64,000 nt of DNA, taken from Rhodospirillaceae bacterium (GTDB lineage: Bacteria; Pseudomonadota; Alphaproteobacteria; Rhodospirillales; UBA2165). The stretch lies in the NCBI GenBank assembly GCA_018649725.1, contig JABIHH010000017.1, positions 40,469-104,468 on the forward strand, written 5' to 3'. Under the pieces are notes generated by a model. The model searched no databases, was not told where the DNA came from, and saw only the letters and a list, made by a program, of their open reading frames with translations. Positions 1 to 64,000 of this stretch are shown one piece after another. How positions within the stretch are numbered: the stretch's first letter is position 1; the number at the start of each line of letters is the position of its first letter. The translations under genes and the position numbers were made by a program.

Positions 1-145
1 GATGGTCTGGCATTTTATTGCGATCAAGAATAACCGCACCGGCAACAACCGGCCCCGCCCACGGCCCACGGCCCGCCTCATCAATTCCTGCGATGAAGCT
101 GTGACCATTTTTTAGCGCAGTTTTCTCGAATTCAAAATTTGGCAT
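1..145 (-). CDS. rnhB: Ribonuclease HII, 5' part (runs off window start)
   Basis: Manual translation from ATG at 145: [40 protein letters not shown], containing the RNase HII GxDEAGRGPxAGPVV signature. Confidence 0.9.
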
Positions 146-195
146 TTGCTTCCTTCTCCCTCTCTTCGCATAAAAGAGAGGCCAAAAAAGAATCA

Positions 196-300
196 CCCCC
201 TCCTTAATCCTCCCCCATCAAGGGGGAGGAGGAGTTTTATTCAACATCTCAACCAAACTTTCCTCCCCCCTCGTGGGGGAGGATTAAGGAGGGCGGGGGG
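196..300. repeat. Palindromic intergenic repeat, family B (CCTCCCCCATCAAGGGGGAGG type), inverted pair
   Basis: ccccctccttaatcctcccccatcaagggggagg ... ggaggattaaggaggg; related copies at 13671-13696 and 30489-30520. Confidence 0.8.
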
Positions 301-301
301 C

Positions 302-658
302 TTATCCCAATCCCCAATCTGCTGGAAAAACATGCTTGCCCTCAGCATCCAGATTTAACGCAAAAGTCCGGATGACAGCTGAGACCGGCAGATCATTGTA
401 GAGATGTGGGAACAGCATAGCGTTACGGGAGGGCTCCCACTTAAGCGCGGCGCCGAGCTCTGATTGATCAACTTCAAGTAACACCAGACCATCTTGGCCA
501 GCGCGGTGCTTGGCGGCACTTTCGATAACCATGTCACCGCCGGAAAAGTGGATAAAACCATCGGCCTGATCTTGCGACGAGCCACCATAGCTACCAATCT
601 CTTGTGCCATCACCCATTCATCAGCGCGGCAGATGTGATAGATCGGCGCGTCTTTCAT
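302..658 (-). CDS. DUF952 family protein
   Basis: IYHIC...DGFIHFS...LKWE...LFPHLY motifs. Confidence 0.9.
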   Translation of the reverse strand: MKDAPIYHICRADEWVMAQEIGSYGGSSQDQADGFIHFSGGDMVIESAAKHRAGQDGLVLLEVDQSELGAALKWEPSRNAMLFPHLYNDLPVSAVIRTFALNLDAEGKHVFPADWGLG

Positions 659-1090
659 TTAAGCCGATAGCCGTGATTTAAGTGCCCGCAAATAACGCAA
701 ATCCATTTGTTCGAACTCACCTTGTTCGAGATCATCTTTATATTCTTCAAGCTCCTGCTTGGTCGCCTCTGAGATTTCCATTTCACCGATCGCGCTGATC
801 AACCCCGTGGCTTCTTGTTTTTCTTCATCACTCAGCGGATTTAACTCATCATCGTCTTCTTCATCACCATCTTCTTCATCATCGGGACTATCTTCATCAT
901 CTGGTTCATCATCCACCTGATAATCATTTGCCGCATCATCTTGCGACATCAGCAAATCATCCCAGGTGACACCGGCGACGGTCATCTTGGCGTTAATGTC
1001 GCGCACGGCTGCTAAGATATCCGCATCCTCGTCACTTTTAAGCTGTTCTAATAGAACAATAAAGTCGTCTCTTTCTAAATCTGTTCTCAT
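659..1090 (-). CDS. Hypothetical protein with highly acidic linker
   Basis: 143-aa ORF abutting the DUF952 gene, RBS GGGAGGA; central D/E-rich tract. Confidence 0.75.
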   Translation of the reverse strand: MRTDLERDDFIVLLEQLKSDEDADILAAVRDINAKMTVAGVTWDDLLMSQDDAANDYQVDDEPDDEDSPDDEEDGDEEDDDELNPLSDEEKQEATGLISAIGEMEISEATKQELEEYKDDLEQGEFEQMDLRYLRALKSRLSA

Positions 1091-1111
1091 GTTTTTCCTC
1101 CCGCTTGGACT

Positions 1112-1468
1112 TTATAGACCAAGAGCTATTTTCTGTTCATCTTTGTAACCGATCGCGATTTTCTCGTCGATCTCAAATACCGGACGTTTTATCAAAGCCG
1201 GATGCTCGAGCATCAAAGCAGTTGCCTTTGATTCGCCCATATCCGCCTTTTTTGCCTCACTTAAGCCCCGCCACGTCGTGCCACGGGTGTTAAGTAGAAC
1301 CTGCCAGCCCGCAGAAGCCACCCATTTTTTTAAATCGCTTTCTGCCAAGCCATCTTTGCGAAAATCAAAGAATTGATGGGCGATATCAGCCGCCGCCAAA
1401 TCCTTCACCGCCTTGCGGCAGGTGTCACATTTTTTTAAGCCATGAATTTTTATCGCTGCATTCATCAT
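1112..1468 (-). CDS. ArsC/Spx/YffB family protein
   Basis: GLKKCDTCRKA, LLNTRGTTWR and LIKRPV motifs; start moved to MMNAA (uncertain). Confidence 0.85.
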   Translation of the reverse strand: MMNAAIKIHGLKKCDTCRKAVKDLAAADIAHQFFDFRKDGLAESDLKKWVASAGWQVLLNTRGTTWRGLSEAKKADMGESKATALMLEHPALIKRPVFEIDEKIAIGYKDEQKIALGL

Positions 1469-1520
1469 GGCCGCTAAATGAGCACGGAGCCCGGCATAAA
1501 ACAAGCCCCATAAAGCGGGA

Positions 1521-2597
1521 TTAAAAGAGGCCTAATTGATCACCAACAGCCAGGGGGATTTGAAACTTTGAGCTGTCCAAATCAAGGGTCCGTTGCGGGA
1601 GCTCAAGTTTATTTTGAGCGTTGTGAAAACGCTGGCGAATGATTTCAGCGTAAGCCCCCTCGCCGGTGAAGCGCGTGCCAAATTCAGAACTGCTGAGCTC
1701 GCCCGAGCGACATTGCCGAATGAGGCTCAAGACATGTTTGGCCCGATCAGGGTATTGCTGACGGAGCCAGTCTTCAAATATTTCTTTGAGCTCATAAGGC
1801 AGGCGCAGGAGAAGATAAGCAGCCTGAACCGCCCCGGCATCCTTGCACGCCTGCAATATTTTTTCGATCTCGCTGTCATTGAGACCGGGAATTATGGGTG
1901 ATGCCAGAACCCCTGTTGGCACACCTGCATCATTGAGTGCCCGCATGGTTTTAAGCCGACGTTCAGGCGTTGTTGCCCGGGGCTCCATTCGGCGCGCAAG
2001 GTCTCGGTCCAACGTTGTCACCGAGATCATCACATGGACCAAATTGCGCCCCGCCATCTCGCTCAAGATATCAAGATCGCGCAAAATACCGGCTGATTTG
2101 GTAATGATCGAGACCGGGTGGTTAAACCTTTCCAACACTTCCAATATAGAGCGGGTGATCTTGAGGTCGCGCTCGGCTGGCTGGTAGCAATCCGTATTCA
2201 CGCCCAAAGCCATTGGCGCACAGCTGTATTTAGGTTTGCACAGCTCTTTTTCTAACAAACTCGCGGCATGTTCTTTGAAAAAAATCCGCGTCTCAAAATC
2301 GAGCCCGGGCGATAAATCCAAAAACGAATGTGACGGCCGAGCAAAGCAATAGACACAGCCATGCTCACAGCCCCGATAAGGATTGATGGAGCGGTCAAAG
2401 GGAATGTCGGGCGACTGATTACGCGTGATCACACTTCTCGCCGCATCGGGCCGGATCTTGGTTTGAAGATGACGAGAGAGACCATCTTCCTGGCACCAAC
2501 CATCATCGACCGCAAAGCGTTTGGTGGTCTCAAAACGACCCGCGGTATTGCCAACAGCACCCCGCCCCTTAACTGCCTGATTTGGTATCGCGTCCAT
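1521..2597 (-). CDS. PA0069/Rv2578c-family radical SAM protein (SplB-like, putative DNA repair)
   Basis: SINPYRGCEHGCVYCFARPSH CxxxCxxC motif; LexA box upstream. Confidence 0.9.
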   Translation of the reverse strand: MDAIPNQAVKGRGAVGNTAGRFETTKRFAVDDGWCQEDGLSRHLQTKIRPDAARSVITRNQSPDIPFDRSINPYRGCEHGCVYCFARPSHSFLDLSPGLDFETRIFFKEHAASLLEKELCKPKYSCAPMALGVNTDCYQPAERDLKITRSILEVLERFNHPVSIITKSAGILRDLDILSEMAGRNLVHVMISVTTLDRDLARRMEPRATTPERRLKTMRALNDAGVPTGVLASPIIPGLNDSEIEKILQACKDAGAVQAAYLLLRLPYELKEIFEDWLRQQYPDRAKHVLSLIRQCRSGELSSSEFGTRFTGEGAYAEIIRQRFHNAQNKLELPQRTLDLDSSKFQIPLAVGDQLGLF

Positions 2598-2622
2598 TAA
2601 TAGCCTGCCTTACTCTAATAGA

Positions 2623-2637
2623 GAACATAACAAGAAC
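2623..2637 (-). promoter_or_regulatory. Alphaproteobacterial LexA (SOS) box
   Basis: GAAC-ATAACAA-GAAC (GTTC-N7-GTTC on minus strand), 25 bp upstream of the radical SAM start. Confidence 0.8.
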
Positions 2638-2683
2638 ATACATCTGTCTTTCACCAAATGCAACTGGCGCGTATAATTTGGCT

Positions 2684-3355
2684 ATGTTGAGCATCATTAT
2701 CCCGACCTTGAACGCTGCCACCAGCCTAGAAGCGACTTTAAGCGCCCTGGAGGCGCCTGGAATAGAGACGCAGGTGATCATCAGCGATGGCGGCTCGAGC
2801 GATGGCACGCAGGGCATCGCCACTCAGAGAGGCGCGCTGCTTATCGAGGCTCCCACAGGACGCGGCGCGCAATTGGCCGAAGGCGCTAAAGCAGCGACCC
2901 GGCCTTGGCTGCTGTTTCTGCATGCCGATACACGGTTAGATGCGGGCTGGCAGAGCGCGGTCGAGACTTTCATTTCCAAGACAGAGGAGGCACCTAAAGC
3001 TGCGGTCTTTAAATTCGCCTTGAATGATCCCAATCCTGCCGCCCGGCGATTGGAAAAGATCGTCGCCTGGCGCTGTCGCTGGTTGGGTTTGCCTTATGGC
3101 GACCAGGGCTTGCTAATCTCAAGGGCCCATTACGATCAAATCGATGGCTTTCGGGAGCTGCCACTTTACGAAGATGTCGATATCATTCGTCGCCTTGGCC
3201 ACCGCAACATCACCTATCTCGAAACCGCGGCCATCACGTCAGCGTCGCGCTACCGTCAAAGCGGCTATATCCTACGGCCTTTGAGAAACGCCGCCTGCTT
3301 GTCGCTCTACTTTGTCGGCCTGCCACCTCATTTGATCGGGCGGCTTTATCAATGA
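2684..3355 (+). CDS. TIGR04283-type GT2 glycosyltransferase
   Basis: LSIIIPTLN, DGGSSDGT, LLFLHADT, PYGDQGL motifs. Confidence 0.85.
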   Translation: MLSIIIPTLNAATSLEATLSALEAPGIETQVIISDGGSSDGTQGIATQRGALLIEAPTGRGAQLAEGAKAATRPWLLFLHADTRLDAGWQSAVETFISKTEEAPKAAVFKFALNDPNPAARRLEKIVAWRCRWLGLPYGDQGLLISRAHYDQIDGFRELPLYEDVDIIRRLGHRNITYLETAAITSASRYRQSGYILRPLRNAACLSLYFVGLPPHLIGRLYQ

Positions 3356-3981
3356 GCCAACTCACCAACCACCTCGTTATCTTCGCCAAAGCCCCCCGCC
3401 TCGGCACGGTGAAAAGCCGCTTGGCGGTTGATCTTGGTGCGGTTGAGGCGTGTCGCCTCTATCGTCAAATGGCCGAGCGAACGATCAGGGTTTTATCCGG
3501 CGATCCCCGCTGGCAGACATATCTCGCACTGACTCCCGACAAGGATGCTTTTTCTGGCTTTAACCTTTCGGCCCCAATGCTCGCCCGCATGGCTCAAGGC
3601 CAAGGTGATTTAGGTGAACGGATGGACCGCGTCTTTAAAGCTCTCGCCCCCGGCCCCGTCGTCATTGTCGGCACTGATTTACCCGACATAAACACCGAGA
3701 AGGTCGCCCGCGCCTTCAAAGCTTTGGGTAATCATGATGCCGTAATCGGCCCGGCCGGAGATGGTGGCTATTGGCTCATTGGTCTGAAGCGGCGGCCTAA
3801 AATTGCCTCGATCTTTGACAATGTCCGTTGGTCGAACACTGAAACTTTGGCCGACACCATTGGAAATATCGAACGAGAAATTCTCGGCGCGCGCATTAAA
3901 AAGCTCGAACAATTAGACGACATCGACGATATTGAAAGCTATCAAAAATGGCAGAAAAAAAATGACCGAAACAATATCTAA
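3352..3981 (+). CDS. TIGR04282-type (DUF2064, CofC-like) transferase
   Basis: IFAKAPRLGTVKSRL, QGQGDLGERM, IGPAGDGGYWLIG; ATGA overlap with upstream gene. Confidence 0.85.
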   Translation: MSQLTNHLVIFAKAPRLGTVKSRLAVDLGAVEACRLYRQMAERTIRVLSGDPRWQTYLALTPDKDAFSGFNLSAPMLARMAQGQGDLGERMDRVFKALAPGPVVIVGTDLPDINTEKVARAFKALGNHDAVIGPAGDGGYWLIGLKRRPKIASIFDNVRWSNTETLADTIGNIEREILGARIKKLEQLDDIDDIESYQKWQKKNDRNNI

Positions 3982-5170
3982 AGACGGCCCGCTCACCGGG
4001 CTCCGCATTATCGATCTTACCCGCATTTTAGCCGGGCCGATCTGCACGATGAATTTGGGTGATATGGGGGCCGAGATCATCAAGATCGAGCAGCCCAGCA
4101 AGGGCGACGACACGCGCAATTGGGGGCCGCCCTTTATCGAAGGTGAAGCGGCCTATTTTTTAGGGGCTAATCGCAGTAAAAAATCCGTCACCCTAGATCT
4201 TAAAAGCGATAAAGGCAGAGACATTCTCAGCGCCCTTATTCAAAAATCAGATGTCGTGATCGATAATTTTAAAACCGGCACGTTGGAAGGCTGGGGATTT
4301 AGTGAAAGCTGGTTTAAGGAAAATGCCCCTCAGGTGATCCAATGCCAAATTACCGGCTATGGCGATAAAGGCCCGAAGGCAGGTCTGCCGGGCTATGATT
4401 TTTTGCTGCAAGCGGAAAGCGGCCTGATGGATATCACCGGCAATATCGACCGCGGCCCGGCCAAATATGGTGTCGCAATTGTTGATGTCTGCACTGGCCA
4501 AAATGCGGCAATGTGTATTTTGGCCGCCCTCAATGCCCGCCACAACACCGGCAAGGGCCAGCGCATAGATATCTCGCTGTTTAATACCAGTCTTTCAATG
4601 TTGGTCAATATCGGCTCGAACTATCTGGTCAACGGCAAGCGACCGGGGCGCTTTGGCAATGCCCATGCCAGCATCGTGCCCTACCGTGATTTTGCCACCA
4701 AAGACACGCCGATTGCCATCGCCGTCGGCAACGACACTCAGTTTGCCCGCATGGCAAAGAGCCTTGGCCACCCGGAATGGGCCGCAGATGACGACTATAA
4801 AACCAATGCACAACGCGTCGCTAATCGAGATCTCCTAGAGCCCATTATCAATGAGGCTCTCGCCGCAAAATCCTGTGATGACTGGATTGAGATATTTGAA
4901 CGCGATGGCATCCCGTGCAGCAAGATTAATGCCGTTGATGAGGCTCTGGAAAGCGAGCAAGCACAGGCACATGACATGGTCGTCGAAGTGGATCACCCAA
5001 CCATCGGGCCGCTTAAAATGCTGGGCGTACCCTATGAATTCTCTGAAACCCCGGCAAAGCCCGGTCAAGCCCCGCCGCTGCTGGGTGCTGACACGGCAGA
5101 CGTGTTAGCCGATGTGCTGGATATGACAACTGACGAGATCGCAGAACTACGGACGAAAGAAATTATTTAA
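3962..5170 (+). CDS. CaiB/BaiF family III CoA-transferase
   Basis: GPLTGLRIIDLTRILAGP, GDDTRNWGPP, NRSKKSVTLDLK, GYDFLLQAESG. Confidence 0.92.
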   Translation: MTETISKDGPLTGLRIIDLTRILAGPICTMNLGDMGAEIIKIEQPSKGDDTRNWGPPFIEGEAAYFLGANRSKKSVTLDLKSDKGRDILSALIQKSDVVIDNFKTGTLEGWGFSESWFKENAPQVIQCQITGYGDKGPKAGLPGYDFLLQAESGLMDITGNIDRGPAKYGVAIVDVCTGQNAAMCILAALNARHNTGKGQRIDISLFNTSLSMLVNIGSNYLVNGKRPGRFGNAHASIVPYRDFATKDTPIAIAVGNDTQFARMAKSLGHPEWAADDDYKTNAQRVANRDLLEPIINEALAAKSCDDWIEIFERDGIPCSKINAVDEALESEQAQAHDMVVEVDHPTIGPLKMLGVPYEFSETPAKPGQAPPLLGADTADVLADVLDMTTDEIAELRTKEII

Positions 5171-5210
5171 CTTCTCATCCGTTCCCTATCGGGGTTAAGC
5201 TGAATACGTT

Positions 5211-5987
5211 TCACTCAAAGCATTTGTAATCTTTATCGCAGACTGGGAGTTTGCGTTTTGCCCTTTCCATTAGAACGGAGATTACTTTTTTGCGAATTTC
5301 CGCCAATTCACCGCTTTTGGCCATGGCTGAAAACACGGCTGAGATTTTGGGGGCCAATTTGATATTTTTCTGGTGGAGATAGTGAAAAAGGTCAAATCGC
5401 ATAATAGCTGGGCGTAGCTCACGAACGCCTTTAATCCCCAATCGGCTCATCTGATAGAGACCATTGAGCCCCGGTGAAACGGCCACATCAAATCGTTTTT
5501 TGGTGAGCATATTGAACAAAAGCGAATAGTCACTGACGCTAACTGATTCTATGTCTCGCGTATTTTGCTCAACAAATTTTATGCCGCGGATATAGCCAAT
5601 CCGATAGGGACGGAGGCTACGCCATCCCTGTACTTTAAAATTTTTAGTCGTCGAGAAGGCAACACCTTCAATGTAATTGATAGCGGGATGTATCTGGATC
5701 AAATTGTGATAGGTCGCGGCCAGACCGTTGATGCGTTGGACCTCTCCATCTGCGGCCCCGCTATTTGCCGTCCGAAGCGCTCTCTCGCCGGGTAATTTTC
5801 GGATTTTCACCTCTATGCCGATGCGCTTATAAGCCCGCCGCGTGATGACTTCACTGATTACCGTATCAACCGTGTTAGGCGGCGTGACCAGCACCAATCT
5901 TTTTTGAGCCTTTACCGGCTGGGCGAAAAGCAACGGAATAGCGACCAACAAAAGAAGAATGAAGAATAAACTTTTGCCTTTATTCAT
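5211..5987 (-). CDS. Periplasmic substrate-binding domain protein (family 3-like), orphan
   Basis: Signal peptide; LPGERAL...ADGEVQR...LFHYLH pattern. Confidence 0.7.
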   Translation of the reverse strand: MNKGKSLFFILLLLVAIPLLFAQPVKAQKRLVLVTPPNTVDTVISEVITRRAYKRIGIEVKIRKLPGERALRTANSGAADGEVQRINGLAATYHNLIQIHPAINYIEGVAFSTTKNFKVQGWRSLRPYRIGYIRGIKFVEQNTRDIESVSVSDYSLLFNMLTKKRFDVAVSPGLNGLYQMSRLGIKGVRELRPAIMRFDLFHYLHQKNIKLAPKISAVFSAMAKSGELAEIRKKVISVLMERAKRKLPVCDKDYKCFE

Positions 5988-6089
5988 TTTGAACCCCTTC
6001 AAATCACCCCAAACTCTAAAATAGATTTAAATATATTAAGACCAAAGATTATCATAAAATCTTAGAAACTCTTCAATTGCCAAAAATAC

Positions 6090-7055
6090 CTACATCTTCA
6101 GCAGCTTCTTCGCATTGCCATGCAAGATCTTGTTTTTATCTTCGGTGCTGAGCGAGATGCGTTCCATCCATTCGACACCGGGGTCATTTTGTACGAAAGG
6201 CCAGTCGACTGAAAAAAGGATACGGTCGACACCCATCTCCTGAATGCAGCAGAGCATGGCAGGATCGGAGAAGTTGCCGCTGGTGGTGATATAGAAATGC
6301 TTACAAAATAGATCGCGAAACGATGTCATATTGGCGCGGGAGCGTTTGAGACCCGCATCGATGCGCCAAATTGAAAACGGCAAACTCTCGCCCAAATGGC
6401 CGAGCACGATCTTAAGGCCAGGATGCTTCTCAAAGACACCGCTCAAAACCATGCGAATGCCTTGGGTAGCGGTCTCCACTGTGAAGCCCCAGGCGTTGGT
6501 AGCAAGTGTTGGGTAGTCTTCCAGATAATCTTGATAATAGGCCTGGATGACGCTCTCCATCGGCACCGAGGGGTGAATATAGATCGGCACGTCCAGCGCT
6601 TCGGCACGTTCATAAATCGGCCAGAATTTTTTGTTGTCCAAGAACTCGCCATTGGATGGCCCGTGGATCATCGCGCCTTTGAAGCCGAGCTTATCGACTG
6701 CGCGCTCCAATTCATCGGCGGCTGCCTTGGGATCGTCGGTCGGCAGCACGGCAAATCCATGAAAGCGGTCGGGCTTGGCTTGCACGGTCTGATAGAGCCG
6801 ATCATTGGCCTCGATCGAGAGCGGCACAGCGATGTCGGCCGGGATGCGCTGGGTTGCCGGCGCACCGTGCGACAGCACCTGAATATCGATACCGGCATCA
6901 TCCATTTCTTTGAGCCGGAGTTCGCCCAAATCTTCGAGGCGCTCAACAATCGCCGGCGCCCGCGCGTTATCGCGGCCCTGAAAGTGCTGCGAGACTTCCG
7001 GATCTAAATAGTGTTCTTCGATTGCAATAACTTGCTGGCCTGTTTCGGTCGCCAT
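6090..7055 (-). CDS. Amidohydrolase_2 family protein (aromatic-acid decarboxylase-like)
   Basis: IAIEEHY, IYIHP, LGHLGE, YITTSGNFS, ILFSVDWPF. Confidence 0.85.
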   Translation of the reverse strand: MATETGQQVIAIEEHYLDPEVSQHFQGRDNARAPAIVERLEDLGELRLKEMDDAGIDIQVLSHGAPATQRIPADIAVPLSIEANDRLYQTVQAKPDRFHGFAVLPTDDPKAAADELERAVDKLGFKGAMIHGPSNGEFLDNKKFWPIYERAEALDVPIYIHPSVPMESVIQAYYQDYLEDYPTLATNAWGFTVETATQGIRMVLSGVFEKHPGLKIVLGHLGESLPFSIWRIDAGLKRSRANMTSFRDLFCKHFYITTSGNFSDPAMLCCIQEMGVDRILFSVDWPFVQNDPGVEWMERISLSTEDKNKILHGNAKKLLKM

Positions 7056-7150
7056 GATGCCCCCCTTTTTTTATTTTAATTAACCAAGGGGTAACTCTAT
7101 CAAGCGCTTTTAGGAATGTCAGTAGCGCCGTTGGCAAATTGTGGAACCCT

Positions 7151-7227
7151 CTGGATTCTGACTGGCGTCAGAATGACAATGAGCTTATACCTCACCGCTC
7201 GTCATCCTGACCCTGGTCAGGATCCAG
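7151..7227. repeat. REP-like palindromic repeat, family A
   Basis: ctggattctgactggcgtcagaatgac ... gtcatcctgaccctggtcaggatccag. Confidence 0.75.
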
Positions 7228-7239
7228 TCTTCACTTCTC

Positions 7240-7617
7240 TTAGAATTTCATAGGCGGTGCCAGAGCGATTTTCTCGATCCAGTATTTACGTGCCAGCATA
7301 CGAACGTCTTTCGGTTTTACTCGAAAGAGAAAGGTGTCTCTGCCTTTATTGCCCCGGATCGTGCCGACCTCTTGAAAGATGCCGAGATGAAACTCTTCGG
7401 CCGGAAATTTGGAGGTGATGACCAAATTAACCAGCGCATCGCTTTTCTCAATTTGCGCGGTCAAATCCGCATCAATGCGGTCCGGGCCATTGATAAATCC
7501 CCAGCTGTAAAACAGAACAATAAAAGCAGCGACGGCGAGCACAAAGCGCGCATCCCGGCGATGATGCCATTTTCGCTGACGAAAGGATGTTGTGGAGGTT
7601 TCTACTGCTTCAGACAT
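7240..7617 (-). CDS. Hypothetical single-TM membrane protein at end of ABC operon
   Basis: One hydrophobic segment (FVLAVAAFIVLFYSWGF); abuts permease stop. Confidence 0.7.
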   Translation of the reverse strand: MSEAVETSTTSFRQRKWHHRRDARFVLAVAAFIVLFYSWGFINGPDRIDADLTAQIEKSDALVNLVITSKFPAEEFHLGIFQEVGTIRGNKGRDTFLFRVKPKDVRMLARKYWIEKIALAPPMKF

Positions 7618-7618
7618 A

Positions 7619-8479
7619 CTACGTAGGCTTCCAAACAAGACCCCAGCGATGGATGGTCCATTTTTCCAAAGGCGCCAGCAAATATTTATCTGTTGCCATG
7701 AAAATTATCGAGATGATGATCACGCCAAGGAAAACTTCCTCGATCTTGAACTCTTCAGCTGAGGAGAAGATCATAAAGCCGAGACCACTATCGCCGCCGA
7801 TCATTTCAGCCGCAATCAGCGCACGCCAGCCAAAGCCCATACTCATCCGCATACCGGTAATGATGCTGGGCATCGCACCCGGCAGATAGACGTCTCTAAT
7901 GACATCCAGACGGCTACCACCCATGGTCAGCACGCTTTGCTCATAAACCCGGGCAACGCCTCTGACGCCCATCATCGAGTTAAAAAACATCAGCCAGAAA
8001 ATGGTATTAAGCATGATGAACAAAGTCGTCATCCAGCCCACGCCAAACCACACAATCGCCAACGGGATCCAGGCAATGCCGGAAATGGAATTGGCAAAAA
8101 TACCAATCGGCTCCAGAATTTTAGAGATTGGGCGGCTCATGCCCGCCAGCACACCAAAGGCAATGCCGAAAGGCAGACCAATAACCGCAGCCAAAACAAC
8201 CCGTCCGAGGCTGGAGAGAATATGCGTCGACATTAGGCAGCTTTGATCCAAGGCCAATGCCGCGCCAAAGCCTTTGCAGTCTTCTTGCAAGATAAAGAAC
8301 GCATCCCAAACCTCACCGATTGGCGGGATAAAGACCGGTGGTAGCCAGTCAAAGACAGCGTTCATATGCCAAAGGGAAATCATCACGACAAAGGGGATCG
8401 AGCCTAAGAAAAATTTACGCAGATTCTGGCGGCCAAAGCGGCGCTGAACGGCGATTGATACGGAAGCTATGGCACTCAT
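7619..8479 (-). CDS. NitT/TauT family ABC permease
   Basis: GIAWIPLAIVWFG, LPGAMPSIITGMR, WRALIAAEM. Confidence 0.92.
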   Translation of the reverse strand: MSAIASVSIAVQRRFGRQNLRKFFLGSIPFVVMISLWHMNAVFDWLPPVFIPPIGEVWDAFFILQEDCKGFGAALALDQSCLMSTHILSSLGRVVLAAVIGLPFGIAFGVLAGMSRPISKILEPIGIFANSISGIAWIPLAIVWFGVGWMTTLFIMLNTIFWLMFFNSMMGVRGVARVYEQSVLTMGGSRLDVIRDVYLPGAMPSIITGMRMSMGFGWRALIAAEMIGGDSGLGFMIFSSAEEFKIEEVFLGVIIISIIFMATDKYLLAPLEKWTIHRWGLVWKPT

Positions 8480-9348
8480 CGTTGAACCAGCCCCCAGCGC
8501 TCAATCGTATCGGCTTCAAGTGGGCGTAGAAGGTAGTGATCGAGAATAATCCACGACACACCGATCAAAACCATGCCCAAAATAACTTCGGAGGTTTTAT
8601 CGGCATCTTGGCCGGTAAAAATCATCCAGCCCAGACCTTCACGTCCGGCCAACATTTCACCGGCAATCACGGCCCGCCAGGCAAAACCAATCGAAAGCCT
8701 CGAGCCTGTCGCAATATGCGGCATGGAGCCTGGCAACAAAACGTCTCTGATAATCTGGTAGCGTGTCGCCCCCAAAGTCCGGGCGGCGCTGATGTATCTG
8801 ATCGGCACTTCCCGGACGCCGGAAAGCACGGTAAAGGCGATCGGGAAAAAACTGGTATAGAGAATAACCGCCAAGACCGTTTCATCACTATTGCCCCACC
8901 AGACAACGACGATGGGGAAAATCGCAATACCCGAGACCGATTGGAAAAAATTCATCATCGGATAAAACATGTCGGCAATCGTGCGGTTGAGGCCGAGCAA
9001 CAAGCCAAACGGAATGCCCAAGGCCAAGCCAATGGAACTGCCGACAATCAGACGCATGATCGTGTCACCGAAATAACTCGGCAGCAGACCTTTATAAATC
9101 ATATCAACAGAGGATAAGGCGACCACAAGCGGCGATGGCAGATAACGCGCTGGATTGTCGATGGTACTGGAAATCAACATCCAAACGAGAAAAATCCCGA
9201 TAATAATGAGTGTGAGATTAATCGCATCGGCGGCGGCGAAATGGCGCCAAAAAGCGAGGAAGCGATTGAGGCTATTCTTCGACAGCAACGGAAACCTCCT
9301 CGCGCACCAATTTGAGAATTTCATCACGCTTGGTGATAAATTCGTCAT
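8476..9348 (-). CDS. NitT/TauT family ABC permease
   Basis: YLPSP, AARTLGA, LPGSMPHIATG, WRAVIAGEM; start may be later (77-bp overlap with ATPase gene). Confidence 0.9.
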   Translation of the reverse strand: MTNLSPSVMKFSNWCARRFPLLSKNSLNRFLAFWRHFAAADAINLTLIIIGIFLVWMLISSTIDNPARYLPSPLVVALSSVDMIYKGLLPSYFGDTIMRLIVGSSIGLALGIPFGLLLGLNRTIADMFYPMMNFFQSVSGIAIFPIVVVWWGNSDETVLAVILYTSFFPIAFTVLSGVREVPIRYISAARTLGATRYQIIRDVLLPGSMPHIATGSRLSIGFAWRAVIAGEMLAGREGLGWMIFTGQDADKTSEVILGMVLIGVSWIILDHYLLRPLEADTIERWGLVQR

Positions 9349-10063
9349 CTGCGCTCAAATCAGCCCAAATGCGTTTCTCACGCGGGATATTGATATCAAC
9401 GATGGCTTTCAAGCGGCCCGGCCGGGCGGAGAACACAAAGCATCGATCGCCTAAGAATGCTGCTTCATCGACCGCGTGGGTAATAAATATAATGGTCTTC
9501 TTAGTCGCAATCGCGATGCGGTTAAGCTCTTCTTGCAAAGTGATTCGGGTTTGCGCATCGACGGCAGCAAAGGGCTCATCCATAAGCATGACAACTGGGT
9601 CAGCACAAAGGGTGCGGGCAACAGCGCAACGCTGCTTCATACCACCTGAAAGCTCATGCGGGTACTTATCTTCAAACCCGGTGAGACCGACGAGTTCAAT
9701 AAAATCTTTAACGCGGGCTTCGCGTTCGTCTTTGGCCATGCCTCTGAGTTCTAGGCCATGCCCGATATTTTTAGCCACACTGCGCCACGGCAAAATTGCG
9801 TGTTCCTGGAACACCACGCCACGGTCAGAGCCGGGGCCGTCAATTTTAACGCCGTCAACCGAAGCAAGTCCTTCCCGGTAGGGCAGTAGGCCGGCCAAAA
9901 TATTCAGCAGCGTCGATTTGCCGCAGCCACTTGGCCCAACGACAGTGATCAATTCGCCTTCTTGAACTTCGAGATTGATTTTTTCCAGAGCGTGAACCGA
10001 TTCGCCGGTATACTCGTCTGGATAATGGTGGGTAAGGTCTTCAACGACCAACTTAGCAGGCAT
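9272..10063 (-). CDS. NitT/TauT family ABC ATP-binding protein
   Basis: GPSGCGKST Walker A, LSGGMKQR, LMDEPF. Confidence 0.95.
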   Translation of the reverse strand: MPAKLVVEDLTHHYPDEYTGESVHALEKINLEVQEGELITVVGPSGCGKSTLLNILAGLLPYREGLASVDGVKIDGPGSDRGVVFQEHAILPWRSVAKNIGHGLELRGMAKDEREARVKDFIELVGLTGFEDKYPHELSGGMKQRCAVARTLCADPVVMLMDEPFAAVDAQTRITLQEELNRIAIATKKTIIFITHAVDEAAFLGDRCFVFSARPGRLKAIVDINIPREKRIWADLSADDEFITKRDEILKLVREEVSVAVEE

Positions 10064-10096
10064 GGAAAATTCCCAAAATTATGAAATTTAGTAATT

Positions 10097-10124
10097 AAGG
10101 GTGCGACTTCGAAGCCGCACCCTT
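10097..10124. other. Intercistronic hairpin after SBP gene
   Basis: aagggtgcg...cgcaccctt inverted repeat between SBP and ATPase genes. Confidence 0.55.
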
Positions 10125-10151
10125 TTTCGATGATGCTCTATAAAATAGAGC

Positions 10152-11165
10152 TTATTTCATATCAGAGAACCATTCTGGATGGCGCTTGATCGTGCTGTCG
10201 ATGAAAGACGTATCCAGATATTTAGCGGGATCAAAAGGACGCTTCATCTTTTTCTGAGCAATCAAGAGTTTTACAGAAGCTTTAAACGCCGCTGCCGTTC
10301 CGCCGCCAATCCGCGCATCATAAATGACATGCTTAGTGGTGCGGGCAACCAAATTAGCGTTCATGCCACGGACATAACGTGAGCCGATTTCGGACACTTC
10401 TTTGGAATTTTTTGGATCACGCAGAAAGTGAGCTGCCTCAGCCATTGCATCAACAAAAGCCTGGGTCCGCTTACGATCTTTGTAAACAACTTCAGGAAGA
10501 CCGTGCATGCCAGCGCAGAAGCAAACATAACCGCCGCCGCGAATAACCAGGTTAGAGCCTTTAACTTTGTCCAAAGCTTTGGTGACATTTGGCTCCCAAG
10601 CAACCATCGCATCAACACCGCCGGAATCCAAAGTAGAAACATGGCTTGGTGGGCGTACATTGATCCGCTTCACATCATTTTTAGACATGCCAGCTCTTTT
10701 AAGGGCTTCTTGGAGATACAAATCACCGGTCGTGCCGAACGCAACACCAACTTTTTTGCCTTTGAGATCTTTGATGGATTTAATGCCGGTACCGGGACGG
10801 GCAATAATACCAACATTGCCGTCACTTGTAGGCGCACTATAGTGGCCACCAAGATAACCAACAACACCACGCAATTTAAAGCCTTTTTCCAAAGCAACTG
10901 GTAAGTTTGTGAAAGCTGCAGGGGCAAAATCAATTTCGCCAGCGCGAAGTGATTTAGTCAAAGCAGAACCGGTGTTTCTAACAACAACCTTGGCATTGAG
11001 ACCATGCTTGGCAAAGAAACCTTTACCTTGCGCAACGAAGACGATCATGCCGCCAACGTTACTGGCAGCACCGACTTTAATGTCAGCTGCCTGAACACTT
11101 GCTCCAGCAGCGGTAAAAGCAGCCGCAGCAGCAAACGTCATTAAACTATTACGAATTATACTCAT
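10152..11165 (-). CDS. NitT/TauT (SsuA/TauA-like) ABC substrate-binding protein
   Basis: Signal peptide, KGFFAKHGL, IKDLKGKKVG, VDAMVAWEP. Confidence 0.9.
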   Translation of the reverse strand: MSIIRNSLMTFAAAAAFTAAGASVQAADIKVGAASNVGGMIVFVAQGKGFFAKHGLNAKVVVRNTGSALTKSLRAGEIDFAPAAFTNLPVALEKGFKLRGVVGYLGGHYSAPTSDGNVGIIARPGTGIKSIKDLKGKKVGVAFGTTGDLYLQEALKRAGMSKNDVKRINVRPPSHVSTLDSGGVDAMVAWEPNVTKALDKVKGSNLVIRGGGYVCFCAGMHGLPEVVYKDRKRTQAFVDAMAEAAHFLRDPKNSKEVSEIGSRYVRGMNANLVARTTKHVIYDARIGGGTAAAFKASVKLLIAQKKMKRPFDPAKYLDTSFIDSTIKRHPEWFSDMK

Positions 11166-11454
11166 TAATACTCTCCCATGTATTGCCTCGAATTTTTCGA
11201 GACTTTGTAGTGAAACCTCTATGGATCCCCAAAGTTTCCGTGCTTTTTTAAGCCTTTTTCAAAGGGGGCTTTTTCAACTCATTCTGTATCATGCTTACCT
11301 GATATAAGCCCTTCAACTTGTTGTGATTTTTGTTTTTGATTTTTTGGCCTTTTCCTTTATAACCGGACGCTATAATTATTGGAAGTACGGATATATTAGT
11401 CATCTACAAACCATATGGTGCGTATAGCATTATGGATTAAGGATAAACGATACA

Positions 11455-11871
11455 ATGGCGCCGACCGCAGAATACAAAAACTTGCCAAAAGATGAGATAC
11501 GGGCACTCGAAGAATCGCGTCCCTTCCAGAAAATGCTCGGACGCATCTCGAGCAAATGGAATGTTTTGGTTATCCGGCGATTAAGTGGGCGGCGCATCCG
11601 CCCCTCGGAACTCCGCCGCGAGATTGGCAACATATCACCTAAAGTTCTCACTCAAACTTTGCGCGAGCTTGAATCCTATGGGCTAATCGAGCGCGAGGTA
11701 TTCCCGATTATTCCGCCAAAAGTTGAGTATCGTTTGACGCCCTTGGGTGACAGCTTGGTTGTTGCCTTGGATGCGCTCAGAGATTGGGCGATGGACAATA
11801 ACGCCGATGTTGAAGCGACCATCGAAGATTATAAGTTGCGTGAAAAGGAAGAGGCTCTCCAGAATTTTTAG
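11455..11871 (+). CDS. HxlR family transcriptional regulator
   Basis: KW...ISPKVLTQTLRELE...PPKVEYRLTPLG. Confidence 0.92.
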   Translation: MAPTAEYKNLPKDEIRALEESRPFQKMLGRISSKWNVLVIRRLSGRRIRPSELRREIGNISPKVLTQTLRELESYGLIEREVFPIIPPKVEYRLTPLGDSLVVALDALRDWAMDNNADVEATIEDYKLREKEEALQNF

Positions 11872-11973
11872 CTGCTTTACGATAGGCTAAATTAAGCTTA
11901 AAAAGCGGCATCAAACTTAATTTAAAAATCCAAAAACACACTGATTTAGTGACAGACCATTAAGGGGTAACGA

Positions 11974-13104
11974 ATGTCTGATATCAATATGGACACTGTA
12001 GATGAAATTGGCCTGGCCATTGTAGGCTGTGGCACCATTGGTCGTATCCGCGCCAAATATGCGCGCGAATATCCAGGCGTAAAATGGCTGGGTCTCTGCG
12101 ACATAAATGATGAACTCGGCAAACAACTTGCCGAAGACACCAACGCAGATTTTTACACCAATGATTTTAACGAGCTGATCAATCGGCCCGAAGTCAATGC
12201 GGTTATGATCATCACCGATGAGAACAAGCACTTTGATCCCACCATGGCGGCCGTCGAGCAAGGCCACAAGCTGTTCATCGAAAAGCCCTTGGCAACCGAA
12301 GCGCGCGAGTCAAAGCAAATTCTGGATGCGCTTACCGAAGCCAAGCTTGATGCCTGCATCGGCTATACCCAACGCTTTCGCCGTCGCTTCCTGACCGTTA
12401 AAGAACGGCTGACCAACGGCCAGATCGGTGATGTGCATTCTGTCACCACGCGCGCTTTCATGAACCGCATGGTGCCAATCGCCACCATCGCTAAAACCAA
12501 TGCGCGGCATAATCTAACGCCGATGGTCGTCTCCGGCACTCACTCGCTGGATATGTCGATGTGGCTGATGGAAGGCAAAAAGCCGGCCACCGTTTACGCC
12601 AAATCCGTTGATAAAGTACTCAACGAATGGGGCACCAAGGATTCAACCTTTGGCATTTTCACCATGGATGACGGCACGTTGTTCTCAATGAATATTTGCT
12701 GGGCGCTGCCGGAAGTCTGGCCGGGCACAGTGTATGGTCTTGAGATCGGTATCGTCGGCAAGGAAGGCGTCATTGACATCGAAGACACCCACCGCGATCT
12801 CGTACTTGCCACAAATGAAAAACTGCCGGGCGGTTATATCTCCGGCGGGTATGAAGCACCGGAACGTCATGTCGACTTTTTGACCAGCTATCCTCCGGGC
12901 GACATTTGGAACGATCAACTTTACGGTCCGATGCGCGAAGAAACCATTGGCTGGTTCACCCGCATCCTGATGGGCACACCGACGCCGCATTGCACTGCCG
13001 CTGAAGGGCATTCAAACCTGATGTGCACCATGGCGATGGATCTCTCTGCCAAACGTGGTGAAGAGGTGCAACTGCCGATCGATCCGGAAGATTTTTATAA
13101 GTAA
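11974..13104 (+). CDS. Gfo/Idh/MocA family oxidoreductase
   Basis: AIVGCGTIG, IEKPLA, GYTQRF. Confidence 0.9.
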   Translation: MSDINMDTVDEIGLAIVGCGTIGRIRAKYAREYPGVKWLGLCDINDELGKQLAEDTNADFYTNDFNELINRPEVNAVMIITDENKHFDPTMAAVEQGHKLFIEKPLATEARESKQILDALTEAKLDACIGYTQRFRRRFLTVKERLTNGQIGDVHSVTTRAFMNRMVPIATIAKTNARHNLTPMVVSGTHSLDMSMWLMEGKKPATVYAKSVDKVLNEWGTKDSTFGIFTMDDGTLFSMNICWALPEVWPGTVYGLEIGIVGKEGVIDIEDTHRDLVLATNEKLPGGYISGGYEAPERHVDFLTSYPPGDIWNDQLYGPMREETIGWFTRILMGTPTPHCTAAEGHSNLMCTMAMDLSAKRGEEVQLPIDPEDFYK

Positions 13105-13122
13105 GTTTTCTGGATAAAAATT

Positions 13123-13157
13123 AAAAGGGACGTGTAACTTCATCACGTCCCTTTTTT
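13123..13157. terminator. Bidirectional intrinsic terminator
   Basis: aaaagggacgtg...cacgtcccttttt between convergent genes. Confidence 0.8.
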
Positions 13158-13169
13158 AATGCGCTAGAA

Positions 13170-13514
13170 CTAATAACCGCCCTTGCGCTTGCTTTCGGGA
13201 AGCCCGGCTATTTTTGCAGCTTGTTTTGACGGCTGCTTGGGGAATAGCTCATAAAGATCTTTAGTGGATATTTTTTCATCCCAAGCGGCCGACATGGCTT
13301 TGACCATATTTCTTTCATTCGGCTGAGAGCCATGATTATCGGTAAATTCACTACGGAGATATTTGATAAGGTCCCAATGTCGTTCGGACAACTCCGCAAT
13401 GCCATCCGCGGACGCAATCTCGACAGCGATATCCTCACTCCAGTCATCGATATTATCCAGATAACCATTTTCGTTTTTTTGAATGTCAGCGTATCCCATT
13501 TTCATTAAATCCAT
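13170..13514 (-). CDS. TusE/DsrC-family protein lacking the C-terminal cysteines
   Basis: GYL..DDWSEDIA..IA...L.ERHWDLI.YLR...LYELFP..P.KQAAKIAGLP; ends ESKRKGGY; start uncertain (13514/13505/13499). Confidence 0.85.
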   Translation of the reverse strand: MDLMKMGYADIQKNENGYLDNIDDWSEDIAVEIASADGIAELSERHWDLIKYLRSEFTDNHGSQPNERNMVKAMSAAWDEKISTKDLYELFPKQPSKQAAKIAGLPESKRKGGY

Positions 13515-13670
13515 TGAATGTTGAAGTTTAATTTCGTCGCCAGCCACTCTCGGCCAGTGCAGTTGGGCGGGGCACCCCTTCTGCATATCAGTCGACGGAA
13601 AAGTATATTATTGCGATGCGTCTAATTTACAAGCGAGAAATGTTAAAAAGAGATTAGATTTAGGTTTCAC

Positions 13671-13696
13671 TTTCCTCCCCTTGATGGAGGAGGAAA
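13671..13696. repeat. Palindromic repeat, family B
   Basis: tttcctccccttgatggaggaggaaa. Confidence 0.6.
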
Positions 13697-13732
13697 GATT
13701 TAGTCTTCTCTGTGCCCTCTGTGGTTCATTAC

Positions 13733-14791
13733 TTACCCCAAAGCCTCAACACCCAGTTCACCAGCCGTTTTAGCCAAAGCTTCAAGCAGCCCGTCATGGA
13801 TCGGCACGCCATTGGCTTCGCGGTCTTGGCGCTTTTTATGGCTTTGTTCACCGGGCAAGAGCACTTCATCATAACCGGGCAGTGTTGGTGACGCTTTCAT
13901 CGCCCGGTAGATGTTATCGACATTGCGCTTGAAGGTTTCGACCTCGGCAAAAGCGGCTATATCGATGGCGACAATAAACTGGCCGGTGTTTGTGGGTGTC
14001 TGGAAGTCTGAATTGAAATCAACAACGTCTTTGCCGAAAGCTGCGCCGTTGAGCGTGCCGGCAAGCAAACCAAACATCAGCGCCAGGCCGTAACCTTTTG
14101 GCCCGCCAATCGGCAACAGGAAGCCGTCATCGGATTTGGTTGGGTCGGTCAATGGCTGGCCTTGTTTATCGATCATCCAGCCTTCTGGCATTTCCTCACC
14201 GCGTTGGGCGGCTGTCTTCACCTTGCCATAAGCCGCCACGGTCGTCGCCATATCGAGCACAATCGGCGGCTCTTCCATACCCGGCACGGCGATCGCAATG
14301 GGGTTGGTACTGAGCAGCATTTCCATGCCACCCCAAGGCGGCAGATGGTTGGCATTGCCGATCGCGACATAAAGCCCGATCATATTTTCGGCCATCGGCA
14401 TTTTGGCATAAAGCGCGGCGGGACCTGCGTGGTTGCTGTCATGAGAGCCAACCCAGGCGACACCGCTCTCCTTGGCTTTTTTGGTCGCAAGCTCAGCGCA
14501 GTATTTCATTACCAGATGACCCTGCCCATTGTCGCCATTGACTAAGGCCATGCCGCTCTTTTCTTTTTCAACATGAATGTTAGGCGTGAGGTTGAGCCCG
14601 CCTTCTTTGATGCGGCGAATATAGCCCGGCAATCTGAAAACACCATGACCGTCCGAGCCGTTAACATCGGCCTCAGCCATGAGCTCGGCCACAATCCGCG
14701 CATCAGCGCTGGGCATTTCAGCCGCGACTAACGTTCGGTGAATAAAGCCAGCAATTTCTGCGCCCTGAAAGCGCCTTACGTCATCAGTCAT
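13733..14791 (-). CDS. Ldh_2 family NAD(P)-dependent oxidoreductase (malate/L-lactate/sulfolactate dehydrogenase-like)
   Basis: GHGVFRLPGY, DGDNG-like NGDNG, STNPIAIA, VLDMATT, GGPKGYGL. Confidence 0.9.
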   Translation of the reverse strand: MTDDVRRFQGAEIAGFIHRTLVAAEMPSADARIVAELMAEADVNGSDGHGVFRLPGYIRRIKEGGLNLTPNIHVEKEKSGMALVNGDNGQGHLVMKYCAELATKKAKESGVAWVGSHDSNHAGPAALYAKMPMAENMIGLYVAIGNANHLPPWGGMEMLLSTNPIAIAVPGMEEPPIVLDMATTVAAYGKVKTAAQRGEEMPEGWMIDKQGQPLTDPTKSDDGFLLPIGGPKGYGLALMFGLLAGTLNGAAFGKDVVDFNSDFQTPTNTGQFIVAIDIAAFAEVETFKRNVDNIYRAMKASPTLPGYDEVLLPGEQSHKKRQDREANGVPIHDGLLEALAKTAGELGVEALG

Positions 14792-14808
14792 GCGTCTCTC
14801 TCTTTAAT

Positions 14809-15219
14809 TTACTGTGGGGTAACGACATCTTCGCCGGAGAGATGCTCAACGGTTTTGCCAGTTTCCTGGAAAGTCCGGGTGACCGCATCGGAATCATAGG
14901 TCCACATAATAACGGCTCGTGTATCGCCGATATTAACAAACCGATGATACGTGCCGGCTTTAATATAAGTGGTGTCCATCGGCTTGACCGGCGTTAATTC
15001 ACCTTCAATGTCGACATTGCATTCACCCTCAAGCAAAATCACTTGCTCGTCACAATTATGACAATGCACAGGCACTTCTTTGCCAACGGGAAAACTGGTC
15101 AGCCCGGAGGTAATGCGCGAGCCGCAATTGTCTTTGGTCGCTAATACTGTTGTGATGACGCCATCGCCACGTTCATGTGTCGGCGCTTCTTCGATTTTAA
15201 ATATTTTGGTTTCTGACAT
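14809..15219 (-). CDS. Cupin domain protein
   Basis: HCHNCDEQV...YHRFVN cupin motifs. Confidence 0.85.
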   Translation of the reverse strand: MSETKIFKIEEAPTHERGDGVITTVLATKDNCGSRITSGLTSFPVGKEVPVHCHNCDEQVILLEGECNVDIEGELTPVKPMDTTYIKAGTYHRFVNIGDTRAVIMWTYDSDAVTRTFQETGKTVEHLSGEDVVTPQ

Positions 15220-15299
15220 CGCTGGTCCCCAATTTTTTTAGTTGTTTTGGTGGAAATTCTTGTGGGCCGTAGCATACTAAAATCAAAGACTTTCGCAAT

Positions 15300-15313
15300 G
15301 TCTTATATAAGAG
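15300..15313. promoter_or_regulatory. Putative GntR/HutC operator (TCTTATATAAGA)
   Basis: Perfect 12-bp palindrome in the divergent cupin/GntR promoter. Confidence 0.75.
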
Positions 15314-15372
15314 TATAAAAAGGAAATATCGTCAAAATGACGAAACAGGGATTAGAGAAACGGAAATGAAAA

Positions 15373-16149
15373 ATGGCAAAAAAAGCTACAGTTTCAGCCG
15401 CAAATTTAAATAAGCCAGCCCCACAGAAAAACGCAAAGACCAAGCGGGGCCAAACGAAATATCAAAAAGTGGACAATATTATCCGCCAGCGCCTGATCGA
15501 TAACGTCTGGAAGCCGGGCGATGCGCTGCCGAGTGAGATGCAACTGGCGGCAGAGCTCGATGTCAGCCAGGGCACTGTCCGCAAGGCGCTTAATGATATG
15601 GTGACGGAGAATTTGCTGTTCCGCCGCCAAGGCCTCGGCACTTTTGTCTCCGAGCACACCGAACGCCGGGCGCTGTTCCTTTATTTTAGCATTGTCGGCA
15701 ATGACGGCTCTCGGCTGTTACCGGAAAGTAATATCCTGGCTTGCGAAGAGAAAATGCCGACAGAAGTTGAGGCTGAAAAATTGGAACTCAGCCAGGGTGA
15801 AATGATCGTACAGTTTCGCCGCATCCGCTTTTTCAATGAAGTACCGACGCTCGTTGAGACAATCTCTTTGCCGCTTGAACACTTCCCCGGCTTTGGTACC
15901 GATGTTGAGCCACCCAACAACCTGTTCCGCTTTTATCAGTCAGAGTATGGCGTCACGGTTGCTAAGGCCGAAGAGCACCTAAAAGCTGTAAGCGCCTCTG
16001 CAGAAGAAGCCGCCCTCCTCAACATTGAGGCCGGCGCGCCGATGCTGGAAATCGACCGCATCGCAAAAATGCTTGATGGCCGCCCAGTCGAATGGCGCGT
16101 CAGCCACTGCGACACCAGCAATTATCGCTATGTCACGGAACGTGGATAG
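15373..16149 (+). CDS. GntR family regulator, HutC subfamily (UTRA domain)
   Basis: LPSEMQLAAELDVSQGTVRKAL...RRQGLGTFV; C-terminal UTRA (LEIDR...RPVEWRVS). Confidence 0.92.
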   Translation: MAKKATVSAANLNKPAPQKNAKTKRGQTKYQKVDNIIRQRLIDNVWKPGDALPSEMQLAAELDVSQGTVRKALNDMVTENLLFRRQGLGTFVSEHTERRALFLYFSIVGNDGSRLLPESNILACEEKMPTEVEAEKLELSQGEMIVQFRRIRFFNEVPTLVETISLPLEHFPGFGTDVEPPNNLFRFYQSEYGVTVAKAEEHLKAVSASAEEAALLNIEAGAPMLEIDRIAKMLDGRPVEWRVSHCDTSNYRYVTERG

Positions 16150-16188
16150 ATTGTGTGACGAGTTAATTTCAACCCTTCATCCCAAGCC

Positions 16189-16274
16189 GTCATTCCGGCG
16201 AAAGCCGGAATCCAGAAAGCCGCCTTTCTATTTTACAAATGATAGACTGGATCCCGGATCAAGTCCGGGATGAC
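16189..16274. repeat. REP-like palindromic repeat pair, family A
   Basis: gtcattccggcgaaagccggaatccag ... ctggatcccggatcaagtccgggatgac. Confidence 0.85.
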
Positions 16275-16305
16275 GTTTAAGGGCTAAAGGCGAGGAGAAA
16301 ATTCT

Positions 16306-17223
16306 ATGACAAAAAAAATCGGCTATATCGGCCTCGGTGTCTTGGGCTCGGCGATGGTGCCAAATTTGATCGAGAGCGGCTTTGACGTCATTGGCTATGA
16401 TGTGCGCCCGGAAGTCCTAGAGGAACTCGGCAAGCTCGGTATGGAAGGTGCAAGCTCGCCAAAAGATGCGGCAGAGCGCGCTGATGTTGTTGTCACCTGC
16501 CTGCCTTCCATTGAGGTTTTGATGGATGTCTATGGCGGCGCAGACGGCATCGATAAGGCGGACAAAAAGGGCCAGATCATTATTGAGACCAGCACTTTTC
16601 CTGTCGACGAGAAGGAAAAAGCCAAGACGCTCATGGACGCGGCAGGCAAACGCATGCTCGACTGTCCGGTCAGTGGCAACCGCATCTTGGCAGTGAAAAA
16701 ACAACTCACAGCTTTTGGCAGTGGTGAAGAAGCGGCTTACAACGAGGTCGAAGATGTCATCCAGGGTTTCGCCAGCCGGACGTTTTATGTCGGCGAATTT
16801 GGCAGCGGTATGAAAATGAAATTCTGCGCCAATATCCTCAATCTCGTGCATAACTCTGTTGCCGCTGAAGTTATGGTGCTCGGTATGAAGTCCGGCCTTG
16901 ATCCTGAAATGATCCATAATGTGATCAGCGGGTCTGGCTCGAGCTCGTCGATGTTTGAGACCCGCGGGGCCATGATGGCCAATAACAATTACGATCATGA
17001 AGGCATGAATTTCTCGGTGCCGATCAAGGATTCCCGCTTTATCTCGGATCACGCCCACAAAATGCAAGTGCCGACACCGATCTACCATGTCGCATTGCAA
17101 TCTTATTATGCTGCCATCGCGCAAGGTCATTTCGACGAAGATGCAGCAGCCGTCTGCGCCGCGATGGAACGCGCCGCTAATTTTGAACGTCCAAAGGATG
17201 AGAAAAAAACCAATGAGTTCTAA
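16306..17223 (+). CDS. 3-hydroxyisobutyrate dehydrogenase-family oxidoreductase
   Basis: IGYIGLGVLG, LDCPVSG, GSGMKMK. Confidence 0.88.
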   Translation: MTKKIGYIGLGVLGSAMVPNLIESGFDVIGYDVRPEVLEELGKLGMEGASSPKDAAERADVVVTCLPSIEVLMDVYGGADGIDKADKKGQIIIETSTFPVDEKEKAKTLMDAAGKRMLDCPVSGNRILAVKKQLTAFGSGEEAAYNEVEDVIQGFASRTFYVGEFGSGMKMKFCANILNLVHNSVAAEVMVLGMKSGLDPEMIHNVISGSGSSSSMFETRGAMMANNNYDHEGMNFSVPIKDSRFISDHAHKMQVPTPIYHVALQSYYAAIAQGHFDEDAAAVCAAMERAANFERPKDEKKTNEF

Positions 17224-18172
17224 ACCAAAAAAGAAAGTAATAAAAAAGCCAGCAAAAGAATCCGTCTACAAAGTCGGTGTCATCGGTCTCGGCAATATGG
17301 GCCGAGGCATTGCTAAAAACCTGATCAAAGCCGGCAATGAAGTCTTTGTCTGGGATATCTCAGAAGAGGCCCGCAAGCCTTATGCTAGAAAGGCGACCAT
17401 CGCCGAGCCGCATGAAATGGCCGGAAAATGTCAGATGGTGATCTTTGTCGTTCCGGGCTCACCAGAAATCGATGCCATGCTCAAAGGCAAAAACAGCATG
17501 CTCGCCAAACCAAAACGCGGATTGGTTTTGTATGATTTTACAACATCTGATCCGGTCTACACCAAGAAGCTCGCCAAGCGGGCTGCTAAAAAAGGCGTCA
17601 CTTATATGGATGCCGGCATGACCGGCGGCGGCGCACAAGGGGCCGATGAGGGCACCATGACACTAATGATCGGCGGCGATACAAAAGTCTTCAAACGCAC
17701 CGCACCGATGCTGGCGCCGGTAGCCAAAAAGCTTATCCATCTCGGCGCAAGCGGAACCGGCCACACCATGAAGGTGGTCCATAATATGATCACCCATACC
17801 AACTTCTTTGCCCTCAGTGAGGCCGCTCATCTCGGTCGGCGCGCCGGCATCAAGCTGGAAGATTTGATTGAAGTGTTTAACAACGGCAACGCCCGCAGCT
17901 TCATCTCCGAGCGCCGCTTTCCAGATCACATTATCTCCGAAACCTGGGATGGCCGGTCCAGGGTCTACAATCTCAACAAAGATGTCGGCATGGCGATCGC
18001 ACTGGCTGACAAGTTGGGCGCGACTGTGAATATCGGCCGCGACACCTACGCCTATATCCAAGAAGCCGTCCGCCAAGGCCGCTCTGAAGAGGACTTCACC
18101 CGGCTCTATCCAGATTTAGAGAAGCTGGATAAGAAGAAAAAAGCTAAGAAGAAAACTAAGAAAAAAAAGTAA
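17213..18172 (+). CDS. 3-hydroxyisobutyrate dehydrogenase-family oxidoreductase with Lys-rich termini
   Basis: VGVIGLGNMG, MDAGMTGG, GTGHTMKVVHN; start at MSSKPK. Confidence 0.88.
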   Translation: MSSKPKKKVIKKPAKESVYKVGVIGLGNMGRGIAKNLIKAGNEVFVWDISEEARKPYARKATIAEPHEMAGKCQMVIFVVPGSPEIDAMLKGKNSMLAKPKRGLVLYDFTTSDPVYTKKLAKRAAKKGVTYMDAGMTGGGAQGADEGTMTLMIGGDTKVFKRTAPMLAPVAKKLIHLGASGTGHTMKVVHNMITHTNFFALSEAAHLGRRAGIKLEDLIEVFNNGNARSFISERRFPDHIISETWDGRSRVYNLNKDVGMAIALADKLGATVNIGRDTYAYIQEAVRQGRSEEDFTRLYPDLEKLDKKKKAKKKTKKKK

Positions 18173-18185
18173 GAATACCCACCTA

Positions 18186-18278
18186 GTCATCACCCTGGAC
18201 TTGATCCAAGGTCCAGGAATCTTTCAACCAGCAGAGTATTTGTGAGAAAGTCTGGATTCTGGCCCCCGCCAGAATGAC
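18186..18278. repeat. REP-like palindromic repeat pair, family A (degenerate)
   Basis: ccctggacttgatccaaggtccagg ... ctggattctggcccccgccagaatgac. Confidence 0.7.
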
Positions 18279-18286
18279 GATGGGGA

Positions 18287-19210
18287 TTAGCTCATCGCCA
18301 GATCGACAAGCTCGTCACCAATGATCTTGCGTTGTTCATCGATGATCGGTGTGACGGCATCGACAAAGGCTTGACGTTTCTCGTCACTCAGCTGGATGAT
18401 GTCATTCTCAGCCGGGTCGAATTTTTTCAAAAGCTCGACATCTTCTTCAATCGCCAAGGCGCGCTGGGTTCGCGTGGCCTCCAGCGCCGCGTCATCGACG
18501 GCTTGACGCACTTCGTCGGGCCAGCCTTCATACAAGCCACGGTTCACGTAAAGCCCACAGACACCCAGGATGTGTCCGGTGAGCGTGATATAGCGATGAT
18601 GTTTGTGGATGTCGAATTGATAGATATTGGTCAGCGGATTATCCTGGCCGTCGATGTCGCCGCTTTCCATCTCAGCAACGAATTGCTTGATGTTCATAAT
18701 CACCGGCTCGAAGCCGAGGCGACGGTAGATACGGCCTTGGAATTCACTGGGCAGCGTGCGGGTACGAATACCCTCGCAGTCTTTGGGTTCCCGGATCGCC
18801 CGCACGCGATTGGAAAAATGCCGATAACCGTTATCCCAGAAATGCAGAATCTTGAGATTAGGATGCGCTGCTTCAATCGCCATCTTGATGCGATCGCCCA
18901 ACTCGCCATCGAGCTTGGCATAAGCCTTTTCCCGGTCATTGAAGACAAAAGGTAAGTCCAGCACACTGACCATCGGGAGCTCGGACGAGAAATAATTGGT
19001 CGACATATAACAGAAGGTCAGTTCGCCGCTTTCGGTCAGGGTAATAAGGTCGCCTGTCTTGTGGCCAAAGACCGTAATGTCATTATCCAGAACATAGTCG
19101 ACATTGCCGCTCAAGCGCTCTTTCAGCCCATCTCCCAGCGCTGCGCCAGCTCGGGTGTGGATTGAAATCGGTGTTTGATAACCACCAAAGCGGAAAGATA
19201 AGTCAGACAT
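18287..19210 (-). CDS. TRAP DctP-family substrate-binding protein, no signal peptide
   Basis: LDLPFVF, WDNGYRHF, GIRTR, IDGQDNPL, YITLTGH. Confidence 0.85.
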   Translation of the reverse strand: MSDLSFRFGGYQTPISIHTRAGAALGDGLKERLSGNVDYVLDNDITVFGHKTGDLITLTESGELTFCYMSTNYFSSELPMVSVLDLPFVFNDREKAYAKLDGELGDRIKMAIEAAHPNLKILHFWDNGYRHFSNRVRAIREPKDCEGIRTRTLPSEFQGRIYRRLGFEPVIMNIKQFVAEMESGDIDGQDNPLTNIYQFDIHKHHRYITLTGHILGVCGLYVNRGLYEGWPDEVRQAVDDAALEATRTQRALAIEEDVELLKKFDPAENDIIQLSDEKRQAFVDAVTPIIDEQRKIIGDELVDLAMS

Positions 19211-19256
19211 AATTCAGCTCCCCCATTTTTTTATTATACTAGCTGCCGCATAAGAA

Positions 19257-19288
19257 AATGGCACCCCTCATTTCTGAGGGATGCCATT
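19257..19288 (-). terminator. Hairpin downstream of tctC-like gene
   Basis: aatggcacccctca..tgagggatgccatt. Confidence 0.55.
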
Positions 19289-19313
19289 AATTCTTTGGTC
19301 TAAGATCTGATGA

Positions 19314-20279
19314 TTATTTTTTCATCAAGCCTTGAACCATCGCTTTGTAAGCTTTGCTTTGTGCAGGACGTTGCTTTTCGTAAGCAGGACCTGTCTCATA
19401 ATCGGTGATTTCACCGATCGCTTTAATCAAGCGCTTGTAGGTTTTGTGACCTTGCAGTTTCGTCATTGCTGAACGAAGTTTTGCTAGACGGTCAGCCGGA
19501 ATGCCGCGTGGTGCCATAAGCACACGATGCATCAGGCCAATGTCTGAGGTGTAGCCAAGATCTTTAAAAGTAGGCACGCCTTTAAACGCTGTTTTCTGAC
19601 CAGCAGAAATAAGTACGCGGACTTTTTTACCTTGAGCTTTAATTGTTGATTTAAACTGGAAAGTAAAATCAGCTTCTTTAGCCAAGAAACCACGCAAAGA
19701 AGGTCCGCCGCCTTTATAAGGCACCATGACGATGTTCTTTACGATACCAGCTTCAGTGAAGAGTTGCAGCGCCGGAGCATGGGTTGCACCCCAGTTACCT
19801 GAGTGAGCAAACTTCAACTTGCCTGGGTTCTTTTTAGCATAAGCAACCAATTGGCCCCAAGTCTTGAACGGGCTATCAGCACGCACGATGACGGAGAAGC
19901 TACCGGAGTTCAGCTTACCAACCGTGACGAAATCTTTATCCGTGTTATACGGCAATTTCTTCACATGCTTTTGCAGCTGATCATAGTAGTTATGAGTGAA
20001 AATCAAGGTATAGCCGTCTGGCTTAGAACGTGCGGCAGCAGCCGTACCAACTTGACCAGATGCACCAGGCATCAATTTCACGATGATTGCGTTACCAAGA
20101 AATTCTGGAATGACACTGGTGAACACACGCGCATTACGATCGTGCGAACCACCAGCACCCAAAGGCAGAATCATGGTGATTGGTTTTTCTGGATACCCAG
20201 CCGCTTTAAGGGTGTCGATTGACATTCCCAAAGCAAGAACCGTCCCCAGAACGAGTTTTATAACATTGCGTATCCGCAT
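19314..20279 (-). CDS. tctC: Tripartite tricarboxylate transporter substrate-binding protein (TctC/Bug)
   Basis: YPEKPITMILPLGAGGSHD, KPDGYTL, VPYKGGGP, VPTFKDLG. Confidence 0.9.
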   Translation of the reverse strand: MRIRNVIKLVLGTVLALGMSIDTLKAAGYPEKPITMILPLGAGGSHDRNARVFTSVIPEFLGNAIIVKLMPGASGQVGTAAAARSKPDGYTLIFTHNYYDQLQKHVKKLPYNTDKDFVTVGKLNSGSFSVIVRADSPFKTWGQLVAYAKKNPGKLKFAHSGNWGATHAPALQLFTEAGIVKNIVMVPYKGGGPSLRGFLAKEADFTFQFKSTIKAQGKKVRVLISAGQKTAFKGVPTFKDLGYTSDIGLMHRVLMAPRGIPADRLAKLRSAMTKLQGHKTYKRLIKAIGEITDYETGPAYEKQRPAQSKAYKAMVQGLMKK

Positions 20280-20367
20280 TTTCTTTTCCTCTCTGTAGTA
20301 CATTTAAAAAATTTTCACTCTCTAACCTATCGGTTCAAAGAGCGCTTTAATTTCCCCTTAAAACAAC

Positions 20368-20380
20368 TCTTATATAAGAC
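20368..20380. promoter_or_regulatory. Putative GntR/HutC operator
   Basis: TCTTATATAAGAC upstream of tctC. Confidence 0.75.
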
Positions 20381-20483
20381 ATCAGGGGCAAAGCCTTCGT
20401 CAAGCCCTAATACCTCACAAATCCAGACATAATTGTGAGAATTGTTCGGTATTAGAACCATTTAGTAATTCCTGTTTTCTAAA

Positions 20484-21989
20484 TTACTCCTCAGTACCAA
20501 ACTGTTTTCGAAGCCGTGTAGAGCGTCGCCACATCAAGAATGTTACGATCGGCGTGAGGGCAAAAATAACGCCGGTAATCGGTCTTTCAAACAGCATGTA
20601 GCTGAACAGATGACCGCTCGAGAGCGTTACACTTTGGCCGAAGGAGTATTCCAGCGTTGGCCCCAAAATAAAGCCCATCGCCATCGGTGTCACATCGAAG
20701 TGCAGCTTTTTAGCGATATAGCCAAAGGCACCAAAGAACACCAAGACGGCGAGGTCGAAAGGTTGCGCGCGGAACACCCACGAGCCGGCAAAGGCAAAAA
20801 CCAGTGTTAGCGGCAGCAGGAAGGATTTTCGGATCGTCACCACTTTGGCGAAGAACGGAATACAGACATAACCGATGCCGAGGAACAAAATATTGGCAAT
20901 CACCATCGCGATCAAAATCGCATACACCAACGCGCCTTGTTCTTCCATCAATTGCGGACCGGGTCGCATGCCTTGCGCGATGAAAGCACCAACCAAAATA
21001 ACTGTCAGATTGTCGCCTGGGATACCCAGTGTCAGCAGGGGCACCAAGGTTGGGCCGTTCACTGCATTATTGGCACATTCGGCAGCGGCTACACCCTCAA
21101 GCTCACCCTGGCCAAAAGTCTCCGGGTGGGTTGAGGCCGATTTCGCCGCCGCATAACCCATAAAGGCGGCCACAACTTGGCCAACACCTGGGATCATACC
21201 GATTGAGGTGCCAATCATCGTTGAGCGAACAAGTGTCCGACCAACGCCTTTAAATTCAGCCCAGGTCAAGCGCTCACCGCTCACTTTAAGGTCTTCGGCT
21301 TTGATCAACGAAGACGCTTTCTTTTCAATATTGGTGAAAATTTCCGGCAGAGCAAAGACGCCGATCAGCATTGGCAACAAAGGAATGCCAGCTTCGATCT
21401 GCGGAATACCGAGCGAGAAACGCGACAGCGCGCCAATCGGATCCTGGCCGATCATGCCAAAGAACAGGCCGACGACCAGCATCAACAAGCCTTTGACGAA
21501 GACGCCACTTGAGGTTGCTGAAATAACAATCAGCGCCAACAACAAAATCGCCGCCAGTTCTGGCGGGCCTAACAGTAGCGCCACGGCCGCAATAGGACCT
21601 ATCAGAGCAATTGTAAAAAGATCACTGGAAAGATCGCCGGCAACGGATGAGAACAGCGCCATCTCAAGGGCTTTGCGCGCTTGACCTTTTTTGGTCAACG
21701 CTGGCCCATCGAAGGTTGTTGCCACCGCCGCTCCGGTGCCGGGCATGGAAACCAAAATAGCTGGGATTGAGCCACCATAAATGCCGCCTTTATAGACGCC
21801 GATCAAGAAGGGAATGCCCAGCAGTGGATCCAGGAAGAATGAGATTGGCAACAGGATTGCCATCGCCATCAAGGTCGTAAAGCCGGGCAGCGCGCCGACA
21901 AACATACCTAAGAATAACCCGCCCGACATATAGATCATGGTGTCTAGACGAAACGCGAGGCCGACACCTTCAAGGAACACTTCAAACAT
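20484..21989 (-). CDS. tctA: TTT large membrane protein TctA
   Basis: GALPG, YGGSIPAIL, GVAAAECANNA, LTLGIPG. Confidence 0.93.
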   Translation of the reverse strand: MFEVFLEGVGLAFRLDTMIYMSGGLFLGMFVGALPGFTTLMAMAILLPISFFLDPLLGIPFLIGVYKGGIYGGSIPAILVSMPGTGAAVATTFDGPALTKKGQARKALEMALFSSVAGDLSSDLFTIALIGPIAAVALLLGPPELAAILLLALIVISATSSGVFVKGLLMLVVGLFFGMIGQDPIGALSRFSLGIPQIEAGIPLLPMLIGVFALPEIFTNIEKKASSLIKAEDLKVSGERLTWAEFKGVGRTLVRSTMIGTSIGMIPGVGQVVAAFMGYAAAKSASTHPETFGQGELEGVAAAECANNAVNGPTLVPLLTLGIPGDNLTVILVGAFIAQGMRPGPQLMEEQGALVYAILIAMVIANILFLGIGYVCIPFFAKVVTIRKSFLLPLTLVFAFAGSWVFRAQPFDLAVLVFFGAFGYIAKKLHFDVTPMAMGFILGPTLEYSFGQSVTLSSGHLFSYMLFERPITGVIFALTPIVTFLMWRRSTRLRKQFGTEE

Positions 21990-22030
21990 TTAGTTTCTAT
22001 GCTCCAAATTCTTATATAATCGGTCGATAA

Positions 22031-22552
22031 TCAAATAAGCGACCAATGGGTCAGCGGGTAAATATCGATTGGGAATGGCGGTAGTTCCACCAATAGCAGA
22101 CGCCGGAATGTGGCGAATACCACCACCGGCAAAGTGATGCTGATGAGAACGCCAACCAAGTAATTGCGATTGCCAAAGTAAGTCGACATGGCAAAAATCA
22201 TGATCGCACTGCCAAGCACAAAGCCAAGATTAACCATGAGCGGCACATAGATTGCCATCATCACTAACGTAACGGCCACGTTGACAATTGCCTCTTTATT
22301 GAGATTTTTCAGTTCATTGACCTGATCAATGGACCTACTTTTATAGAGGAACCAAACGCCCAAAATAACCATGCAAATAGCCGCAATCTGCGGGAAAAGC
22401 TCCGGCGGCAGATTGAACTGGCCAACGGATAGCTGAATAAGCGGTTTATCGATTTGGCTCGGTATCACGATATAGAGAAAGACACCGAGGGCGATAAATA
22501 GAATTGCCGCTACCGTATTGAAGTTAAATTTCTTTTCGACAATTTGATCCAT
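22031..22552 (-). CDS. tctB: TTT small membrane protein TctB
   Basis: About four TM helices, PELFP and LLVELP motifs, upstream of tctA. Confidence 0.85.
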   Translation of the reverse strand: MDQIVEKKFNFNTVAAILFIALGVFLYIVIPSQIDKPLIQLSVGQFNLPPELFPQIAAICMVILGVWFLYKSRSIDQVNELKNLNKEAIVNVAVTLVMMAIYVPLMVNLGFVLGSAIMIFAMSTYFGNRNYLVGVLISITLPVVVFATFRRLLLVELPPFPIDIYPLTHWSLI

Positions 22553-22585
22553 GATCTAGGTCCAATTTTGTTTCTCTCGCTTTGT

Positions 22586-23650
22586 TTAACTGGCGATCCG
22601 AATTGATGACATGTCTGTTGAATTCAACGGCAAGGTTACCGGCTCATTGCGCTCAACCGACAAATCAGCCGCCATATAGACTTCCATGACTTGGCGCGCT
22701 TGCTGCGGCGTCACCATAACCGGCTTGTCCATCGCAACAGCTTCCAAGAAGTGAACGCCTTCATTATGCATCGGTCCGGCGAAGACATGCTCAACCTGCT
22801 CACCCGGCATTGACGACATTGGCAAGCGAATACCATTTTCCATCGTGTTTAAAACCACATCTCTGTGAGTATCATCGATGGTCAGCATACCTTTGGTGCC
22901 GGAGAACTCGACCCAGGTACCGGAAAAATTGGGATGGCCGGGAGGGGCCGACCAGCACGCACCAACCGTAATAACCACACCATTATCCAGCGTCACCATG
23001 GTCCATTGCGCATCTTCAAGGCCCGTAACATCCTTCATCGCGCCATAGGCTGATTGCGAGTAGACCCGGACCGGCTTGGCCGGCTCCAAGCACCACAACA
23101 GAAAATCAAGATCGTGCGTTGCTTCCATTGCCGCCGGCGAAAGTTTAATACGTTGACCGATTTTAGTGCCGAGACCACGCGTAATATAGCGGCTAACGAG
23201 ACCAGCAACCGGCGCCCCGATGGTACCATCATTCAAACATTTCTTGAGATAGGCAAATTTGTGATTGAAACGCTGGGAATAACCAACGGTGAATTTGACC
23301 CCGTTGGCCTCAGCTAAATCAACCAACGTATCGGCTTCGCCCAAAGTCAGCGACAAGGGTTTTTCCATAAACACATGTTTACCGGTCTCAAGGCAATGCT
23401 TTGCCATTGGGAAATGAATGTCTTCCGGCGTCGCTGAAATGAAAAATGCATCAATGTCATCATTTTTCAGCATCTCGTGGTAATCGAGTGTCGCCGAAGC
23501 AGCATTTGTCAGTTCTTGAACTTCGGCTAGACGGTCAGGCCGGATCTCACAAATATGAAGATCTTTAACAAGGGGATTAGCCGCGCAAGTGTTCGCGCGA
23601 ATACCGCCGCACCAACCTGTTCCGATGATACCAACATTGATCTGCTTCAT
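22586..23650 (-). CDS. Gfo/Idh/MocA family oxidoreductase
   Basis: VGIIGTGWCG, MEKPL, GYSQRF; paralog of 11974-13104. Confidence 0.9.
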   Translation of the reverse strand: MKQINVGIIGTGWCGGIRANTCAANPLVKDLHICEIRPDRLAEVQELTNAASATLDYHEMLKNDDIDAFFISATPEDIHFPMAKHCLETGKHVFMEKPLSLTLGEADTLVDLAEANGVKFTVGYSQRFNHKFAYLKKCLNDGTIGAPVAGLVSRYITRGLGTKIGQRIKLSPAAMEATHDLDFLLWCLEPAKPVRVYSQSAYGAMKDVTGLEDAQWTMVTLDNGVVITVGACWSAPPGHPNFSGTWVEFSGTKGMLTIDDTHRDVVLNTMENGIRLPMSSMPGEQVEHVFAGPMHNEGVHFLEAVAMDKPVMVTPQQARQVMEVYMAADLSVERNEPVTLPLNSTDMSSIRIAS

Positions 23651-23743
23651 TTTATTTTATTCCTTTGTTATGGAGTTCCACGAAAAGAAACCTCGCGGGT
23701 ATAAGCCCCATTCGTCCCTGATGTTTTTTTTAATTTCTGCTCA

Positions 23744-23795
23744 GTCTTATATAAGACCTAACTGTGCTGTCAAGAACTGAGTCTTATATAAGACT
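23744..23795. promoter_or_regulatory. Tandem putative GntR/HutC operators
   Basis: GTCTTATATAAGAC at 23744-23757 and AGTCTTATATAAGACT at 23780-23795. Confidence 0.8.
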
Positions 23796-24984
23796 ACTTC
23801 GGCGGAGATAGCAGCCCTTTTTTAGCTTCTACCGGTCCTTCTAGGGTATTTAAAAATTTTGCAAGCTGGCCTAGTTGCTGACCCGACAAACCGAGTTTAA
23901 TAAGCTCGCTTTGGCCAATACGGGCTTTGGGCGCTCTATTATAGTGATCGAGAACATCTCTAAGAGATTTAAATTGTCCGGCATGCATATAGGGAGCTGT
24001 CTTTGAAAGATTGCGCAAAGTCGGGGTTTTAAACGCGCCCAGTAATTCTGAGCCGCCCTTTTTAGCAAAATTTATTTCCGAACAAAGGGCCAGCGGCGAA
24101 TCACTGAACCGGCTTTGACAATTAAATTCGTCGTTGAGAACCTGAGAGACACCTTGGCTACGGCCCTTGTCCGATGACGGCAGGCCGGTATTGTGAAAAT
24201 CCGTATTGGCAAAAAGCGGCCCGTTGTGACAGCGTAGGCAATTGGCTTCACCGATAAACAATTTTAATCCGGCCCGCTCGTCTGGCGACAATTGGGATTT
24301 TTTCGCCGGTTCAACATTGTGCAATATCGCTGCCGCGTAAAAATCAAATTTCCCGGGTCCGGGTAAAATCTTGCGCTCATAGGCGGCAATGGCTTTGCCA
24401 AGATTTGCAAAAGCCCGCGTTATGCCCTCTTGGTCCTTCAACTTAGGCATAGCACCAAAAATATTTTCATAGCGCTTTTTGTAATCTGCATCCTGGCGGA
24501 TGAGGTTCACAGCTTGGGCCCGGGTAAAACCGTGTTCCAGAGGGTTTTCTATCGGCCCTAAGGCCTGCGCCCATAGGCTATCTTTGCGCCCATCCCAAAA
24601 CAGCCACGGACTATATGCGCTGCCGATAATTGTCGGCGTATTGCGATCAGTTATGCCGATGCCTTTAGCGACTTTCACGCCATCCGAAAAGTTTAAGATC
24701 GGAATATGACACGTTGCACAGGCAACCGTGCCGGTCTTGCTCAAGCGTTTATCGAAAAACAGACGGTGGCCGAGTGCAACAGCGCGGGCGTCGTCAGCAA
24801 ATTTATTTGATGGATCAGGTGGGACCGGGGCGAGGCTGCCCAGCCAGAGCGACCGAATCGCGGCGCGCTCTTCCTCTGACCATTTGTCGCTACTCATGCC
24901 GGTTCGGCTGCCAATAAGGATGACCGCCGCGATGCCTGAAAATAGGATCAGAAAATAAACCAGATAAAAACGGCGCATGTTCAT
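23794..24984 (-). CDS. Di-heme cytochrome c peroxidase/MauG family protein
   Basis: LFFDKRLS, CATCH, FWDGR, CLRCH, FKTPTLRN, PYMHAG. Confidence 0.9.
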   Translation of the reverse strand: MNMRRFYLVYFLILFSGIAAVILIGSRTGMSSDKWSEEERAAIRSLWLGSLAPVPPDPSNKFADDARAVALGHRLFFDKRLSKTGTVACATCHIPILNFSDGVKVAKGIGITDRNTPTIIGSAYSPWLFWDGRKDSLWAQALGPIENPLEHGFTRAQAVNLIRQDADYKKRYENIFGAMPKLKDQEGITRAFANLGKAIAAYERKILPGPGKFDFYAAAILHNVEPAKKSQLSPDERAGLKLFIGEANCLRCHNGPLFANTDFHNTGLPSSDKGRSQGVSQVLNDEFNCQSRFSDSPLALCSEINFAKKGGSELLGAFKTPTLRNLSKTAPYMHAGQFKSLRDVLDHYNRAPKARIGQSELIKLGLSGQQLGQLAKFLNTLEGPVEAKKGLLSPPK

Positions 24985-24991
24985 GGTGACT

Positions 24992-25510
24992 CTATTTTAA
25001 CACCACACTGAAAGTGACATTGTCAGCTTGGGAGCCCGTTGCGATGGCGAAATTCAGATGCCACCAGCCGGACATATTAAATTTCATGCCCTCCACCAAA
25101 TACTGCCCAGCGCCTAAATATTTCGTCACGCGCGGCGCGGTTGGTAAACCATGACCATGTTCCGGCATACCGCCGTGAATGTTAAACTTGGCGCCTTCAA
25201 CCGGCTTGCCCGTCTGGTCCAGGACCGTCACCACCCAACCATGCATTTTATTAATAGCGACCGGATTGAGATTACTGGCCAGCGAAACCTTAAACTTCCC
25301 ACCATCTGATAATTTTGTCAGCGACGTGTCCCGCACGCCCGGCATCGCATGCGGCATTGGCGCGTGATTGCCTTGGTTATGGTTCCCTGACTTGTGATGC
25401 TCCATATGCATCTTTTGATCATTGTGCATCTGCTCTGCGGAACGCAGATCAGACGCCATCGGCACCAGCATCACGCTAAGGAGAAATGTGAACAGTAAAT
25501 ATTGCTTCAT
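24992..25510 (-). CDS. FixH/YtkA-like secreted protein with His/Met-rich N-region
   Basis: Signal peptide, MHNDQKMHMEHH, GGMPEHGHG, MSGWW. Confidence 0.75.
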   Translation of the reverse strand: MKQYLLFTFLLSVMLVPMASDLRSAEQMHNDQKMHMEHHKSGNHNQGNHAPMPHAMPGVRDTSLTKLSDGGKFKVSLASNLNPVAINKMHGWVVTVLDQTGKPVEGAKFNIHGGMPEHGHGLPTAPRVTKYLGAGQYLVEGMKFNMSGWWHLNFAIATGSQADNVTFSVVLK

Positions 25511-25708
25511 TTATTTGTATCCATACTTAAAGTTTTTTAGCGCATTTCTAAAATTCTGCGCCAAGTTCGAAAGGTTGTACAAACCCTTCCCGTTAAATAC
25601 AAACAAAAGACGTAGAATGGAAATATCGCCTCAACGTCATCGGCCTTACAGAATTACAGAAAATTTACTGGAAAGACCCGACCTCGAATGCTATGCAGCC
25701 CTCCATAT

Positions 25709-25720
25709 TCTTATATAAGA
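25709..25720. promoter_or_regulatory. Putative GntR/HutC operator
   Basis: TCTTATATAAGA 53 bp upstream of the 2-hydroxyacid dehydrogenase. Confidence 0.75.
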
Positions 25721-25773
25721 GTACCATGTTGTTGTTCATTTAGGGCAACGTAGCTAAGGGGAAGAGAAAAATT

Positions 25774-26739
25774 ATGTCTAGCAATATTATCGCCGTCGCA
25801 GATTCGGTCTTTCCGTCTCTCGACCCAGCCAAGGAAGCGCTTTCAGGCGTTACTTCTGAAGAATTCCGTATGTCCGCTGATACCTCAGCCGACAGCATTT
25901 TAGCCGTTGCTGCTGATGCCGATGCGCTTCTGGTTACTTACAGCCAGATTAATGCTGAGGTGATCGCCGGTCTCAATAATTGTAAAGCCATTGGCCGCTT
26001 TGGCATTGGCACCGACAATATCGATATCGCCGCGGCGACTGAAAAAGGCATCAAGGTTTGCTATGCACCGGTCTACTGCCTGGATGAAGTTTCCGATCAC
26101 GCGATGGCTTTGCTGTTGTCTTGTGCGCGTAAAATTCCATTTGCCAATGCGCGTGCTGCTGAAGGCCGCTGGGAAATGCCGGCTGTTGCCCCAATTGGTC
26201 GCTTCCGCGGTAGAACACTGGGCCTTATCGGTCTCGGGAACATCCCACAGCAAATCGTTGGTAAAGCGCAAGCTTTCGGCATCAATGTGATCGCTTCCGA
26301 TCCTTATTGCCCGGATGATGTATTCTCCCGCCTCAATGTTGAAAAAGTTGAGCTTGATGATCTGCTGGGTCGTTCTGATTATGTCTCCGTTCATGCGCCG
26401 CTTACGCCAGAGACAGAAAACATGTTCAACATGGACGCCTTCAAGAAGATGAAGAACACCGCCTTCCTGATCAACACAGCACGGGGTCCATTGGTTGAGA
26501 TTAATGATTTAGCAAAAGCTTTGGATGCCGGCGAGATTGCTGGTGCCGGTCTTGATGTTTTACCTGTTGAGCCTCCTGAAGCCGACAATCCATTGTTGGG
26601 CCGTGACGACGTTGTCCTCACCCCCCATACCGGCTTCTACTCGGAGGACGCGCTGCTTGATTTGCAGACAACTGTGGCAACTGCCGTTGCGACCATCCTC
26701 GGCGGCGGCGAGCCGAAATATCCAGTGACGCCTAAATAA
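25774..26739 (+). CDS. D-isomer-specific 2-hydroxyacid dehydrogenase (CtBP-like)
   Basis: GIGTDNID, LGLIGLGNI, LINTARG, GLDV..EP, LTPH. Confidence 0.92.
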   Translation: MSSNIIAVADSVFPSLDPAKEALSGVTSEEFRMSADTSADSILAVAADADALLVTYSQINAEVIAGLNNCKAIGRFGIGTDNIDIAAATEKGIKVCYAPVYCLDEVSDHAMALLLSCARKIPFANARAAEGRWEMPAVAPIGRFRGRTLGLIGLGNIPQQIVGKAQAFGINVIASDPYCPDDVFSRLNVEKVELDDLLGRSDYVSVHAPLTPETENMFNMDAFKKMKNTAFLINTARGPLVEINDLAKALDAGEIAGAGLDVLPVEPPEADNPLLGRDDVVLTPHTGFYSEDALLDLQTTVATAVATILGGGEPKYPVTPK

Positions 26740-26755
26740 AGCTGGATAACCGACC

Positions 26756-27769
26756 ATGAAAGCCATGATGCTGACGGCACCGAAAGCGGTGTCGCCTGAG
26801 GACGTCGATATGCCCGAGCCGGGTCCGGATGAAACCCTCATCCGGGTCACCAAAACGGGCATTTGCGGCACCGATTTGAAAATATTTCAGGGCGGTATCC
26901 CGGTCGACTATCCCCGCATCATGGGACACGAATCGGTTGGTGAGGTTATCTCAGGCGGCAATCTCGCTCCCGGTACCCCGGTTATTGTCGACCCGGCTTA
27001 TTACTGTGGCTCATGTTATAACTGCCGAGACGGCCAGACGCATTTGTGTCCGAACGGTGGTCTCATTGGCCGGGATGTTGAGGGCGGCTTCGCAGAGTAC
27101 ATGGTCGCACCGTCCCGCAACGTGCACGCTTTGCCAAAAGACATGGACCCCGGCGTGGCCCCACTGATCCAGCCGATGACCACCTGTCTGCATGCCCAGC
27201 GCAAAGCAAATATTTTCCCCGGCGAAGCCGTGCTGGTTTATGGTCTGGGTGTCACCGGCCTGCTGCACGTTCAACTCGCCAAAGCGCATGGTGCTTATCC
27301 CGTGATTGGCGTGACGCGTTCCGAGTGGAAGCGCGATCTGGCCCGAGAACTTGGTGCCGACTTCACCTTCGCACCGGGCGAAAATCTTAAAGAACAAATC
27401 TTGGAAGTTACCGGCGATAAGGGCGGCGTCGATCTGGTCATCGAAAGCGTTGGCCAATTGCCGATCCTCGCCGAAGCCATTGAGTTGGTACGCCTGGGTG
27501 GCCGCATTCTACCGTTCGGCATCTACACGCAAACCCAAGGCGAGCTGCCGTTCTACAATCTCTATTTCAAAGAAATCCAGGTCGTCAACGCCCGGGTCGC
27601 CAAGCCAGAAGATTACCCCGCCTGCGTCGACTTTGTTGAGCGCGGCGTCGTCGACCTTAAGCCGCTGATCACCCATAACTTTAGCCTGGACGAGATCAAC
27701 AAAGCCCTCGACATGCTTGACGGCGGTGACAGCTCCTGCATTAAGATCATCCTGGACCACGCGGCTTAA
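26756..27769 (+). CDS. Zn-dependent alcohol dehydrogenase (MDR)
   Basis: GICGTD, GHE, CGSCYNC...C structural Zn site. Confidence 0.92.
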   Translation: MKAMMLTAPKAVSPEDVDMPEPGPDETLIRVTKTGICGTDLKIFQGGIPVDYPRIMGHESVGEVISGGNLAPGTPVIVDPAYYCGSCYNCRDGQTHLCPNGGLIGRDVEGGFAEYMVAPSRNVHALPKDMDPGVAPLIQPMTTCLHAQRKANIFPGEAVLVYGLGVTGLLHVQLAKAHGAYPVIGVTRSEWKRDLARELGADFTFAPGENLKEQILEVTGDKGGVDLVIESVGQLPILAEAIELVRLGGRILPFGIYTQTQGELPFYNLYFKEIQVVNARVAKPEDYPACVDFVERGVVDLKPLITHNFSLDEINKALDMLDGGDSSCIKIILDHAA

Positions 27770-27778
27770 ATCACCGCC

Positions 27779-27806
27779 ATCATTCCGGACTTGATCCAGA
27801 ATCCAG
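27779..27806. repeat. REP-like palindrome, family A
   Basis: cattccggacttgatccagaatccag. Confidence 0.7.
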
Positions 27807-28272
27807 GGGAAACACCAAGCGACTGTGTTGTCCGTCAAGTTGTCTGCCATTTATTATTATCCCTCATCATGGCATTTACCAGAGACCGGCACATGCTATG
27901 CGATTTAATCTTTGGCTGTAGTACTAAAATCCATAACACTTATTGGAACGTATACGGAAAACCCCCTCGAAATGGGTCAAATTTGGTCGCAGAGCCCTGC
28001 TATTTGATGACATGAAAACGGGGGTACGGAAAACAGTTGGTTTCGGTATGTCTTTAACCAGTCCGCTTTACACCCGAAAGCAGACACCAATCACATAGGG
28101 TCAAAGAGTCCGCTATTAACCAAAATCAGTCATAAAGAATTGAGATTGAATGAGAGAAGGTTATATTAAAATTTGTGAAAGTAGCTTGGTTTTGATATTT
28201 TAATTCTCGTCTACCATTTAATATATAGCTTGATATTGTAATTACCGAGTAGTCTGCAAAACAAGTGACCAA

Positions 28273-28677
28273 ATGCAAAAGAATAATATAATTTTCGGGG
28301 GCTCAAAACGACATCTTCACTGCCAGAAGGTGGGCGTTCTCGTTTGTTTTGCGCTTTCTGTTTTGATCTGGCCGACGATACATGCGTATGACACTGGGCA
28401 AAAGGTTCTAGCCACCATAGAAATTGCTTCATCAATCGTATCGGATAATTTTGATCACGATCACGGACATAGTCATGATGATGAAGACTTACCGGAACAA
28501 CCGGCACCCAACCATTCTCATGACCACGATCCAGCAGATCACTCACATGAAGTGCCTATCGTATTGGCGGCACTCAATCACCGCACGGGTTTTCCGCCAA
28601 GCGAAAACCTAGTATTATATTTAAGCTCAAAAAAACTCGGTGCAGTTTTTGATTTAGAGCGCCCCCCTCGTTCGTAA
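28273..28677 (+). CDS. His-rich leader-type protein ending in ERPPRS (DUF2946-like architecture)
   Basis: Hydrophobic N-segment, DHDHGHSHDD...HSHDHDPADHSHE, C-terminal RPP. Confidence 0.7.
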   Translation: MQKNNIIFGGSKRHLHCQKVGVLVCFALSVLIWPTIHAYDTGQKVLATIEIASSIVSDNFDHDHGHSHDDEDLPEQPAPNHSHDHDPADHSHEVPIVLAALNHRTGFPPSENLVLYLSSKKLGAVFDLERPPRS

Positions 28678-28750
28678 GTGTACCGCCATGAGGCGGTCTA
28701 TTGTTCGTAATTATCGAACGTCAAAACACTTACTGACGAAAGGAAACATC

Positions 28751-29485
28751 ATGCATCCTCAGACTAGATGCGTAAGCTCACTTTTGAGAAAGTGGCCTTA
28801 TACATTCATCATGCCATTTTTTGTGGCATCTCTTTTACTGCTTGTGCCATTGGATGCCGCACAGGCTCATGCCGTAACCCAAGGCGACAAAGGTTACATT
28901 CAGGAAATATTCGGCGTCCAATTAATTCCATTCACCTATCTTGGTGCCAAGCATATGGTAACAGGATACGACCATATCCTATTTTTGTTTGGCGTTATCT
29001 TCTTCCTTTATAGGATGAAGCACGTCGCCATCTATGTGAGCCTTTTTGCACTTGGCCACTCAGTCACTATGATCGCCGGTGTATTATTCAATTTTGGCAT
29101 TAATAGCTTCATCATTGACGCCATTATTGGGTTTTCCATCGTCTATAAAGCTTTGGATAACCTGGGTGCCTATAAAGTATGGTTTGGTGTTCAACCCAAT
29201 ACAAAGATCGTGACGCTTTTCTTCGGTCTTTGCCATGGCTTCGGCCTTGCTTCAAAACTGATAGATTACGAGATTGCTGCCGACGGGCTTCTGCCCAATC
29301 TACTGGCATTCAATGTTGGCGTCGAAATCGGTCAAATACTTGCACTGGGAGCAATTCTCGTGGCGATGGGGTGGTGGCGACGAACCGATAGTTTCTTTCG
29401 ATATGCCTATACAGCCAATGTCGCAATAATGGCGATTGGTTTCATTTTCATCGGTTTACAACTCACCGGCTACTTTGTGGCCTGA
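28751..29485 (+). CDS. HupE/UreJ family protein (putative Ni/Co transporter)
   Basis: LGAKHMVTGYDHILF, FALGHSVT, FGLCHGFG, LAFNVGVEIGQ. Confidence 0.9.
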   Translation: MHPQTRCVSSLLRKWPYTFIMPFFVASLLLLVPLDAAQAHAVTQGDKGYIQEIFGVQLIPFTYLGAKHMVTGYDHILFLFGVIFFLYRMKHVAIYVSLFALGHSVTMIAGVLFNFGINSFIIDAIIGFSIVYKALDNLGAYKVWFGVQPNTKIVTLFFGLCHGFGLASKLIDYEIAADGLLPNLLAFNVGVEIGQILALGAILVAMGWWRRTDSFFRYAYTANVAIMAIGFIFIGLQLTGYFVA

Positions 29486-29502
29486 GATAAAGGAAATTTA
29501 TT

Positions 29503-30147
29503 ATGTACAATTCAGAAATACCCAATCTTGAAAAACTGCCCTCAAAAGGCAGGTTAATTCGATCGACGATCATCGCCATCCTTTCGGCGGTCTTTATCCT
29601 CGTCACCATCGTGCTTCCTTCTGAGTACGGCATCGATCTGACCGGTGTCGGTCGCGCAATTGGGCTTGCCGAAATGGGGGAAATTAAAACTCAACTCGCG
29701 AAAGAAGCCGAAGAGGACCAACTCCGTGAACAGCAGCAAAAAAGCCAAACGTCGGGATCGTTATCTGACTCTATGGGGCGCTTTGTTGCCGGGCTATTTA
29801 TCAGCACTGCATTTTCTCAATCAACGTCCTCGGACTGGAAAGACGAGATCAAAGTCACTTTGACCCCCGGTAAAGGCGCGGAAATAAAATTGATTATGAA
29901 AAAAGGTGCTAAGGCTAATTTTTCTTGGACCTCTGGGGATGGCCGGGCAAATTTTGACCTTCACGGCAGTGGAAACGGCCAGAATATCAGCTACAAGAAG
30001 GGCCGAGGCGTCAAGGGCGCTCAAGGCGTTCTCGAAGCCGCTTTCGATGGTCAGCATGGTTGGTTTTGGAGAAATAGGGATAAGCAACCCATCACAATCA
30101 TCTTACGTGTTAAAGGAGCCTACACAGGCATTAAAAAGTATTTGTGA
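29503..30147 (+). CDS. Membrane-anchored protein typically associated with HupE/UreJ genes
   Basis: N-terminal TM, VLPSEYGIDLTGVG, FDLHG, AFDGQHGWFWRNR. Confidence 0.8.
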   Translation: MYNSEIPNLEKLPSKGRLIRSTIIAILSAVFILVTIVLPSEYGIDLTGVGRAIGLAEMGEIKTQLAKEAEEDQLREQQQKSQTSGSLSDSMGRFVAGLFISTAFSQSTSSDWKDEIKVTLTPGKGAEIKLIMKKGAKANFSWTSGDGRANFDLHGSGNGQNISYKKGRGVKGAQGVLEAAFDGQHGWFWRNRDKQPITIILRVKGAYTGIKKYL

Positions 30148-30168
30148 TAGCTTCACAAATTTACCAAG

Positions 30169-30202
30169 CTCGGCTGGACACAAGTTCAGCCGAGTCTTTT
30201 TT
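30169..30202 (+). terminator. Intrinsic terminator
   Basis: ctcggctg...cagccgag followed by T-tract. Confidence 0.75.
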
Positions 30203-30434
30203 AAAAATCAATAATGTCCGCTTTGGGTCAGGAGAAGACCCTTTTACGCAATTCCGGTAATGTCCGCTATTGAGAGCAAAGCAGACGTTTTTAACCTATA
30301 CCGAAAGCATTGGTTTTCCGTACATTCAAAACTTTTTTCCTCTGTCCCTCTTTAGCTTCTTCTTCGTGTTCTTCGTGCCTTTTGTGGTTCAATTCTTTTA
30401 TCATTCCAACGAAAACCAACGGTTGAGATAAAGA

Positions 30435-30520
30435 CTGGATCCCGGATCAAGTCCGGGATGACGGTGGGGATGGTAGAGCGATAGATAATCTTCCCCCTCT
30501 CCCATCAAGGGGGAGGAAGA
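30435..30520. repeat. Adjacent family A and family B palindromic repeats
   Basis: ctggatcccggatcaagtccgggatgac (30435-30462); ccctctcccatcaagggggagg (within 30489-30520). Confidence 0.75.
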
Positions 30521-30613
30521 TTTTGTTGCGACACCCAACCCTATTCTTCACGGCAGCAAAAATAATTTCGCATGATCCCTATTTGAGATAGTATCGACGA
30601 GAAATTAATTCAG

Positions 30614-31306
30614 ATGGTGGATCAGCGCGTGCGGACTCTCGTAATTATAGTTGTGATTTGTCTCTTATCGGTTCAAGCAAAAGCCGATACGCTTAGAATT
30701 TCCACAGCAGAGTTTCCCGAAGCGCGTTCTATCATTCGCGTATTGAAAGAAGCCTATGGCAAAATTGGGCATGACGTTGAATTGGTAATTCGGCCCGCGA
30801 AACGTAGCCTCGTTGAGGTCAACAACGGCCGGTCGGATGCAGAGCTTGCCCGGGTAACTGGTGCCGAAACCGAATACCCCAATCTCGTGCGCGTAAAAGA
30901 GCCGATCCACGCTCTCAGTTTCTCCGCGATTGTTAGCAATAAATCAAAGCAGTGGCTAAGTTCCTGGCAAAAAATAAAAGACCATCACATCAGCTATCCG
31001 AGAGGCTACCGATTATTAGATATCAGAACCAAAGGCATGAAAGTATCGGTTGCCAAAGACCCTGATACTGTCGCTAAATTAATCAAGGCTGGACGGGTAG
31101 ATGTCGGTATTGTCGTCACGTCTGACGCCATCAGATTCGCCTCGGGCTCGGATGAGATTGCCCTCCTGGAACCGCCCATTGAAGTCGTTACGCTCTACCA
31201 CTACGTAAACGTAAAACACCGGCGCCTGGTTCCCAAGATCGAGAAAATTCTAATTGAGCTCAATGATAGCGGCCGGATTAAACAAATCCTTCAGGGTGAG
31301 AAATAA
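30614..31306 (+). CDS. Periplasmic substrate-binding domain protein, orphan
   Basis: Signal peptide; RPAKRSL...SDAELAR...LYHYVN; same family as 5211-5987. Confidence 0.7.
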   Translation: MVDQRVRTLVIIVVICLLSVQAKADTLRISTAEFPEARSIIRVLKEAYGKIGHDVELVIRPAKRSLVEVNNGRSDAELARVTGAETEYPNLVRVKEPIHALSFSAIVSNKSKQWLSSWQKIKDHHISYPRGYRLLDIRTKGMKVSVAKDPDTVAKLIKAGRVDVGIVVTSDAIRFASGSDEIALLEPPIEVVTLYHYVNVKHRRLVPKIEKILIELNDSGRIKQILQGEK

Positions 31307-31337
31307 ACCATCACCGAAATTTACCCATAACTTCAAT

Positions 31338-31425
31338 GTCATTCCGGACTTGATCCGGAATCCAGCAATCCTATCAACTGTTCCGTAGCCAGCTATTCTG
31401 GATCCCGGATCAAGTCCGGGATGAC
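31338..31425. repeat. REP-like palindromic repeat pair, family A
   Basis: gtcattccggacttgatccggaatccag ... ctggatcccggatcaagtccgggatgac. Confidence 0.85.
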
Positions 31426-31442
31426 GCTTTGAGGGATGAAAC

Positions 31443-32282
31443 CTACCGCTTTAACTTAACAGCCTTAAAGCCTTCGGTCGTCGCGGGTACGGATTGTTCG
31501 ATCGGGAATCTCTCGGCACTTGAGCCGCCGACATAGCCGTCGAGGCGGGGCTCGCCTTCTAGAAACTTGGCGAAGTCATCAGGGGTTTCAATGCCGCCGC
31601 CGTGGCAGGTGTAGATAAGATCGCTGTGCTTGGCGGCCAGGGCATCAATGACGGAGGCTGTGCGGGCCAGTGAATCTTCGTCGCTCAGGATGGTCGAGGA
31701 GCCAATAGTGCCACCGGACGAGTTACCATAATGGACGATGATATTATCGACGCCGGCTTCCGCCATGGCGAGGGCTTCGTCTGGCGTTGTGCAAAAGGCT
31801 TTGGTCCAAAGACCAATACTTGAGGCGTAGCCCAACACGTCGACTTCGAGTGCGTAGCCCATGCCAGTTTCTTCGAGATCACTCCTGAACTTGCCGTCAA
31901 TCAACGCCACGGTTGGACAGTTCATAATGCCGTCAAAGCCCGCTTCGGCCAGTTGATCAACAAAGCGGTGCATGTCGCGGGTCGGATCATTGCAGAGAAT
32001 ACCGGCAATCACCGGCGCTTCCTTAACAACGCTTAGCAAAGCACGTTCGCCCAGCTCCATCGTGATCGCATTGGCATCACCGATCGGCAAATAGCCCGCC
32101 ATTGAGCTCATACCCTGCATGCGGAAATAAGCCAGAATATGCGTCGTGATGAGATCCGCGCCGCCTCTGGCTGCCATCTTGGCCGTGATGCCCGTGCCAC
32201 AAAGCGCGTTATAAATTGCGCGTCCCGCATCTCGCTCAGATTTCAGCCGGGCATTAATCTCGTCTCGGGTAAATTTAGCCAT
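31443..32282 (-). CDS. PEP-hydrolase-family TIM-barrel protein (partner of Tm-1-like ATP-binding protein)
   Basis: GTGITAK...GGADLI, NCPTVALIDGKFRSDLEETGMGY..EV, CHGG, GGSSAER. Confidence 0.85.
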   Translation of the reverse strand: MAKFTRDEINARLKSERDAGRAIYNALCGTGITAKMAARGGADLITTHILAYFRMQGMSSMAGYLPIGDANAITMELGERALLSVVKEAPVIAGILCNDPTRDMHRFVDQLAEAGFDGIMNCPTVALIDGKFRSDLEETGMGYALEVDVLGYASSIGLWTKAFCTTPDEALAMAEAGVDNIIVHYGNSSGGTIGSSTILSDEDSLARTASVIDALAAKHSDLIYTCHGGGIETPDDFAKFLEGEPRLDGYVGGSSAERFPIEQSVPATTEGFKAVKLKR

Positions 32283-32359
32283 TGTCACCATCCGTATTTA
32301 CACTTCGCTCCATCAATAGGATAATTGAAATCAAAGAACAACAAAATTGGGGAAACAAA

Positions 32360-33457
32360 ATGGCTAACACTTATGACATTCCAGAGACCATGAAGGCCTG
32401 GGTCCTAGGCGACCCGCACGAGATGAAAATGATCGAAAAGCCGGTGCCTGAACCCGGCCCGGCTGAGGTTTTGGTCAAGATCGGCGCGATTGCGGTGTGT
32501 CACACAGACATTGAAGTGCTGCATCACGGCATGCCGGCGATGGTCGAGGGTGAGCTGCCGTTCAACAAGGACTTCACCATGGGCCATGAATATATGGGCA
32601 CAGTCGTAAAAACCGGCCCAGATGTCGATGAATGGGCGCCAGGCGACCGTATCGCGGTTGAAGTTCACGCTGGATGTGGGCGCTGTCCGAAATGCCGGGA
32701 AGGCATGTATACCTCGTGCCATAATTATAGCTATCGTTCCAAAGGCCATCGCGCCAACGGCTTCACCACCGATGGCGGCTTTGCAGAATATGCCATTAAC
32801 AATATCAACACACTGGTGCCGGTACCGGATTACATGAGTGACGAAGTGGCGACCCTCACGGTGACGGCAGGCACAGCAATGTATGGTCTGGATGTCTTGG
32901 GCGGCATTATCGCCGGGCAAAGTATCGTGGTTGCCGGTGCCGGTCCCATCGGTTTGATGTTTATCGCTATCGCCAAAGCCTTAGGCGCGGCGCCTGTCAT
33001 CATGTCGGAACCCCGGGAAGACCGCCGGGACATGGCGAAAAATCTTGGCGCTGATATCCTGATTGATCCGCTAGCAGAAGATGTTGTCGAGAAAGTTCGT
33101 GGCCTCACCAATGGCAAAGGCGCTGACTTTACGGTCGAGGCCTCGGGTGCGCCGGGCGTGCTCAACCAAGTCATTCATATGACCAATCGCGGCGGGCGGG
33201 TATGTCTGGCGGCCTTTACCAATGATCTGGTACCAACCGATATCGCCTATGTCGTCAGCAACAATATCTATATGTTCGGCATCCGGGGTGAAGGCAATTC
33301 CGCCGTAAAACGCGCCGCCAGTCTTCTCAAGCAAAAGCGCTTTGATCCCTCGCCGATCCACACTCACACCTTCCCCTTGGAAGAAGCCGATACAGCGATG
33401 AGCTATGCCGAGAACCAGACCGATGGGGCAATTAAAGTCGTCGTTAAAATGAGTTGA
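32360..33457 (+). CDS. Zn-dependent dehydrogenase (MDR)
   Basis: AVCHTD, GHEYMG, CGRCPKC...C, GAGPIG. Confidence 0.9.
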   Translation: MANTYDIPETMKAWVLGDPHEMKMIEKPVPEPGPAEVLVKIGAIAVCHTDIEVLHHGMPAMVEGELPFNKDFTMGHEYMGTVVKTGPDVDEWAPGDRIAVEVHAGCGRCPKCREGMYTSCHNYSYRSKGHRANGFTTDGGFAEYAINNINTLVPVPDYMSDEVATLTVTAGTAMYGLDVLGGIIAGQSIVVAGAGPIGLMFIAIAKALGAAPVIMSEPREDRRDMAKNLGADILIDPLAEDVVEKVRGLTNGKGADFTVEASGAPGVLNQVIHMTNRGGRVCLAAFTNDLVPTDIAYVVSNNIYMFGIRGEGNSAVKRAASLLKQKRFDPSPIHTHTFPLEEADTAMSYAENQTDGAIKVVVKMS

Positions 33458-33538
33458 GTTTCTGCACTGAGCCGCTAATTTACGCCAAATAAATGTATTA
33501 AATGCGCATCATTAATTTGAATCTTGGGGGAAAAGCCC

Positions 33539-34378
33539 GTGACATCACCTATCGTTACCACGGATTGGCTGACCGACCGCCTGCTCGATCCGACCATCAA
33601 AGTCATCGAAGTCTCTGCCAAAAAAGGCGATGAAGCAGGTTATGCGACCAGCCACATCCCGGGTGCGATTAATTTTTGGTGGAAGGATCTCTGCTGGGAT
33701 GACGCCGACCGCCAGTTCGTCACTCCTGAACAACTCGCCAAGCGCTTAGGCGACTTTGGTATCAGCGATGAAGACCGCTTGGTGCTCTATGGTGAGCCGG
33801 TGCAATACGGCACGTACGCTTTTTGGGCGCTAACCATGGCGGGGCATCCTAATCTGATGGTGCTGGATGGCGGGCGAACAAAATGGCTGGCCGACGATTT
33901 GCCAGTAACTGACAGCGTGCCCGAAACTGAAGCCGTCGAATATAAAGTTCAGTCACCCAATGAGTGGATGCGTCTCGGCCGCGACAACATCCGTGATAAT
34001 CTTGGTAAGGAAGGTCGTTTCCTATTAGACGTTCGCAGCCCGGAAGAATATTCCGGCGAGCGGGTCATGGAGCACGGTCAATTCGATCATGGTGCCGAGC
34101 GCGGTGGCCGGATCCCGGGCGCCCAGCATTTGTTCTTTAAAGAGCTGATCAATGACGATGACACCTTTAAATCAGCCGAAGAATTGAAAGCTAAATTCGA
34201 CAGCGTCGGGGCTGATCCAGAAAAAGTCGATGAGATCGTCGCCTATTGCCGCCTCTCGCACCGGGCAACTCTGGCCTGGACCGCTATGACTTACATCTTG
34301 GGCTATGAAGGCGTTAAAATCTATGACGGTTCCTGGACCGAATGGGGCTCAATCGTCGGCTTTCCGGTGGAACGTTAA
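33539..34378 (+). CDS. Two-domain rhodanese/sulfurtransferase (SseA/TST-like)
   Basis: HIPGA, LDGG, GRIPGA, active-site YCRLSHRA, YDGSWTEWG; GTG start inferred. Confidence 0.92.
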   Translation: MTSPIVTTDWLTDRLLDPTIKVIEVSAKKGDEAGYATSHIPGAINFWWKDLCWDDADRQFVTPEQLAKRLGDFGISDEDRLVLYGEPVQYGTYAFWALTMAGHPNLMVLDGGRTKWLADDLPVTDSVPETEAVEYKVQSPNEWMRLGRDNIRDNLGKEGRFLLDVRSPEEYSGERVMEHGQFDHGAERGGRIPGAQHLFFKELINDDDTFKSAEELKAKFDSVGADPEKVDEIVAYCRLSHRATLAWTAMTYILGYEGVKIYDGSWTEWGSIVGFPVER

Positions 34379-34560
34379 TCCCTTTCAACTATTTGATATG
34401 CGCCCAATATACTTAGTTTTTTAGTTCTGCCGTCTGAAGCAGAAACGCGCCGAAACCGAATTTGAATATCGCTTGGCATACCGTTGGCGTATTGGGAAGA
34501 TTGGTCGTCAATCACTGCATGCCCGGGCCATCCTTAAACCAAAGTGAAACCCTGGGTTCT

Positions 34561-35046
34561 TCAATCAGATTGTGAGATAATTTTATTGGTTGCCCGCAAT
34601 CGACGTGACAGTGCAACGGCGAGAGATTGATAGAAGTGATACGCAAACCGGCTATCTTCATCCATAATGGTCTTTAAATCAGCACAGGAGACCCTGACGA
34701 CCTCGACATGTCCTTCGGCAATAACGCTTGCACTGACATCCGCGCCATCTAAAAAAGACATCTCACCAAAAATACTGCCCGAAATTAAACGTGCGAGCTC
34801 AATGCTGACATTGCTGCTTTTTTGCTCAACGCGAACTTCGCCCTCAGCTAAGAAATAAACTGCATCCCCAGGTTGTCCTTCTTGAAGAATAATCGCATTG
34901 TGATCAAAGTCGAGACGGATACCAGCTTTGAAAAAAGCTCCCCAATCCCTGACGTCGAGCTTACTGAAAACGTCAACACTCGCGCCGCCGAGCTGATCAA
35001 CCAGCTCAGTCTTTAGCAAGGATAAAACATTTCCACTGTTGGACAT
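34561..35046 (-). CDS. Cyclic nucleotide-binding domain protein
   Basis: ILQEGQPGD.VYF..EGEV, FGEMSFLD. Confidence 0.85.
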   Translation of the reverse strand: MSNSGNVLSLLKTELVDQLGGASVDVFSKLDVRDWGAFFKAGIRLDFDHNAIILQEGQPGDAVYFLAEGEVRVEQKSSNVSIELARLISGSIFGEMSFLDGADVSASVIAEGHVEVVRVSCADLKTIMDEDSRFAYHFYQSLAVALSRRLRATNKIISQSD

Positions 35047-35187
35047 CTAGTACCTTCTGAATACTATTTGGTGCTATAGGGTCAAACGACTCACCTATGC
35101 ATGCTATAGTGGCACCTAACAACTTTAAGTGCAACAATTCGAATCTTTCTAATTATAAGTTGTTAATATAACAGGCTTATTTGGCGA

Positions 35188-35598
35188 CTAAATGGGGATT
35201 TCAGAATCAGCCGGAAGACCGAGCCAATCTATCGCGGCTTGTATTGTATTGAAGGGATGGCGTTCCATAAGGTCATCGGACATGCGGCGCGCTATCGTAT
35301 ATCGATGGACGATGGCAAATTCCTTTGGATTACTGATTACCCAAGCCAATTTACATTTGCCAAAAAACGGCTCGTACTTGCCCAGCCGGCCCGGCGATTC
35401 GCGTTGAAAAAAATTAAAGTCATATTCCTGCGGCTGAATAGCATTGGTTGAATCACGCAAGATATTCATGCCCTTCTTAAAATCGGGATGGGCGAGAATT
35501 TCATCGAAGGAAGCAGGTATATCCGTTACAGCCATCTGGCCTTCATGGCGGATGAAAACGCAGTTCAGTTCCTTACTTATGACGATTGCAAAAGCCAT
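35188..35598 (-). CDS. Hypothetical protein (possibly STAS/SEC14-like)
   Basis: ORF ending F.TIQAAIDWLG; start uncertain. Confidence 0.6.
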   Translation of the reverse strand: MAFAIVISKELNCVFIRHEGQMAVTDIPASFDEILAHPDFKKGMNILRDSTNAIQPQEYDFNFFQRESPGRLGKYEPFFGKCKLAWVISNPKEFAIVHRYTIARRMSDDLMERHPFNTIQAAIDWLGLPADSEIPI

Positions 35599-35676
35599 GA
35601 TTCTCAAGTGATTATAGGGAGCAGACAAGATAATATTTCACGCACCCTATCAGTCTATACTTTGATTTACTAATTT

Positions 35677-35712
35677 AAAAAAAAGGGGTTGCCCAAATTG
35701 AGCAACCCCTTT
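35677..35712 (-). terminator. Intrinsic terminator of Mo-hydroxylase operon
   Basis: aaggggttgc...gcaacccctt with A-tract (U-tract on minus strand). Confidence 0.7.
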
Positions 35713-35774
35713 CCTCCCTCAAGAGACAATTCGTTGAAAGTCCCCTGAAATAGAAGAACAACGCCTAACCGCTT

Positions 35775-36800
35775 TTACTCCGCGGCTGGTAGCGCTTTCT
35801 GCTCTCCCCCATCTCGTAGCTCTTTTATCGCCTTAAGCACTTTTTCTGCTGTCGCCGGCAAAGAGGTGATCCGGACACCAACGGCATCATGGATCGCATT
35901 ACAAATCGCCGCCGCAGTCGGCACAGCTGTCGGCTCACCAACACCTTTGGCGCCAAACGGGCCTGTCGGATCAAAGTTCTCGACGATATCGACATCGATC
36001 TTCGGCATGTCCAAACTGGTCGGCATGATATAGTTGGTCAAATTCGGATTGATCTGCTTGCCATCATCGTCAAAAAGCATCTCTTCTTGGAGGGCATAAC
36101 CGATACCCATCGAGATGCCGCCTTCAATTTGACCTTCAACCAACATCGGATTGATCGCTGTGCCACAATCGTGGGCAGCGGACATATAAATCACCTCGAC
36201 TTCACCGGTTTCGTCATCAACCTCGATCTCGGCACATTGGGTGGCATAGACGTAAGTAGAAAACGGCTTACCTTGGCCAGTCTCCGGATCCATACCGACG
36301 GTTGGCGGATTATAGGATGCCGAGCCAATTGGCGGGCGGCCCATAACGAACTGAGCTTGCAGGGCCACATCGGCAATCGGCAGACAGCGTTGTGGGAAAT
36401 ATTTGACCTGAATTTTCCGGTCAACTGCTTCCAACTGATCGGGACGCACATCCAACATCGGGGCGGCAACCTCAAACAAAATCTGCCGCGCATTTTCAGC
36501 TGCCAATTTAATCGCATTACCAGAGACATACGTCGTCCGGCTTGCAATCGCGCCGGTATCCATCGGCGTGGTATCGGTATCACCAGAGACAACATGAACG
36601 TCATCGGTTGAGACACCCAAAGCTTCAGCCGCGATTTGGCCAAGCACGGTCAGCGAGCCTTGACCCGTTTCCACCGTGCCGGTCAACAACGTTGCCGTGC
36701 CGTCTTCATTGATTTTAACTGTTGCTGCACTTGGGTTAGCAAGAACGGTAAACCCGATTGGGTACCACATGCAGCCTATGCCTTTACCGCGATGTTTCAT
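35775..36800 (-). CDS. Molybdenum hydroxylase, C-terminal (NdhM-like medium) molybdopterin subunit
   Basis: MKHRGKGIGCMWY, ETGQG, AIASRTT, GQIEGG, GAKGVGEP (catalytic Glu). Confidence 0.88.
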   Translation of the reverse strand: MKHRGKGIGCMWYPIGFTVLANPSAATVKINEDGTATLLTGTVETGQGSLTVLGQIAAEALGVSTDDVHVVSGDTDTTPMDTGAIASRTTYVSGNAIKLAAENARQILFEVAAPMLDVRPDQLEAVDRKIQVKYFPQRCLPIADVALQAQFVMGRPPIGSASYNPPTVGMDPETGQGKPFSTYVYATQCAEIEVDDETGEVEVIYMSAAHDCGTAINPMLVEGQIEGGISMGIGYALQEEMLFDDDGKQINPNLTNYIMPTSLDMPKIDVDIVENFDPTGPFGAKGVGEPTAVPTAAAICNAIHDAVGVRITSLPATAEKVLKAIKELRDGGEQKALPAAE

Positions 36801-38191
36801 TTCTGCCACTCCTTCCAACCAAATCGTTCCGACGCCATTTTGAGGGAATCTGTGACGACCACAGCCTCCAACAATTGACCGGTCGGGCTGGTGGAGCCTT
36901 CGTTAAAGGCGTTCATAAAGCGGATTTCCAACGGCTCAATGCCAAGCTCTTTCGCCATATCATCCATGTGGGATTCATAAGCAAAACAAACTTGCGGCGC
37001 ACCAAAGCCCCGCATCGCACCGGTCATGGTTTTATTGGTGTAGACCGCATAGGCGTCGACATGGAGATTGTCGATGTTATAAGGCCCGGCTGACAAGATG
37101 CAGGCTTTTCCCAAAGTCGTCTCCGACCACGAGCAATACGCCCCGCCGTCACAGACCAAGCGTACTTTACGGGCCATGATTTTGCCCTCTTTCGACATGC
37201 CGGTCTTGTACTCCATAACGAAGGGGTGGCGCGTCGTTGAAGAGATAAATTCGTCTTCACGGGTAAACACACATTTGACGGGCCGGCCGGTCTTTTTAGA
37301 AAGTAGCGCCAGAATCGGCTCGGTCGTGATCTCGTTTTTACCACCAAAGTTTCCACCAACCACTGTCGCAATCATACGAATGCGATTAATCGGCAAATCG
37401 AGGGTGCGCGAAACATCTGCCCGGCCAAGCGTAATCCGGCCAAGACTTGTATGCAGTGTCACCCGGCCATTGGCATCCCATTCGGCGATTGAGGCATGCG
37501 GCTCCATCGGGACGTGTTCAACCATTTGCGTGGTGAACGTCTTTTCAAAGATGAAATCAGAATCCTTGAAGCCCTGCTCAACATCACCTTTGATAATGGT
37601 TTTAGAGGAATAGACGTTGCTTTCACCGTTATGGATTTTAACGGCATCGTCTTTCATTGCTTCCATCGGATCATAAACCGGCGTCAGCTCTTCATACACG
37701 ATCTTGATTTTTTCAAGCGCATCCAAAGCCTGCTGTTCGGTCACTGCCGCCACCGCAGCCACACCGTCACCAGCATGACGGACAATATCATCGGCCAGCA
37801 AAGGCTGATCCTGATAAGACGGGCCAAAACTGTTAACCGGAATTTCTTTGCCGATCAAAGTCGCCATTACGCCCGGCATTTTTTCAGCTTCCGACACGTC
37901 GATGCTTTTTATCTTCGCGTGAGAAATACATGCGCGTTTGATCTTGGCATGCAGCATGCCGGGGAAAAACATATCATCGATATATTTGGTTTGACCGAGG
38001 CCATGCATACGGCCGTCTGGACGCGTAGCACGCTGGCCGACAGCCGGCGTTTGCTCGCGGGCTGGGGCGATGCCTATTTCTTTAGGAAACAGCGTGCGTT
38101 CAGGCACCGTGGGTAATCTCAAATTGTCATCGGCTTTCCGAAGACTTTCGAGACTTTCGGTTTTTTCTTTTGTTTTTACATCATCTGCCAT
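36797..38191 (-). CDS. Molybdenum hydroxylase, N-terminal (NdhL-like large) molybdopterin subunit
   Basis: EHVPMEPH, VGGNFGGK, TTRHP, GAMRGFGAPQ; ATGA-coupled to next gene. Confidence 0.9.
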   Translation of the reverse strand: MADDVKTKEKTESLESLRKADDNLRLPTVPERTLFPKEIGIAPAREQTPAVGQRATRPDGRMHGLGQTKYIDDMFFPGMLHAKIKRACISHAKIKSIDVSEAEKMPGVMATLIGKEIPVNSFGPSYQDQPLLADDIVRHAGDGVAAVAAVTEQQALDALEKIKIVYEELTPVYDPMEAMKDDAVKIHNGESNVYSSKTIIKGDVEQGFKDSDFIFEKTFTTQMVEHVPMEPHASIAEWDANGRVTLHTSLGRITLGRADVSRTLDLPINRIRMIATVVGGNFGGKNEITTEPILALLSKKTGRPVKCVFTREDEFISSTTRHPFVMEYKTGMSKEGKIMARKVRLVCDGGAYCSWSETTLGKACILSAGPYNIDNLHVDAYAVYTNKTMTGAMRGFGAPQVCFAYESHMDDMAKELGIEPLEIRFMNAFNEGSTSPTGQLLEAVVVTDSLKMASERFGWKEWQK

Positions 38192-38208
38192 TTTTCTACT
38201 CCCTCACC

Positions 38209-38709
38209 CTACGCTGCGCGCGGATTGGTTTCCGGCACTTTTTTACCGGTGATTTCTTCATAGGCATCGATGACACCTTCAATGATTTTGGTGTAGCCCG
38301 TGCAGCGGCAGAGATTGCCAGAAAGTGCATCCTTAATGTCATCCCGGGTCAATTCTTCACCTTGATCGATCAGTGCCTTGGTCGACATGATCATACCCGG
38401 CCCACAAAAGCCGCATTGCAAAGAGGCGACGTCTTCAAAGGCCTTCTGGATTGGATGATATTCCTCCAACGTCGAGAGCCCTTCGATGGTCTCAATGTTT
38501 TTGCCTTCGGCTTGCCCGGCCAACATCAGGCAGGCATTGACGGCAATGCCATCAACCAAAACCGTACAGGCACCACAATCGCCAACGTCACAGCCAAGCT
38601 TAGCGCCAGTGTAGTTTAAATCTTCACGCAACATTTTGAGCAGCGTGGTTTCCGGTGGCACAGAAGCCGTCTTCTCTTCACCGTTCACTGTTAAAGTTAT
38701 ATCTGTCAT
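38209..38709 (-). CDS. Mo hydroxylase (2Fe-2S) small subunit (CoxS/NdhS-like)
   Basis: GCDVGDCGAC, QCGFC, NLCRCTGY. Confidence 0.93.
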   Translation of the reverse strand: MTDITLTVNGEEKTASVPPETTLLKMLREDLNYTGAKLGCDVGDCGACTVLVDGIAVNACLMLAGQAEGKNIETIEGLSTLEEYHPIQKAFEDVASLQCGFCGPGMIMSTKALIDQGEELTRDDIKDALSGNLCRCTGYTKIIEGVIDAYEEITGKKVPETNPRAA

Positions 38710-38722
38710 TTTTTTATCCTCT

Positions 38723-39586
38723 TCACGCGTTGGCAGCAGCGAGGGCTGCCTGCATAGTGCGACGGGCGCCAACTTCAATGAGATCGTTGCGATATTCTTT
38801 TGACGCGCGGAAATCATCAATCGGACTTGCTTCCGTGACCGCGATTTTAGCGGCTTCATTAATTAAATCTTCTGAAACGGCTTGGCCTTCTAAAATAGCC
38901 TCAGCTTTGGCGGCGCGAATAACCACCGGCGCGACCGCGCCCAAAGCAATGCGCACATCTTTAAACTTGCCGTCTTCGATGCGAAAAGCCGATGCCGCAT
39001 TTACCAGCGCCAAAGCCTGACCTTTACGTAGACCGAATTTGATAAAACCGGCAGGCTTGCCAAGATTCTCTTTAGGAATAATTATTTCCAACAACAACTC
39101 ATCCGGTTCAAGGGCCGTTTTGCGGACAAAGACGAAGAACTCTGAGAGCGGTATCTGGCGGCTCCCTTTGGGACCCAAGATCGTCACTTGAGCATCCAAA
39201 GCCAACAATGTCGGGCCACTATCCATTGAGGGTACGCAGGTGACAAGATTGCCGCCAAGGGTGCCGAGGTTACGGGTTTGCACCGCACCGACTGTATGGG
39301 CCGCGTCAATCATTGCCGGCGCGTGTTCGGCGATCAGTGGGTCCGCCATAATCTCAGAATGGGTCACACCAGCGCCAATGCGAAGACCGGCATCGGTGAT
39401 CTCAATGCCTTTCAGATCCTGGAGGCGGGAGATGTCGACGACAACGCCCGGGCTTTGCGCGACATGTTTGAGCTCAACAACGTAATCTGTGCCGCCATTT
39501 AAAATGCGCACATTTGGGCTATGCTCCGCTAAGGCTGCGAGCGCCGCATCCGTGGTTTGCGGTTGAATAAAATCAAAGGGTTTCAA
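38723..39586 (-). CDS. Mo hydroxylase FAD subunit (CoxM/NdhF-like)
   Basis: GGTD, QTRNLGTLGGN, PIDDFRASKEYR; TTG start with RBS. Confidence 0.92.
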   Translation of the reverse strand: MKPFDFIQPQTTDAALAALAEHSPNVRILNGGTDYVVELKHVAQSPGVVVDISRLQDLKGIEITDAGLRIGAGVTHSEIMADPLIAEHAPAMIDAAHTVGAVQTRNLGTLGGNLVTCVPSMDSGPTLLALDAQVTILGPKGSRQIPLSEFFVFVRKTALEPDELLLEIIIPKENLGKPAGFIKFGLRKGQALALVNAASAFRIEDGKFKDVRIALGAVAPVVIRAAKAEAILEGQAVSEDLINEAAKIAVTEASPIDDFRASKEYRNDLIEVGARRTMQAALAAANA

Positions 39587-39633
39587 GTTGCACCTTCCTC
39601 ACTTTAGTACTGGTAAATATTTTTTTAATTTGA

Positions 39634-40332
39634 TCACTCAACGATGGGCGGATTTTCAAGCACCGCGAATAATCGTTTTTGTGATTTGCTGATATGTTTA
39701 TTGATTAAACTGGTGACCTTGGAGCGATCCCTCGCCTGCAACGCGTCGATGATCTCGCAATGCTCGGCAACGAATTTCTCTGATGCTGCGGCGCTTGGAT
39801 TTGCACTGGGGGCATTGGCAACTCCGACAAAGGTCAGGCGATCAAATTGGTCGATAACTTCATTAGCCATTTTGGCCATCCGCGCATTGCCTGAAAGCTC
39901 AGCGATGCGGCGGTGGAAGTCACGGTTATATTGAACCCAATGGGCGAGATCCCCTTCTTCAACTTTGCGGAACTCATCAAGCGATGCCAAGCCTTCATCG
40001 CTCGCCTCATCACAGGCGCGGCGGATGCAGGATTTCTCCAAAAGCAGGCGCATCTCATAAAGATCATGCGCATCGCCAATCGAAATCGGACGAATGAGAT
40101 AGCCTTTGCGCGGCAGCACTTCGATCAGGCCCTGCTCTTGCAAACGCAGAAGCGCATCTCGGACCGGCGATTTGCTGACATTGTAGCGTTGGGCAAGATC
40201 GTTCTCAAAAACCCGCGCGCCGGGCGCCAAAATACAGGCAAGAATGTCGGCACGGATCTTCTCATAAACCCCGTCCCGGATGAGACCGGATCCATTCTCC
40301 GTCTGAACACCATTTGCCAAATTATCGAGCAT
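39634..40332 (-). CDS. GntR family regulator (FCD domain)
   Basis: LAQRYNVSKSPVRDAL..L..QGLI...PRKGY; NRDFH...EHCEII. Confidence 0.9.
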   Translation of the reverse strand: MLDNLANGVQTENGSGLIRDGVYEKIRADILACILAPGARVFENDLAQRYNVSKSPVRDALLRLQEQGLIEVLPRKGYLIRPISIGDAHDLYEMRLLLEKSCIRRACDEASDEGLASLDEFRKVEEGDLAHWVQYNRDFHRRIAELSGNARMAKMANEVIDQFDRLTFVGVANAPSANPSAAASEKFVAEHCEIIDALQARDRSKVTSLINKHISKSQKRLFAVLENPPIVE

Positions 40333-40609
40333 ATCTGCCTACTGAAATATCTAGTAGCGTCATTTTTAACCTAAATTTAGAGATTAAATCAAGGTTTTCT
40401 TGTATATTTTCTTAATTTAGAAATATTTAAAATTATATTTTTTTAATATCTGAAATATCACTGATAGAGTCTAAAAAACCTATACCTTTGATTCCAAACG
40501 ACAAATGATTAAGTGACAGTCGCCTAATTGCTAAAATTTTCTATTTATCAATTTAGGAATAGAACGCTACACTCTAAAGAAATCGATAAGAAAACTTCGG
40601 GAGTATGAC

Positions 40610-40915
40610 ATGAGTGGAAACCATGATATTGGCGGATTGCAGGCCGGGCCGATAAATACCGATGAGGGCGATCCTGAACCGTGGCAAAAAATGTTAACCG
40701 CGGTCTATGGAGCGCTGGTATCGAGAGGCCATGGCAATGTTGATCAATTGCGCCGCCATCTCGAAGCGCTGTCCAAGGAACAATATGAGTTGCCTTATTA
40801 CGAACGTTGGGTTGAGGCCATGTGCAATCTGATGGAAGAAAAGGGTTTGCTCACCAGAGAAGAAATCGCAAACCGCATGACGGCCCTCAAAGCTGAGATG
40901 GAGAATACGGGATGA
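40610..40915 (+). CDS. Nitrile hydratase beta N-terminal-half subunit (ScnB-like)
   Basis: HDIGG, EPWQK, DQLRRHLE, PYYERW. Confidence 0.85.
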   Translation: MSGNHDIGGLQAGPINTDEGDPEPWQKMLTAVYGALVSRGHGNVDQLRRHLEALSKEQYELPYYERWVEAMCNLMEEKGLLTREEIANRMTALKAEMENTG

Positions 40916-41229
40916 ATGACGCATCGCTCCCAGAACCGTCAGATCCGCTCTATAAAATTGGCGATATCGTCCGCATTAAAGTGGCCCATCCGCCGGGTCA
41001 TCGCCGAACGCCGGATTATATCAAAGGCAAGACCGGCACAATTGAGCGCTATTGCGGCGCTTTTATCAATCCAGAAGAACGTGCCTATGGCTTCGATGGT
41101 ATCCCTAAAAAGCATCTCTATCGGGTACGCTTTGATCAATCCCAAATCTGGGGACACTATGACGGGCCCGAGGAAGACACTCTCGATCTCGAAATTTACG
41201 AACATTGGCTTGAAGGAAAAAGCCTATGA
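40912..41229 (+). CDS. Nitrile hydratase beta C-terminal SH3-like subunit (ScnA-like)
   Basis: GHRRTPDYIKGKTG, LYRVRF...IW, LEIYEHWLE. Confidence 0.88.
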   Translation: MNDASLPEPSDPLYKIGDIVRIKVAHPPGHRRTPDYIKGKTGTIERYCGAFINPEERAYGFDGIPKKHLYRVRFDQSQIWGHYDGPEEDTLDLEIYEHWLEGKSL

Positions 41230-41906
41230 GTTCTAATGACGAGCACGAGCACGAACACGAACACGATCATGATCACGGCCATAAAGAAGATGGCTCACCA
41301 CTAAATTACGCTGATGATAGTCGCCACGATTATGATGAAGCCAGCCACTACCCCCTAATAACAGAAGCCATTCGCCAGCTTTTGATCGAAAAGGAAATCG
41401 TAAAAACGGGAGATGTCCAAGAGCGCCTTGATTTTATGGATTCGCGGGGCATAGAGCTTGGCGCGGAGATCGTTGTAAAGGCCTGGACTGATCCGGACTA
41501 TAAAGCGCGCTTGTTAAAAGACGGCACCGCTGCTGTCGCCGAGCTCGATATCCCAATGGCAGATGCCGAGCTTGTTGTCGTTGAGAATACCAATGATGTT
41601 CACAATTTGATTGTCTGCACTTTGTGCTCTTGTTACCCGCGCACAATATTGGGATTACCGCCGGATTGGTACAAAAGTAAAAATTATCGCTCCCGCGCTG
41701 TGAATGAACCTCGAGCCGTACTGCGTGAATTCGGCACAAATTTACCCGATGGCGTTGCCGTGCGGGTCCATGACAGCAATGCCGACATGCGCTACCTCGT
41801 TCTGCCAGCCCGCCCCGTTGGCTCCGAGAAAATGAACGAGGCCGAGCTTACTGAGCTTATCACGCGCGACAATCTCGTCGGTGCGACAATACCAAGTCTC
41901 GCATGA
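41226..41906 (+). CDS. Co-type nitrile hydratase alpha / thiocyanate hydrolase gamma (ScnC-like) subunit
   Basis: VCTLCSCYPR metal site, AWTDP.YKARLL, RYLVLP.RP; His-rich N-terminus. Confidence 0.92.
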   Translation: MSSNDEHEHEHEHDHDHGHKEDGSPLNYADDSRHDYDEASHYPLITEAIRQLLIEKEIVKTGDVQERLDFMDSRGIELGAEIVVKAWTDPDYKARLLKDGTAAVAELDIPMADAELVVVENTNDVHNLIVCTLCSCYPRTILGLPPDWYKSKNYRSRAVNEPRAVLREFGTNLPDGVAVRVHDSNADMRYLVLPARPVGSEKMNEAELTELITRDNLVGATIPSLA

Positions 41907-41909
41907 CGC

Positions 41910-42530
41910 ATGACCCTGGATTTCTACCTCACCTCGCTGATCGTTGTGCTCGTGCCGGGCACGGGGGTTGTGTATACGATATCTCAAGGATTATTCCGCG
42001 GCCCGCTTGCTAGTGTGGTCGGAGCCTTTGGCTGCACGCTTGGCATCCTGCCCCATATTGCGGCGAGCCTGCTTGGCATTGCAGCTTTGCTCCACACCAG
42101 CGCAATCATTTTCCAAACTTTCAAATTCATCGGCGTGGCTTATTTATTTTACCTCGCTTGGGGGATTTGGCGGGAAAGCGGTACCATGAAATTCAAGCGT
42201 CCCGATCAGCAAGAGGAACACCGGGCAAATCTCCCGCGTATTTGCCTTGGCGGTTTTTTGATCAACATTCTAAATCCAAAACTCTCGATTTTTTTTCTGG
42301 CGTTTTTACCGCAATTTGTGCCGGCAGGCGAAGCCCAACCCCTCCCCCTGATGATCGGCATGAGCGCTATTTTTATGGGGCTGACACTCGGCATCTTCAT
42401 TCTTTATGGCTTGGCAGCCGCAAAAGTCAGCGCTTACGTAACCGCTTCGCCAACAGCAACTAAATGGATCCAACGCAGCTTCGCCGGTGCCTTTGCAGCC
42501 TTTGGTGCAAAACTAGCGCTAACAGATTAA
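41910..42530 (+). CDS. LysE/RhtB family translocator
   Basis: PGTG, GFLINILNPKLSIFFLAFLPQF. Confidence 0.9.
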   Translation: MTLDFYLTSLIVVLVPGTGVVYTISQGLFRGPLASVVGAFGCTLGILPHIAASLLGIAALLHTSAIIFQTFKFIGVAYLFYLAWGIWRESGTMKFKRPDQQEEHRANLPRICLGGFLINILNPKLSIFFLAFLPQFVPAGEAQPLPLMIGMSAIFMGLTLGIFILYGLAAAKVSAYVTASPTATKWIQRSFAGAFAAFGAKLALTD

Positions 42531-42567
42531 TACCGCCGCATATGGGATCAGAAATTTGGACGAGCGC

Positions 42568-43071
42568 TTAATGGCTTTTAGAAGCACTGCGCCATTTAAC
42601 GTGAATATCGTAGAGGCCATTTAAGAGATCTTTTCCGACTGGACCACCATCTCCGATGAGATTGTCCGAGTTCACTCTGGCCAGGGTATCAATGTAGAGC
42701 TCAATAATTTTCAGGGCAAAATCATCTGGCTGTTCCGGGATCTCCTCGATAAACCGGCAGAGTTGATTAGCTATATTTGTCGCCAAATCATAGCCAAACG
42801 TGCCGCCTTTGCCTTTGATGTTATGAGCAACACCAAAAATTTCCCCAAGATAGAGCGCCTGATCCGTCTCGGTGTTCGAAAGCTCGGCAAAGGATTGCCT
42901 TAATGTGTCGATATCGTCAGCAGCATGTATTAAATACTCATCCGAGAGAGCGAGCAACTCCTCCTCCGCTTTTTCCAGCACCGCATCTGTTACCGCGTGC
43001 GGCCCGTCAAAAATGACTTTGTCTTTTATGCTGGATGGTGGCTCAATTTTTTTGGCAGCTGACCGTGCCAT
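42568..43071 (-). CDS. Hpt-domain protein
   Basis: AHNIKGKGGTFGY phospho-accepting His motif. Confidence 0.8.
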   Translation of the reverse strand: MARSAAKKIEPPSSIKDKVIFDGPHAVTDAVLEKAEEELLALSDEYLIHAADDIDTLRQSFAELSNTETDQALYLGEIFGVAHNIKGKGGTFGYDLATNIANQLCRFIEEIPEQPDDFALKIIELYIDTLARVNSDNLIGDGGPVGKDLLNGLYDIHVKWRSASKSH

Positions 43072-43195
43072 GGTGTCGTCCCTCGTATTTACCCGATACC
43101 CACAATGATATTCATTAATGTGAAAAATTACTAGAATTATTCGAATTTTAGGGGGTTTAGCCTAGTGGATTAGCGAAGTCTTTAATTATTTCCAA

Positions 43196-44881
43196 TCACC
43201 CCACCTCATCCGTCTCAAAGACAATCTCGCCCTTATCCCCCTGCTCCAACCGTGTCACCACACACCAGTTTTCGTCATCGGTGTCTTGGAAATCGAGGCG
43301 GAAGTGGGCGCCGCGGCTTTCTTGGCGGTTGAGGGCAGCGGTGCCCAGCAAGCGGCCTAGCAAAGAGAGATTTTTGATCGAGAGGGCGCTTTCGAGTTCT
43401 TGGCCGAGGGCTTTGTCGGAACTTTGTGCGTCATCCGAGAGGCGCATGGTGGGCACGTCTTCGGCGTCGATGCGTTGATATTCGGCAATTGCCTCGATGC
43501 ATTGTTCTTTGGTCCGGATCGAGCCCAACTTTTCATGGGCCAGCATGCGGCAGTTCAAACGGACATCGGCTTGCAGCGGACCATCGCGCCTCGCAATCAG
43601 GCCGCTGAGCCAATCGGCGGCATCTTCGGGAATGGTAACGGGAGAGGATTTATTTTGGCCAACCAGCTTGGCCGCCGCCTTCCCTGCGCGCCTTCCAAAA
43701 ACCAGCGATGCCGAGAGCGCCGAGCCGCCAATGCGATTGCCTCCGTGAATGCCGCCCGCGGTCTCACCCGCTGCCCAAAGACCGTCAATTGGCGTCTTGC
43801 CGTCGATATCAATCTCAAGCCCACCCAGCCAGGTGTGCGAGCCTGGGGCTACTTCGAGCGGCACCTTGGTAATATCAATGCCGCGGTGGAGACAGGTTTT
43901 GTAGACATGCGGAATGGCTTTTTGGATGGTCTCCAAAGGCACGTGGGTCGCATCCATAAAAATGCCGCCGGTCAACCCGGCCCGTCCTGCATGGATTTCA
44001 CGCGCCATGGCGAGGATGACTTCGGCGCGGGTCGAATGCTCGGCTGTCTCCGGGTAATAGCGTTTTAGGAACTCTTCGCCGTCCTGGTTTTTAAAGACCG
44101 CGCCGGCATTAATAAAGCCAGTCGGATGGGGGGCGAAACCAAACAGCTCTTCCGGTGAGCAGCACATCGCCTGAAAGTCGATCATTTCGATGCCCAAAAG
44201 CGGTGCGCCTGCCCGGTAGCCCAAGACATAGCCATCACCGGTGACTTGCGGCGGGTTGTCATTGACATAAAACAGGCCAGAGCCACCGCCGGTGCAGAGA
44301 ATAACCTCCTTAGCCGCATAAGAGACCAAGGTGCCGGTGCCATATTCCACACCCCAGGCGCCAACAACGCGGTCGCCGTCTTTGACCAGATCAACGATTG
44401 AAGTCAGCGAGTGTTTTTCGATGCGGTCATCGCCGCGCAGTTTTTTTGACAAGGCTTTGGTCAGCATATTGCCGGTCGTATCATAATGATGCACGGCCCG
44501 GGGCTGTGAATGGCCGGGGAAAGATTTGAGATCGAGCGAACCGTCTTCGGCTTTAACAAAATCCGTGCCCCAGCTTTCCAGATCATTGACGACTTCAACA
44601 ATGTCGCGGGTCCAAACTTCGGCGAGTTTTGGATCGATTAATTCGCCGCCATGCTCGAGAATTTCTTGTAAGTGCAACTCGGGGCTATCGTCTTTACCCA
44701 TCGCTGCGGCAAAGCCACCCCTGGCCACCGTCGTCGTGCCACTGGTTGCCCGCCCTTTGGTGACCTGGATGCTCCGCACGCCGGCTTCGGCACATTCAAA
44801 TGCCGCCATGGTCGCCGCTGCACCGCCGCCGACAATCAGGATATCAGTTTCATAAGATCTTTTTTGTATTTCAGTGGTCAT
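43196..44881 (-). CDS. Stand-alone FAD oxidoreductase, SdhA/FrdA/NadB family
   Basis: IVGGGAA, LCTGG, TGDG, HTWLGG, AAGE..GGIHGGNRIGG, ESRGAHFR. Confidence 0.88.
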   Translation of the reverse strand: MTTEIQKRSYETDILIVGGGAAATMAAFECAEAGVRSIQVTKGRATSGTTTVARGGFAAAMGKDDSPELHLQEILEHGGELIDPKLAEVWTRDIVEVVNDLESWGTDFVKAEDGSLDLKSFPGHSQPRAVHHYDTTGNMLTKALSKKLRGDDRIEKHSLTSIVDLVKDGDRVVGAWGVEYGTGTLVSYAAKEVILCTGGGSGLFYVNDNPPQVTGDGYVLGYRAGAPLLGIEMIDFQAMCCSPEELFGFAPHPTGFINAGAVFKNQDGEEFLKRYYPETAEHSTRAEVILAMAREIHAGRAGLTGGIFMDATHVPLETIQKAIPHVYKTCLHRGIDITKVPLEVAPGSHTWLGGLEIDIDGKTPIDGLWAAGETAGGIHGGNRIGGSALSASLVFGRRAGKAAAKLVGQNKSSPVTIPEDAADWLSGLIARRDGPLQADVRLNCRMLAHEKLGSIRTKEQCIEAIAEYQRIDAEDVPTMRLSDDAQSSDKALGQELESALSIKNLSLLGRLLGTAALNRQESRGAHFRLDFQDTDDENWCVVTRLEQGDKGEIVFETDEVG

Positions 44882-44894
44882 TTTACTCTCAAAT

Positions 44895-46136
44895 TTATTT
44901 TGGCATAAGCTCCAGAAACTCATCGACGCAGGCATCGGCGAATTCAGTGTCATTTATTTGCAGATCAAATTCTTTGACCTCGCCGGAGGTAAGATTGGCT
45001 TTGACAGCATCGGTAAAACATTGATCGGTCTCGGGCTGTAGCCAGGTACCGATCTCATTGCCATCGAGGTCTTGGGTTTTGCGAATGATGTGCTGGGAGA
45101 AACCTTTGCTGGGAATCATCACGGTGACCGGGCCTTGCGCTGGATTGAGCCGCTCGGCGACCATCTCGCCCAGCTCCGTCATCTCAGCGGCGTTAGTTCG
45201 CATCAAGAGGATTTCCATATTATATTGGTAGAACTCTCGACCCTTGAAACGCTCAGGACATTCGCCGACCCACCAATTGGTGTGATCAATCGCGCCCGGC
45301 ACGACAACTTGCGGCAGACCCGCCGCGCCCGCCTGGGTGAGCCGGTCGTCACCGGTCCGGTAGACGCCGTCATTGATAATGTCACAGAGCTCAGAGGTGG
45401 TAATATCGATGACACCAGCGAGCTCTTTTTTTCCGGCCAGATTCTCAAGTGCTTTGCCGCCTGGACCGGAAGCATGGAAGTGCATGACCTCAAAGCCTTC
45501 GCCTTCAAGCCGCTCGGTCACCCGGTCGACACATTTTTGCAAATTGCCAAATGACGAGACACCAATCAAAGGGGCGGCATCTTGGGCGCGGTCTTGCCGG
45601 GCCTCTGATGCTTGAGCCATGCCGTACACCGCATAGCAGGCGTTTTCCATGACGGATTTAGTGATCCGGTTCATCACGATATCGCTGATGGTTGGGAACA
45701 TGGCGATATCACTTTCCGCGACATACCATTGCACGGCAGCCGTCGCCGCCACCGGGGTCACCATGACTTTTGGGAACAGCGCTGGAAGCGCTCGCATCAT
45801 GCCGCAAAAGACCGTGCAGCCATTGGCCCCGCCGACCGCGATCGCGCCCGAGATCTCGCCCGCGTCATAAGCCGCCACCAAAGCTTCAGTACCACCTTTG
45901 ATCATGGTTTCGGCAGCCTCACTGCGCTCCATCTCGCCGACATCCGTCCAACGCGAGCCTGATTTTGCAGCCAAAGCATCACCACCGATATCCGCACCGA
46001 CAATCCCATGCGGTTTGAGCGATAAATCCATCAGCCAAGGCTCAACGCCTAAGCCTTTCAGCACGTCGCACATATAAGTGGCGGCTTCTGATTTACTGTC
46101 CAATGTCGCCAATACAGCGATCTTTGTTAACGGCAT
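44895..46136 (-). CDS. Tm-1-like ATP-binding domain protein (UPF0261)
   Basis: LATLDSKSE, LP..FPKVMV, FHASGPGG, IDITTSE, PQVVVPGA. Confidence 0.85.
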   Translation of the reverse strand: MPLTKIAVLATLDSKSEAATYMCDVLKGLGVEPWLMDLSLKPHGIVGADIGGDALAAKSGSRWTDVGEMERSEAAETMIKGGTEALVAAYDAGEISGAIAVGGANGCTVFCGMMRALPALFPKVMVTPVAATAAVQWYVAESDIAMFPTISDIVMNRITKSVMENACYAVYGMAQASEARQDRAQDAAPLIGVSSFGNLQKCVDRVTERLEGEGFEVMHFHASGPGGKALENLAGKKELAGVIDITTSELCDIINDGVYRTGDDRLTQAGAAGLPQVVVPGAIDHTNWWVGECPERFKGREFYQYNMEILLMRTNAAEMTELGEMVAERLNPAQGPVTVMIPSKGFSQHIIRKTQDLDGNEIGTWLQPETDQCFTDAVKANLTSGEVKEFDLQINDTEFADACVDEFLELMPK

Positions 46137-46246
46137 ATTTTCCTCATCTATTCTGCCTTGCCTATAGATCACAAAGTTATTTCTTTTAAAAGAGGGTCGC
46201 GGAATATAAAACGGCGCATGTTCATTTAACAAAGGGGTATAAAATT

Positions 46247-46996
46247 ATGCGCTTAGAAAATAAGAAAGCAATCGTCACCGGAGCGGGTGGCGGCATTGGC
46301 CGGGCAATCTGTGTCGACTTCGCCAAAGAAGGCGCGGCAGTCATCTGCCTCGACATCAATGAGGAAACTGTCACCGAAACCGCCAAACAAGTAACCGATC
46401 TTGGCGGCAAAGCAATTGCCATGGTGGCTGATGTCGCTGAAGAGGCTTCTGCCGAGGCGGCGGTCAAAATGGCTGTCGATAATTTTGGTGGGCTTAATGT
46501 TTTGGTTTCGAACGCCATCACCGACATTCCTTATGTGCCGCTCACCGAGATTGACGCCGATGATTGGCGCCGCCTGATGGATGTGAATTTCAACAGCTCA
46601 TTTTTGTTCTGTAAGCACGCCATCCCTGAAATGGAAAAAGACGGCGGCGGCAGCATTATACTCGTTGCCTCTCAATTGGGCCGGGTCGCGCGCCCAGGCC
46701 GACCTTGGTATTGCGGTGCCAAAGGCGGCCTCATCAATATGGCCCGCGCCATTGCGCTCGATCACGCTAAGCAAGGCATTCGCTGCAATGCGCTATCGCC
46801 GGGACCGATTGAGACCGACCGCTATGTCAGCAATTTTGACAACGTTGAACATGCCCGTGAAAACAACTTCACATTGTTTGAGCGTTTGGGCCTGCCGGAG
46901 GAAATTTCACCCGGCGCGGTCTTCCTGGCAAGTGATGAAAGTTCTTTCATGACAGGTTCAGATTTGTTGATTGATGGCGGCTTTACGGCTGTTTAG
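46247..46996 (+). CDS. Short-chain dehydrogenase/reductase (SDR)
   Basis: VTGAGGGIG, YCGAK, IRCNALSPG, IDGG. Confidence 0.93.
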   Translation: MRLENKKAIVTGAGGGIGRAICVDFAKEGAAVICLDINEETVTETAKQVTDLGGKAIAMVADVAEEASAEAAVKMAVDNFGGLNVLVSNAITDIPYVPLTEIDADDWRRLMDVNFNSSFLFCKHAIPEMEKDGGGSIILVASQLGRVARPGRPWYCGAKGGLINMARAIALDHAKQGIRCNALSPGPIETDRYVSNFDNVEHARENNFTLFERLGLPEEISPGAVFLASDESSFMTGSDLLIDGGFTAV

Positions 46997-47108
46997 TCCC
47001 ATAATGTAAGATTGGGCTGAGTTACCCGATTTTGATAACCCAGTTGTGCATTTTGACGGTTTGACAGTTGGAAAATCGTTGCTTATGGTCGCCGCCATTC
47101 GAGGTTAG

Positions 47109-47122
47109 GTCTTATATAAGAC
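47109..47122. promoter_or_regulatory. Putative GntR/HutC operator
   Basis: GTCTTATATAAGAC upstream of the DRE-TIM gene. Confidence 0.75.
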
Positions 47123-47223
47123 GAGACATAAGCTTAACCGATCACAGGAATTTTAATATCCGGAGCGCCTGTTTTTATTCGTTTAAGACGGGTCTACGGG
47201 GGGAAAATTAGGAGGAATTATTT

Positions 47224-48453
47224 ATGACTGATACACCTTGGAAACAAGAAGGGTTTTTCACCAGCCCTTGGAACTTCGATCCAGAAGTTACCAAAGATTG
47301 GAAATTTCCAGAAAACATAATCATTCATGACGTGACATTGCGTGATGGTGAGCAGCAAGCTGGTGTTGCGTATAACTATGAAGACAAAATGCGGATCGCC
47401 GAAGGCCTCAACGAGGTTGGCGTTCAGCGTCTTGAAGCCGGTATGCCGGTTGTTTCCAAAGACGACGCCCGCGTGGTTGCCGAATTAGCCAAAAGAACTG
47501 ATTTTGGCCCAAAAGTTTACTCCTTTGCCCGCTGCATGGTTGATGACGTTAAACGCGCTGTCGATTCCGGTGTTAAAGGCGTTATCATGGAAGTGCCGGC
47601 GAGCCCGCACTTGATCGAAAAAGGCTATCGCTGGGAATTGGACCGGGCGATTGATCTTTCTATCGAATCTACTTCTTATGCTCGCGATCAAGGCCTCGAA
47701 GTTGTCTTCTTCCCGATCGATTTCACCCGTTCAGACCTCATTTGGGTTTGCGATTTGATCGAACGCGTTGGTAAAGAAGGCCACATGGATGGTTTGGCTC
47801 TCGTTGACACCATGGGTGCAACCTCGATCCACGCCATGCAGTTCTTCGTCCGTACCATGAAAAACCGCTTCCCGGATATTCCGCTCGAAGCTCACTTCCA
47901 CATGGACTTTGGCATGGGTATCGCCAACACCATCATGGCTCTGTCCGAAGGTGTTGAAGTGATTCAGTCTACTGTTCTGGGTGTCGGTGAACGCGCTGGT
48001 AACGTGCCAATGGAAGAAACGGTTATGGCGCTTAAATGTCTCTACAACATCGACATCGGCATCAAAACTGAGAACTTCAAATCACTTGCCGATATGGTTG
48101 CTGAGATCTCAAATATTCCGATCCTGTCCAACCGCCCAATCGTTGGCGACAATCTGTTTAAGGTTGAGTCCGGCATCATTGCAACATGGTTGCTCAACTG
48201 TGGTTACGAAGATCAAACCGAAGTTGTGCCGTTCCGTCCAAGCATGGTTGGCCAAGCTGAGCCAGAAGCCGTTATGGGTAAAGGTTCCGGCATCGATAAC
48301 TGCAAACATTGGCTGGATAAATTCCAAATTCAAGCTTCTGAAGAGCAAGCCATGGAAGTTCTCATGGCCGTCAAAGAATGGGGCCTTGTCCACAAGCGCC
48401 TGATGAAAGACGAAGAATTCTCTACTCTCGCGAAAGACGTTCTCGAGAACTAA
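47224..48453 (+). CDS. DRE-TIM metallolyase (homocitrate/isopropylmalate synthase-like, no LeuA regulatory domain)
   Basis: DVTLRDGEQ, HFHMDFG (HxH), GERAGN. Confidence 0.85.
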   Translation: MTDTPWKQEGFFTSPWNFDPEVTKDWKFPENIIIHDVTLRDGEQQAGVAYNYEDKMRIAEGLNEVGVQRLEAGMPVVSKDDARVVAELAKRTDFGPKVYSFARCMVDDVKRAVDSGVKGVIMEVPASPHLIEKGYRWELDRAIDLSIESTSYARDQGLEVVFFPIDFTRSDLIWVCDLIERVGKEGHMDGLALVDTMGATSIHAMQFFVRTMKNRFPDIPLEAHFHMDFGMGIANTIMALSEGVEVIQSTVLGVGERAGNVPMEETVMALKCLYNIDIGIKTENFKSLADMVAEISNIPILSNRPIVGDNLFKVESGIIATWLLNCGYEDQTEVVPFRPSMVGQAEPEAVMGKGSGIDNCKHWLDKFQIQASEEQAMEVLMAVKEWGLVHKRLMKDEEFSTLAKDVLEN

Positions 48454-48470
48454 GAGACAGATTATTCAAA

Positions 48471-48504
48471 AAAAGCCCGGTTTCGAAAGAGACCGGGTTT
48501 TTTT
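48471..48504 (+). terminator. Intrinsic terminator
   Basis: cccggtttc..gagaccggg followed by T-tract. Confidence 0.75.
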
Positions 48505-48665
48505 GTGGAAAAAATCCAAAATTGGATTTGTCATCCGAAGTTAGTCGCTCTAAGCTGTTAGCAGCGACGAATTGCTCACGATAAATTGATAAAAGCTTGA
48601 ATGAAGCCAGTTTGTTAGTGCGCATTTAAGAAGTATTTTAGATTTAGATAATGGGGAGAATAGTT

Positions 48666-49124
48666 ATGGCTAAAGCAAAGACAATGGATTCAGAGGGCGG
48701 CAATCTTTATGAACGCGCCAATGATATGTTTGTCAAAGTAACCGCCGGTGATACCGATGGTTCATATGAAGTATGCGAGGAACGCTGCCCGGCGGGGTTT
48801 GCTTCCAGGCCGCATATGCACACCGTTAGCCACGAAACTTTCTACGTCTTGAAAGGCAGTGCAACATTTCTGCTGGGCGAAGAAAAACATGACGGCAATG
48901 TTGGTGACCTGATCCACATCCCACCCGGCGTACCTCATCAGATGATTGCCGGCGATGACGGCGTATCTGTACTGATGGTTTATAGCCCGGGCACCACGGA
49001 AGCGATGTTCGCTGATATGACAGCTTTGACACCCGATGAGCGTGCGGATTTTAAAACCGGCGCTGCTGTTGCCGCCAAACACAACACCATTTGGGTTGAG
49101 AATTTTCCAGAAAACCAGGGCTAA
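48666..49124 (+). CDS. Cupin domain protein
   Basis: HMH...ETFYV...IPPGVPH. Confidence 0.85.
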   Translation: MAKAKTMDSEGGNLYERANDMFVKVTAGDTDGSYEVCEERCPAGFASRPHMHTVSHETFYVLKGSATFLLGEEKHDGNVGDLIHIPPGVPHQMIAGDDGVSVLMVYSPGTTEAMFADMTALTPDERADFKTGAAVAAKHNTIWVENFPENQG

Positions 49125-49185
49125 CCTGGGAGACAATTGTGCTAACACCATGCAATTCAATTTAAAAACAGATAAGGGGTAGAAC

Positions 49186-49611
49186 ATGCCAATAATCGAA
49201 CCAGGCGGCGGCCGTGTCTTTAAACGTATGAACGACATGACCGTAAAGGTTAAGTCATCCGACACCAATGGCACCTACGAGATGTGCGAAGAAAAATGCC
49301 CTCCAGGGTTTGAGTCTCGCCGTCACATGCATGCCAAGGATTTTGAAACCTTCTACATGGTGTCAGGCTCGGCGCGTTGGGAAGTCGGCGACGAGGTTGT
49401 TGAGGCGGTTAAAGGCCACACCATCCACATTCCACCGAATGTTCCGCATAAAGTAAAATCCGATGAGGGCTGCGAAATGATTTGCATCTTCGGCCCCGGC
49501 CAACAAGAAGGCCAGTTCGAAGAAATGAGCAACCTCACCGAAGAGCAACAACAGGATGACGCACTTAAAAAGTCCATCCTCGCCAAATACAATATGGTGC
49601 CGCTCGAATAG
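49186..49611 (+). CDS. Cupin domain protein (paralog of upstream gene)
   Basis: HMH...ETFYM...IPPNVPH. Confidence 0.85.
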   Translation: MPIIEPGGGRVFKRMNDMTVKVKSSDTNGTYEMCEEKCPPGFESRRHMHAKDFETFYMVSGSARWEVGDEVVEAVKGHTIHIPPNVPHKVKSDEGCEMICIFGPGQQEGQFEEMSNLTEEQQQDDALKKSILAKYNMVPLE

Positions 49612-49677
49612 GAGAGACCAAAATCATTAAAGAAAAAACCCGGTTTCTAGCGATTCCAGGTTTTTTTATCACCTCCT

Positions 49678-49734
49678 GTCACCCTGGACCTGATCCGAGG
49701 TCCAGTCTGGATTCCGGCTCAAGGCCAGAATGAC
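49678..49734. repeat. REP-like palindromic repeats, family A (degenerate)
   Basis: gtcaccctggacctgatccgaggtccag tctggattccggctcaaggccagaatgac. Confidence 0.7.
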
Positions 49735-49856
49735 AATTATTTCTCACACACCATAAGGAACCTTCAAACACGCATATTTGTAGATTTTCTGTTGGTAAAA
49801 TAGCCCGAAGAGAATTAGAAGTAGCTCATGTAAATTTGCCCTTTGAAGGAAGCAAG

Positions 49857-50513
49857 ATGCCAAATATTACGATGCTCGATATTGAAGAGCTTAAAAAAAC
49901 CAAACTCGGGGGTTTCATTAAAAAAAGCCTCCGCCACCGCGCACCCGATCCGGCTTTTCACGCCATGCTCGGCCATAACCCAGAGCTCTCAGCCTCTATG
50001 TATTTTGCCTGGGGGACAGTGTTTAATACCGGCTCCGTTGATCACAAGCTGAAAGAGATCATCCGGGTTCAACTGTCCCGAACTGCCGATTGTAATTATT
50101 GAGGCAATGTCCGTTCTGCTTCGGCGAAGCAGCAGGGATTAACAGAAGAACTTCTCGACGAAGGCATCGACAATTACGAAGCCTCCGATAAATTTACCGC
50201 GGCTGAGAAAATAGCGCTCAAATATTCCGATCTGATGGACACCGATCCGGATCTGATTGACGAAGCGTTTTATAATGAGCTCAAAGAGCATTATTCGACC
50301 GAAGAGATCGTCGAGCTGGGTGCTTTCATTGGCTTTAATATCGGCTACCACACTTGGTTTGGCACACTCGGATTTTATCCGATGTTTACGCCGGATGGCC
50401 GTTTGGTTGACCAGGAAGAATCAGCGCGGATTTATGGTGACAAGCCGATCTCGCACACCAAAGGGGCCATGCAGCGTGCCACCGAAAACAATTCAGATGA
50501 AGCGGCGGAATAG
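49857..50513 (+). CDS. AhpD/carboxymuconolactone decarboxylase-family protein, probable selenoprotein (CxxU, Sec82)
   Basis: ORFs 49836-50102 and 50235-50513 share a frame with one intervening TGA (50100-50102): ...SRTADCNY*GNVRSASAKQQGLTEE...; joined product is 218 aa. Confidence 0.85.
50106..50140 (+). promoter_or_regulatory. Candidate bacterial SECIS element
   Basis: Stem CTGCTTC/GAAGCAG with G-initiated loop GGC starting at +21 after the UGA, plus lower TCC/GGA pairing. Confidence 0.65.
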
Positions 50514-50524
50514 GAAAAAAACAA

Positions 50525-51064
50525 ATGGCGATAATTGACCCGATTCCGGTGGATCAACTCGATCCTGAGAAATTCCAAACCCGCTTGGAACTGGCCCAAG
50601 AATTAATGGTGCCAGACACCTTATTCATTCAGATCATGGCGCATGCGCCGGGCTATGGTGAGGCTTTGTTTGATGCGATGTATCAGTCACACGCCCTCGG
50701 CAATGTCGATCACACCTTAAAGGAAATCATCCGCGTGCGCTTGGCCCGTCTCGCCAAGGATGACTATTTCGGGGCATTGCGATCAAAGAAGGCTCAAGAG
50801 CTCGGCCTGACCGAAGCGCGGATTGAAGCTGGCTGTGGAGATTTCGCCGCCGACAATCAGTTCTCTGATGCGGAAAAATGGGCGCTGAATTACGCCAAGC
50901 TGATGTATACCGAGCCAAAGAAAGTGAACGCTGAATTTTACGATCTCGGTAAGACTTTCTTTAGCGAGCCGGAAATCATGGAACTCGGTGCCTTCATTGC
51001 CTTCCACTATGGCCTGCAAATATTCATGCGCACCTTGAAAGTGCTACCGCTCGACGCAGCTTAG
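50525..51064 (+). CDS. AhpD/CMD-family paralog lacking the redox motif
   Basis: VDHTLKEIIRVRLARLAKDDYFGALRS aligns with VDHKLKEIIRVQLSRTADCNYUGNVRS of the upstream gene. Confidence 0.85.
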   Translation: MAIIDPIPVDQLDPEKFQTRLELAQELMVPDTLFIQIMAHAPGYGEALFDAMYQSHALGNVDHTLKEIIRVRLARLAKDDYFGALRSKKAQELGLTEARIEAGCGDFAADNQFSDAEKWALNYAKLMYTEPKKVNAEFYDLGKTFFSEPEIMELGAFIAFHYGLQIFMRTLKVLPLDAA

Positions 51065-53754
51065 GGGTGGATGATCCCCTGAATGGTTGAGATCAGCTCT
51101 CTAATCTCGAACGGCTTCTGAATAAGAGGATAACCGTGGCCATACTCATCGGAAGACAATAAATTTTCCTGCGCATAGCCGGTCATAAGCAGTACTTTTA
51201 GATCCTTAATCTCGCTCCCGATCTGGCGCGCCAATATGGGGCCGCGGTTTCCATTGGGCAGCATTACGTCGGTCAAAAGCAGGTCTATGTTCGACCGAGT
51301 GGAATTGGCAATATCGATGGCTTTAGCACCATTGCCGCCATCAATGACTGCATAGCCGGAATTCTCCAATGCACTAACCATGATCTCGCGAACTTCCACA
51401 TCGTCTTCAATGACCATCACGGTTTCGCCTTTTCCACTCTGCTTCACTTGCTCTGACTCAACCTTGGAAACGGTGCTGTGCTCTTGTTTTGACATGGGAA
51501 GCAGCAAGCTTACCACTGTACCTTCCCCAACTTCACTTTCAATTTTGACGCCACCACCGGTTTGCTTGATAAAGCCATGAACCATACTGAGGCCCAATCC
51601 ACTCCCTTGGCCAAACTCCTTGGTCGTAAAGAAAGGCTCAAAAACTTTATCCAAAATATTATCTGATATGCCATGACCTGTATCTTTGACGGAGATCGCA
51701 ACATAATTGCCCGGCTCGAGATCATCATAAAGGCCGATAAGGTCATCGGTTTGAACATGATTGAAGGTCGAGATTTGCACCGCTCCGCCACCCGGCATGG
51801 CGTCACGGGCATTGATCACTAAATTGAGGATGGCATTCTCCAATTGATTTGTGTCGACCATGGCGGGCTTTAAATCTGAGATAGTCTGCAAATCAATCGT
51901 GACGGACTCGCCTAATGTGCGTTTCATCATACTCATAATTTCTGAAACGAGCCCGTGAACATCGGTAGAAACGGGTTCAAGATTTTGCTTGCGGGAGAAG
52001 GCGAGTAGACGTTTGGTCAAATCCGCCCCACGCATCGCGGTTTTCTTGGCCCGATCCAGACGCACCTTAAGCTTATCAATATCTGTCGGATCATCCTCCA
52101 TGAGGCTAAGATTACCGTGGAGGGCGGCGAGAATGTTATTGAAATCATGCGCAATACCGCCGGTCATCTGACCTACGGCTTCCATTTTTTGGGTCTGACG
52201 CAGATTCGCTTCATATTGATTTTTAAGCGTAACATCAGACAGATACATCATGGTACTGCCATCGGCGAAGCGTTGAGTCTTCATCTCAAAACTTTGATCT
52301 CCCCGACCAAATTCTCTAGAGCTACTTCGACTGCGAAATTTTTCCAACCGATCCGCAAGCCAGTCCTCATGGGACATCGTGCTCTTTATAGCAGGTCTAA
52401 CCGTAAGACGTCCTTTCGAAAACTCCTCATAGGATACACCGATCTCAATAAGTTCAGACATGATCGAGTTAAATTCAATATACCGACTATTATAGGTTAC
52501 CAATCTTTCATCAGGACCCCATAATGCTAATCCCATTTCCGAATTTTCAAGCGTTTCAAAGAATTGTCGCTCAACACTCTCAGCCCGGTCTTTCAATTCA
52601 ATCTCACCGGTTTCATCTTTCACGATACCGCGATAGCCGACAAAAATCTCCTCATCATCAAACATTGGTTTTGCTGAAATGCGTAAATGAGCGTGTTTAC
52701 TTCGGGCTTGGATTGCATTGTAGGTAATATCATGAACTTCCTGATGTTTCTCAAAATGCTCCTTGAGCGACCTCAATCCGTTCGGCATTTTATTTGGATC
52801 GACAAAATCCCATAATTTTTTTCCGATAAAAACATCGCTTTTCATATTTAGATTTTTGACCGGCGGAGAAAAATAAACAAAATTAAAATTCTCATCAGTT
52901 TCAAAAAAGCGATCGGCACCCAATTCGGCAAAATCTGTCGCCCGTTGTTCTTTTTCCCGAATTGAATTTTGCATTTCCACGCGTTCGGTAACATCTTTCG
53001 ATAAGAACGCAACCCGCGCAGGTTTTCCGTCCTCACCAATTACAGGATAACCAGACACCTCAACATAGCTATCACTCAGGCTGGAGAGAAAATCTAAATT
53101 GATGATGGGTTTACCCGTTTCAATTATCTCCTGAGCTTTCTGTTTTCTGCGTTCCGCCGATTTTGGATTGTCATAATCATAGATATTTTTTCCAACAACC
53201 TGATCAAGCGACACGCCAAAAATACTGCTCAAGGCATCGTTCGCGGCCAGGATGGTGCCGTCATTTTCAATCAAAACGGCACGGTCTTTCAGCGCATCCA
53301 AAAATGCCTGCAGATTAGCCTCGTTTGATTTTACTTCCTGCTGAAGTCGCTTCGTTTCCAATTTTGCTTCAGCATTGGCAATTGTTTTGGCAACAATTCT
53401 AGGTAAGATTTCGGTATAGACATCCTTGCCACTTTTAATAATGTAATCTGAAACACCAAGACCCAAGGCTTGGGCAGCAATCGTTTCACTACCTTGCGCT
53501 GTTATAAACACGATCGGGATATCCGGCGCGCTCGTCAAAAACTTTTTGGCTAACTCAAGCCCATCGCCATCCGGTAAATTGTAATCGAGCAGAATTAAAT
53601 CATAAATCTTTGTTGAGAAATGTTTTGTGCCCTCAGCACAATTGGCAGCGATATCCACCTCGTAGCCATGGATTCCCAAACTCGCGGCACAAAGCTCGGC
53701 CAATTGCAGGCTGTCTTCAACATATAAAATTTTATATGTCCGGTCTAATTTCAC
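51061..53754 (-). CDS. Hybrid sensor histidine kinase (REC-PAS x3-HisKA-HATPase-REC)
   Basis: N-terminal LLDYNLPD; QKMEAVGQMTGGIAHDFNN; FEPFFTTK; GLGLS; C-terminal LLTDVMLP. Confidence 0.93.
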   Translation of the reverse strand: MKLDRTYKILYVEDSLQLAELCAASLGIHGYEVDIAANCAEGTKHFSTKIYDLILLDYNLPDGDGLELAKKFLTSAPDIPIVFITAQGSETIAAQALGLGVSDYIIKSGKDVYTEILPRIVAKTIANAEAKLETKRLQQEVKSNEANLQAFLDALKDRAVLIENDGTILAANDALSSIFGVSLDQVVGKNIYDYDNPKSAERRKQKAQEIIETGKPIINLDFLSSLSDSYVEVSGYPVIGEDGKPARVAFLSKDVTERVEMQNSIREKEQRATDFAELGADRFFETDENFNFVYFSPPVKNLNMKSDVFIGKKLWDFVDPNKMPNGLRSLKEHFEKHQEVHDITYNAIQARSKHAHLRISAKPMFDDEEIFVGYRGIVKDETGEIELKDRAESVERQFFETLENSEMGLALWGPDERLVTYNSRYIEFNSIMSELIEIGVSYEEFSKGRLTVRPAIKSTMSHEDWLADRLEKFRSRSSSREFGRGDQSFEMKTQRFADGSTMMYLSDVTLKNQYEANLRQTQKMEAVGQMTGGIAHDFNNILAALHGNLSLMEDDPTDIDKLKVRLDRAKKTAMRGADLTKRLLAFSRKQNLEPVSTDVHGLVSEIMSMMKRTLGESVTIDLQTISDLKPAMVDTNQLENAILNLVINARDAMPGGGAVQISTFNHVQTDDLIGLYDDLEPGNYVAISVKDTGHGISDNILDKVFEPFFTTKEFGQGSGLGLSMVHGFIKQTGGGVKIESEVGEGTVVSLLLPMSKQEHSTVSKVESEQVKQSGKGETVMVIEDDVEVREIMVSALENSGYAVIDGGNGAKAIDIANSTRSNIDLLLTDVMLPNGNRGPILARQIGSEIKDLKVLLMTGYAQENLLSSDEYGHGYPLIQKPFEIRELISTIQGIIHP

Positions 53755-53922
53755 CTAGTGCTCCAGAAATGGCTATTAATAAATTTTCATGTAAAAACTG
53801 CCCCTGTTATATTGGGACATTTAGGGGAATTTCAACTACCGATTTCATGAATTTTGGCTAATAAACTGAAACTTAAGGCGATTTCCTGTTGAAGCTCAAT
53901 AGCTTAATATCGTTGAATTCCT

Positions 53923-54300
53923 TCAAGCGGGAACAACTTGGGTGACGTTATTCACGATCTGCCATTCATGCTGATCTCGTATAAGGGATAAATCATCATT
54001 AAATATGGCCGCGTCACTTTTAAGCCTAATCTCAGCCCGAGCGGTATCATTTTTTGCGGTAATCCATTCAATTTCGAGTTGCCTCTCAACTCCCCCGATT
54101 TTTTCACTTCGAATGAGCTCAATATATGTTTTCTTATCTAAATTCCTAACCCCATCATTGGTAATGGCAACAACCCGAAAATCATCATGAAAAGCTTTAT
54201 CTAATTTGCCGATATCCCGGTGGTCAGCACCTTTGGCATAACTCTCAATGACTTGTCTGATTAGTTTTAAATTTTCATCTGTCTTCGTTTGATTGATCAT
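53923..54300 (-). CDS. NTF2-like (putative lumazine-binding family) protein
   Basis: VIESY..G...D...L.KAFH.D...WQIVN pattern. Confidence 0.7.
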   Translation of the reverse strand: MINQTKTDENLKLIRQVIESYAKGADHRDIGKLDKAFHDDFRVVAITNDGVRNLDKKTYIELIRSEKIGGVERQLEIEWITAKNDTARAEIRLKSDAAIFNDDLSLIRDQHEWQIVNNVTQVVPA

Positions 54301-54314
54301 TATTCGCTTCCTTT

Positions 54315-54359
54315 TTAAGTTTATTTTTAGTAAGGTTACTTTACTAAAAATAAACTTAA
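54315..54359. promoter_or_regulatory. Perfect 19-bp-arm inverted repeat, probable MarR operator
   Basis: TTAAGTTTATTTTTAGTAA-GGTTACT-TTACTAAAAATAAACTTAA in the divergent promoter. Confidence 0.7.
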
Positions 54360-54402
54360 TCGCAAGTGACATATTAGTCAAGTTCCTTTATTAAGGTTTG
54401 TT

Positions 54403-54825
54403 ATGAATGACGATCTACCCAACCATATTGGCTGGCAGCTGTGGCAGGCGAGCCGGAACTGGACGGAAACATTTGTCTCCGGCCTTAAAAGCAATGGCTA
54501 CCCCGGCATTACTTTTGCACTCGCCAATGTACTTGGCCACCTAAGCCGCAATGAAAATATCCGCCAGACCAAAATTGCCAGCCGCGCCGGGCTGACCAAA
54601 CAAGCTGTCGGCCAGTTTTTGGATGAATTGGAAAAGCTGCAATTGATCGAACGCATTCCAGATCCAAATGACGGACGCGCGCGCTTGGTACGCTACACCG
54701 ATCAGGGAAAGAAGTTTCTAAAAGTTGCCGACCAGATAAAAACGGACATCGAAAATGAATACAGCGCTAAAATGGGGGGGCGCAATTTAACGGATTTAAA
54801 AAATCTGATTGATAAATTGCAGTAA
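54403..54825 (+). CDS. MarR family regulator
   Basis: IASRAGLTKQAVGQFLDELE...RIPDPNDGRARLV..T..G. Confidence 0.9.
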   Translation: MNDDLPNHIGWQLWQASRNWTETFVSGLKSNGYPGITFALANVLGHLSRNENIRQTKIASRAGLTKQAVGQFLDELEKLQLIERIPDPNDGRARLVRYTDQGKKFLKVADQIKTDIENEYSAKMGGRNLTDLKNLIDKLQ

Positions 54826-54915
54826 AATTCGATCCAGTCGTGAGCGATGGCTAATGCCTATTTTTAATGATATATCCGAAAGAGAAATCAGACACCTCAA
54901 GGAATTTTCGCAGAC

Positions 54916-56154
54916 ATGCCTAACCCTAAATTCTCGGAACGACCAGAATATGGCTGGGCAATGGTCGCGATCGCGTTCACGTTAAGCGCAATTTCCTTTG
55001 GTGTTTTATCTTCTGTCGGAGTCTTTTTAAAACCCCTCGCCGCCGAGTTCGGCTGGAGCCGCGGCAGTCTCTCCTTTGGTTATAGTGCGATAACCCTGGC
55101 AACAGCCTTTTCCGGTATTTTGTGGAGTATTATTGCTGATCGCTACGGGACACGCTGGCTCGTCCTCTTTGGCTCCATTGTCATCGGCATACCGCTTCTC
55201 CTGCTCAGCCAGATGGAAAGCATCACCGAGTTTTATTTATATTACTTCCTGTTCGGCGCTCTGGGACACGCCACTGTTACCGGGCCACTTTACGCCAATG
55301 TTGGGCTGTGGTTTACCCGCAATGTCGGCTTAGCGATCGGCTTGACGGTTGCTGGCGGTGCTGTTGGTCAAGGCGTTGTGCCGGTTATTGTTCGCTATTT
55401 GATCAATCATTATGACTGGCAGACGGCGTACGCAACACTTGGTGTTGCCTATATGATTTTGGCCATCCCCGTAGCAACTCTAGTGCGCGATTCACCCCGG
55501 CGAAAGACGGCTCATGCGGAAACGGCACCCAGCCAAAGAGATGGCACGCCTTTTCCCCTGCCCCCCAAAGTCGTCGTCGCCTGGATAGCATCAGCCGTAG
55601 TATTTTGCTGTGTCGCGATGGCCGTTCCAATCGTTCATCTCGTCTCGCTGCTTACTGATAAAGGCATGACGCCAGATGGCGCGGTAACCGTATTTTTGGC
55701 ATTGATGGTGGCGGGCGCCTTTGGCCGCATACTTGGTGGCAAGTTGGCCGATCATATTGGCTCGCTCCAAAGCTACGCCTGCATGTCGGTCCTACAGACA
55801 TCAGTAATTTTTCTGTTTCCCCATGTTCAGAACACGGTTCTGATTTATATCTTAGCGATGGTATTTGGCCTCGCTTTTTCAGGTGTTATGGCATCCTTCC
55901 TAGTCGCTGTTCGTATGATGGTCCCGGCCCGCGTGCTGGCCAGGAGCATGGCTATCGTTTCGCTGTTCGGTTGGATCGGCATGGGAATGGGCGGATGGCA
56001 AGGAGGCCTCGTCTTTGATCTCACCGGCGATTACGTCTGGTCCTTCGCCAATGGCAGTATTGCCGGCGTTATTAACCTGATCATCCTCGCATTATTCTAC
56101 CTAAACATCCGCCGGGCCAGTGGACATCAACGCGCCCAACTGGCAAGCACTTAG
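54916..56154 (+). CDS. MFS transporter
   Basis: About 12 TM helices, ADRYGTR and GKLADHIG motif A. Confidence 0.9.
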   Translation: MPNPKFSERPEYGWAMVAIAFTLSAISFGVLSSVGVFLKPLAAEFGWSRGSLSFGYSAITLATAFSGILWSIIADRYGTRWLVLFGSIVIGIPLLLLSQMESITEFYLYYFLFGALGHATVTGPLYANVGLWFTRNVGLAIGLTVAGGAVGQGVVPVIVRYLINHYDWQTAYATLGVAYMILAIPVATLVRDSPRRKTAHAETAPSQRDGTPFPLPPKVVVAWIASAVVFCCVAMAVPIVHLVSLLTDKGMTPDGAVTVFLALMVAGAFGRILGGKLADHIGSLQSYACMSVLQTSVIFLFPHVQNTVLIYILAMVFGLAFSGVMASFLVAVRMMVPARVLARSMAIVSLFGWIGMGMGGWQGGLVFDLTGDYVWSFANGSIAGVINLIILALFYLNIRRASGHQRAQLAST

Positions 56155-56172
56155 GCCAGATCAAGCCACAAA

Positions 56173-57117
56173 CTAGTCGTCGCTTTCTGGCATGTACTTG
56201 CCCGATAATTGCGGCGGAATGGGTGGATTAAAGCCCTTTTCCTGGCGCTCCAGCCGGGTTTCTCTAGACCAAGTTCGTTTGAGGTCATCCTCAATCCGGA
56301 TACGGAGGACATCCAGCCCTTCACACTCCAACTCAACCACATCGCCATCCTGGAACGCGTTCAAGCCGCGATGGTTGGTGCCGGTCGCCAAGACATCGCC
56401 GGGCTCCAGCGTATGAACCGAGCTCGCCCATTCGATACAGCGGGTAATATTGTGCGCCATGTCATCGCTGTTGAAATTTTGCTTAATATCACCGTTTACC
56501 GACAATTTGATCTGCAAATTCTGCGGATTAGAAATTTCGTCAGCGGTCACGATATAGGGTCCAATCGGCGCATAGGTTTCCCGGGATTTCATTTGAAAAA
56601 AGGAATTGCTGCCGGGCGGCTGAAGCCCACGGGCTGAGCCATCAATGAAATTAGTGTAGCCAAAGACATAATCCATCGCGTCGCTGGCACTGACATTTGT
56701 CGCTTGTTTGCCAATAACAACTGCAATCTCCGCCTCTCCTTCAAACACGGTCGCCGGAATATCTTGCAAGACCATCGCATCTTCATGCCCAATGATGCAG
56801 GACGGAGATTTATGAAAAGCGTTGATCGGGGCCGGTGCGTCGCGGGTGCCGTCCTCCATATAATTGACCGCCATGCAGTCGATATTTTGCGGCCTGGGCA
56901 AAGGTGGGCGAATTCGTATCGAAGAAAGTGGTATAGCCTCACCGTTGGAGACAGCCTTTTCAAGCTTCGGCCGTAAGGTGGCAAATTCCGCAATTAAGCC
57001 AGCCATGAGATCGAGATTGTCACGATGCGGCAAATCCTGCACAACATCGGTCACGTCAATTACTTCGGCACCCTCAACCACGCCGAGTTTATAATCATCA
57101 AAATAAGCTAATTTCAT
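56173..57117 (-). CDS. Fumarylacetoacetate hydrolase family protein
   Basis: VNY, EGEAEIAVVIG, GYTNFID, LEPGDVLATGT. Confidence 0.9.
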   Translation of the reverse strand: MKLAYFDDYKLGVVEGAEVIDVTDVVQDLPHRDNLDLMAGLIAEFATLRPKLEKAVSNGEAIPLSSIRIRPPLPRPQNIDCMAVNYMEDGTRDAPAPINAFHKSPSCIIGHEDAMVLQDIPATVFEGEAEIAVVIGKQATNVSASDAMDYVFGYTNFIDGSARGLQPPGSNSFFQMKSRETYAPIGPYIVTADEISNPQNLQIKLSVNGDIKQNFNSDDMAHNITRCIEWASSVHTLEPGDVLATGTNHRGLNAFQDGDVVELECEGLDVLRIRIEDDLKRTWSRETRLERQEKGFNPPIPPQLSGKYMPESDD

Positions 57118-57222
57118 AAAGTCTCTCCCGTTTTATCTTATTAAGGAGAGATTATGCGGAAGTTTCAATTCAAAATATCAACTAGGGCATGGCGTATTCA
57201 GATGTGTCGGGGAATTTGGCTT

Positions 57223-58536
57223 TTAAGTTCTCTGATCGACAAAGCGCGGCGCTTTAACACTGGCCTCAAATTCTTGAGCCAAGGTGCCGGTAGCCAGTTG
57301 AACGATAACTGGCCGAACTTCAAAAACGCCGCGGATTTTCTCGGCTAAATCATCAATGATGCTTTTAGCCTCAGCTGATTGGGCAATCTCAACACTGACG
57401 ACCAGATCGTCCAAGCCATCCGTCGCGACAAACTCAACTTTGAAATCATTGATCTCCGGCACACGAAAGATGAAATCCTCAAATTCAGAGTGATTGATGT
57501 TGATCCCTCTGATTTTAGAAAAGCCGACCGTCCGGTGGGCGTGTTTCATGACCGGGAATATTGAGAACGGCCCGTCAAGAGATGTCTCATTGTTGATCCG
57601 CACAATATCGCCGGAACTCCATCTGAGAAACGGTGTTGAGGTATTGCAAAAGAGCGGCGTGATGACCATCAAGCCCTCTTCGCCTTCTGGTACTGTAAGT
57701 CCAGTTTCTTCATCAACCACCTCAAACAAGGCCTGATCAGTCCAGATATGAAAGCCCTCATGAACTTTGCTGTCCGCCCCTAAAATGCCAATCTCAGTCA
57801 TGCCGAAGAAGTCGTTGACCTCCGCCCCCCAGGCACGTTCGAGCTTGTCGCGCTTGGCATCTGACAGCGCCTCAGCACCAACGATTACTTTGCGGACATT
57901 TCCGCTGGCCAGATCAATGCCCAACTCTTCCGCCAGATTGGCAAGATGGAGACCATAGCTCGGCATCCCCATCCAAATCGTCGGTTGGAGATCGTCGATG
58001 AGTTCGAGTTGAACCTTAGACGGCGTATTGGTACCCGAACCTGCCCACAGCACGCCAATGCCTGTCTGATTGGCGGTCCGAGACCACAACTGGCCTGCCG
58101 GGTGAACACCATAGGGAAAAGACTGATGGCAGATATCATCCTCTTTCAGCCCGCTCACCGTCCAGCAGCGACAAAGCTGAATATAGGTGTAATACATGTC
58201 GGTATAGGTGCGGGGATAATAGAGCGGCACGCCTGTGGCGCCCCCGGAGCGCCAATATTCGGCAATATCTTTTTGCTCGGCAATGCAAAAGAGCTCGCGG
58301 AAATTCTCAACACCCAGATCGCGCAACGTCTCTTTGTCAATGATCGGGATTTTTGCCCATTCTTCGGGGTCATCGAGATTCTCAGGATCGATGTGATCAA
58401 GCTTGCCTTGATAGAACTTGGCTTTCTGGGCTTGGGCAAAAGCTATTTTTTTACGCTCTGATTGAATGCGCAGGATGTCTTCCTTCGAAGACGGCAGTTC
58501 CAGATCTAGCTTTTCCCCAATTTTTTTCCCAGGCAT
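57223..58536 (-). CDS. Phenylacetate-CoA ligase (PaaK)-like AMP-binding protein
   Basis: SGGATG, GMPSY, VGAE, FGMTE, PFLRWSSGD, KIRGINI. Confidence 0.8.
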   Translation of the reverse strand: MPGKKIGEKLDLELPSSKEDILRIQSERKKIAFAQAQKAKFYQGKLDHIDPENLDDPEEWAKIPIIDKETLRDLGVENFRELFCIAEQKDIAEYWRSGGATGVPLYYPRTYTDMYYTYIQLCRCWTVSGLKEDDICHQSFPYGVHPAGQLWSRTANQTGIGVLWAGSGTNTPSKVQLELIDDLQPTIWMGMPSYGLHLANLAEELGIDLASGNVRKVIVGAEALSDAKRDKLERAWGAEVNDFFGMTEIGILGADSKVHEGFHIWTDQALFEVVDEETGLTVPEGEEGLMVITPLFCNTSTPFLRWSSGDIVRINNETSLDGPFSIFPVMKHAHRTVGFSKIRGININHSEFEDFIFRVPEINDFKVEFVATDGLDDLVVSVEIAQSAEAKSIIDDLAEKIRGVFEVRPVIVQLATGTLAQEFEASVKAPRFVDQRT

Positions 58537-59649
58537 TTAGATGGAGCCCCAAACGTCCTGGGCAACCTCAACCACCAACTCCAATTTACGCTTGGTATCA
58601 TCTTCCGTCACAACCTGGCCACCGCCGCCGCCGGACGAAAATCCGCATTGTGGAGAAATCGCAAGCTGCTCAAGAGGTGCAAATTTCGACGCCTCATCGA
58701 TCCGGCGCTTCAAGCCATCCTTATCTTCAAGCTCCGGCGTTTTGGTGCTAATCAGGCCCAGCACAGCGGTCTTGCCAGCCGGCAAATGACGCAGCGGCTC
58801 AAAGCCACCAGAGCGCTCGTTATCATATTCCATGAAAAAGGCGTCGATTTTAAGCTCATTAAAGATCTTTTCAGCGATCGGGTCATACCCCCCTTCCGCC
58901 ATCCAGAGACCTTTGAGATTACCTCTGCACATATGCATGCCGGCAAACATGTTATCTGGACGCCCACCGACTGCACTATTGATTGCTTTGACGTAGGTGT
59001 CGGTAAGTTCGTCCGGATCCTCGCCCCGCGCCCGAATGGTCTCACGCGCCTCAGTGTCGCAATTACACGGCAGTGCCGTATCATCCAATTGAATATAGGT
59101 GCAGCCGGCCGCGGCTAGTTCCGCGACCTCGTCGCTATAGGCTTTGGTCAAATCTGCAAAGTATTCTTCATCAGAAGAATACACATCCGGGTTATAGCTT
59201 TCATGGCCTAAGAAAAAATGCATCACCGGCGGCGAGGCCATGGTGACTTTCGGCTGACCCGAGGGATTTAGCGAACTGACATATTTAAAATCATCCGTCA
59301 CAATATTATGCTTTCGGCTGAGCTTGCCTTCCGCATAAGGTGACGGCGGCATCAACACGTCGCCCTCTTCACCTTTAAAAGTCAGCGTACCCCCATCTTT
59401 GACACCCATGCCCTCAAGCGCATCACTGACGCCGCCCGACCAGACCCTGCGGCGAAACTCACCGTCGGTCACCGACGGCATGCCGATGCTGTCTTGAAAA
59501 GCCACGATATCGGCAATGCACTCATCTTTCATCGCCTCAAACGCCGCGTCATCCAAATCACCGGCTTTGTTGGCACGCGCCGCATTTAAAAGTTTATCGG
59601 GGCGAATAAAACTACCGACATGTTCGGCGCGATATGGAGGTTTAGTCAT
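58537..59649 (-). CDS. Cobalamin-independent methionine synthase II family protein (MetE C-terminal-like)
   Basis: RAEHVGSFIRP, TDGEFRR, HMCRGN, MEYD, SPQCGF Zn ligands. Confidence 0.85.
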   Translation of the reverse strand: MTKPPYRAEHVGSFIRPDKLLNAARANKAGDLDDAAFEAMKDECIADIVAFQDSIGMPSVTDGEFRRRVWSGGVSDALEGMGVKDGGTLTFKGEEGDVLMPPSPYAEGKLSRKHNIVTDDFKYVSSLNPSGQPKVTMASPPVMHFFLGHESYNPDVYSSDEEYFADLTKAYSDEVAELAAAGCTYIQLDDTALPCNCDTEARETIRARGEDPDELTDTYVKAINSAVGGRPDNMFAGMHMCRGNLKGLWMAEGGYDPIAEKIFNELKIDAFFMEYDNERSGGFEPLRHLPAGKTAVLGLISTKTPELEDKDGLKRRIDEASKFAPLEQLAISPQCGFSSGGGGGQVVTEDDTKRKLELVVEVAQDVWGSI

Positions 59650-59740
59650 TGAGGTCGTCCTTCCTGAGAATGATTTTAAATTTGTTTGGGAGCCTAACGA
59701 ATTAGGGAAGAAGGAACAAGAATTAGTCCTTTCTATAAAC

Positions 59741-59777
59741 AAAAAAAACCGCCGCAGATTTCTCTGCAGCGGCTTTT
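59741..59777 (-). terminator. Intrinsic terminator after M24 gene
   Basis: A-tract followed by ccgccgcag..ctgcagcgg. Confidence 0.65.
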
Positions 59778-59801
59778 GAAAACGAGTTCTGAAAACAGAT
59801 C

Positions 59802-61130
59802 TTAGTGATCTTCGCCAGAAATGCTTGAATGGTGGAATTCGCCGACGCGGTAGTCGCCGACAGCTTCTTCCATATGTTCCATTTTGGTAAAGATGACAGG
59901 GCCGTCTTTGCCAACAAGTACGTTCTCTTCGAGACGACAAGTTTGCGGCAACCCTGGGTGACCAGCAAAAGTCTCAATGGCGAAGTACATGTTTTCTTTG
60001 ATCTCAGCAGGATACTTCAGTGAGTAAGCCCGAGACATCCACATGCCCTCATACAAGGTAATGCCGATGGAGTGAGCAAACTGCTGCAACGTAACCGTAC
60101 CGTATTTGTCATCGTCATATTCTGGGAATTTGGAAACAACGTCAGCAGAGGTATTACCCGGCTTCAGATTTTCCAGACCAGCATAGAGCGAGTCATAGGT
60201 TTCACGATAAAGATCGATTTCCTGCTGGGTCATCTTCGCGGCACATTTAAGCGTACGCACAAAGTCGATGTAATAACCACCAGGTCCGACAGCGTTAATA
60301 TCGATGATGATCAGATCACCCTGCTGGATGATTTTATCCGTTGCCCAACGACGATAAGGCGACGTGTTACCACCAGAAGCAACGATGATGTCATAAATGA
60401 TCTCACAATCGCGATCGAGCATGAATTTATGAACTTCAGCTTCAATTTGACGCTCTGTAACACCAGGCTTCAACCATTCGTTTTTGATGTGCCACATAGC
60501 AGCATCACCAATAGAAGAAGCTTGCTTGAGAAGCTCTATCTCATCGCGGGTTTTAACCGTACGTGCGCGGGAGAATGCAGGCCAGCCGTTAACAACGTTT
60601 ATGCCGGCTTTCTCGAACGCATGAAGCGCAGGCATATCGAAGTTATCAACACCGATTTTTTCTTTCTCAACGCCGTTCTCTTTGAGAACGTCAAGGATAG
60701 AAGCAACCATTTTATCAGCCATTTCGCCAACAGCGCCTTCAGCCCACTGCCACGTCATGGCAGGACGGATGCGATCTTTCATCCAAGGTAGATCGATGAT
60801 CGCACACTGCAGATCGGAACCAGCGGTTTCGAACAATACAGGCTCAGCATCGCGGCAGAGAACTGCATAACGAATGTTGATGTTGTATTTCCAGTTGCCC
60901 TGGTAAGAACCAGTGATGTAGCGAATATTCGCTCCAGCAAATACAACCAATGCCCCCAAATCATCATTGGCCATTTCGGCGCGTGCACGCTCTAAGCGTT
61001 CGTAGCGTAGGCGTTCGTGATCTACACGAAGCTGCCAGTCCGCACCCGTTGTTGAGTAAAGACGGCGTGGGTTAGTGTGATGTTCCTCTTGTAGGAACGT
61101 AGTGTCCATTTCGTAACCGGTGTACCCCAT
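59802..61130 (-). CDS. M24 family metallopeptidase-fold protein
   Basis: Creatinase-like N-domain (NIRYITG); metal ligands D, D (IIDI...YYIDFVRT), H (AHSIG), E (FAIET), E (RLEE). Confidence 0.85.
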   Translation of the reverse strand: MGYTGYEMDTTFLQEEHHTNPRRLYSTTGADWQLRVDHERLRYERLERARAEMANDDLGALVVFAGANIRYITGSYQGNWKYNINIRYAVLCRDAEPVLFETAGSDLQCAIIDLPWMKDRIRPAMTWQWAEGAVGEMADKMVASILDVLKENGVEKEKIGVDNFDMPALHAFEKAGINVVNGWPAFSRARTVKTRDEIELLKQASSIGDAAMWHIKNEWLKPGVTERQIEAEVHKFMLDRDCEIIYDIIVASGGNTSPYRRWATDKIIQQGDLIIIDINAVGPGGYYIDFVRTLKCAAKMTQQEIDLYRETYDSLYAGLENLKPGNTSADVVSKFPEYDDDKYGTVTLQQFAHSIGITLYEGMWMSRAYSLKYPAEIKENMYFAIETFAGHPGLPQTCRLEENVLVGKDGPVIFTKMEHMEEAVGDYRVGEFHHSSISGEDH

Positions 61131-61191
61131 AGGTAACTCCTCTTTAGGCAGAAAATTTATCTGTATAATTTTTTCGTTTCGACTTTATCGA

Positions 61192-61205
61192 GTCTTATAG
61201 AAGAC
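61192..61205. promoter_or_regulatory. Putative GntR/HutC operator (one mismatch)
   Basis: GTCTTATAGAAGAC upstream of the M24 gene. Confidence 0.65.
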
Positions 61206-61350
61206 GTGTTCATAAGATAATCGAGAGGGTGAATCAAGCAGCAAAACAGGGAATATTTGGGAATATTAGGGAATAGCTGCCAAAAACATCACTTGGCTTT
61301 ATCACAAATAGGTGTACGTCCGATAATTCGCAAAAGTTACCGAACGGTGC

Positions 61351-62346
61351 CTAAAGATTTATTGGCAAACCTTTTTCGGCGGACTGACAAATTGCTTCAA
61401 ACACCGCTATATTTTCAAGCTTTTGCGCTTTGGTAAATGGATAGTCTTGGATACCTGCAATCGCATCGGCCCAAGCTTCGAAGTTGAGTTTCACCGTATC
61501 AACATATTGAAAGGTCTGAGTTTCGATCTCGCCTTCGGTGCGGCTAATGAACAGATCTGTCGGACCTTCTTCACTGGGATGAGAATAATCCCGAGCCTCA
61601 ACCCAGGCTTTCGAGCCAAATACCGCATAGCGCATATAAAGTGGGGTTTCTAAAATCGAGTTAAAAGCGCCGGTTGCGCCACTTTTAAAGCGCACACTAA
61701 AGTTTAGGATATCGCCATTGGCATTGGCCGGATTGCGGGTCGCGGTCAGCGCAAAAACCTGGGCGACCGGGCCAAACATATTGGCATAGGCGTCGGTGAT
61801 ATGAATACCGGTCGCCGTCATGGCAGCAGCCGGGCTTTCGGTTGACGACACCCGCCAATTACTGGCGTCAAGATTAGCGAGCTTATCGTGACTGAAGTTA
61901 CTTTCAACATGCATGATTTCGCCGAGCTCGCCGGAAGCAACCAGTTTCGCAATCTCCTGCATGGCAGGCTCGAACCGGCGTTCATGACCAAGCCCCAATA
62001 CAACGCCAGCCGCGTCACAAGCCTCGACCGAGCGCTCTGCACTGGCGAGCGTCAGCGCCAAAGGCTTCTCACAAAAGACATGCTTGCCCGCTTTCGCGGC
62101 CGCAATGATCTGCTCTTCGTGCAGACTATGCGGTGTCGCTAGGACAACGGCTTCGATATCAGCATCGTTTAAAACATCAGCTAAATCTGCTGAAACAGTC
62201 AGCCCCGCAGCTTCAGCGATATCGGCTGTCGATTCCGGCGCAATATCGACGGCTCTGGAAAAACGAATTTTATCGCTTTTGCCTTGTAGCGTCGTAACAA
62301 TATGGCGGCCCCACCAACCGAGGCCAACAATGGCGGTATTTAACAC
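61351..62346 (-). CDS. Gfo/Idh/MocA family oxidoreductase
   Basis: AIVGLGWWG, LATPHSLH, FCEKPLA; GTG start inferred. Confidence 0.9.
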   Translation of the reverse strand: MLNTAIVGLGWWGRHIVTTLQGKSDKIRFSRAVDIAPESTADIAEAAGLTVSADLADVLNDADIEAVVLATPHSLHEEQIIAAAKAGKHVFCEKPLALTLASAERSVEACDAAGVVLGLGHERRFEPAMQEIAKLVASGELGEIMHVESNFSHDKLANLDASNWRVSSTESPAAAMTATGIHITDAYANMFGPVAQVFALTATRNPANANGDILNFSVRFKSGATGAFNSILETPLYMRYAVFGSKAWVEARDYSHPSEEGPTDLFISRTEGEIETQTFQYVDTVKLNFEAWADAIAGIQDYPFTKAQKLENIAVFEAICQSAEKGLPINL

Positions 62347-62494
62347 GTAAATTTTGTCCTGAATATTTGGATGTATATGTGTCGCCAACCTAAATTTTTT
62401 AGCGCCTAACGCAACTTCTTTTTACCCTTTTTCCGCCGACGCCCCAAAAAACCCCTCTGGCCCCGCCATAGACAAGATGTCGAGGAGAAAGGTA

Positions 62495-62821
62495 ATGAAT
62501 GAACTATGCAAACCAGCAGGGCATACGCCTGTAAAGTACTTTGGCCATTTTTTGGGGCCCCATGATCAACTTGAAAGCCGCTACACCAAAACCATCTGGG
62601 TAGAGGTGGCAGCGATTGTCTACGCGCCAACATTTCATAATGTATTGGAGATATGGTGCGCGCGCATCCACGCGCCGGATTATCTCGAAGAGGACACTTT
62701 TGTTATGGATGACAGCGCCGAGCGCGTACTCCGCCGCGCCGCCCATTTTGTCACAGGGCTGGATTTAGGACTGATGGAGATATCTGGAGAAACAGAGACG
62801 GTAAATAGAAAACCGGTCTAG
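62495..62821 (+). CDS. Hypothetical protein
   Basis: Strong RBS (GAGGAG) before ATG 62495; no recognised family. Confidence 0.55.
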   Translation: MNELCKPAGHTPVKYFGHFLGPHDQLESRYTKTIWVEVAAIVYAPTFHNVLEIWCARIHAPDYLEEDTFVMDDSAERVLRRAAHFVTGLDLGLMEISGETETVNRKPV

Positions 62822-62859
62822 GGATGGGGTTCTATATCATGTCCTCAGAATCTTCCAAA

Positions 62860-63816
62860 TCAGATCTTTTTGGCAAGATTCAATGCTAGTCGCCGGGCAA
62901 AATCAATCTCACGCCAAACTTCAATGGGTGAGCCATGGCCCATTCTTCGTGGAATATCCAGGGTCGTCAGCTTTCCGTTCAGTCGATTCATCTCAATGAG
63001 GTCAGCCAAAATTATACCGACAACTTTATTCACCGTATCTGGAATTATGAGCCCGGTTTCTAATTTGGGCGCCAGCACGCCGCCTTCGATACGGCTCGGT
63101 AGCTTTTTCTCAACTTCATTGAGCACTTCAATTAACTTAAACACTTCTTGATAAACTTTGATCGGACGTTTCAAGTTAATTCCAGAAACCGGACGCTTTG
63201 ATAAATCATCGCATTTATAAGATTTGCACAAATTTGAAAGCAGATGAACAATCATTTGAGCCCGTTGAAGAACGTCGGGAGGTTGAACCGATGGGGCGCC
63301 AAGTTGCCGCAGCAAAAGCTCAACCCTATCGAGGGCGACATACACATTAATCGGCTGTTTATTTTTATACTTGCTCGATGGTTTATCAGCCGGCGAAAGA
63401 CCAACCGCAGATTTAACATCGCCAACTCTTTGGTTAATTATTTTAACCAATGCCATCACCTGAACCGGTGTATATTTTTCAATCCTGATCACGCCTGTTG
63501 GCTTGGCCTTTAAGCTGTTTAAATTTAACAAAGCTGAGATTTGGCGTTCGACATCTAATACCCGTTGAAAAACATGACGCGGATAATAATCGCGACTGTC
63601 CAATTCCCGGGGCACTTTTATATTCGATAGATTGCCAAGATTTCTTTTGTATATTTGTGACAGTCGATCACTTATCAATGACACTCGAGCATAGACGGTA
63701 TCAGGACTAACTATTTCTTGAGCCATCGCTGGTGCCGCAAATATACCTGAGGACATAAGCAGCAACAGAGCAATTGTCGGCCAAGTTTTCACGTTATCGA
63801 TACTCCACTCAATCAT
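62860..63816 (-). CDS. Secreted hypothetical protein with internal PxxV helical repeats
   Basis: Signal peptide ending AMA; eight PxxV-initiated segments. Confidence 0.7.
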   Translation of the reverse strand: MIEWSIDNVKTWPTIALLLLMSSGIFAAPAMAQEIVSPDTVYARVSLISDRLSQIYKRNLGNLSNIKVPRELDSRDYYPRHVFQRVLDVERQISALLNLNSLKAKPTGVIRIEKYTPVQVMALVKIINQRVGDVKSAVGLSPADKPSSKYKNKQPINVYVALDRVELLLRQLGAPSVQPPDVLQRAQMIVHLLSNLCKSYKCDDLSKRPVSGINLKRPIKVYQEVFKLIEVLNEVEKKLPSRIEGGVLAPKLETGLIIPDTVNKVVGIILADLIEMNRLNGKLTTLDIPRRMGHGSPIEVWREIDFARRLALNLAKKI

Positions 63817-63898
63817 CCGATTTTACCTATTTGAAATTTTATTCAAATGCGTAAAAATGAACCTACAGATTTCGGCTCATTTTAATATAAGTGGGAAT

Positions 63899-64000
63899 TT
63901 ATAAACCAAAACCAAGCTCGATCAAACCAAGGTCTATACTGGTTTCACCGGCCAGCGGGATTTCAATCGGTGCATGGCCGTCATGGTGTATGATGAGGAT
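63899..64000 (-). CDS. 3' end of a CDS entering from beyond the window
   Basis: Open frame ILIIHHDGHAPIEIPLAGETSIDLGLIELGFGL* ending just upstream of the previous gene. Confidence 0.45.
   Translation of the reverse strand: MLIIHHDGHAPIEIPLAGETSIDLGLIELGFGL

Follow-up and report, generated by a model that had tools for sequence, protein, structure and literature searches.

Closest described regulators

DasR of Streptomyces and NagR/YvoA of Bacillus subtilis combine a winged helix-turn-helix (wHTH) with a UTRA fold; their dimers bind palindromic operators, an effector relieves the repression, and the regulon of DasR is dispersed over multiple operons. The SdhR gene of Betaproteobacteria adjoins TCA-cycle genes. 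SdhR is a HutC-subfamily GntR protein with a motif that comparative genomics predicted (Suvorova et al. 2012, cited in PMC4494728) and that was published as TCTTATGTCTTATATAAGACATAAGA (Suvorova, Korostelev & Gelfand 2015, PMC4494728). In what the latter survey states on operator geometry, GT and AC stand 4 nt apart in typical HutC sites, and SdhR is listed as an exception of the same kind as GTCTTATATAAGAC, the palindrome considered here (PMC4494728). A sulfolactate cluster, suyAB-slcHFG-slcC-comC, with SuyR-type regulation is reported for Chromohalobacter salexigens (Denger & Cook 2010, as summarized in 10.1101/197269 and 10.1101/2023.08.01.551581).

The 64-kb stretch of DNA analysed here (the window) encodes, at 15373-16149, a regulator of this type with a GntR wHTH (PF00392, E 1.6e-20, residues 29-92) and a chorismate-lyase-fold UTRA effector domain (PF07702, E 1e-31, residues 117-252). 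Its best NCBIfam matches are HutC/PhnF-type, all below the cut-off, and DasR and NagR/YvoA are its closest solved relatives (94.9 and 76.6 bits). It resembles both in its wHTH and UTRA domains, and DasR also in the dispersal of the regulon, whereas operator sequence and geometry differ: the canonical HutC operator GTMTAKAC is not matched, with 10 nt between GT and AC in GTCTTATATAAGAC as against the 4 nt that PMC4494728 gives for typical sites. The effectors and pathways of DasR and NagR are those of amino sugars, unrelated to the genes of the window.

SdhR shares with the window's regulator the domain architecture, a site upstream of the regulator's own gene and an operator core identical over 14 bp, since the motif as given in PMC4494728 contains the same 14-mer; the match to the betaproteobacterial SdhR motif, proposed in the first-pass annotation, is therefore correct. 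Homologues in mdh <> gntR-sdhCDAB-gltA loci carry the same palindrome and share the helix VSQGTVRKA with the window's regulator, but are only 32-39% identical to it. Unlike SdhR, the window's regulator is not beside sdh, mdh or gltA; its neighbors are cupin-Ldh_2 and HIBADH genes, and the predicted targets are transporters and dehydrogenases. The regulator probably belongs to a clade including the betaproteobacterial SdhR, and its predicted targets make up a new regulon of a known regulator/operator type.

The palindrome and its predicted target genes

Six perfect copies of TCTTATATAAGA are present in the window (15301, 20368, 23745, 23782, 25709, and 47110), compared with 0.01 expected (100 dinucleotide shuffles: mean 0.01, largest 1), and a one-mismatch copy, TCTTATAGAAGA, lies at 61193. 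The first-pass annotation had listed these seven copies as intergenic and upstream of particular genes, and ORFs, Pfam domains, and oriented sequences bear this out. The whole 3,690,263-bp genome holds seven perfect copies against ~0.22 expected from base composition, six within the window and the seventh at contig C21:24072, so the equal frequency across the genome that the first-pass annotation had named as speaking against its proposal is not observed.

Comparison of the flanks of 11 sites narrowed the conserved unit to the 14-bp palindrome GTCTTATATAAGAC, outside which the information content is ~0-0.3 bits; four perfect and six one-mismatch copies of this 14-mer occur across the genome. 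All 11 sites scoring at least 19.5 bits genome-wide are intergenic and located 46-146 bp upstream of the first genes of operons, in a genome that is ~90% coding, while only 12 of the next 42 position weight matrix (PWM) matches (≤15.3 bits) are intergenic. The PWM was built from the same 11 sites that it ranks at the top, and thus only their intergenic position counts as independent evidence. The features of the window are as follows.

13733..14791, minus strand: Ldh_2-family 2-hydroxyacid dehydrogenase (Pfam, NCBIfam)
14809..15219, minus strand: Cupin_2 protein, first gene of the divergent operon (Pfam; synteny in 26 loci)
15300..15313: predicted operator GTCTTATATAAGAG in the divergent cupin/Ldh_2 <> gntR region, 81 bp to the cupin start and 60 bp to the gntR start
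15373..16149, plus strand: HutC-subfamily GntR regulator, GntR wHTH and UTRA (Pfam)
16306..17223, plus strand: HIBADH-like beta-hydroxyacid dehydrogenase 1, co-directional with gntR (Pfam, NCBIfam, synteny)
17087..18172 (ORF), plus strand: HIBADH-like beta-hydroxyacid dehydrogenase 2 (Pfam, NCBIfam, synteny); with its domain starting only at residue 62, the protein probably has its true start near 17270
18287..19210, minus strand: orphan DctP-type TRAP binding protein, downstream of tctC (Pfam, synteny)
19314..20303, minus strand: TctC solute-binding protein of a TTT transporter (Pfam)
20367..20380: predicted operator CTCTTATATAAGAC, after tctA and 64 bp before tctC
20484..23650, minus strand: operon of a Gfo/Idh/MocA oxidoreductase (Gfo1, 22586-23650), tctB (22031-22552), and tctA (20484-21989)
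22010..22021: partial copy TCTTATATAATC, lying between the tctB and tctA genes and rejected as a site
23744..23757: predicted proximal operator GTCTTATATAAGAC upstream of Gfo1-tctB-tctA
23781..23794: predicted distal operator GTCTTATATAAGAC, located 37 bp from the proximal copy, just 5' of the -35-like hexamer
25708..25721: predicted operator TTCTTATATAAGAG, with the D-2-hydroxyacid dehydrogenase gene starting 53 bp downstream; at 19.5 bits it scores lowest of the 11 sites
25774..27769, plus strand: D-2-hydroxyacid dehydrogenase (25774-26739) and Zn-dependent alcohol dehydrogenase (26756-27769)
46182..46193: palindromic two-mismatch copy TCTTTTAAAAGA between UPF0261 and SDR genes, doubtful
47109..47122: predicted operator GTCTTATATAAGAC, with the HMGL-like gene beginning 102 bp downstream
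47224..49611, plus strand: HMGL-like gene (isopropylmalate/homocitrate-synthase-like DRE-TIM, 47224-48453) and two cupins (48651-49124, 49186-49611)
56173..61130, minus strand: co-directional M24 cluster (Pfam, NCBIfam) of an M24 creatinase/DddP-like hydrolase (59802-61130), a MetE-like Meth_synt_2 protein (ORF 58537-59940, true start probably further downstream), a PaaK-like ligase (57223-58536), and an FAA-hydrolase-family protein (56173-57117)
61192..61205: predicted operator GTCTTATAGAAGAC, 62 bp ahead of the M24 gene, with one mismatch

A terminator-like hairpin with a 14-bp stem (19257-19288) follows tctC and parts it from the orphan DctP gene, so membership of the latter in the regulon is uncertain. 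Spacing between genes suggests that the operon at the M24 cluster extends past M24 itself. The variant GTCTTATAGAAGAC also precedes a paralogous M24 gene (contig C31) and dctQ (C21). Two further copies were considered and are not counted as sites, given their low scores and the lack of counterparts in relatives. The copy at 22010, which the first-pass annotation had included as a partial one, does exist with two mismatches, but it scores below 10 bits and has no counterpart among 27 related loci. The copy at 46182, absent from that earlier list, scores 12.3 bits and has no counterpart in the related loci L064 or L067.

Predicted mode of regulation

The 14-bp palindrome GTCTTATATAAGAC is very probably the operator of the HutC-subfamily GntR regulator of the SdhR clade encoded at 15373-16149, acting at about ten promoters, six or seven of them in the window and four elsewhere. 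From the HutC-family repressors DasR and NagR/YvoA, we infer that the regulator binds the palindrome as a dimer; the sign of regulation and the role of an effector would follow the same model. Where the palindrome lies over or just downstream of a promoter, transcription would be held off until the UTRA domain is occupied by a small molecule. The units predicted to be controlled in the window are cupin-Ldh_2, gntR-HIBADH-HIBADH, tctC, Gfo1-tctB-tctA (with two sites), 2-hydroxyacid dehydrogenase with Zn-ADH, the HMGL-like gene with two cupins, and the M24 hydrolase cluster.

Such a promoter-occluding geometry appears clear at two promoters only. At Gfo1, a promoter-like pair TTGACA-16-TATAAG, read by eye, has the proximal site over its -10 element, and at the HMGL-like gene, the operator lies ~20 nt downstream of a promoter-like TTGACA-17-TATGGT (47061-47089). 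A generic promoter scan gave 9 sigma-70-like sites, no more than the 11.8 expected.

Co-occurrence and conservation in related genomes

Among 31 genomes of the family, which are related and hence not independent samples, all 22 that bear the regulator hold at least two perfect 12-mers, while six of the nine without it have no perfect copy, including a 96%-complete congener; the three exceptions are fragmentary. At least one perfect copy is found in 23 of 27 orthologous loci, in which the regulator is 64-90% identical and the GC content ranges over 40-62%. The sites stay with promoters: a site is present upstream of Gfo1 in 19/19 loci, with double sites also in L005, L006, and L008, and upstream of tctC in 16/18, and none was found upstream of internal genes in orthologous loci (0/23, 0/26, 0/17, 0/25, 0/5). 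In the rearranged loci L023-L030, the sites move along with the promoters. The operator of the D-2-hydroxyacid dehydrogenase gene is kept in 7/16 loci, and that of the HMGL orthologue in genomes G135 and G087.

The first-pass annotation had also expected the regulator to control its own gene through the palindrome. A site does precede gntR at 15300, but only 6 of 26 orthologous loci keep it (9 of 26 at up to two mismatches). Autoregulation is accordingly not general, its predicted conservation being confined to near relatives, and the link between regulator and sites within the family rests on clustering and co-occurrence.

In other families of the order, a motif copy lies within 300 bp of the regulator homologue in 9 of the 11 genomes having both, and a perfect 12-mer was located upstream of the homologue in all seven loci fetched. 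Eight genomes of the order hold a single motif copy without a regulator homologue, which is about the level of the reversed-pattern control. In other classes, a copy with at most one mismatch precedes the regulator in 13 of 20 loci, at 32-48% identity. The regulator tree does not resolve its deep branches, nor which relatives stand nearest. The phyletic co-occurrence, the orthologous promoters, and the distant homologues together uphold the central proposal of the first-pass annotation that the motif marks a dispersed regulon tied to the GntR protein at 15373.

Breadth of the predicted regulon

The proposal that the regulon serves one pathway for a TTT-imported carboxylate proved too narrow. 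At least four more promoters with sites lie outside the window, before two TRAP transporter operons, a second TTT transporter, and an M24 paralogue, and the regulon outside the window also includes aromatic-type oxygenases. As a whole, it looks like a set of genes for importing and oxidizing hydroxy-carboxylate-type organic anions, whether one or several. The motif offers a map of co-acting genes in a family of uncultured marine Rhodospirillales, for which metabolism has otherwise to be deduced from one gene at a time, and would tie four TTT/TRAP uptake systems of unassigned specificity to about twenty enzymes. With the uptake systems linked to a defined enzyme set, ligand screens on the binding proteins and the sensor domain could assign the whole pathway.

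The same operator and regulator may instead serve no single substrate pathway but a mid-level program for taking up and oxidizing organic acids under the control of a central metabolite, which is possible but on balance doubtful. It would resemble SdhR, the gene of which lies with TCA-cycle genes. The four uptake systems (two TTT, two TRAP) plus the orphan DctP would suit such a program, as would the unrelated chemistry from gene to gene, which spans sugar-acid-type dehydrogenases, an IPMS-like lyase/synthase, the M24 hydrolase, the PaaK-like ligase, an FAD aromatic-ring hydroxylase, and an ACAD-like oxygenase with a flavin reductase. The extra operons keep their sites in other genera, and relatives located in mdh/sdhCDAB/gltA loci have the same operator. 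Against it, most HutC regulators act locally, and the conserved part of the regulon forms a single compact cluster about the regulator. A search at up to two mismatches found no motif within ~4.7 kb of the true sdhA of this genome, and effector domains diverge widely within the clade (32-50% identity overall).

Possible relation to sulfolactate clusters

Another reading concerns the substrate. The regulon could encode a SuyAB-independent route for a C3 organosulfonate (sulfolactate or DHPS), inherited from suyAB-TTT-SlcC-ComC-type clusters that homologous regulators would control in other Alphaproteobacteria, with C-S cleavage by a cupin or by the ACAD-like two-component oxygenase. Alphaproteobacterial homologues 41-50% identical to the regulator, for which gene context suggests the label "SuyR", have the same operator and are divergent from a split GD_AH dehydratase-like pair, SuyAB-like by architecture. 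The pair is present in 4 of 7 loci, with 2-Hacid_dh and Ldh_2 in three of these four and with TctC/TctA in two, a gene set that matches the sulfolactate cluster as outlined in 10.1101/197269 and 10.1101/2023.08.01.551581. The window retains the TTT, 2-Hacid_dh, and Ldh_2 families around its regulator, and adds to the cluster as outlined there a cupin and dehydrogenases of the HIBADH type (two), the Gfo type (two or three), and the Zn-ADH type. The best NCBIfam match of its Ldh_2 protein is L-sulfolactate dehydrogenase, a DsrC/TusE-like gene (Pfam) follows Ldh_2, and the neighbors of the site on contig C87 include a TauE sulfite-exporter gene and a flavin reductase.

Several findings stand against this reading. 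The Ldh_2 score of 280.6 bits is far below the model cut-off of 500, DsrC was not found in the 27 orthologous loci, and no TauE tblastn match was found beside the orthologous TRAP operons. The SuyB-type gene (PF20629) had no match, and Xsc none above the cut-off, in this 87.8%-complete genome; PF20629 likewise had no match in the regulon-bearing relatives G087 (reported 100% complete) and G048 (98%). Compared with their counterparts in the SuyAB-type loci, the window's Ldh_2, 2HADH, TctC, and TctA reach only 28-40% identity. An organosulfonate route of this kind is unlikely. In its boldest form, the operator of the SdhR/"SuyR" clade would have stayed unchanged while the regulon grew to about ten operons that together encode a novel route without SuyAB and Xsc, its substrate being an abundant organosulfonate from algae or a related hydroxy-acid, with TTT and TRAP uptake, stereo-inversion by the Ldh_2/D-2-hydroxyacid dehydrogenase pair, and C-S or C-C cleavage by a cupin or two-component flavin oxygenase, a scenario that we regard as a long shot.

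Recognition helix and constancy of the operator

The helix VSQGTVRKA is common to all 13 motif-bearing regulators aligned, and is altered in three homologues lacking or varying the motif and in the other HutC paralogue of the genome. Only two UTRA-type regulator genes are present in the genome and only that of the window has a site before it; contig C73 gave no PWM match in the genome-wide scan. That another protein binds the palindrome, or that it is a non-regulatory repeat (REP-like, a terminator, or a mobile-element end), is very improbable, for although it is AT-rich and symmetric like many structural repeats, only 14 bp are conserved between flanks without information, the sites lie upstream and not downstream of genes, motif presence or absence follows the regulator gene, the single copy of distant genomes precedes the regulator homologue, and where the recognition helix is altered, the motif is lost or altered too.

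With GTCTTATATAAGAC taken as the regulator's operator, the 14-bp operator of one HutC clade is the same in Beta- and Alphaproteobacteria, at ~32% protein identity, while the genes beside it change completely, from TCA-cycle genes through sulfolactate-type clusters to the present regulon. Caution is called for in carrying regulon content over from a shared motif, and the clade offers a natural case for regulon rewiring without a change in DNA specificity. Outside the 14-mer, the outer TCTTAT/ATAAGA repeats of the 26-bp SdhR motif, in the form published in PMC4494728, are absent from the sites of this genome. Isolated ATAAG(A) boxes follow only the sites at 47110 and 61193.

Distribution of the palindrome in the window and the genome

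All six perfect copies of TCTTATATAAGA reported by the first-pass annotation were recovered by a search of the window, at 15301, 20368, 23745, 23782, 25709, and 47110, and a mismatch search confirmed the one-mismatch copy reported at 61193. In 100 dinucleotide-preserving shuffles of the window, TCTTATATAAGA occurred 0.01 times on average and at most once. The partial copy listed at 22010 is present with two mismatches, and the mismatch search returned a two-mismatch palindromic copy at 46182 that was absent from the earlier list; both were rejected as sites for their low PWM scores and lack of conservation.

The assembly (3.69 Mb, 89 contigs, 87.8% complete), in which the window is positions 40469–104468 of contig C4, contains seven perfect copies of TCTTATATAAGA, where base composition predicts about 0.22. 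Since six of the seven lie within the window and the seventh on contig C21, the genome-wide scan, which had been set beforehand as the refuting test, found a motif that is not equally frequent across the genome. Alignment of the perfect and one-mismatch copies gave a conserved unit of 14 bp, GTCTTATATAAGAC, with flanks that carry no information.

At a threshold of 10 bits, a PWM scan of the genome gave 53 hits. The eleven best, scoring 19.5 bits or more, are the sites from which the matrix was built, which makes their rank circular and leaves their placement as independent evidence: in a genome that is about 90% coding by rough ORF calls, all eleven are intergenic and each lies 46–146 bp upstream of a start codon, as had been claimed for the copies in the window. 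Among the other 42 hits (at most 15.3 bits), 12 are intergenic.

Genes behind the sites

Gene calls in the window combined ORFs with Pfam and NCBIfam models. The sites and the genes that follow them are listed below.

Predicted operator sites and the genes behind them
Window, one site: before cupin–Ldh_2 and, divergently, before the operon of the HutC-subfamily regulator gene gntR (15373–16149, + strand, encoding 258 aa), gntR–HIBADH–HIBADH
Window, one site: before tctC (TTT transporter)
Window, two sites 37 bp apart: before Gfo1–tctB–tctA
Window, one site (14-mer at 25708, with G changed to T in its flank): before a D-2-hydroxyacid dehydrogenase gene (2HADH) with a Zn-ADH gene
Window, one site: before an HMGL-like (isopropylmalate/homocitrate-synthase-like) gene, then two cupins
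Window, one site (14-mer at 61192, TATAGA variant): before an M24 creatinase/DddP-like hydrolase gene, then MetE-like, PaaK-like ligase, and FAA-hydrolase-family genes
C21:10926: before a TRAP operon with two DctP genes, a cupin, an ACAD-like oxygenase component, and an FAD aromatic-ring hydroxylase
C21:24072: before a second tctC–tctB–tctA operon
C87:44951: between a third TRAP operon (with HbpS-like and TauE genes) and a flavin reductase gene
C31 (3.9-kb contig): before a second M24/MetE-like pair

Contig C31 is, over its whole length, 79.5% identical to window 57986–61839 (Gfo2–M24–MetE-like–PaaK-like), including the operator variant GTCTTCTATAAGAC. At this identity it was rejected as the same DNA and is therefore either a paralogue that arose by duplication or a contig of a related population binned into the assembly.

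Several of these arrangements recur in related genomes: the HMGL–cupin site in G135 and G087, the C21 TRAP site in G135, the site between TRAP and flavin reductase genes in G135 and G101, the second TTT site in G135 and G114, and the Gfo2–site–M24-like arrangement in G087. The predicted operons outside the window are not accidents of this assembly, and, as their sites recur in relatives, the predicted regulon extends to about ten promoters and four uptake systems.

Probable assignment of the palindrome to the GntR regulator

The UTRA domain is the signature of HutC-type GntR regulators. Only two UTRA-domain genes occur in the genome, that at window 15373–16149 and one on contig C73, for which the genome PWM scan gave no motif hit. 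The recognition helix VSQGTVRKA is common to all 13 aligned motif-bearing regulators; the C73 paralogue has VSRITAKRA, and three homologues with a variant motif or none have VA(I/V)GTVRKA.

The orthologous set comprised 27 loci from marine Rhodospirillaceae/Rhodospirillales MAGs (regulator 64–90% identical, GC 40–62%), in which the synteny Gfo0 ... Ldh_2–cupin <> gntR–HIBADH–HIBADH–(DctP)–tctC, then tctA–tctB–Gfo1, then 2HADH–ZnADH is kept. At least one perfect 12-mer is present in 23 of them; the remaining four are two truncated loci (L010, L015) and L021 and L022. When sites with at most one mismatch were counted within 300 bp upstream, they preceded Gfo1 in 19/19 loci, tctC in 16/18, 2HADH in 7/16, and Gfo0 in 6/20, together with tctB in 7/17, namely where tctB heads its own operon. 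Upstream of the internal genes no site was counted (HIBADH1 0/23, HIBADH2 0/26, tctA 0/17, Ldh_2 0/25, ZnADH 0/5). In loci L023–L030, where the gene order is changed to Gfo1, tctC, tctA–tctB, every new promoter has its own perfect copy.

The site upstream of gntR/cupin is kept in 6/26 loci (9/26 at two mismatches), and in the more distant genera of the family only a half-site, or no trace of it, is left. Autoregulation of gntR is accordingly likely, from promoter conservation, in this genome and its nearest relatives.

Motif and regulator also occur together. In a family sample of 31 genomes, including our own, two or more perfect copies occur in every one of the 22 genomes with a regulator orthologue. 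Of the nine genomes that lack the regulator, six are without any perfect copy, among them the complete G023 and G165 of the same genus (96% complete), and the three exceptions, with a copy and no regulator, come from fragmentary assemblies (one 67% complete, one 66% complete, one in 590 contigs). In a survey of 151 genomes of the order, the 14-mer (at most one mismatch) was found in 28, a regulator homologue (E at most 1e-40) in 30, and both in 20. Eleven of the genomes with both lie outside the family; in nine of these the motif is no more than 300 bp from the homologue (41–50% identical), and in most of those nine the genome has no other copy. The seven loci of this kind that were fetched each carry a perfect 12-mer immediately before the regulator gene.

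Among 301 genomes sampled across the phylum, 21 others have a homologue (32–48% identical). Of 20 loci fetched, 13 carry a copy with no more than one mismatch in the 200 bp or so before the regulator, two have one on the flank, one has sites 4 kb off, two have the variant palindrome GTCATATATATGA, and two are without the motif. The variant stands at the same position upstream of its own regulator gene in both L056 and L057 (genomes G230 and G454; 35–36% identity), whose helix reads VAVGTVRKA in place of VSQGTVRKA, and this paired change of palindrome and helix may represent a natural specificity switch inside the regulator clade.

These four comparative lines (orthologous loci, co-occurrence, order, and phylum) back the proposal that the GntR at 15373 reads the motif. 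Such a pattern is hard to explain unless the regulator clade reads this palindrome, and the link between the regulator and its predicted operator is well supported by the comparison of sequences. No P-values are attached, because related genomes are not independent.

Relationship to SdhR

SdhR, a betaproteobacterial regulator, is listed among the exceptions of the HutC subfamily with the motif TCTTATGTCTTATATAAGACATAAGA, for which Suvorova et al. 2012 is cited (Suvorova, Korostelev & Gelfand, PMC4494728). The likeness noted in the first-pass annotation is correct: the central 14 bases of the published motif are exactly the site found here, and the sites in this genome lack the outer repeats of the 26-bp motif. 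The supplements of the paper hold no entry for SdhR, SuyR, or the motif. The full extended SdhR motif was seen in several of the 20 phylum-sample loci, and an SdhA-type gene stands beside the regulator in nine. By matches above NCBIfam cut-offs, the regulator lies between mdh and sdhC–sdhD–sdhA–sdhB–gltA in L050 and L058, with sdhA–sdhB–gltA in L054, and near gltA in L048. Near the sdhA of our own genome (C20:50688–52451), a search allowing two mismatches found no copy over a distance of about 4.7 kb. An ML tree of 17 regulators left the deep branches open, and for this reason neither the sdh-linked nor the SuyAB-linked clade is assigned as sister to the window regulator.

The motif and the regulator type are thus already described. 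New here are this regulon, its size, and the use of the same operator for unrelated gene sets across two proteobacterial classes.

Predicted repression and promoter architecture

The closest solved relatives of the regulator in a PDB sequence search are the repressors DasR and NagR/YvoA. By analogy with this family, a regulator dimer would occupy the palindrome, and an effector bound at the UTRA domain would release it. At the Gfo1 promoter, read manually as TTGACA-16-TATAAG, the proximal site lies over the -10 element and the distal site abuts the -35. The HMGL-like gene has TTGACA-17-TATGGT in a promoter scan, with the site about 20 nt downstream, and the M24 gene and its paralogue share, by manual reading, TTGATT-17-TATGAA, which ends 3–4 nt before the site. 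These positions fit repression, and the argument is suggestive only, because a generic scan of the main cluster (15150–25800) gave no overall excess of sigma-70-like sites (9 vs 11.8 expected).

A strong terminator-like hairpin at 19257–19288 (14-bp stem, 7 G-C pairs, T-run) directly follows tctC, an arrangement which suggests that this binding-protein gene is terminated on its own and probably highly expressed; the downstream DctP gene would therefore not be co-transcribed.

Regulon function and candidate substrates

The conserved core is made up nearly entirely of NAD(P)-dependent dehydrogenases, namely two to three of Gfo type, Ldh_2, a D-2-hydroxyacid dehydrogenase, two of HIBADH type, and a Zn-ADH, together with cupins, and it contains no kinase and no dehydratase. 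This composition suggests that a polyhydroxy- or hydroxy-oxo-carboxylate is oxidised or epimerised. The Ldh_2/D-2HADH pair could possibly invert a 2-hydroxy centre, as SlcC/ComC do.

The initial proposal of one pathway for a TTT-imported carboxylate is too narrow. The core does suggest hydroxy-carboxylate-type oxidation; about ten promoters with four uptake systems are more than that proposal foresaw, and a single simple pathway would not accommodate the peripheral operons, with aromatic-type hydroxylases, the PaaK-like ligase, the FAA-hydrolase, and the M24 hydrolase. The alternative of a wider programme for organic acids, responding to a central metabolite or one that the operons share, is possible but less likely than not.

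An organosulfonate substrate is a minority reading that derives from homologous loci. Of the seven loci from other families of the order, four have the regulator gene opposite a split GD_AH-type dehydratase-like pair; its members are about 100 and 390 aa long, and L032 has one 433-aa protein instead. Dehydrogenases of the 2-Hacid_dh and Ldh_2 families stand beside the pair in L032, L033, and L038, and only in the last two of these are TctC/TctA genes present as well. A different locus, L039, has in addition a YeiH-type exporter and a protein that matches sulfoquinovose isomerase below the threshold. The label SuyAB-like refers to architecture, because NCBIfam holds no SuyAB model. In two sources (10.1101/197269; 10.1101/2023.08.01.551581), the sulfolactate degradation set comprises suyAB, slcHFG, slcC, comC, and the regulator suyR; the loci with the dehydratase-like pair resemble this set, and a presumed kinship with SuyR rests on gene context. 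A literature search on SlcHFG/suyAB/GntR found nothing on the family or motif of the suyAB-cluster regulator. The window has TTT, 2-Hacid_dh, and Ldh_2 families in common with these loci, but the proteins are only 28–40% identical. The profile PF20629, for the SuyB-type gene, had no matches in our genome (87.8% complete) and was not found in two relatives with the regulon reported as 98–100% complete (G087, G048), and the desulfonation enzyme model Xsc (TIGR03457) gave only sub-threshold TPP-enzyme matches in our genome. Because of this low identity and the lack of PF20629 and of Xsc above cut-off, the window is not assigned to the sulfolactate system.

PDB sequence searches with TctC, DctP, Ldh_2, the SuyB-like protein, and the regulator returned family-level relatives only, with no clue to the ligand. 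The regulon offers a useful handle on uncharacterised metabolism of uncultured marine Rhodospirillales.

Neighbouring genes

A DsrC/TusE-family sulfur-relay gene (13170–13586) lies directly downstream of Ldh_2, and no counterpart was found in the 27 orthologous loci; a two-domain rhodanese gene follows further on, at 33524–34378. A gene for a MauG/MbnH-like di-haem peroxidase (396 aa) adjoins that of a YtkA-like protein (172 aa) at 23794–25510, between two operator sites and transcribed away from both. The MbnH-family model scores 155 bits on the peroxidase, below its cut-off, and the two may form an MbnH/MbnP-like copper-protein pair. A HupE/UreJ membrane protein is encoded at 28688–29485.

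In the window, 12 kb separate the PEP_hydrolase-like gene (31443–32291) from the UPF0261 gene (44895–46232). The two are adjacent in G087 (L064 5003–7087), beside the HMGL/SDR operator site, and the pair may belong to the same regulon neighbourhood.

A CO-dehydrogenase/xanthine-dehydrogenase-type molybdoenzyme cluster occupies 35775–39586, with its large subunit in two overlapping ORFs, 36797–38191 (hammerhead and MoCoBD_1) and 35775–36818 (MoCoBD_2). The homologue on C21 is one 796-aa protein, and the split may be genuine or may come from a frameshift or an assembly error. Downstream of a GntR/FCD regulator gene at 39634–40332, a nitrile-hydratase-type three-gene cluster (40610–41906) encodes a split beta subunit (NHase_beta_N, 101 aa; NHase_beta_C, 105 aa) and then an alpha subunit (226 aa), followed by a LysE exporter. 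Thiocyanate hydrolase and toyocamycin nitrile hydratase have this three-subunit layout.

Follow-up and report, generated by a model that had tools for sequence, protein, structure and literature searches.

An in-frame TGA probably read as selenocysteine in an AhpD/CMD-fold gene that is paired with a DxYF sister paralog

The window analysed here is a stretch of 64,000 nucleotides from a Rhodospirillaceae bacterium (contig JABIHH010000017.1), and the features under study, which are collected in Table 1, are two adjacent genes on its forward strand together with two codons and a hairpin that lie within the first of them. The first gene reads as one frame whose sole interruption is a TGA at codon 82, in the context C-N-Y-[TGA]-G-N-V-R-S, giving the motif Cys79-Asn-Tyr-Sec82 if this codon is read as selenocysteine. 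Translation table 11 breaks this frame into two ORFs, at 49836-50102 and at 50235-50513, the second of which, of 92 codons, is opened by the first ATG downstream of the TGA. The original prediction, made from the letters of the DNA, had held that these two ORFs form a single frame, that no stop interrupts the 44 codons which separate the TGA from the next ATG and that annotation pipelines would split the gene. Translation of the joined frame does run to 218 residues with one internal stop, all 44 codons are open in it, and the database records described below are indeed mostly fragments. The start was set at the ATG at 49857 because the N-terminus M-P-N-I is conserved among orthologs of the selenoprotein, and a Shine-Dalgarno-like stretch, GAAGGAAG, lies ahead of it at 49845-49852. 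The second gene begins 11 nucleotides past the stop codon of the first and encodes a paralog with 35% identity to the selenoprotein, at which level the alignment between the two proteins that had been noticed at the outset holds.

Table 1. Features of the selenoprotein locus, in positions of the window.
Feature	Position	Strand	Description
Selenoprotein gene	49857..50513	+	218 codons + TAG stop, AhpD/CMD fold (predicted)
Cys codon TGT, codon 79 of the selenoprotein gene	50091..50093	+	C of C-x-x-U, presumed resolving residue
In-frame TGA, codon 82, probably read as selenocysteine	50100..50102	+	Conserved TGA; column of the second Cys of CxxC
SECIS-type hairpin within the CDS	50116..50132	+	5' arm 50116-50122, loop GGC 50123-50125, 3' arm 50126-50132
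Sister paralog	50525..51064	+	179 codons + stop; D-D-Y-F in place of C-N-Y-U

Orthologs were collected by a six-frame search of 60 related genomes and of the window's own genome. This search yielded 34 orthologs of 69-100% identity. Each of them contains a single in-frame TGA, which is codon 82 in 34 of 34. A scan of metagenomes gave 80 loci (66-91% identity) and a scan of one genome per species also gave 80, and the TGA stands at the codon-82 column in 80 of 80 in either case, that is in all 160 DNA loci of the two collection scans. The three sets of loci overlap, as some of the species-genome loci belong to records that are also among the related genomes; pooled, they comprise 194 loci and 151 distinct gene segments of about 600 nucleotides, every one of which has both the TGA and the GGC loop of the hairpin. 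No Cys-form ortholog was found among the 194 close loci.

The frame also shows signs of constraint on either side of this codon. Mean dN/dS is 0.135 over codons 1-81, 0.203 over codons 83-126, which precede any ATG downstream of the TGA, and 0.134 over codons 127-176, indicating that purifying selection acts on the frame both before and after the TGA. Per-site entropy over codons 93-126 amounts to 0.66 bits at codon position 1, 0.52 at position 2 and 1.46 at position 3, a pattern that, as judged by comparison of the orthologs, is the signature of a protein-coding frame. In an alignment of 30 orthologs (A6), Cys79 and the nine residues that follow the TGA, G-N-V-R-S-A-S-A-K, are invariant.

Independent assemblies agree with the window over this region. 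A contig from a DNA run that is not flagged as a possible source extends over 49700-50906 with 0 differences, and contigs from three metatranscriptome libraries, each of a different study (49999-50243, 50037-50301 and 50045-50299), cover the TGA and the hairpin, again with 0 differences; stretches that have no RNA-library contig cover carry no weight in this comparison. Because independent contigs are identical across the TGA, an assembly error is ruled out, and the sequencing error that the original prediction had named as a way for it to fail is countered by the presence of the TGA in 151 distinct sequences, independent assemblies, one DNA run and three RNA libraries. Two further RNA-library contigs (50434-50584 and 50415-50584) span the junction between the selenoprotein gene and the paralog, a contig over two genes being no proof of a single transcript. 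Since libraries of this type may contain DNA, the RNA-library contigs are no proof of transcription, and they only hint at expression of the selenoprotein gene.

When 1.84 billion representative proteins were searched exhaustively with HMMER, 1138 matches were obtained at E <= 0.001, and 104 of the best 150 of these cover the motif. The motif is CxxC in 71 of the 104, DxxF (the paralog type) in 18, CxxW in 2 and some other pair of residues in 13. In the 71 CxxC homologs, which are at most 46.8% identical to the selenoprotein, the second Cys occupies the Sec82 column. At this column, to which the original prediction had looked for a decision, the orthologs all have TGA and the distant homologs are mostly of the CxxC type. 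Many of the other 46 among the best 150 matches are partial sequences, either ending at residue 81 or starting soon after residue 82, and most of the close relatives in a collection of 5.8 billion proteins are C-terminal pieces of 119-140 residues. The few full-length relatives in that collection have Trp at the codon-82 column. One Trp-bearing database entry was tested (P0002); it is the letter-for-letter table-4 translation of a locus (L026) whose DNA has TGA, and the Trp in this entry is a gene-caller artefact.

Bacterial SECIS elements, by the criterion of the bSECISearch literature, are stem-loops located shortly 3' of the UGA with a G in the apical loop. The hairpin listed in Table 1, CTGCTTC-GGC-GAAGCAG, agrees with this description: its 7-bp stem begins 14 nucleotides past the UGA, the first G of the loop (50123) is 21 nucleotides past the A of the TGA, and both the stem and the GGC loop are conserved. 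It is the same element, with a G-initiated loop at +21, that the original prediction had described. The pattern of a TGA followed by such a hairpin occurs once in the window, with 0 occurrences expected, and selD and a second AhpD-like gene of the same genome likewise have hairpins with a G at the first loop position at a similar distance from the UGA. Folding of the TGA region gave a divided answer, in that the hairpin does form but its stability is no better than expected by chance; the 25-nucleotide hairpin has a predicted energy of -8.1 kcal/mol (z = -1.13), 27 of 200 shuffled sequences fold equally well, and for a 66-nucleotide stretch around the hairpin z = -1.19. As its energy is unexceptional in a single sequence, the evidential weight of the hairpin comes from the comparison across loci.

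The GGC loop is invariant in all 151 distinct sequences. Stem pair 2 occurs as U-A in 48 of these, as C-G in 91 and as U-G in 12, with no sequence in which it is unpaired, and the change on its 3' side is non-synonymous (Gln/Arg). Pair 5 is U-A in 149 sequences, U-G in one and C-G in one. Mismatches are seen at the outermost pair (C-A in 12 sequences) and at pair 3 (G-G in nine), and just one stem pair covaries often. Codons 83-92 have a third-position entropy of 0.66 bits, compared with 1.3-1.46 bits elsewhere, and columns 25-36 of an alignment of 80 distinct rows (A2) are invariant, among them the silent third positions of codons 88-91. None of 500 shuffles equalled the tested structure in covariation score, a control that is inflated in that related sequences may outscore shuffles even where there is no structure; the six slid controls all scored lower. 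The invariant loop, the frozen silent sites and the compensatory pair support the assignment of this hairpin as a SECIS element. A lower helix proposed by RNAfold (columns 16-19 with 43-46, and 21 with 41) was dropped from the model because it is not kept across sequences, pair 17-45 being unpaired in 41 and pair 21-41 in 65 of the 80 rows of alignment A2. An Rfam scan of positions 49600-51200 gave no match at E <= 1.

We searched the genome, of 3.69 Mb and 88% completeness, for the machinery of selenocysteine incorporation. All four of the genes that the original prediction had called for were found above curated cut-offs: selA (563.7 bits), selB immediately downstream of selA (464.6 bits), selC in the form of a tRNA-Sec (73.6 bits against a gathering score of 47) and selD (409.3 bits). 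The selD gene itself has one in-frame TGA, at G-G-G-U-G-C-K, and there are no internal stops in SelA or SelB. Elsewhere in this genome TGA serves as an ordinary stop, terminating 345 of the 1715 stop-to-stop ORFs of at least 300 codons. Taken over all of these sequence comparisons, it can be strongly inferred that UGA codon 82 is decoded as selenocysteine. The Cys79/Sec82 reading of the original prediction is thereby supported, none of the tests that had been proposed alongside it having spoken against selenocysteine.

Each of the other ways in which this TGA could be understood leaves a substantial part of the evidence aside. If it were a true stop, in a pseudogene or through an error of sequencing or assembly, the division of the frame into two ORFs by table 11 and the prevalence of fragments in public databases would follow; we give this explanation almost no credence, however, in view of the identical TGA in 151 distinct sequences from several phyla, the purifying selection on either side of it and the identity of the independent DNA run and the three RNA libraries. 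It is also very unlikely that the UGA terminates an 81-residue N-terminal protein which then assembles with a separately initiated C-terminal protein into a split enzyme. Codons 83-126 lie ahead of the ATG that would start the second protein, and yet they have a dN/dS of 0.20 and variation that is dominated by third positions, while the invariance of G-N-V-R-S-A-S-A-K in the 30 orthologs of A6 begins directly after the TGA; nor would a split enzyme account for the hairpin, the selenocysteine machinery or the CxxC homologs. In its favour are the 92-codon ORF that the first ATG past the TGA opens and a sigma-70-like match at 50167-50194, in a region where such matches occur at chance level.

Decoding of the UGA as a standard amino acid (Trp, Cys or Gly), through a variant code or a near-cognate tRNA, is suggested by the Trp printed in some database entries and would fit the unremarkable energy of the SECIS hairpin. 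Against it, the Trp entry that was tested is a table-4 translation of DNA that bears TGA, the codon closes 345 of the genome's 1715 long ORFs, and selA and selB are without in-frame TGA. The genome has a complete selenocysteine pathway, the aligned residue of the homologs is a redox Cys and the hairpin is kept at silent sites, and we regard this explanation, too, as most improbable. We return to selenocysteine at codon 82, and consider it very probable from the sequence evidence that the frame at 49857-50513 is a real selenoprotein gene of the AhpD/CMD fold that is mis-annotated in public data.

The product of this gene is predicted to be a 218-residue thiol/selenol oxidoreductase with an AhpD/CMD fold. 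It matches the Pfam CMD family (PF02627) with 33.9 bits, above the gathering cut-off of 23, and belongs to that family. An AlphaFold2 model built from an 89-row alignment (pLDDT 96.1, pTM 0.90) is all-helical, with Cys79 and Sec82 at the start of a helix that comprises residues 80-84. Foldseek matched this model with probability 1.00 to PA0269, Mlr4105, the debrominase Bmp8, several 'peroxidase-related' proteins and AhpD; for the solved AhpD-fold proteins (PA0269, entries 2ijc, 2o4d and 7xw1; Mlr4105, 3c1l; Bmp8, 6ohi and 6ohj; AhpD, 6k40) the target-normalised TM-score is 0.64-0.81 and the identity 13-23%. A profile search of PDB sequences likewise found PA0269 (E = 9.5e-27) and Bmp8 (E = 1.6e-23). 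In both of these proteins a CxxC motif aligns with Cys79 and Sec82, Cys82 of Bmp8 corresponding to Cys79 and Cys85 of Bmp8 to Sec82, so that they have Cys at the column where the window protein has selenocysteine. The solved structures, of 145 residues, have nothing that matches residues ~175-218 of the window protein.

An AhpD-type catalytic site, as in AhpD of M. tuberculosis, combines a CxxC that begins a helix with a Glu some 12 residues ahead of it and a His behind it. In the window protein Glu67, 12 residues before Cys79, is invariant in the alignment of 30 orthologs (A6) and nearly so in a second alignment (A3). PA0269 and Bmp8 have the His after their CxxC, whereas the window protein has Arg86, four residues past Sec82, in its place. 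The nucleophile of M. tuberculosis AhpD is the second Cys of its CxxC, with the first acting as the resolving residue, and on the strength of that mechanism we infer, by analogy, that Sec82 is the nucleophile and Cys79 the resolving residue. According to this proposal, SelB with Sec-tRNA(Sec) would be recruited by the hairpin 14-31 nucleotides downstream of the UGA, allowing codon 82 to be decoded as selenocysteine. Sec82, at the position of the second Cys of the CxxC and at the start of a short helix, would probably make the nucleophilic attack, the intermediate would be resolved by Cys79 by way of a selenenylsulfide, and a cellular thiol reductant would then reduce the selenenylsulfide, these latter steps being modelled on the chemistry of the family. 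Candidates for the oxidant are a hydroperoxide, the sulfenate or disulfide of a partner peroxiredoxin, or another electrophile. The neighbouring genes gave no functional hint for the selenoprotein.

The sister paralog retains the fold and the Lys-Glu/Arg framework, with Asp and Phe replacing Cys and Sec. Its position is almost constant. Among loci from the related genomes and metagenomes that have at least 350 nucleotides of downstream flank, the paralog immediately follows the selenoprotein gene, in the same orientation, in 99 of 99, with the motif DxYF in 96, DxYS in two and AxYF in one; in the species-genome set, with the same requirement for flank, it is directly downstream in 76 of 77 (DxYF in 75, DxYS in one), the locus at which it was not found being L206. 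This amounts to 175 of the 176 loci with enough flank in both sets. The implied start of the paralog lies at a median of 15 nucleotides from the stop of the selenoprotein gene, and several starts overlap the stop. In some lineages the paralog has a C-terminal tail that resembles that of the selenoprotein.

A maximum-likelihood tree was built from 68 rows, namely every second row of alignments A6 and A7 and 30 CxxC and eight DxYF representatives chosen by hand, using a quick search with SH-aLRT support only. The selenocysteine proteins form one clade in this tree (support 99) and the DxYF proteins another (86), and the two clades are jointly split from the 30 CxxC representatives (97% SH-aLRT); branches are shorter among the selenocysteine proteins than among the paralogs. 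As the two clades are sisters, the pair goes back to a single duplication, and one of the copies subsequently lost both redox residues. Gene order and sequence across the loci thus show a two-gene module, with the selenoprotein first and the sister paralog second, the products of which probably act jointly, each pair having a single active selenium site.

No conserved third gene emerged from clustering of the flanking ORFs at 160 loci. The second-largest flanking cluster consists of antisense ORFs at 41 loci and has the look of a GC-rich artefact. Upstream of the module in the window are two cupin genes and an HMGL-like gene, which are common to just 11 of 33 related-genome loci and to 9-10 of 80 metagenome loci, and a neighbouring histidine kinase gene is common to none of these 33 and 80 loci. 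Scans of the region for promoters and terminators gave counts at chance level.

The species-genome loci come, according to their record titles, almost entirely from metagenome-assembled genomes. Their main taxa are Rhodospirillaceae/Rhodospirillales, Burkholderiales together with other Betaproteobacteria, and unclassified Alphaproteobacteria, with a few loci in Nitrospinaceae, Tectomicrobia, Acidobacteriota, Xanthobacteraceae and Gammaproteobacteria. The sequencing runs that contain the window's stretch are seawater or marine metagenomes. Within the window's family an ortholog was found in 30 of 36 other genomes, and for the 24 other families of the order in three of 24; because genome completeness varies, a missing ortholog is to be read as not found rather than as absent.

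Selenoproteins of this general kind are already established, since CxxU AhpD-like and CMD-like selenoproteins have been published since 2005, and the original prediction was correct in recalling CxxU AhpD-like selenoproteins from marine metagenomes (PMC1088965, PMC2398784). The Sargasso Sea selenoproteome includes an 'AhpD-like protein' (COG2128, CxxU) with 27 sequences and a 'CMD domain-containing protein' (Pfam02627, CxxU) with four (PMC1088965). In the GOS data 'AhpD-like 1' has 299 sequences and 902 Cys homologs and 'AhpD-like 2' (pfam02627) has 70 sequences, the AhpD-like family (COG2128 / TIGR01926, CxxU) being among the most abundant marine selenoprotein families (PMC2398784). A 2026 review names AhpD-like (TIGR01926), CMD-like (PF02627), AhpD-related (NF041238) and distant AhpD (NF041047) selenoproteins (PMC13188914), and BSepDB has a page for the AhpD-like family (PMC13326102). 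The window protein shares with the CMD-like / 'AhpD-like 2' selenoproteins, to which it is likened here by description and not by sequence, the CMD domain, the CxxU motif, an origin in marine metagenomes and a predicted thiol/selenol redox role (PMC1088965, PMC2398784, PMC13188914). The passages of these three papers that describe those selenoproteins make no mention of an obligate DxYF partner gene or of a 45-residue C-terminal extension.

The AhpD-like family (COG2128 / TIGR01926, 'peroxidase-related enzyme') belongs to the same fold superfamily and likewise has selenocysteine at the second Cys of the CxxC. The same genome encodes a selenoprotein of that type on the minus strand at L212:337-993 (C-S-Y-U; TIGR01926, 74.1 bits), but it is just 29% identical to the window protein, which scores 26.8 bits against TIGR01926 where the curated cut-off is 81.8. 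The best NCBIfam match of both the selenoprotein (62.4 bits) and the paralog (49.6 bits) is NF053654, 'YciW-related (seleno)protein', whose curated cut-off of 310 bits is so far above the score of the window protein that the latter was not taken as a member. The score against the GSU3128 family NF041047 is 21.4 bits, compared with a curated cut-off of 110, and NF041238 (AhpD-related, curated cut-off 175 bits) gave no match to the window protein at E <= 0.01. Because the curated cut-offs are missed and the identity to the genome's own TIGR01926-like selenoprotein is 29%, we have filed the window protein as a putative separate subfamily of a known kind of selenoprotein.

A CxxU selenoprotein of the AhpD fold would in itself be no surprise to a specialist; what appears modestly new is its obligate dead-twin partner and the apparently strict dependence on selenium. 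We would put forward, tentatively, that the module encodes an obligate two-subunit selenoenzyme, in which a strictly Sec-dependent AhpD-fold subunit is joined by a redox-dead DxYF sister, and that the pair travels as a cassette between uncultured lineages (Alpha-, Beta- and Gammaproteobacteria, Nitrospinaceae, Tectomicrobia and Acidobacteriota). The reaction could then be something other than the reduction of peroxides, for example a Bmp8-like or deiodinase-like reductive dehalogenation. We regard this extended reading as possible, though doubtful. For annotation, the gene is a widespread one of uncultured marine, groundwater and soil bacteria that is kept in databases as fragments or as Trp-bearing entries, and a model made from the 151 sequences would let pipelines annotate it properly and would raise selenoproteome counts in the lineages that have it. 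For the biology of the family, the constant pairing with a dead twin and the lack of Cys-form orthologs among the loci examined provide a clean system in which to ask why certain enzymes insist on selenium, and whether the dead twin serves as a structural partner.

Two tandem genes for cupin-domain proteins lie shortly upstream of the AhpD-fold selenoprotein gene in the window (see the table of features). Only 11 of the 33 related-genome loci and 9 of the 80 metagenome loci have these genes as well, and because they are present at so few loci we place them outside the module formed by the selenoprotein gene and its DxYF paralog. On the other side, the stop-side end of a hybrid histidine kinase gene overlaps the final 4 nt of the paralog; this kinase gene was conserved beside the module in none of the 113 loci checked.

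Features flanking the module in the window and other selenoprotein genes of the same genome (G000)
Feature	Location	Strand	Description
Two tandem cupin-domain genes	window 48651-49124, 49186-49611	+	Pfam Cupin_2
Hybrid histidine kinase	window 51061-53754	-	two receiver domains and several PAS domains; convergent with paralog
Second AhpD-fold selenoprotein gene	G000:C45, locus L212:337-993	-	219 codons, motif N-A-C-S-Y-U
selD, itself a selenoprotein	G000:C86:71372-72301, locus L010	-	single in-frame TGA at G-G-G-U-G-C-K

Within the module, the paralog was detected 3' of the selenoprotein gene at every locus with enough downstream sequence except L206. In some lineages (loci L031, L039, L047, L073, L078 and L091 in alignment A5) it carries a C-terminal tail, F-P-L-H-D-P-E-G-N-P-V-S-Q-E-E-S..., which is similar to the selenoprotein's own extension, F-Y-P-M-F-x-P-D-G-R-L-V-x-Q-E-E-S. 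The paralog of the window's genus has no such tail.

The second AhpD-fold selenoprotein of this genome is 29% identical to that of the window and scores 74.1 bits against TIGR01926, slightly below the cut-off of 81.8. Its gene is immediately preceded, in the same orientation, by an ORF whose product resembles, by eye, an HxlR-type regulator. In selD, a hairpin with a G-first loop lies 3' of the in-frame TGA.

Among the database homologs, several entries of 300-370 residues (P0007, P0009, P0011-P0013 and others) matched no more than roughly half of the query, with 61-70% identity in the matching part, and may be mis-called or fused forms. Two distant representative homologs, P0204 and P0181, have C-x-Y-W printed at the motif. 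By analogy with P0002, a full-length entry whose Trp at the Sec column corresponds to TGA in the DNA, they may be further AhpD-fold selenoproteins in which the gene caller rendered TGA as Trp.

Follow-up and report, generated by a model that had tools for sequence, protein, structure and literature searches.

Gene content of the locus

The window, by which we mean the whole stretch of 64,000 nucleotides of Rhodospirillaceae DNA analysed here, carries on its forward strand a gene for a selenoprotein of the AhpD/CMD fold, directly followed by a paralog. The first gene, A (49857–50513, + strand), comprises 218 codons including the selenocysteine codon U82 and ends with TAG at 50511–50513. Its single in-frame TGA is codon 82 (50100–50102), the last codon of the redox motif C79-N80-Y81-U82 (50091–50102, + strand). 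A spacer of 11 nt (50514–50524, + strand) separates the TAG of A from the ATG of gene B (50525–51064, + strand; 179 aa), with an AGGA at 50512–50515, 9 nt ahead of this ATG. Both proteins align without a gap over residues 1–176 with 36% identity (E 2e-36), a similarity far beyond chance, and since the alignment is gapless, CNYU and DDYF fall in the same four columns. Gene B thus lacks both Cys and Sec at this site and has the motif D79-D80-Y81-F82 instead (50759–50770, + strand). The open reading frames, the 11-nt gap, the peptides and the placement of DDYF on CNYU that a sequence-only reading of this DNA had reported are all borne out.

Gene A matches the Pfam CMD family (PF02627) with 33.9 bits against a gathering score of 23, while gene B, at 18.3 bits, stays under this cut-off and is tied to the family via A by sequence and via its fold. 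None of the curated NCBIfam models covers gene A: the top match, NF053654 ('YciW-related (seleno)protein'), scores 62.4 bits against a cut-off of 310, TIGR01926 (peroxidase-related enzyme) 26.8 against 81.8, and TIGR00778 (AhpD core-domain) 17.7 against 27.8. For gene B, NF053654 is again the best model (49.6 bits, cut-off 310), and TIGR01926 reaches 15.1 bits (cut-off 81.8). The equivalog model for PcaC, the 4-carboxymuconolactone decarboxylase, is absent from the NCBIfam matches of A and of B at E-values up to 0.1. In the protein collection, 887 relatives of B were found; in their source records, these are mostly unnamed or named generically.

Decoding of the in-frame TGA

Downstream of the TGA lies a SECIS-like hairpin (50109–50139, + strand) with an upper stem formed by 50116–50122 and 50126–50132, a GGC loop at 50123–50125, and a weaker lower stem pairing 50109–50112 with 50136–50139. 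In the predicted fold, the upper stem of 7 bp begins 16 nt downstream of the UGA's first base. We aligned this region across 41 orthologous stretches from several phyla, in which the block GCTTCGGCGAAG is invariant, including at synonymous sites. The upper stem occupies columns 17–23 and 27–33 of the alignment (seven pairs), and the pair 18–32 covaries: 28 sequences have U-A there and 13 have C-G, and no sequence leaves it unpaired. Rfam, searched over 49600–51200 at E-values up to 1, matched no family. The host genome encodes SelA, SelB, SelD and tRNA-Sec: selA and selB adjoin on contig C14 and score above their curated cut-offs, as does selD on contig C86, which itself carries a TGA, and aragorn detects a tRNA-SeC gene.

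The TGA is retained in the gene A orthologs of 22 of 41 related genomes, and the string C-x-Y-U-GNVRSAS is invariant in all 20 related loci and in all 79 genome loci. Among 80 metagenome loci of A, 79 are parsed as carrying TGA, and the 80th (L204) has an in-frame stop at the same place. Cys does not occur at the Sec position in any of the 120 best database relatives of A. These relatives comprise 93 C-terminal fragments beginning downstream of the TGA, 17 fusions with B, six full-length records with W at the TGA, and four chimeric or frameshift-like records; public gene calls thus mostly cut A at its TGA. Recoding signals for selenocysteine are present both at the locus and in the genome.

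Linkage and fusion of A and B

The sequence-only reading had proposed that A and B act as a pair, a proposal that would have suffered had the two genes occurred independently of each other; they do not. Among 41 related genomes searched, 22 have A, and in 21 of these B lies directly downstream, the 22nd showing a partial match to A only (residues 1–131) and no match to B. All 20 related loci that were fetched have A followed by B on the same strand. In a scan anchored on B, for which one genome per species was taken, 296 stretches held a relative; in the best 80 of these 296, which were examined, A with its TGA lies directly upstream in 79 of the 79 loci that have room for it, and the 80th locus, at a contig edge, still shows the end of A. 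According to the record titles, these loci come from Rhodospirillales, Nitrospinota, Tectomicrobia, SAR324, Hyphomicrobiales, Acidimicrobiia, Burkholderiales, Chthoniobacterales and Defluviicoccus.

The converse scan of metagenome contigs, queried with the database records of A, yielded 80 loci, 74 of which have B downstream (68 complete, six cut by the contig end). Five further contigs end within 315 nt of A, and one contig (L192) continues for 1488 nt downstream of A with a different ORF and without B. Over 75 loci, the spacer has a median of 9 nt and a range of −10 to 107 nt, with eight loci at or below 0, 62 at 1–30 nt and five over 30 nt. The linkage of A and B is therefore near-obligate. 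Of 301 genomes sampled evenly from the same class, only two further ones contain the pair, four (including G280) have a solitary third paralog, and 294 have no match at E-values up to 1e-20, which, this being a sample, is not proof of absence.

In some lineages, both proteins are joined. The 17 fusions among the 120 best matches of A are single ORFs in which the post-TGA part of A is followed by a linker and a complete B domain; the linker has 50–100 residues, is rich in Pro, Ala and Ser, and is of low complexity. At the DNA level, two loci, L111 from SAR324 (426 codons) and L143 (422 codons), contain one frame of the order A-TGA-A-linker-B with the TGA at codon 82. L143 is identical to a database record (P0132) that its source names Betaproteobacteria. 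Another locus, L154, was considered as a third fusion of this kind and rejected, as the frame of A runs on there and B lies in another frame. Such fusions are classic Rosetta-stone evidence and suggest a joint function of A and B; two enzymes acting in a shared pathway could likewise account for both fusion and linkage.

Conservation, selection and descent

The altered motif of B is itself conserved. D-x-Y-F is kept in 19 of 20 related loci (D-G-Y-S in the other), in 119 of 121 database B proteins, and in 67 of 72 readable metagenome B genes, the rest being D-x-Y-S (three) and A-x-Y-F (two). None of the 20 relatives, the 121 database proteins or the 72 metagenome copies has Cys at either of the lost redox positions. 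Residues H63, E67, Y81, R86 and S87 are common to A and B. Since B has no SECIS element, R86 and S87 must be kept there for the sake of the protein. As judged from its sequence, B would be redox-dead but may not be inert, given that it keeps H63, E67, Y81, R86 and an invariant Asp. B has an extra cysteine, Cys104, in 107 of 121 database proteins; as only 43 of 72 metagenome copies have a Cys at this position, we rejected it as a resolving cysteine. Some copies of B retain a C-terminal tail like that of A, and apart from one copy that is cut or masked, B is intact throughout.

Both genes are under purifying selection, and B is not decaying. Of 2850 pairs, 1021 have a dS of 0.1 to 1.5, and NG86 estimates from these give a median dN/dS of 0.22 for A and 0.30 for B, so that, together with the wide retention of D-x-Y-F, relaxed selection on the second gene, which would have spoken against the pair as originally proposed, is not what is seen. 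Within the genus, dN/dS is about 0.05 for both genes, a value that comes from 17 and nine measurable pairs of 55, synonymous sites being mostly saturated. Non-synonymous change is about 1.6 times faster in B than in A, and dN of A correlates with dN of B (r = 0.93 over 1530 non-independent pairs).

A quick IQ-TREE search with 94 rows, in which the midpoint root is used for display only, groups B into one clade (SH-aLRT 96) next to A, and A lies on one side of a branch with a support of only 73. The subclades of A match those of B. The solitary paralogs, which have the motif C-E-F-C, form their own clade (SH-aLRT 100) on a long branch. This topology fits a single duplication of an A-like gene, putatively followed by loss of the redox residues in one copy and then by co-inheritance or co-transfer of both.

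Fold and known relatives

The model of B, computed with a database alignment, has a pLDDT of 90.4 and a pTM of 0.87. Its top fold match is Bmp8 (6ohj, 6ohi; Z 16.5, rmsd 2.9 over 171 residues; Foldseek E 3.1e-5, TM 0.79/0.76), a thiol-dependent tetrabromopyrrole debrominase of marine bacteria that falls into the same length class of about 190 aa. The AhpD-core proteins 2prr, 2oyo, 6e8l and 6k40 are tied with Bmp8 within one Z unit, and because of this tie, the fold match does not single out dehalogenation. By sequence, Bmp8 (6ohi) is also the top solved relative of A (E 5.5e-7, residues 37–168 of A against 43–173 of Bmp8), ahead of the PA0269-type AhpD-like proteins, and its C-M-Y-C aligns on C-N-Y-U of A. 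Bmp8 differs in its low identity (about 16–20%), in having Cys instead of Sec, and in that no dead paralog is paired with it in the entries searched. The mechanism of Bmp8 resembles that of deiodinase, a selenoenzyme. Neither a bmp-type cluster nor any halogenase, ACP or P450 is found among the neighbours of A and B in the window and in other lineages.

With AhpD (1knc, 1gu9) and AhpD-core proteins (2prr, 6k40, and PA0269 as 2o4d and 7xw1), A has the all-helical fold in common. As in AhpD, a Glu precedes the first Cys by eleven residues, and a centre of the C-x-x-C type is located at a helix start (E67, C79 and U82 in A). Arg86 of A, four residues after the second redox position, takes what we assume to be the position of the AhpD His; the PDB titles of AhpD matches name H137F and H132Q mutants. 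The likeness to AhpD of Mycobacterium tuberculosis ends with the absence of ahpC from the contig of A and with the score of A below the cut-off of TIGR00778. AhpD/CMD proteins are oligomers. The deposited entries of the solved relatives of A and B hold several chains each, and we take these relatives to be homo-oligomers. We know of no AhpD-type proteins that form hetero-pairs with a Cys-less paralog.

A parallel in layout is provided by the Sestrins. According to the available part of a 2024 review (PMC11429811), these consist of two AhpD-like domains, one redox-active and the other with D-D-Y-D-Y replacing the Cys site, and fused AhpD-like proteins of bacteria in which one domain lacks the Cys are noted there as well. 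As far as this description goes, Sestrins and the A–B pair both place a redox-competent AhpD-like unit beside a Cys-less paralogous one, with D-D-Y-D-Y at the lost site in the former and D-x-Y-F in B. The fusions L111 and L143 resemble Sestrins in their two-domain layout, whereas the window has two genes instead, and the active unit of the A–B pair, unlike that of Sestrins, uses Sec. The model of B aligns with the N-terminal redox domain of Sestrin2, SESN-A (Z 12.6 and 9.2–9.4). A specific link of B to the C-terminal domain, SESN-C, is not supported, only SESN-A having aligned with the model, and the likeness of the motifs may be convergent.

Selenoproteins of the type to which A is likened were described in 2005 by Zhang, Fomenko and Gladyshev (PMC1088965) and again in the GOS survey of 2008 (PMC2398784), and a 2026 review lists the class (PMC13188914). 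In the available parts of these sources, which concern marine metagenomes, the CxxU class appears as 'CMD domain-containing protein' (PF02627) and as 'AhpD-like protein' (COG2128 / TIGR01926), and a table of the 2008 survey places AhpD/CMD-like C-x-x-U proteins among the more abundant selenoprotein families of the ocean. By these accounts, A has the fold family, the C-x-x-U motif, the SECIS hairpin after the UGA and the marine habitat in common with the class; A is likened to it by description only. The same available passages mention neither a Cys-less partner nor an A–B fusion. The class of CxxU selenoproteins has thus been on record since 2005; the obligate Cys-less partner and the A–B fusions did not turn up in the literature searched. 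The earlier remark that no characterised system has this arrangement agrees with the literature searches, yet asymmetric AhpD-like double domains as such, in single chains, are already in print (PMC11429811).

Genomic setting and expression

Upstream of A, the window encodes an SDR, an HMGL-like (DRE-TIM) protein (47224–48453) and two cupins (48651–49124 and 49186–49611), and downstream of B follows a convergent hybrid histidine kinase. As had been noted before, the DRE-TIM gene and the two cupins adjoin the pair and no ahpC is nearby: the contig of the window (C4) has no match to the AhpC-TSA family, all 17 matches in the genome lying on other contigs. The suggestion drawn from this setting, a catabolic role rather than one in peroxide defence, proves weak, as the SDR-HMGL-cupin synteny is found in 13 of 20 stretches and is limited to the genus and a few other genera, and neighbours differ elsewhere. 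When the ORFs around 80 loci were clustered, no third conserved partner gene emerged, only lineage-specific neighbours: SDR-HMGL-cupin-MFS in 10–13 loci, a class-III aminotransferase in 26 and an FAA hydrolase in 18, besides an ammonium transporter, creatininase, alpha/beta hydrolases and CoA-transferase. Transporters and ferritin are further neighbours in other lineages. A setting in small-molecule catabolism is possible.

This DNA is present in seawater metagenomes. In four metatranscriptome runs from four studies, contigs extend over the TGA and the hairpin without differences, and RNA-library contigs from two runs bridge the A–B junction; such contigs may stem from DNA carry-over and do not prove a single transcript. 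A scan for promoters and terminators gave counts not above those of shuffled sequences.

Discussion

The presence of an intact, selected paralog without redox residues directly behind nearly every copy of a selenoprotein gene calls for an explanation of what the second protein contributes. In our judgement, A and B probably belong to one enzyme as its two subunits and would form an asymmetric pair of AhpD/CMD fold that arose from a single duplication. The idea of a heteromer with a non-catalytic partner, advanced from the window's sequence, thereby gains from the near-obligate linkage, the selection on both genes and the fusions, but a partner that keeps E67, H63, Y81, R86 and the Asp may not be 'non-catalytic'.

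We infer that both proteins bind each other, and picture catalysis and the part played by B as follows. A would carry the sole redox centre, in which U82 would be the attacking nucleophile and C79 would resolve it to a selenenylsulfide that a cellular thiol system would re-reduce, with E67 and R86 predicted to flank the site. B, having the fold of A with Asp for Cys and Phe for Sec, would be unable to cycle and would most likely complete the dimer and shape or gate the substrate site. Its invariant Asp, together with E67, H63 and R86, may also mean chemistry of its own rather than just a scaffold. Both subunits would be made from one bicistronic message, with the start of B a few nucleotides after the stop of A, and as one polypeptide in some lineages.

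As to the substrate, candidates are a hydroperoxide or an acceptor of the peroxiredoxin type on the one hand and a small organic electrophile, with for example a carbon–halogen bond as in Bmp8, on the other. A more specific scenario can be drawn, namely an obligate heterodimeric selenoenzyme with Sec in one subunit, such that each functional dimer would require just one costly UGA recoding and translation of B would be coupled to the completion of A, that would carry out a non-peroxide, Bmp8/deiodinase-type reductive dehalogenation of marine organohalogens with the substrate bound in an Asp/Phe pocket of B. In this full form, we regard the scenario as quite unlikely.

Linkage and fusion could also reflect metabolic coupling of separate enzymes that act in one pathway and form no stable complex, A performing a selenol redox step and B a non-redox step of decarboxylase, isomerase or tautomerase-like type. 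Non-redox enzymes belong to the CMD family, an invariant D79 is retained in B along with E67, H63, Y81 and R86 under purifying selection, and the long, flexible linkers of the fusions are typical of tethered, separable domains, all of which this explanation would accommodate. Against it, no third gene of a pathway is conserved beside the pair across lineages; A and B are separated by very short spacers or overlap, in an invariant order; and if the solved relatives are homo-oligomers, as we presume, a paralog as the partner would be the simplest reading. We hold separate enzymes to be unlikely. The lack of a conserved third gene in the 80 clustered loci also weakens the notion that B stands outside the catalytic unit as a regulatory or protective partner, which might shield or sense the selenol of A or dock A, in analogy to the non-redox signalling of the C-terminal AhpD-like domain of Sestrins. 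The faster evolution of B is compatible with such a role, and the Sestrin precedent, where an acidic D-D-Y motif has replaced the Cys site according to the available part of the review (PMC11429811), points in the same direction. Against it, the best Sestrin2 match of B is the redox domain SESN-A and not SESN-C, and Cys104 is poorly conserved, so that we give a regulatory B very little probability.

It could finally be argued that there is no pair at all, B being a decaying duplicate, or A being a gene broken or split at a TGA that is a true stop. Gene callers treat A in this way, as the 93 C-terminal fragments among the 120 best matches attest, and B falls under the Pfam cut-off. Nevertheless, no ortholog seen has lost the TGA or the frame around it, the hairpin behind the TGA shows covariation, the genome has the Sec machinery, both genes are under purifying selection, and B is intact apart from the one cut or masked case. 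Decay or a true stop is already contradicted by these data and retains hardly any probability.

For the two-subunit enzyme that we favour, consequences for practical work follow. To our knowledge, no AhpD/CMD-like C-x-x-U protein has been characterised biochemically. If the family works only as an A:B pair, A expressed alone would fail and co-expression of B would be needed, and the natural fusions offer a ready single-chain construct. If true, the pair would be a clear case of a selenoenzyme composed of one active and one redox-dead paralog, would bear on how the cost of Sec insertion is limited, and would parallel the active and inactive AhpD-like halves of the eukaryotic Sestrins.

Variation in the gene pair and its surroundings

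The AhpD/CMD-fold selenoprotein gene A (C79-N80-Y81-U82, U being selenocysteine) was seen without its Cys/Sec-less paralog B at a single locus, the metagenome contig L192, where A lies at 556-1164 and a 365-aa ORF (1385-2482) takes the place of B after it. By eye, this ORF carries repeated H-G-H motifs resembling those of 6-pyruvoyl-tetrahydropterin synthase. Locus L140 (G173:C5:86000-93500) reads as an A-B-A' triple on the minus strand at about 2905-4788, in which one B (D-S-Y-S) lies between two Sec-containing copies of A (H-C-S-Y-U). The C-terminal halves of these copies are near-identical, pointing to partial duplication or gene conversion in the recent past. Furthermore, two database proteins are apparent A/B chimeras: P0176 begins with an A-like N-terminus and continues into a B body with D-S-Y-F, and P0238 joins a B body to the C-terminal tail of A. 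Such chimeras could be products of recombination between A and B, or else artefacts of assembly.

Downstream of B, genus relatives carry an MFS transporter gene directly 3', a place taken in the window by a hybrid PAS histidine kinase/response regulator gene (51061-53754, minus strand), whose end overlaps the B stop convergently by 4 bp. The order of the lumazine-binding, MarR and MFS genes (region 53923-56154) likewise differs from that in genus relatives.

At the lost redox site, B carries D-D-Y-F (50759-50770). This resembles the D-D-Y-D-Y motif that, according to a review (PMC11429811), stands where the C-terminal AhpD-like domain of Sestrin has lost its cysteine site. Only D79 and Y81 of the B motif are conserved, however, and the likeness may thus be convergence. 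Tyr81, otherwise invariant, is replaced by Cys in the B domain of a fused protein (L143; D-P-C-F).

Other AhpD-like genes and selenoproteins

Related genomes also hold more distant AhpD-like ORFs in divergent pairs, about 1-2 kb apart and with one TGA per ORF (G019:C140:11938-13191, G014:C15:69795-71399, G021:C22:1640-3971 and G008:C21:11033-12637, for example), a recurring two-selenoprotein arrangement different from that of A and B. A third paralog family, found in relatives and class members (L133-L139), is solitary, with no partner gene among the matches seen. Its members share 31-38% identity with A and have the normal motif K-C-E-F-C-G-N-Q-R-S, and this family is the nearest Cys-type relative of the A-B pair.

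The genome that carries the pair has a large selenoproteome. In-frame TGA codons occur in a Sec-type SelD (C86:71372-72301), in a second AhpD-like ORF (C45:12204-12587) with the motif A-C-S-Y-[TGA], and in six AhpC-TSA (peroxiredoxin-family) matches, on contigs C86, C39 (two), C1, C43 and C11.
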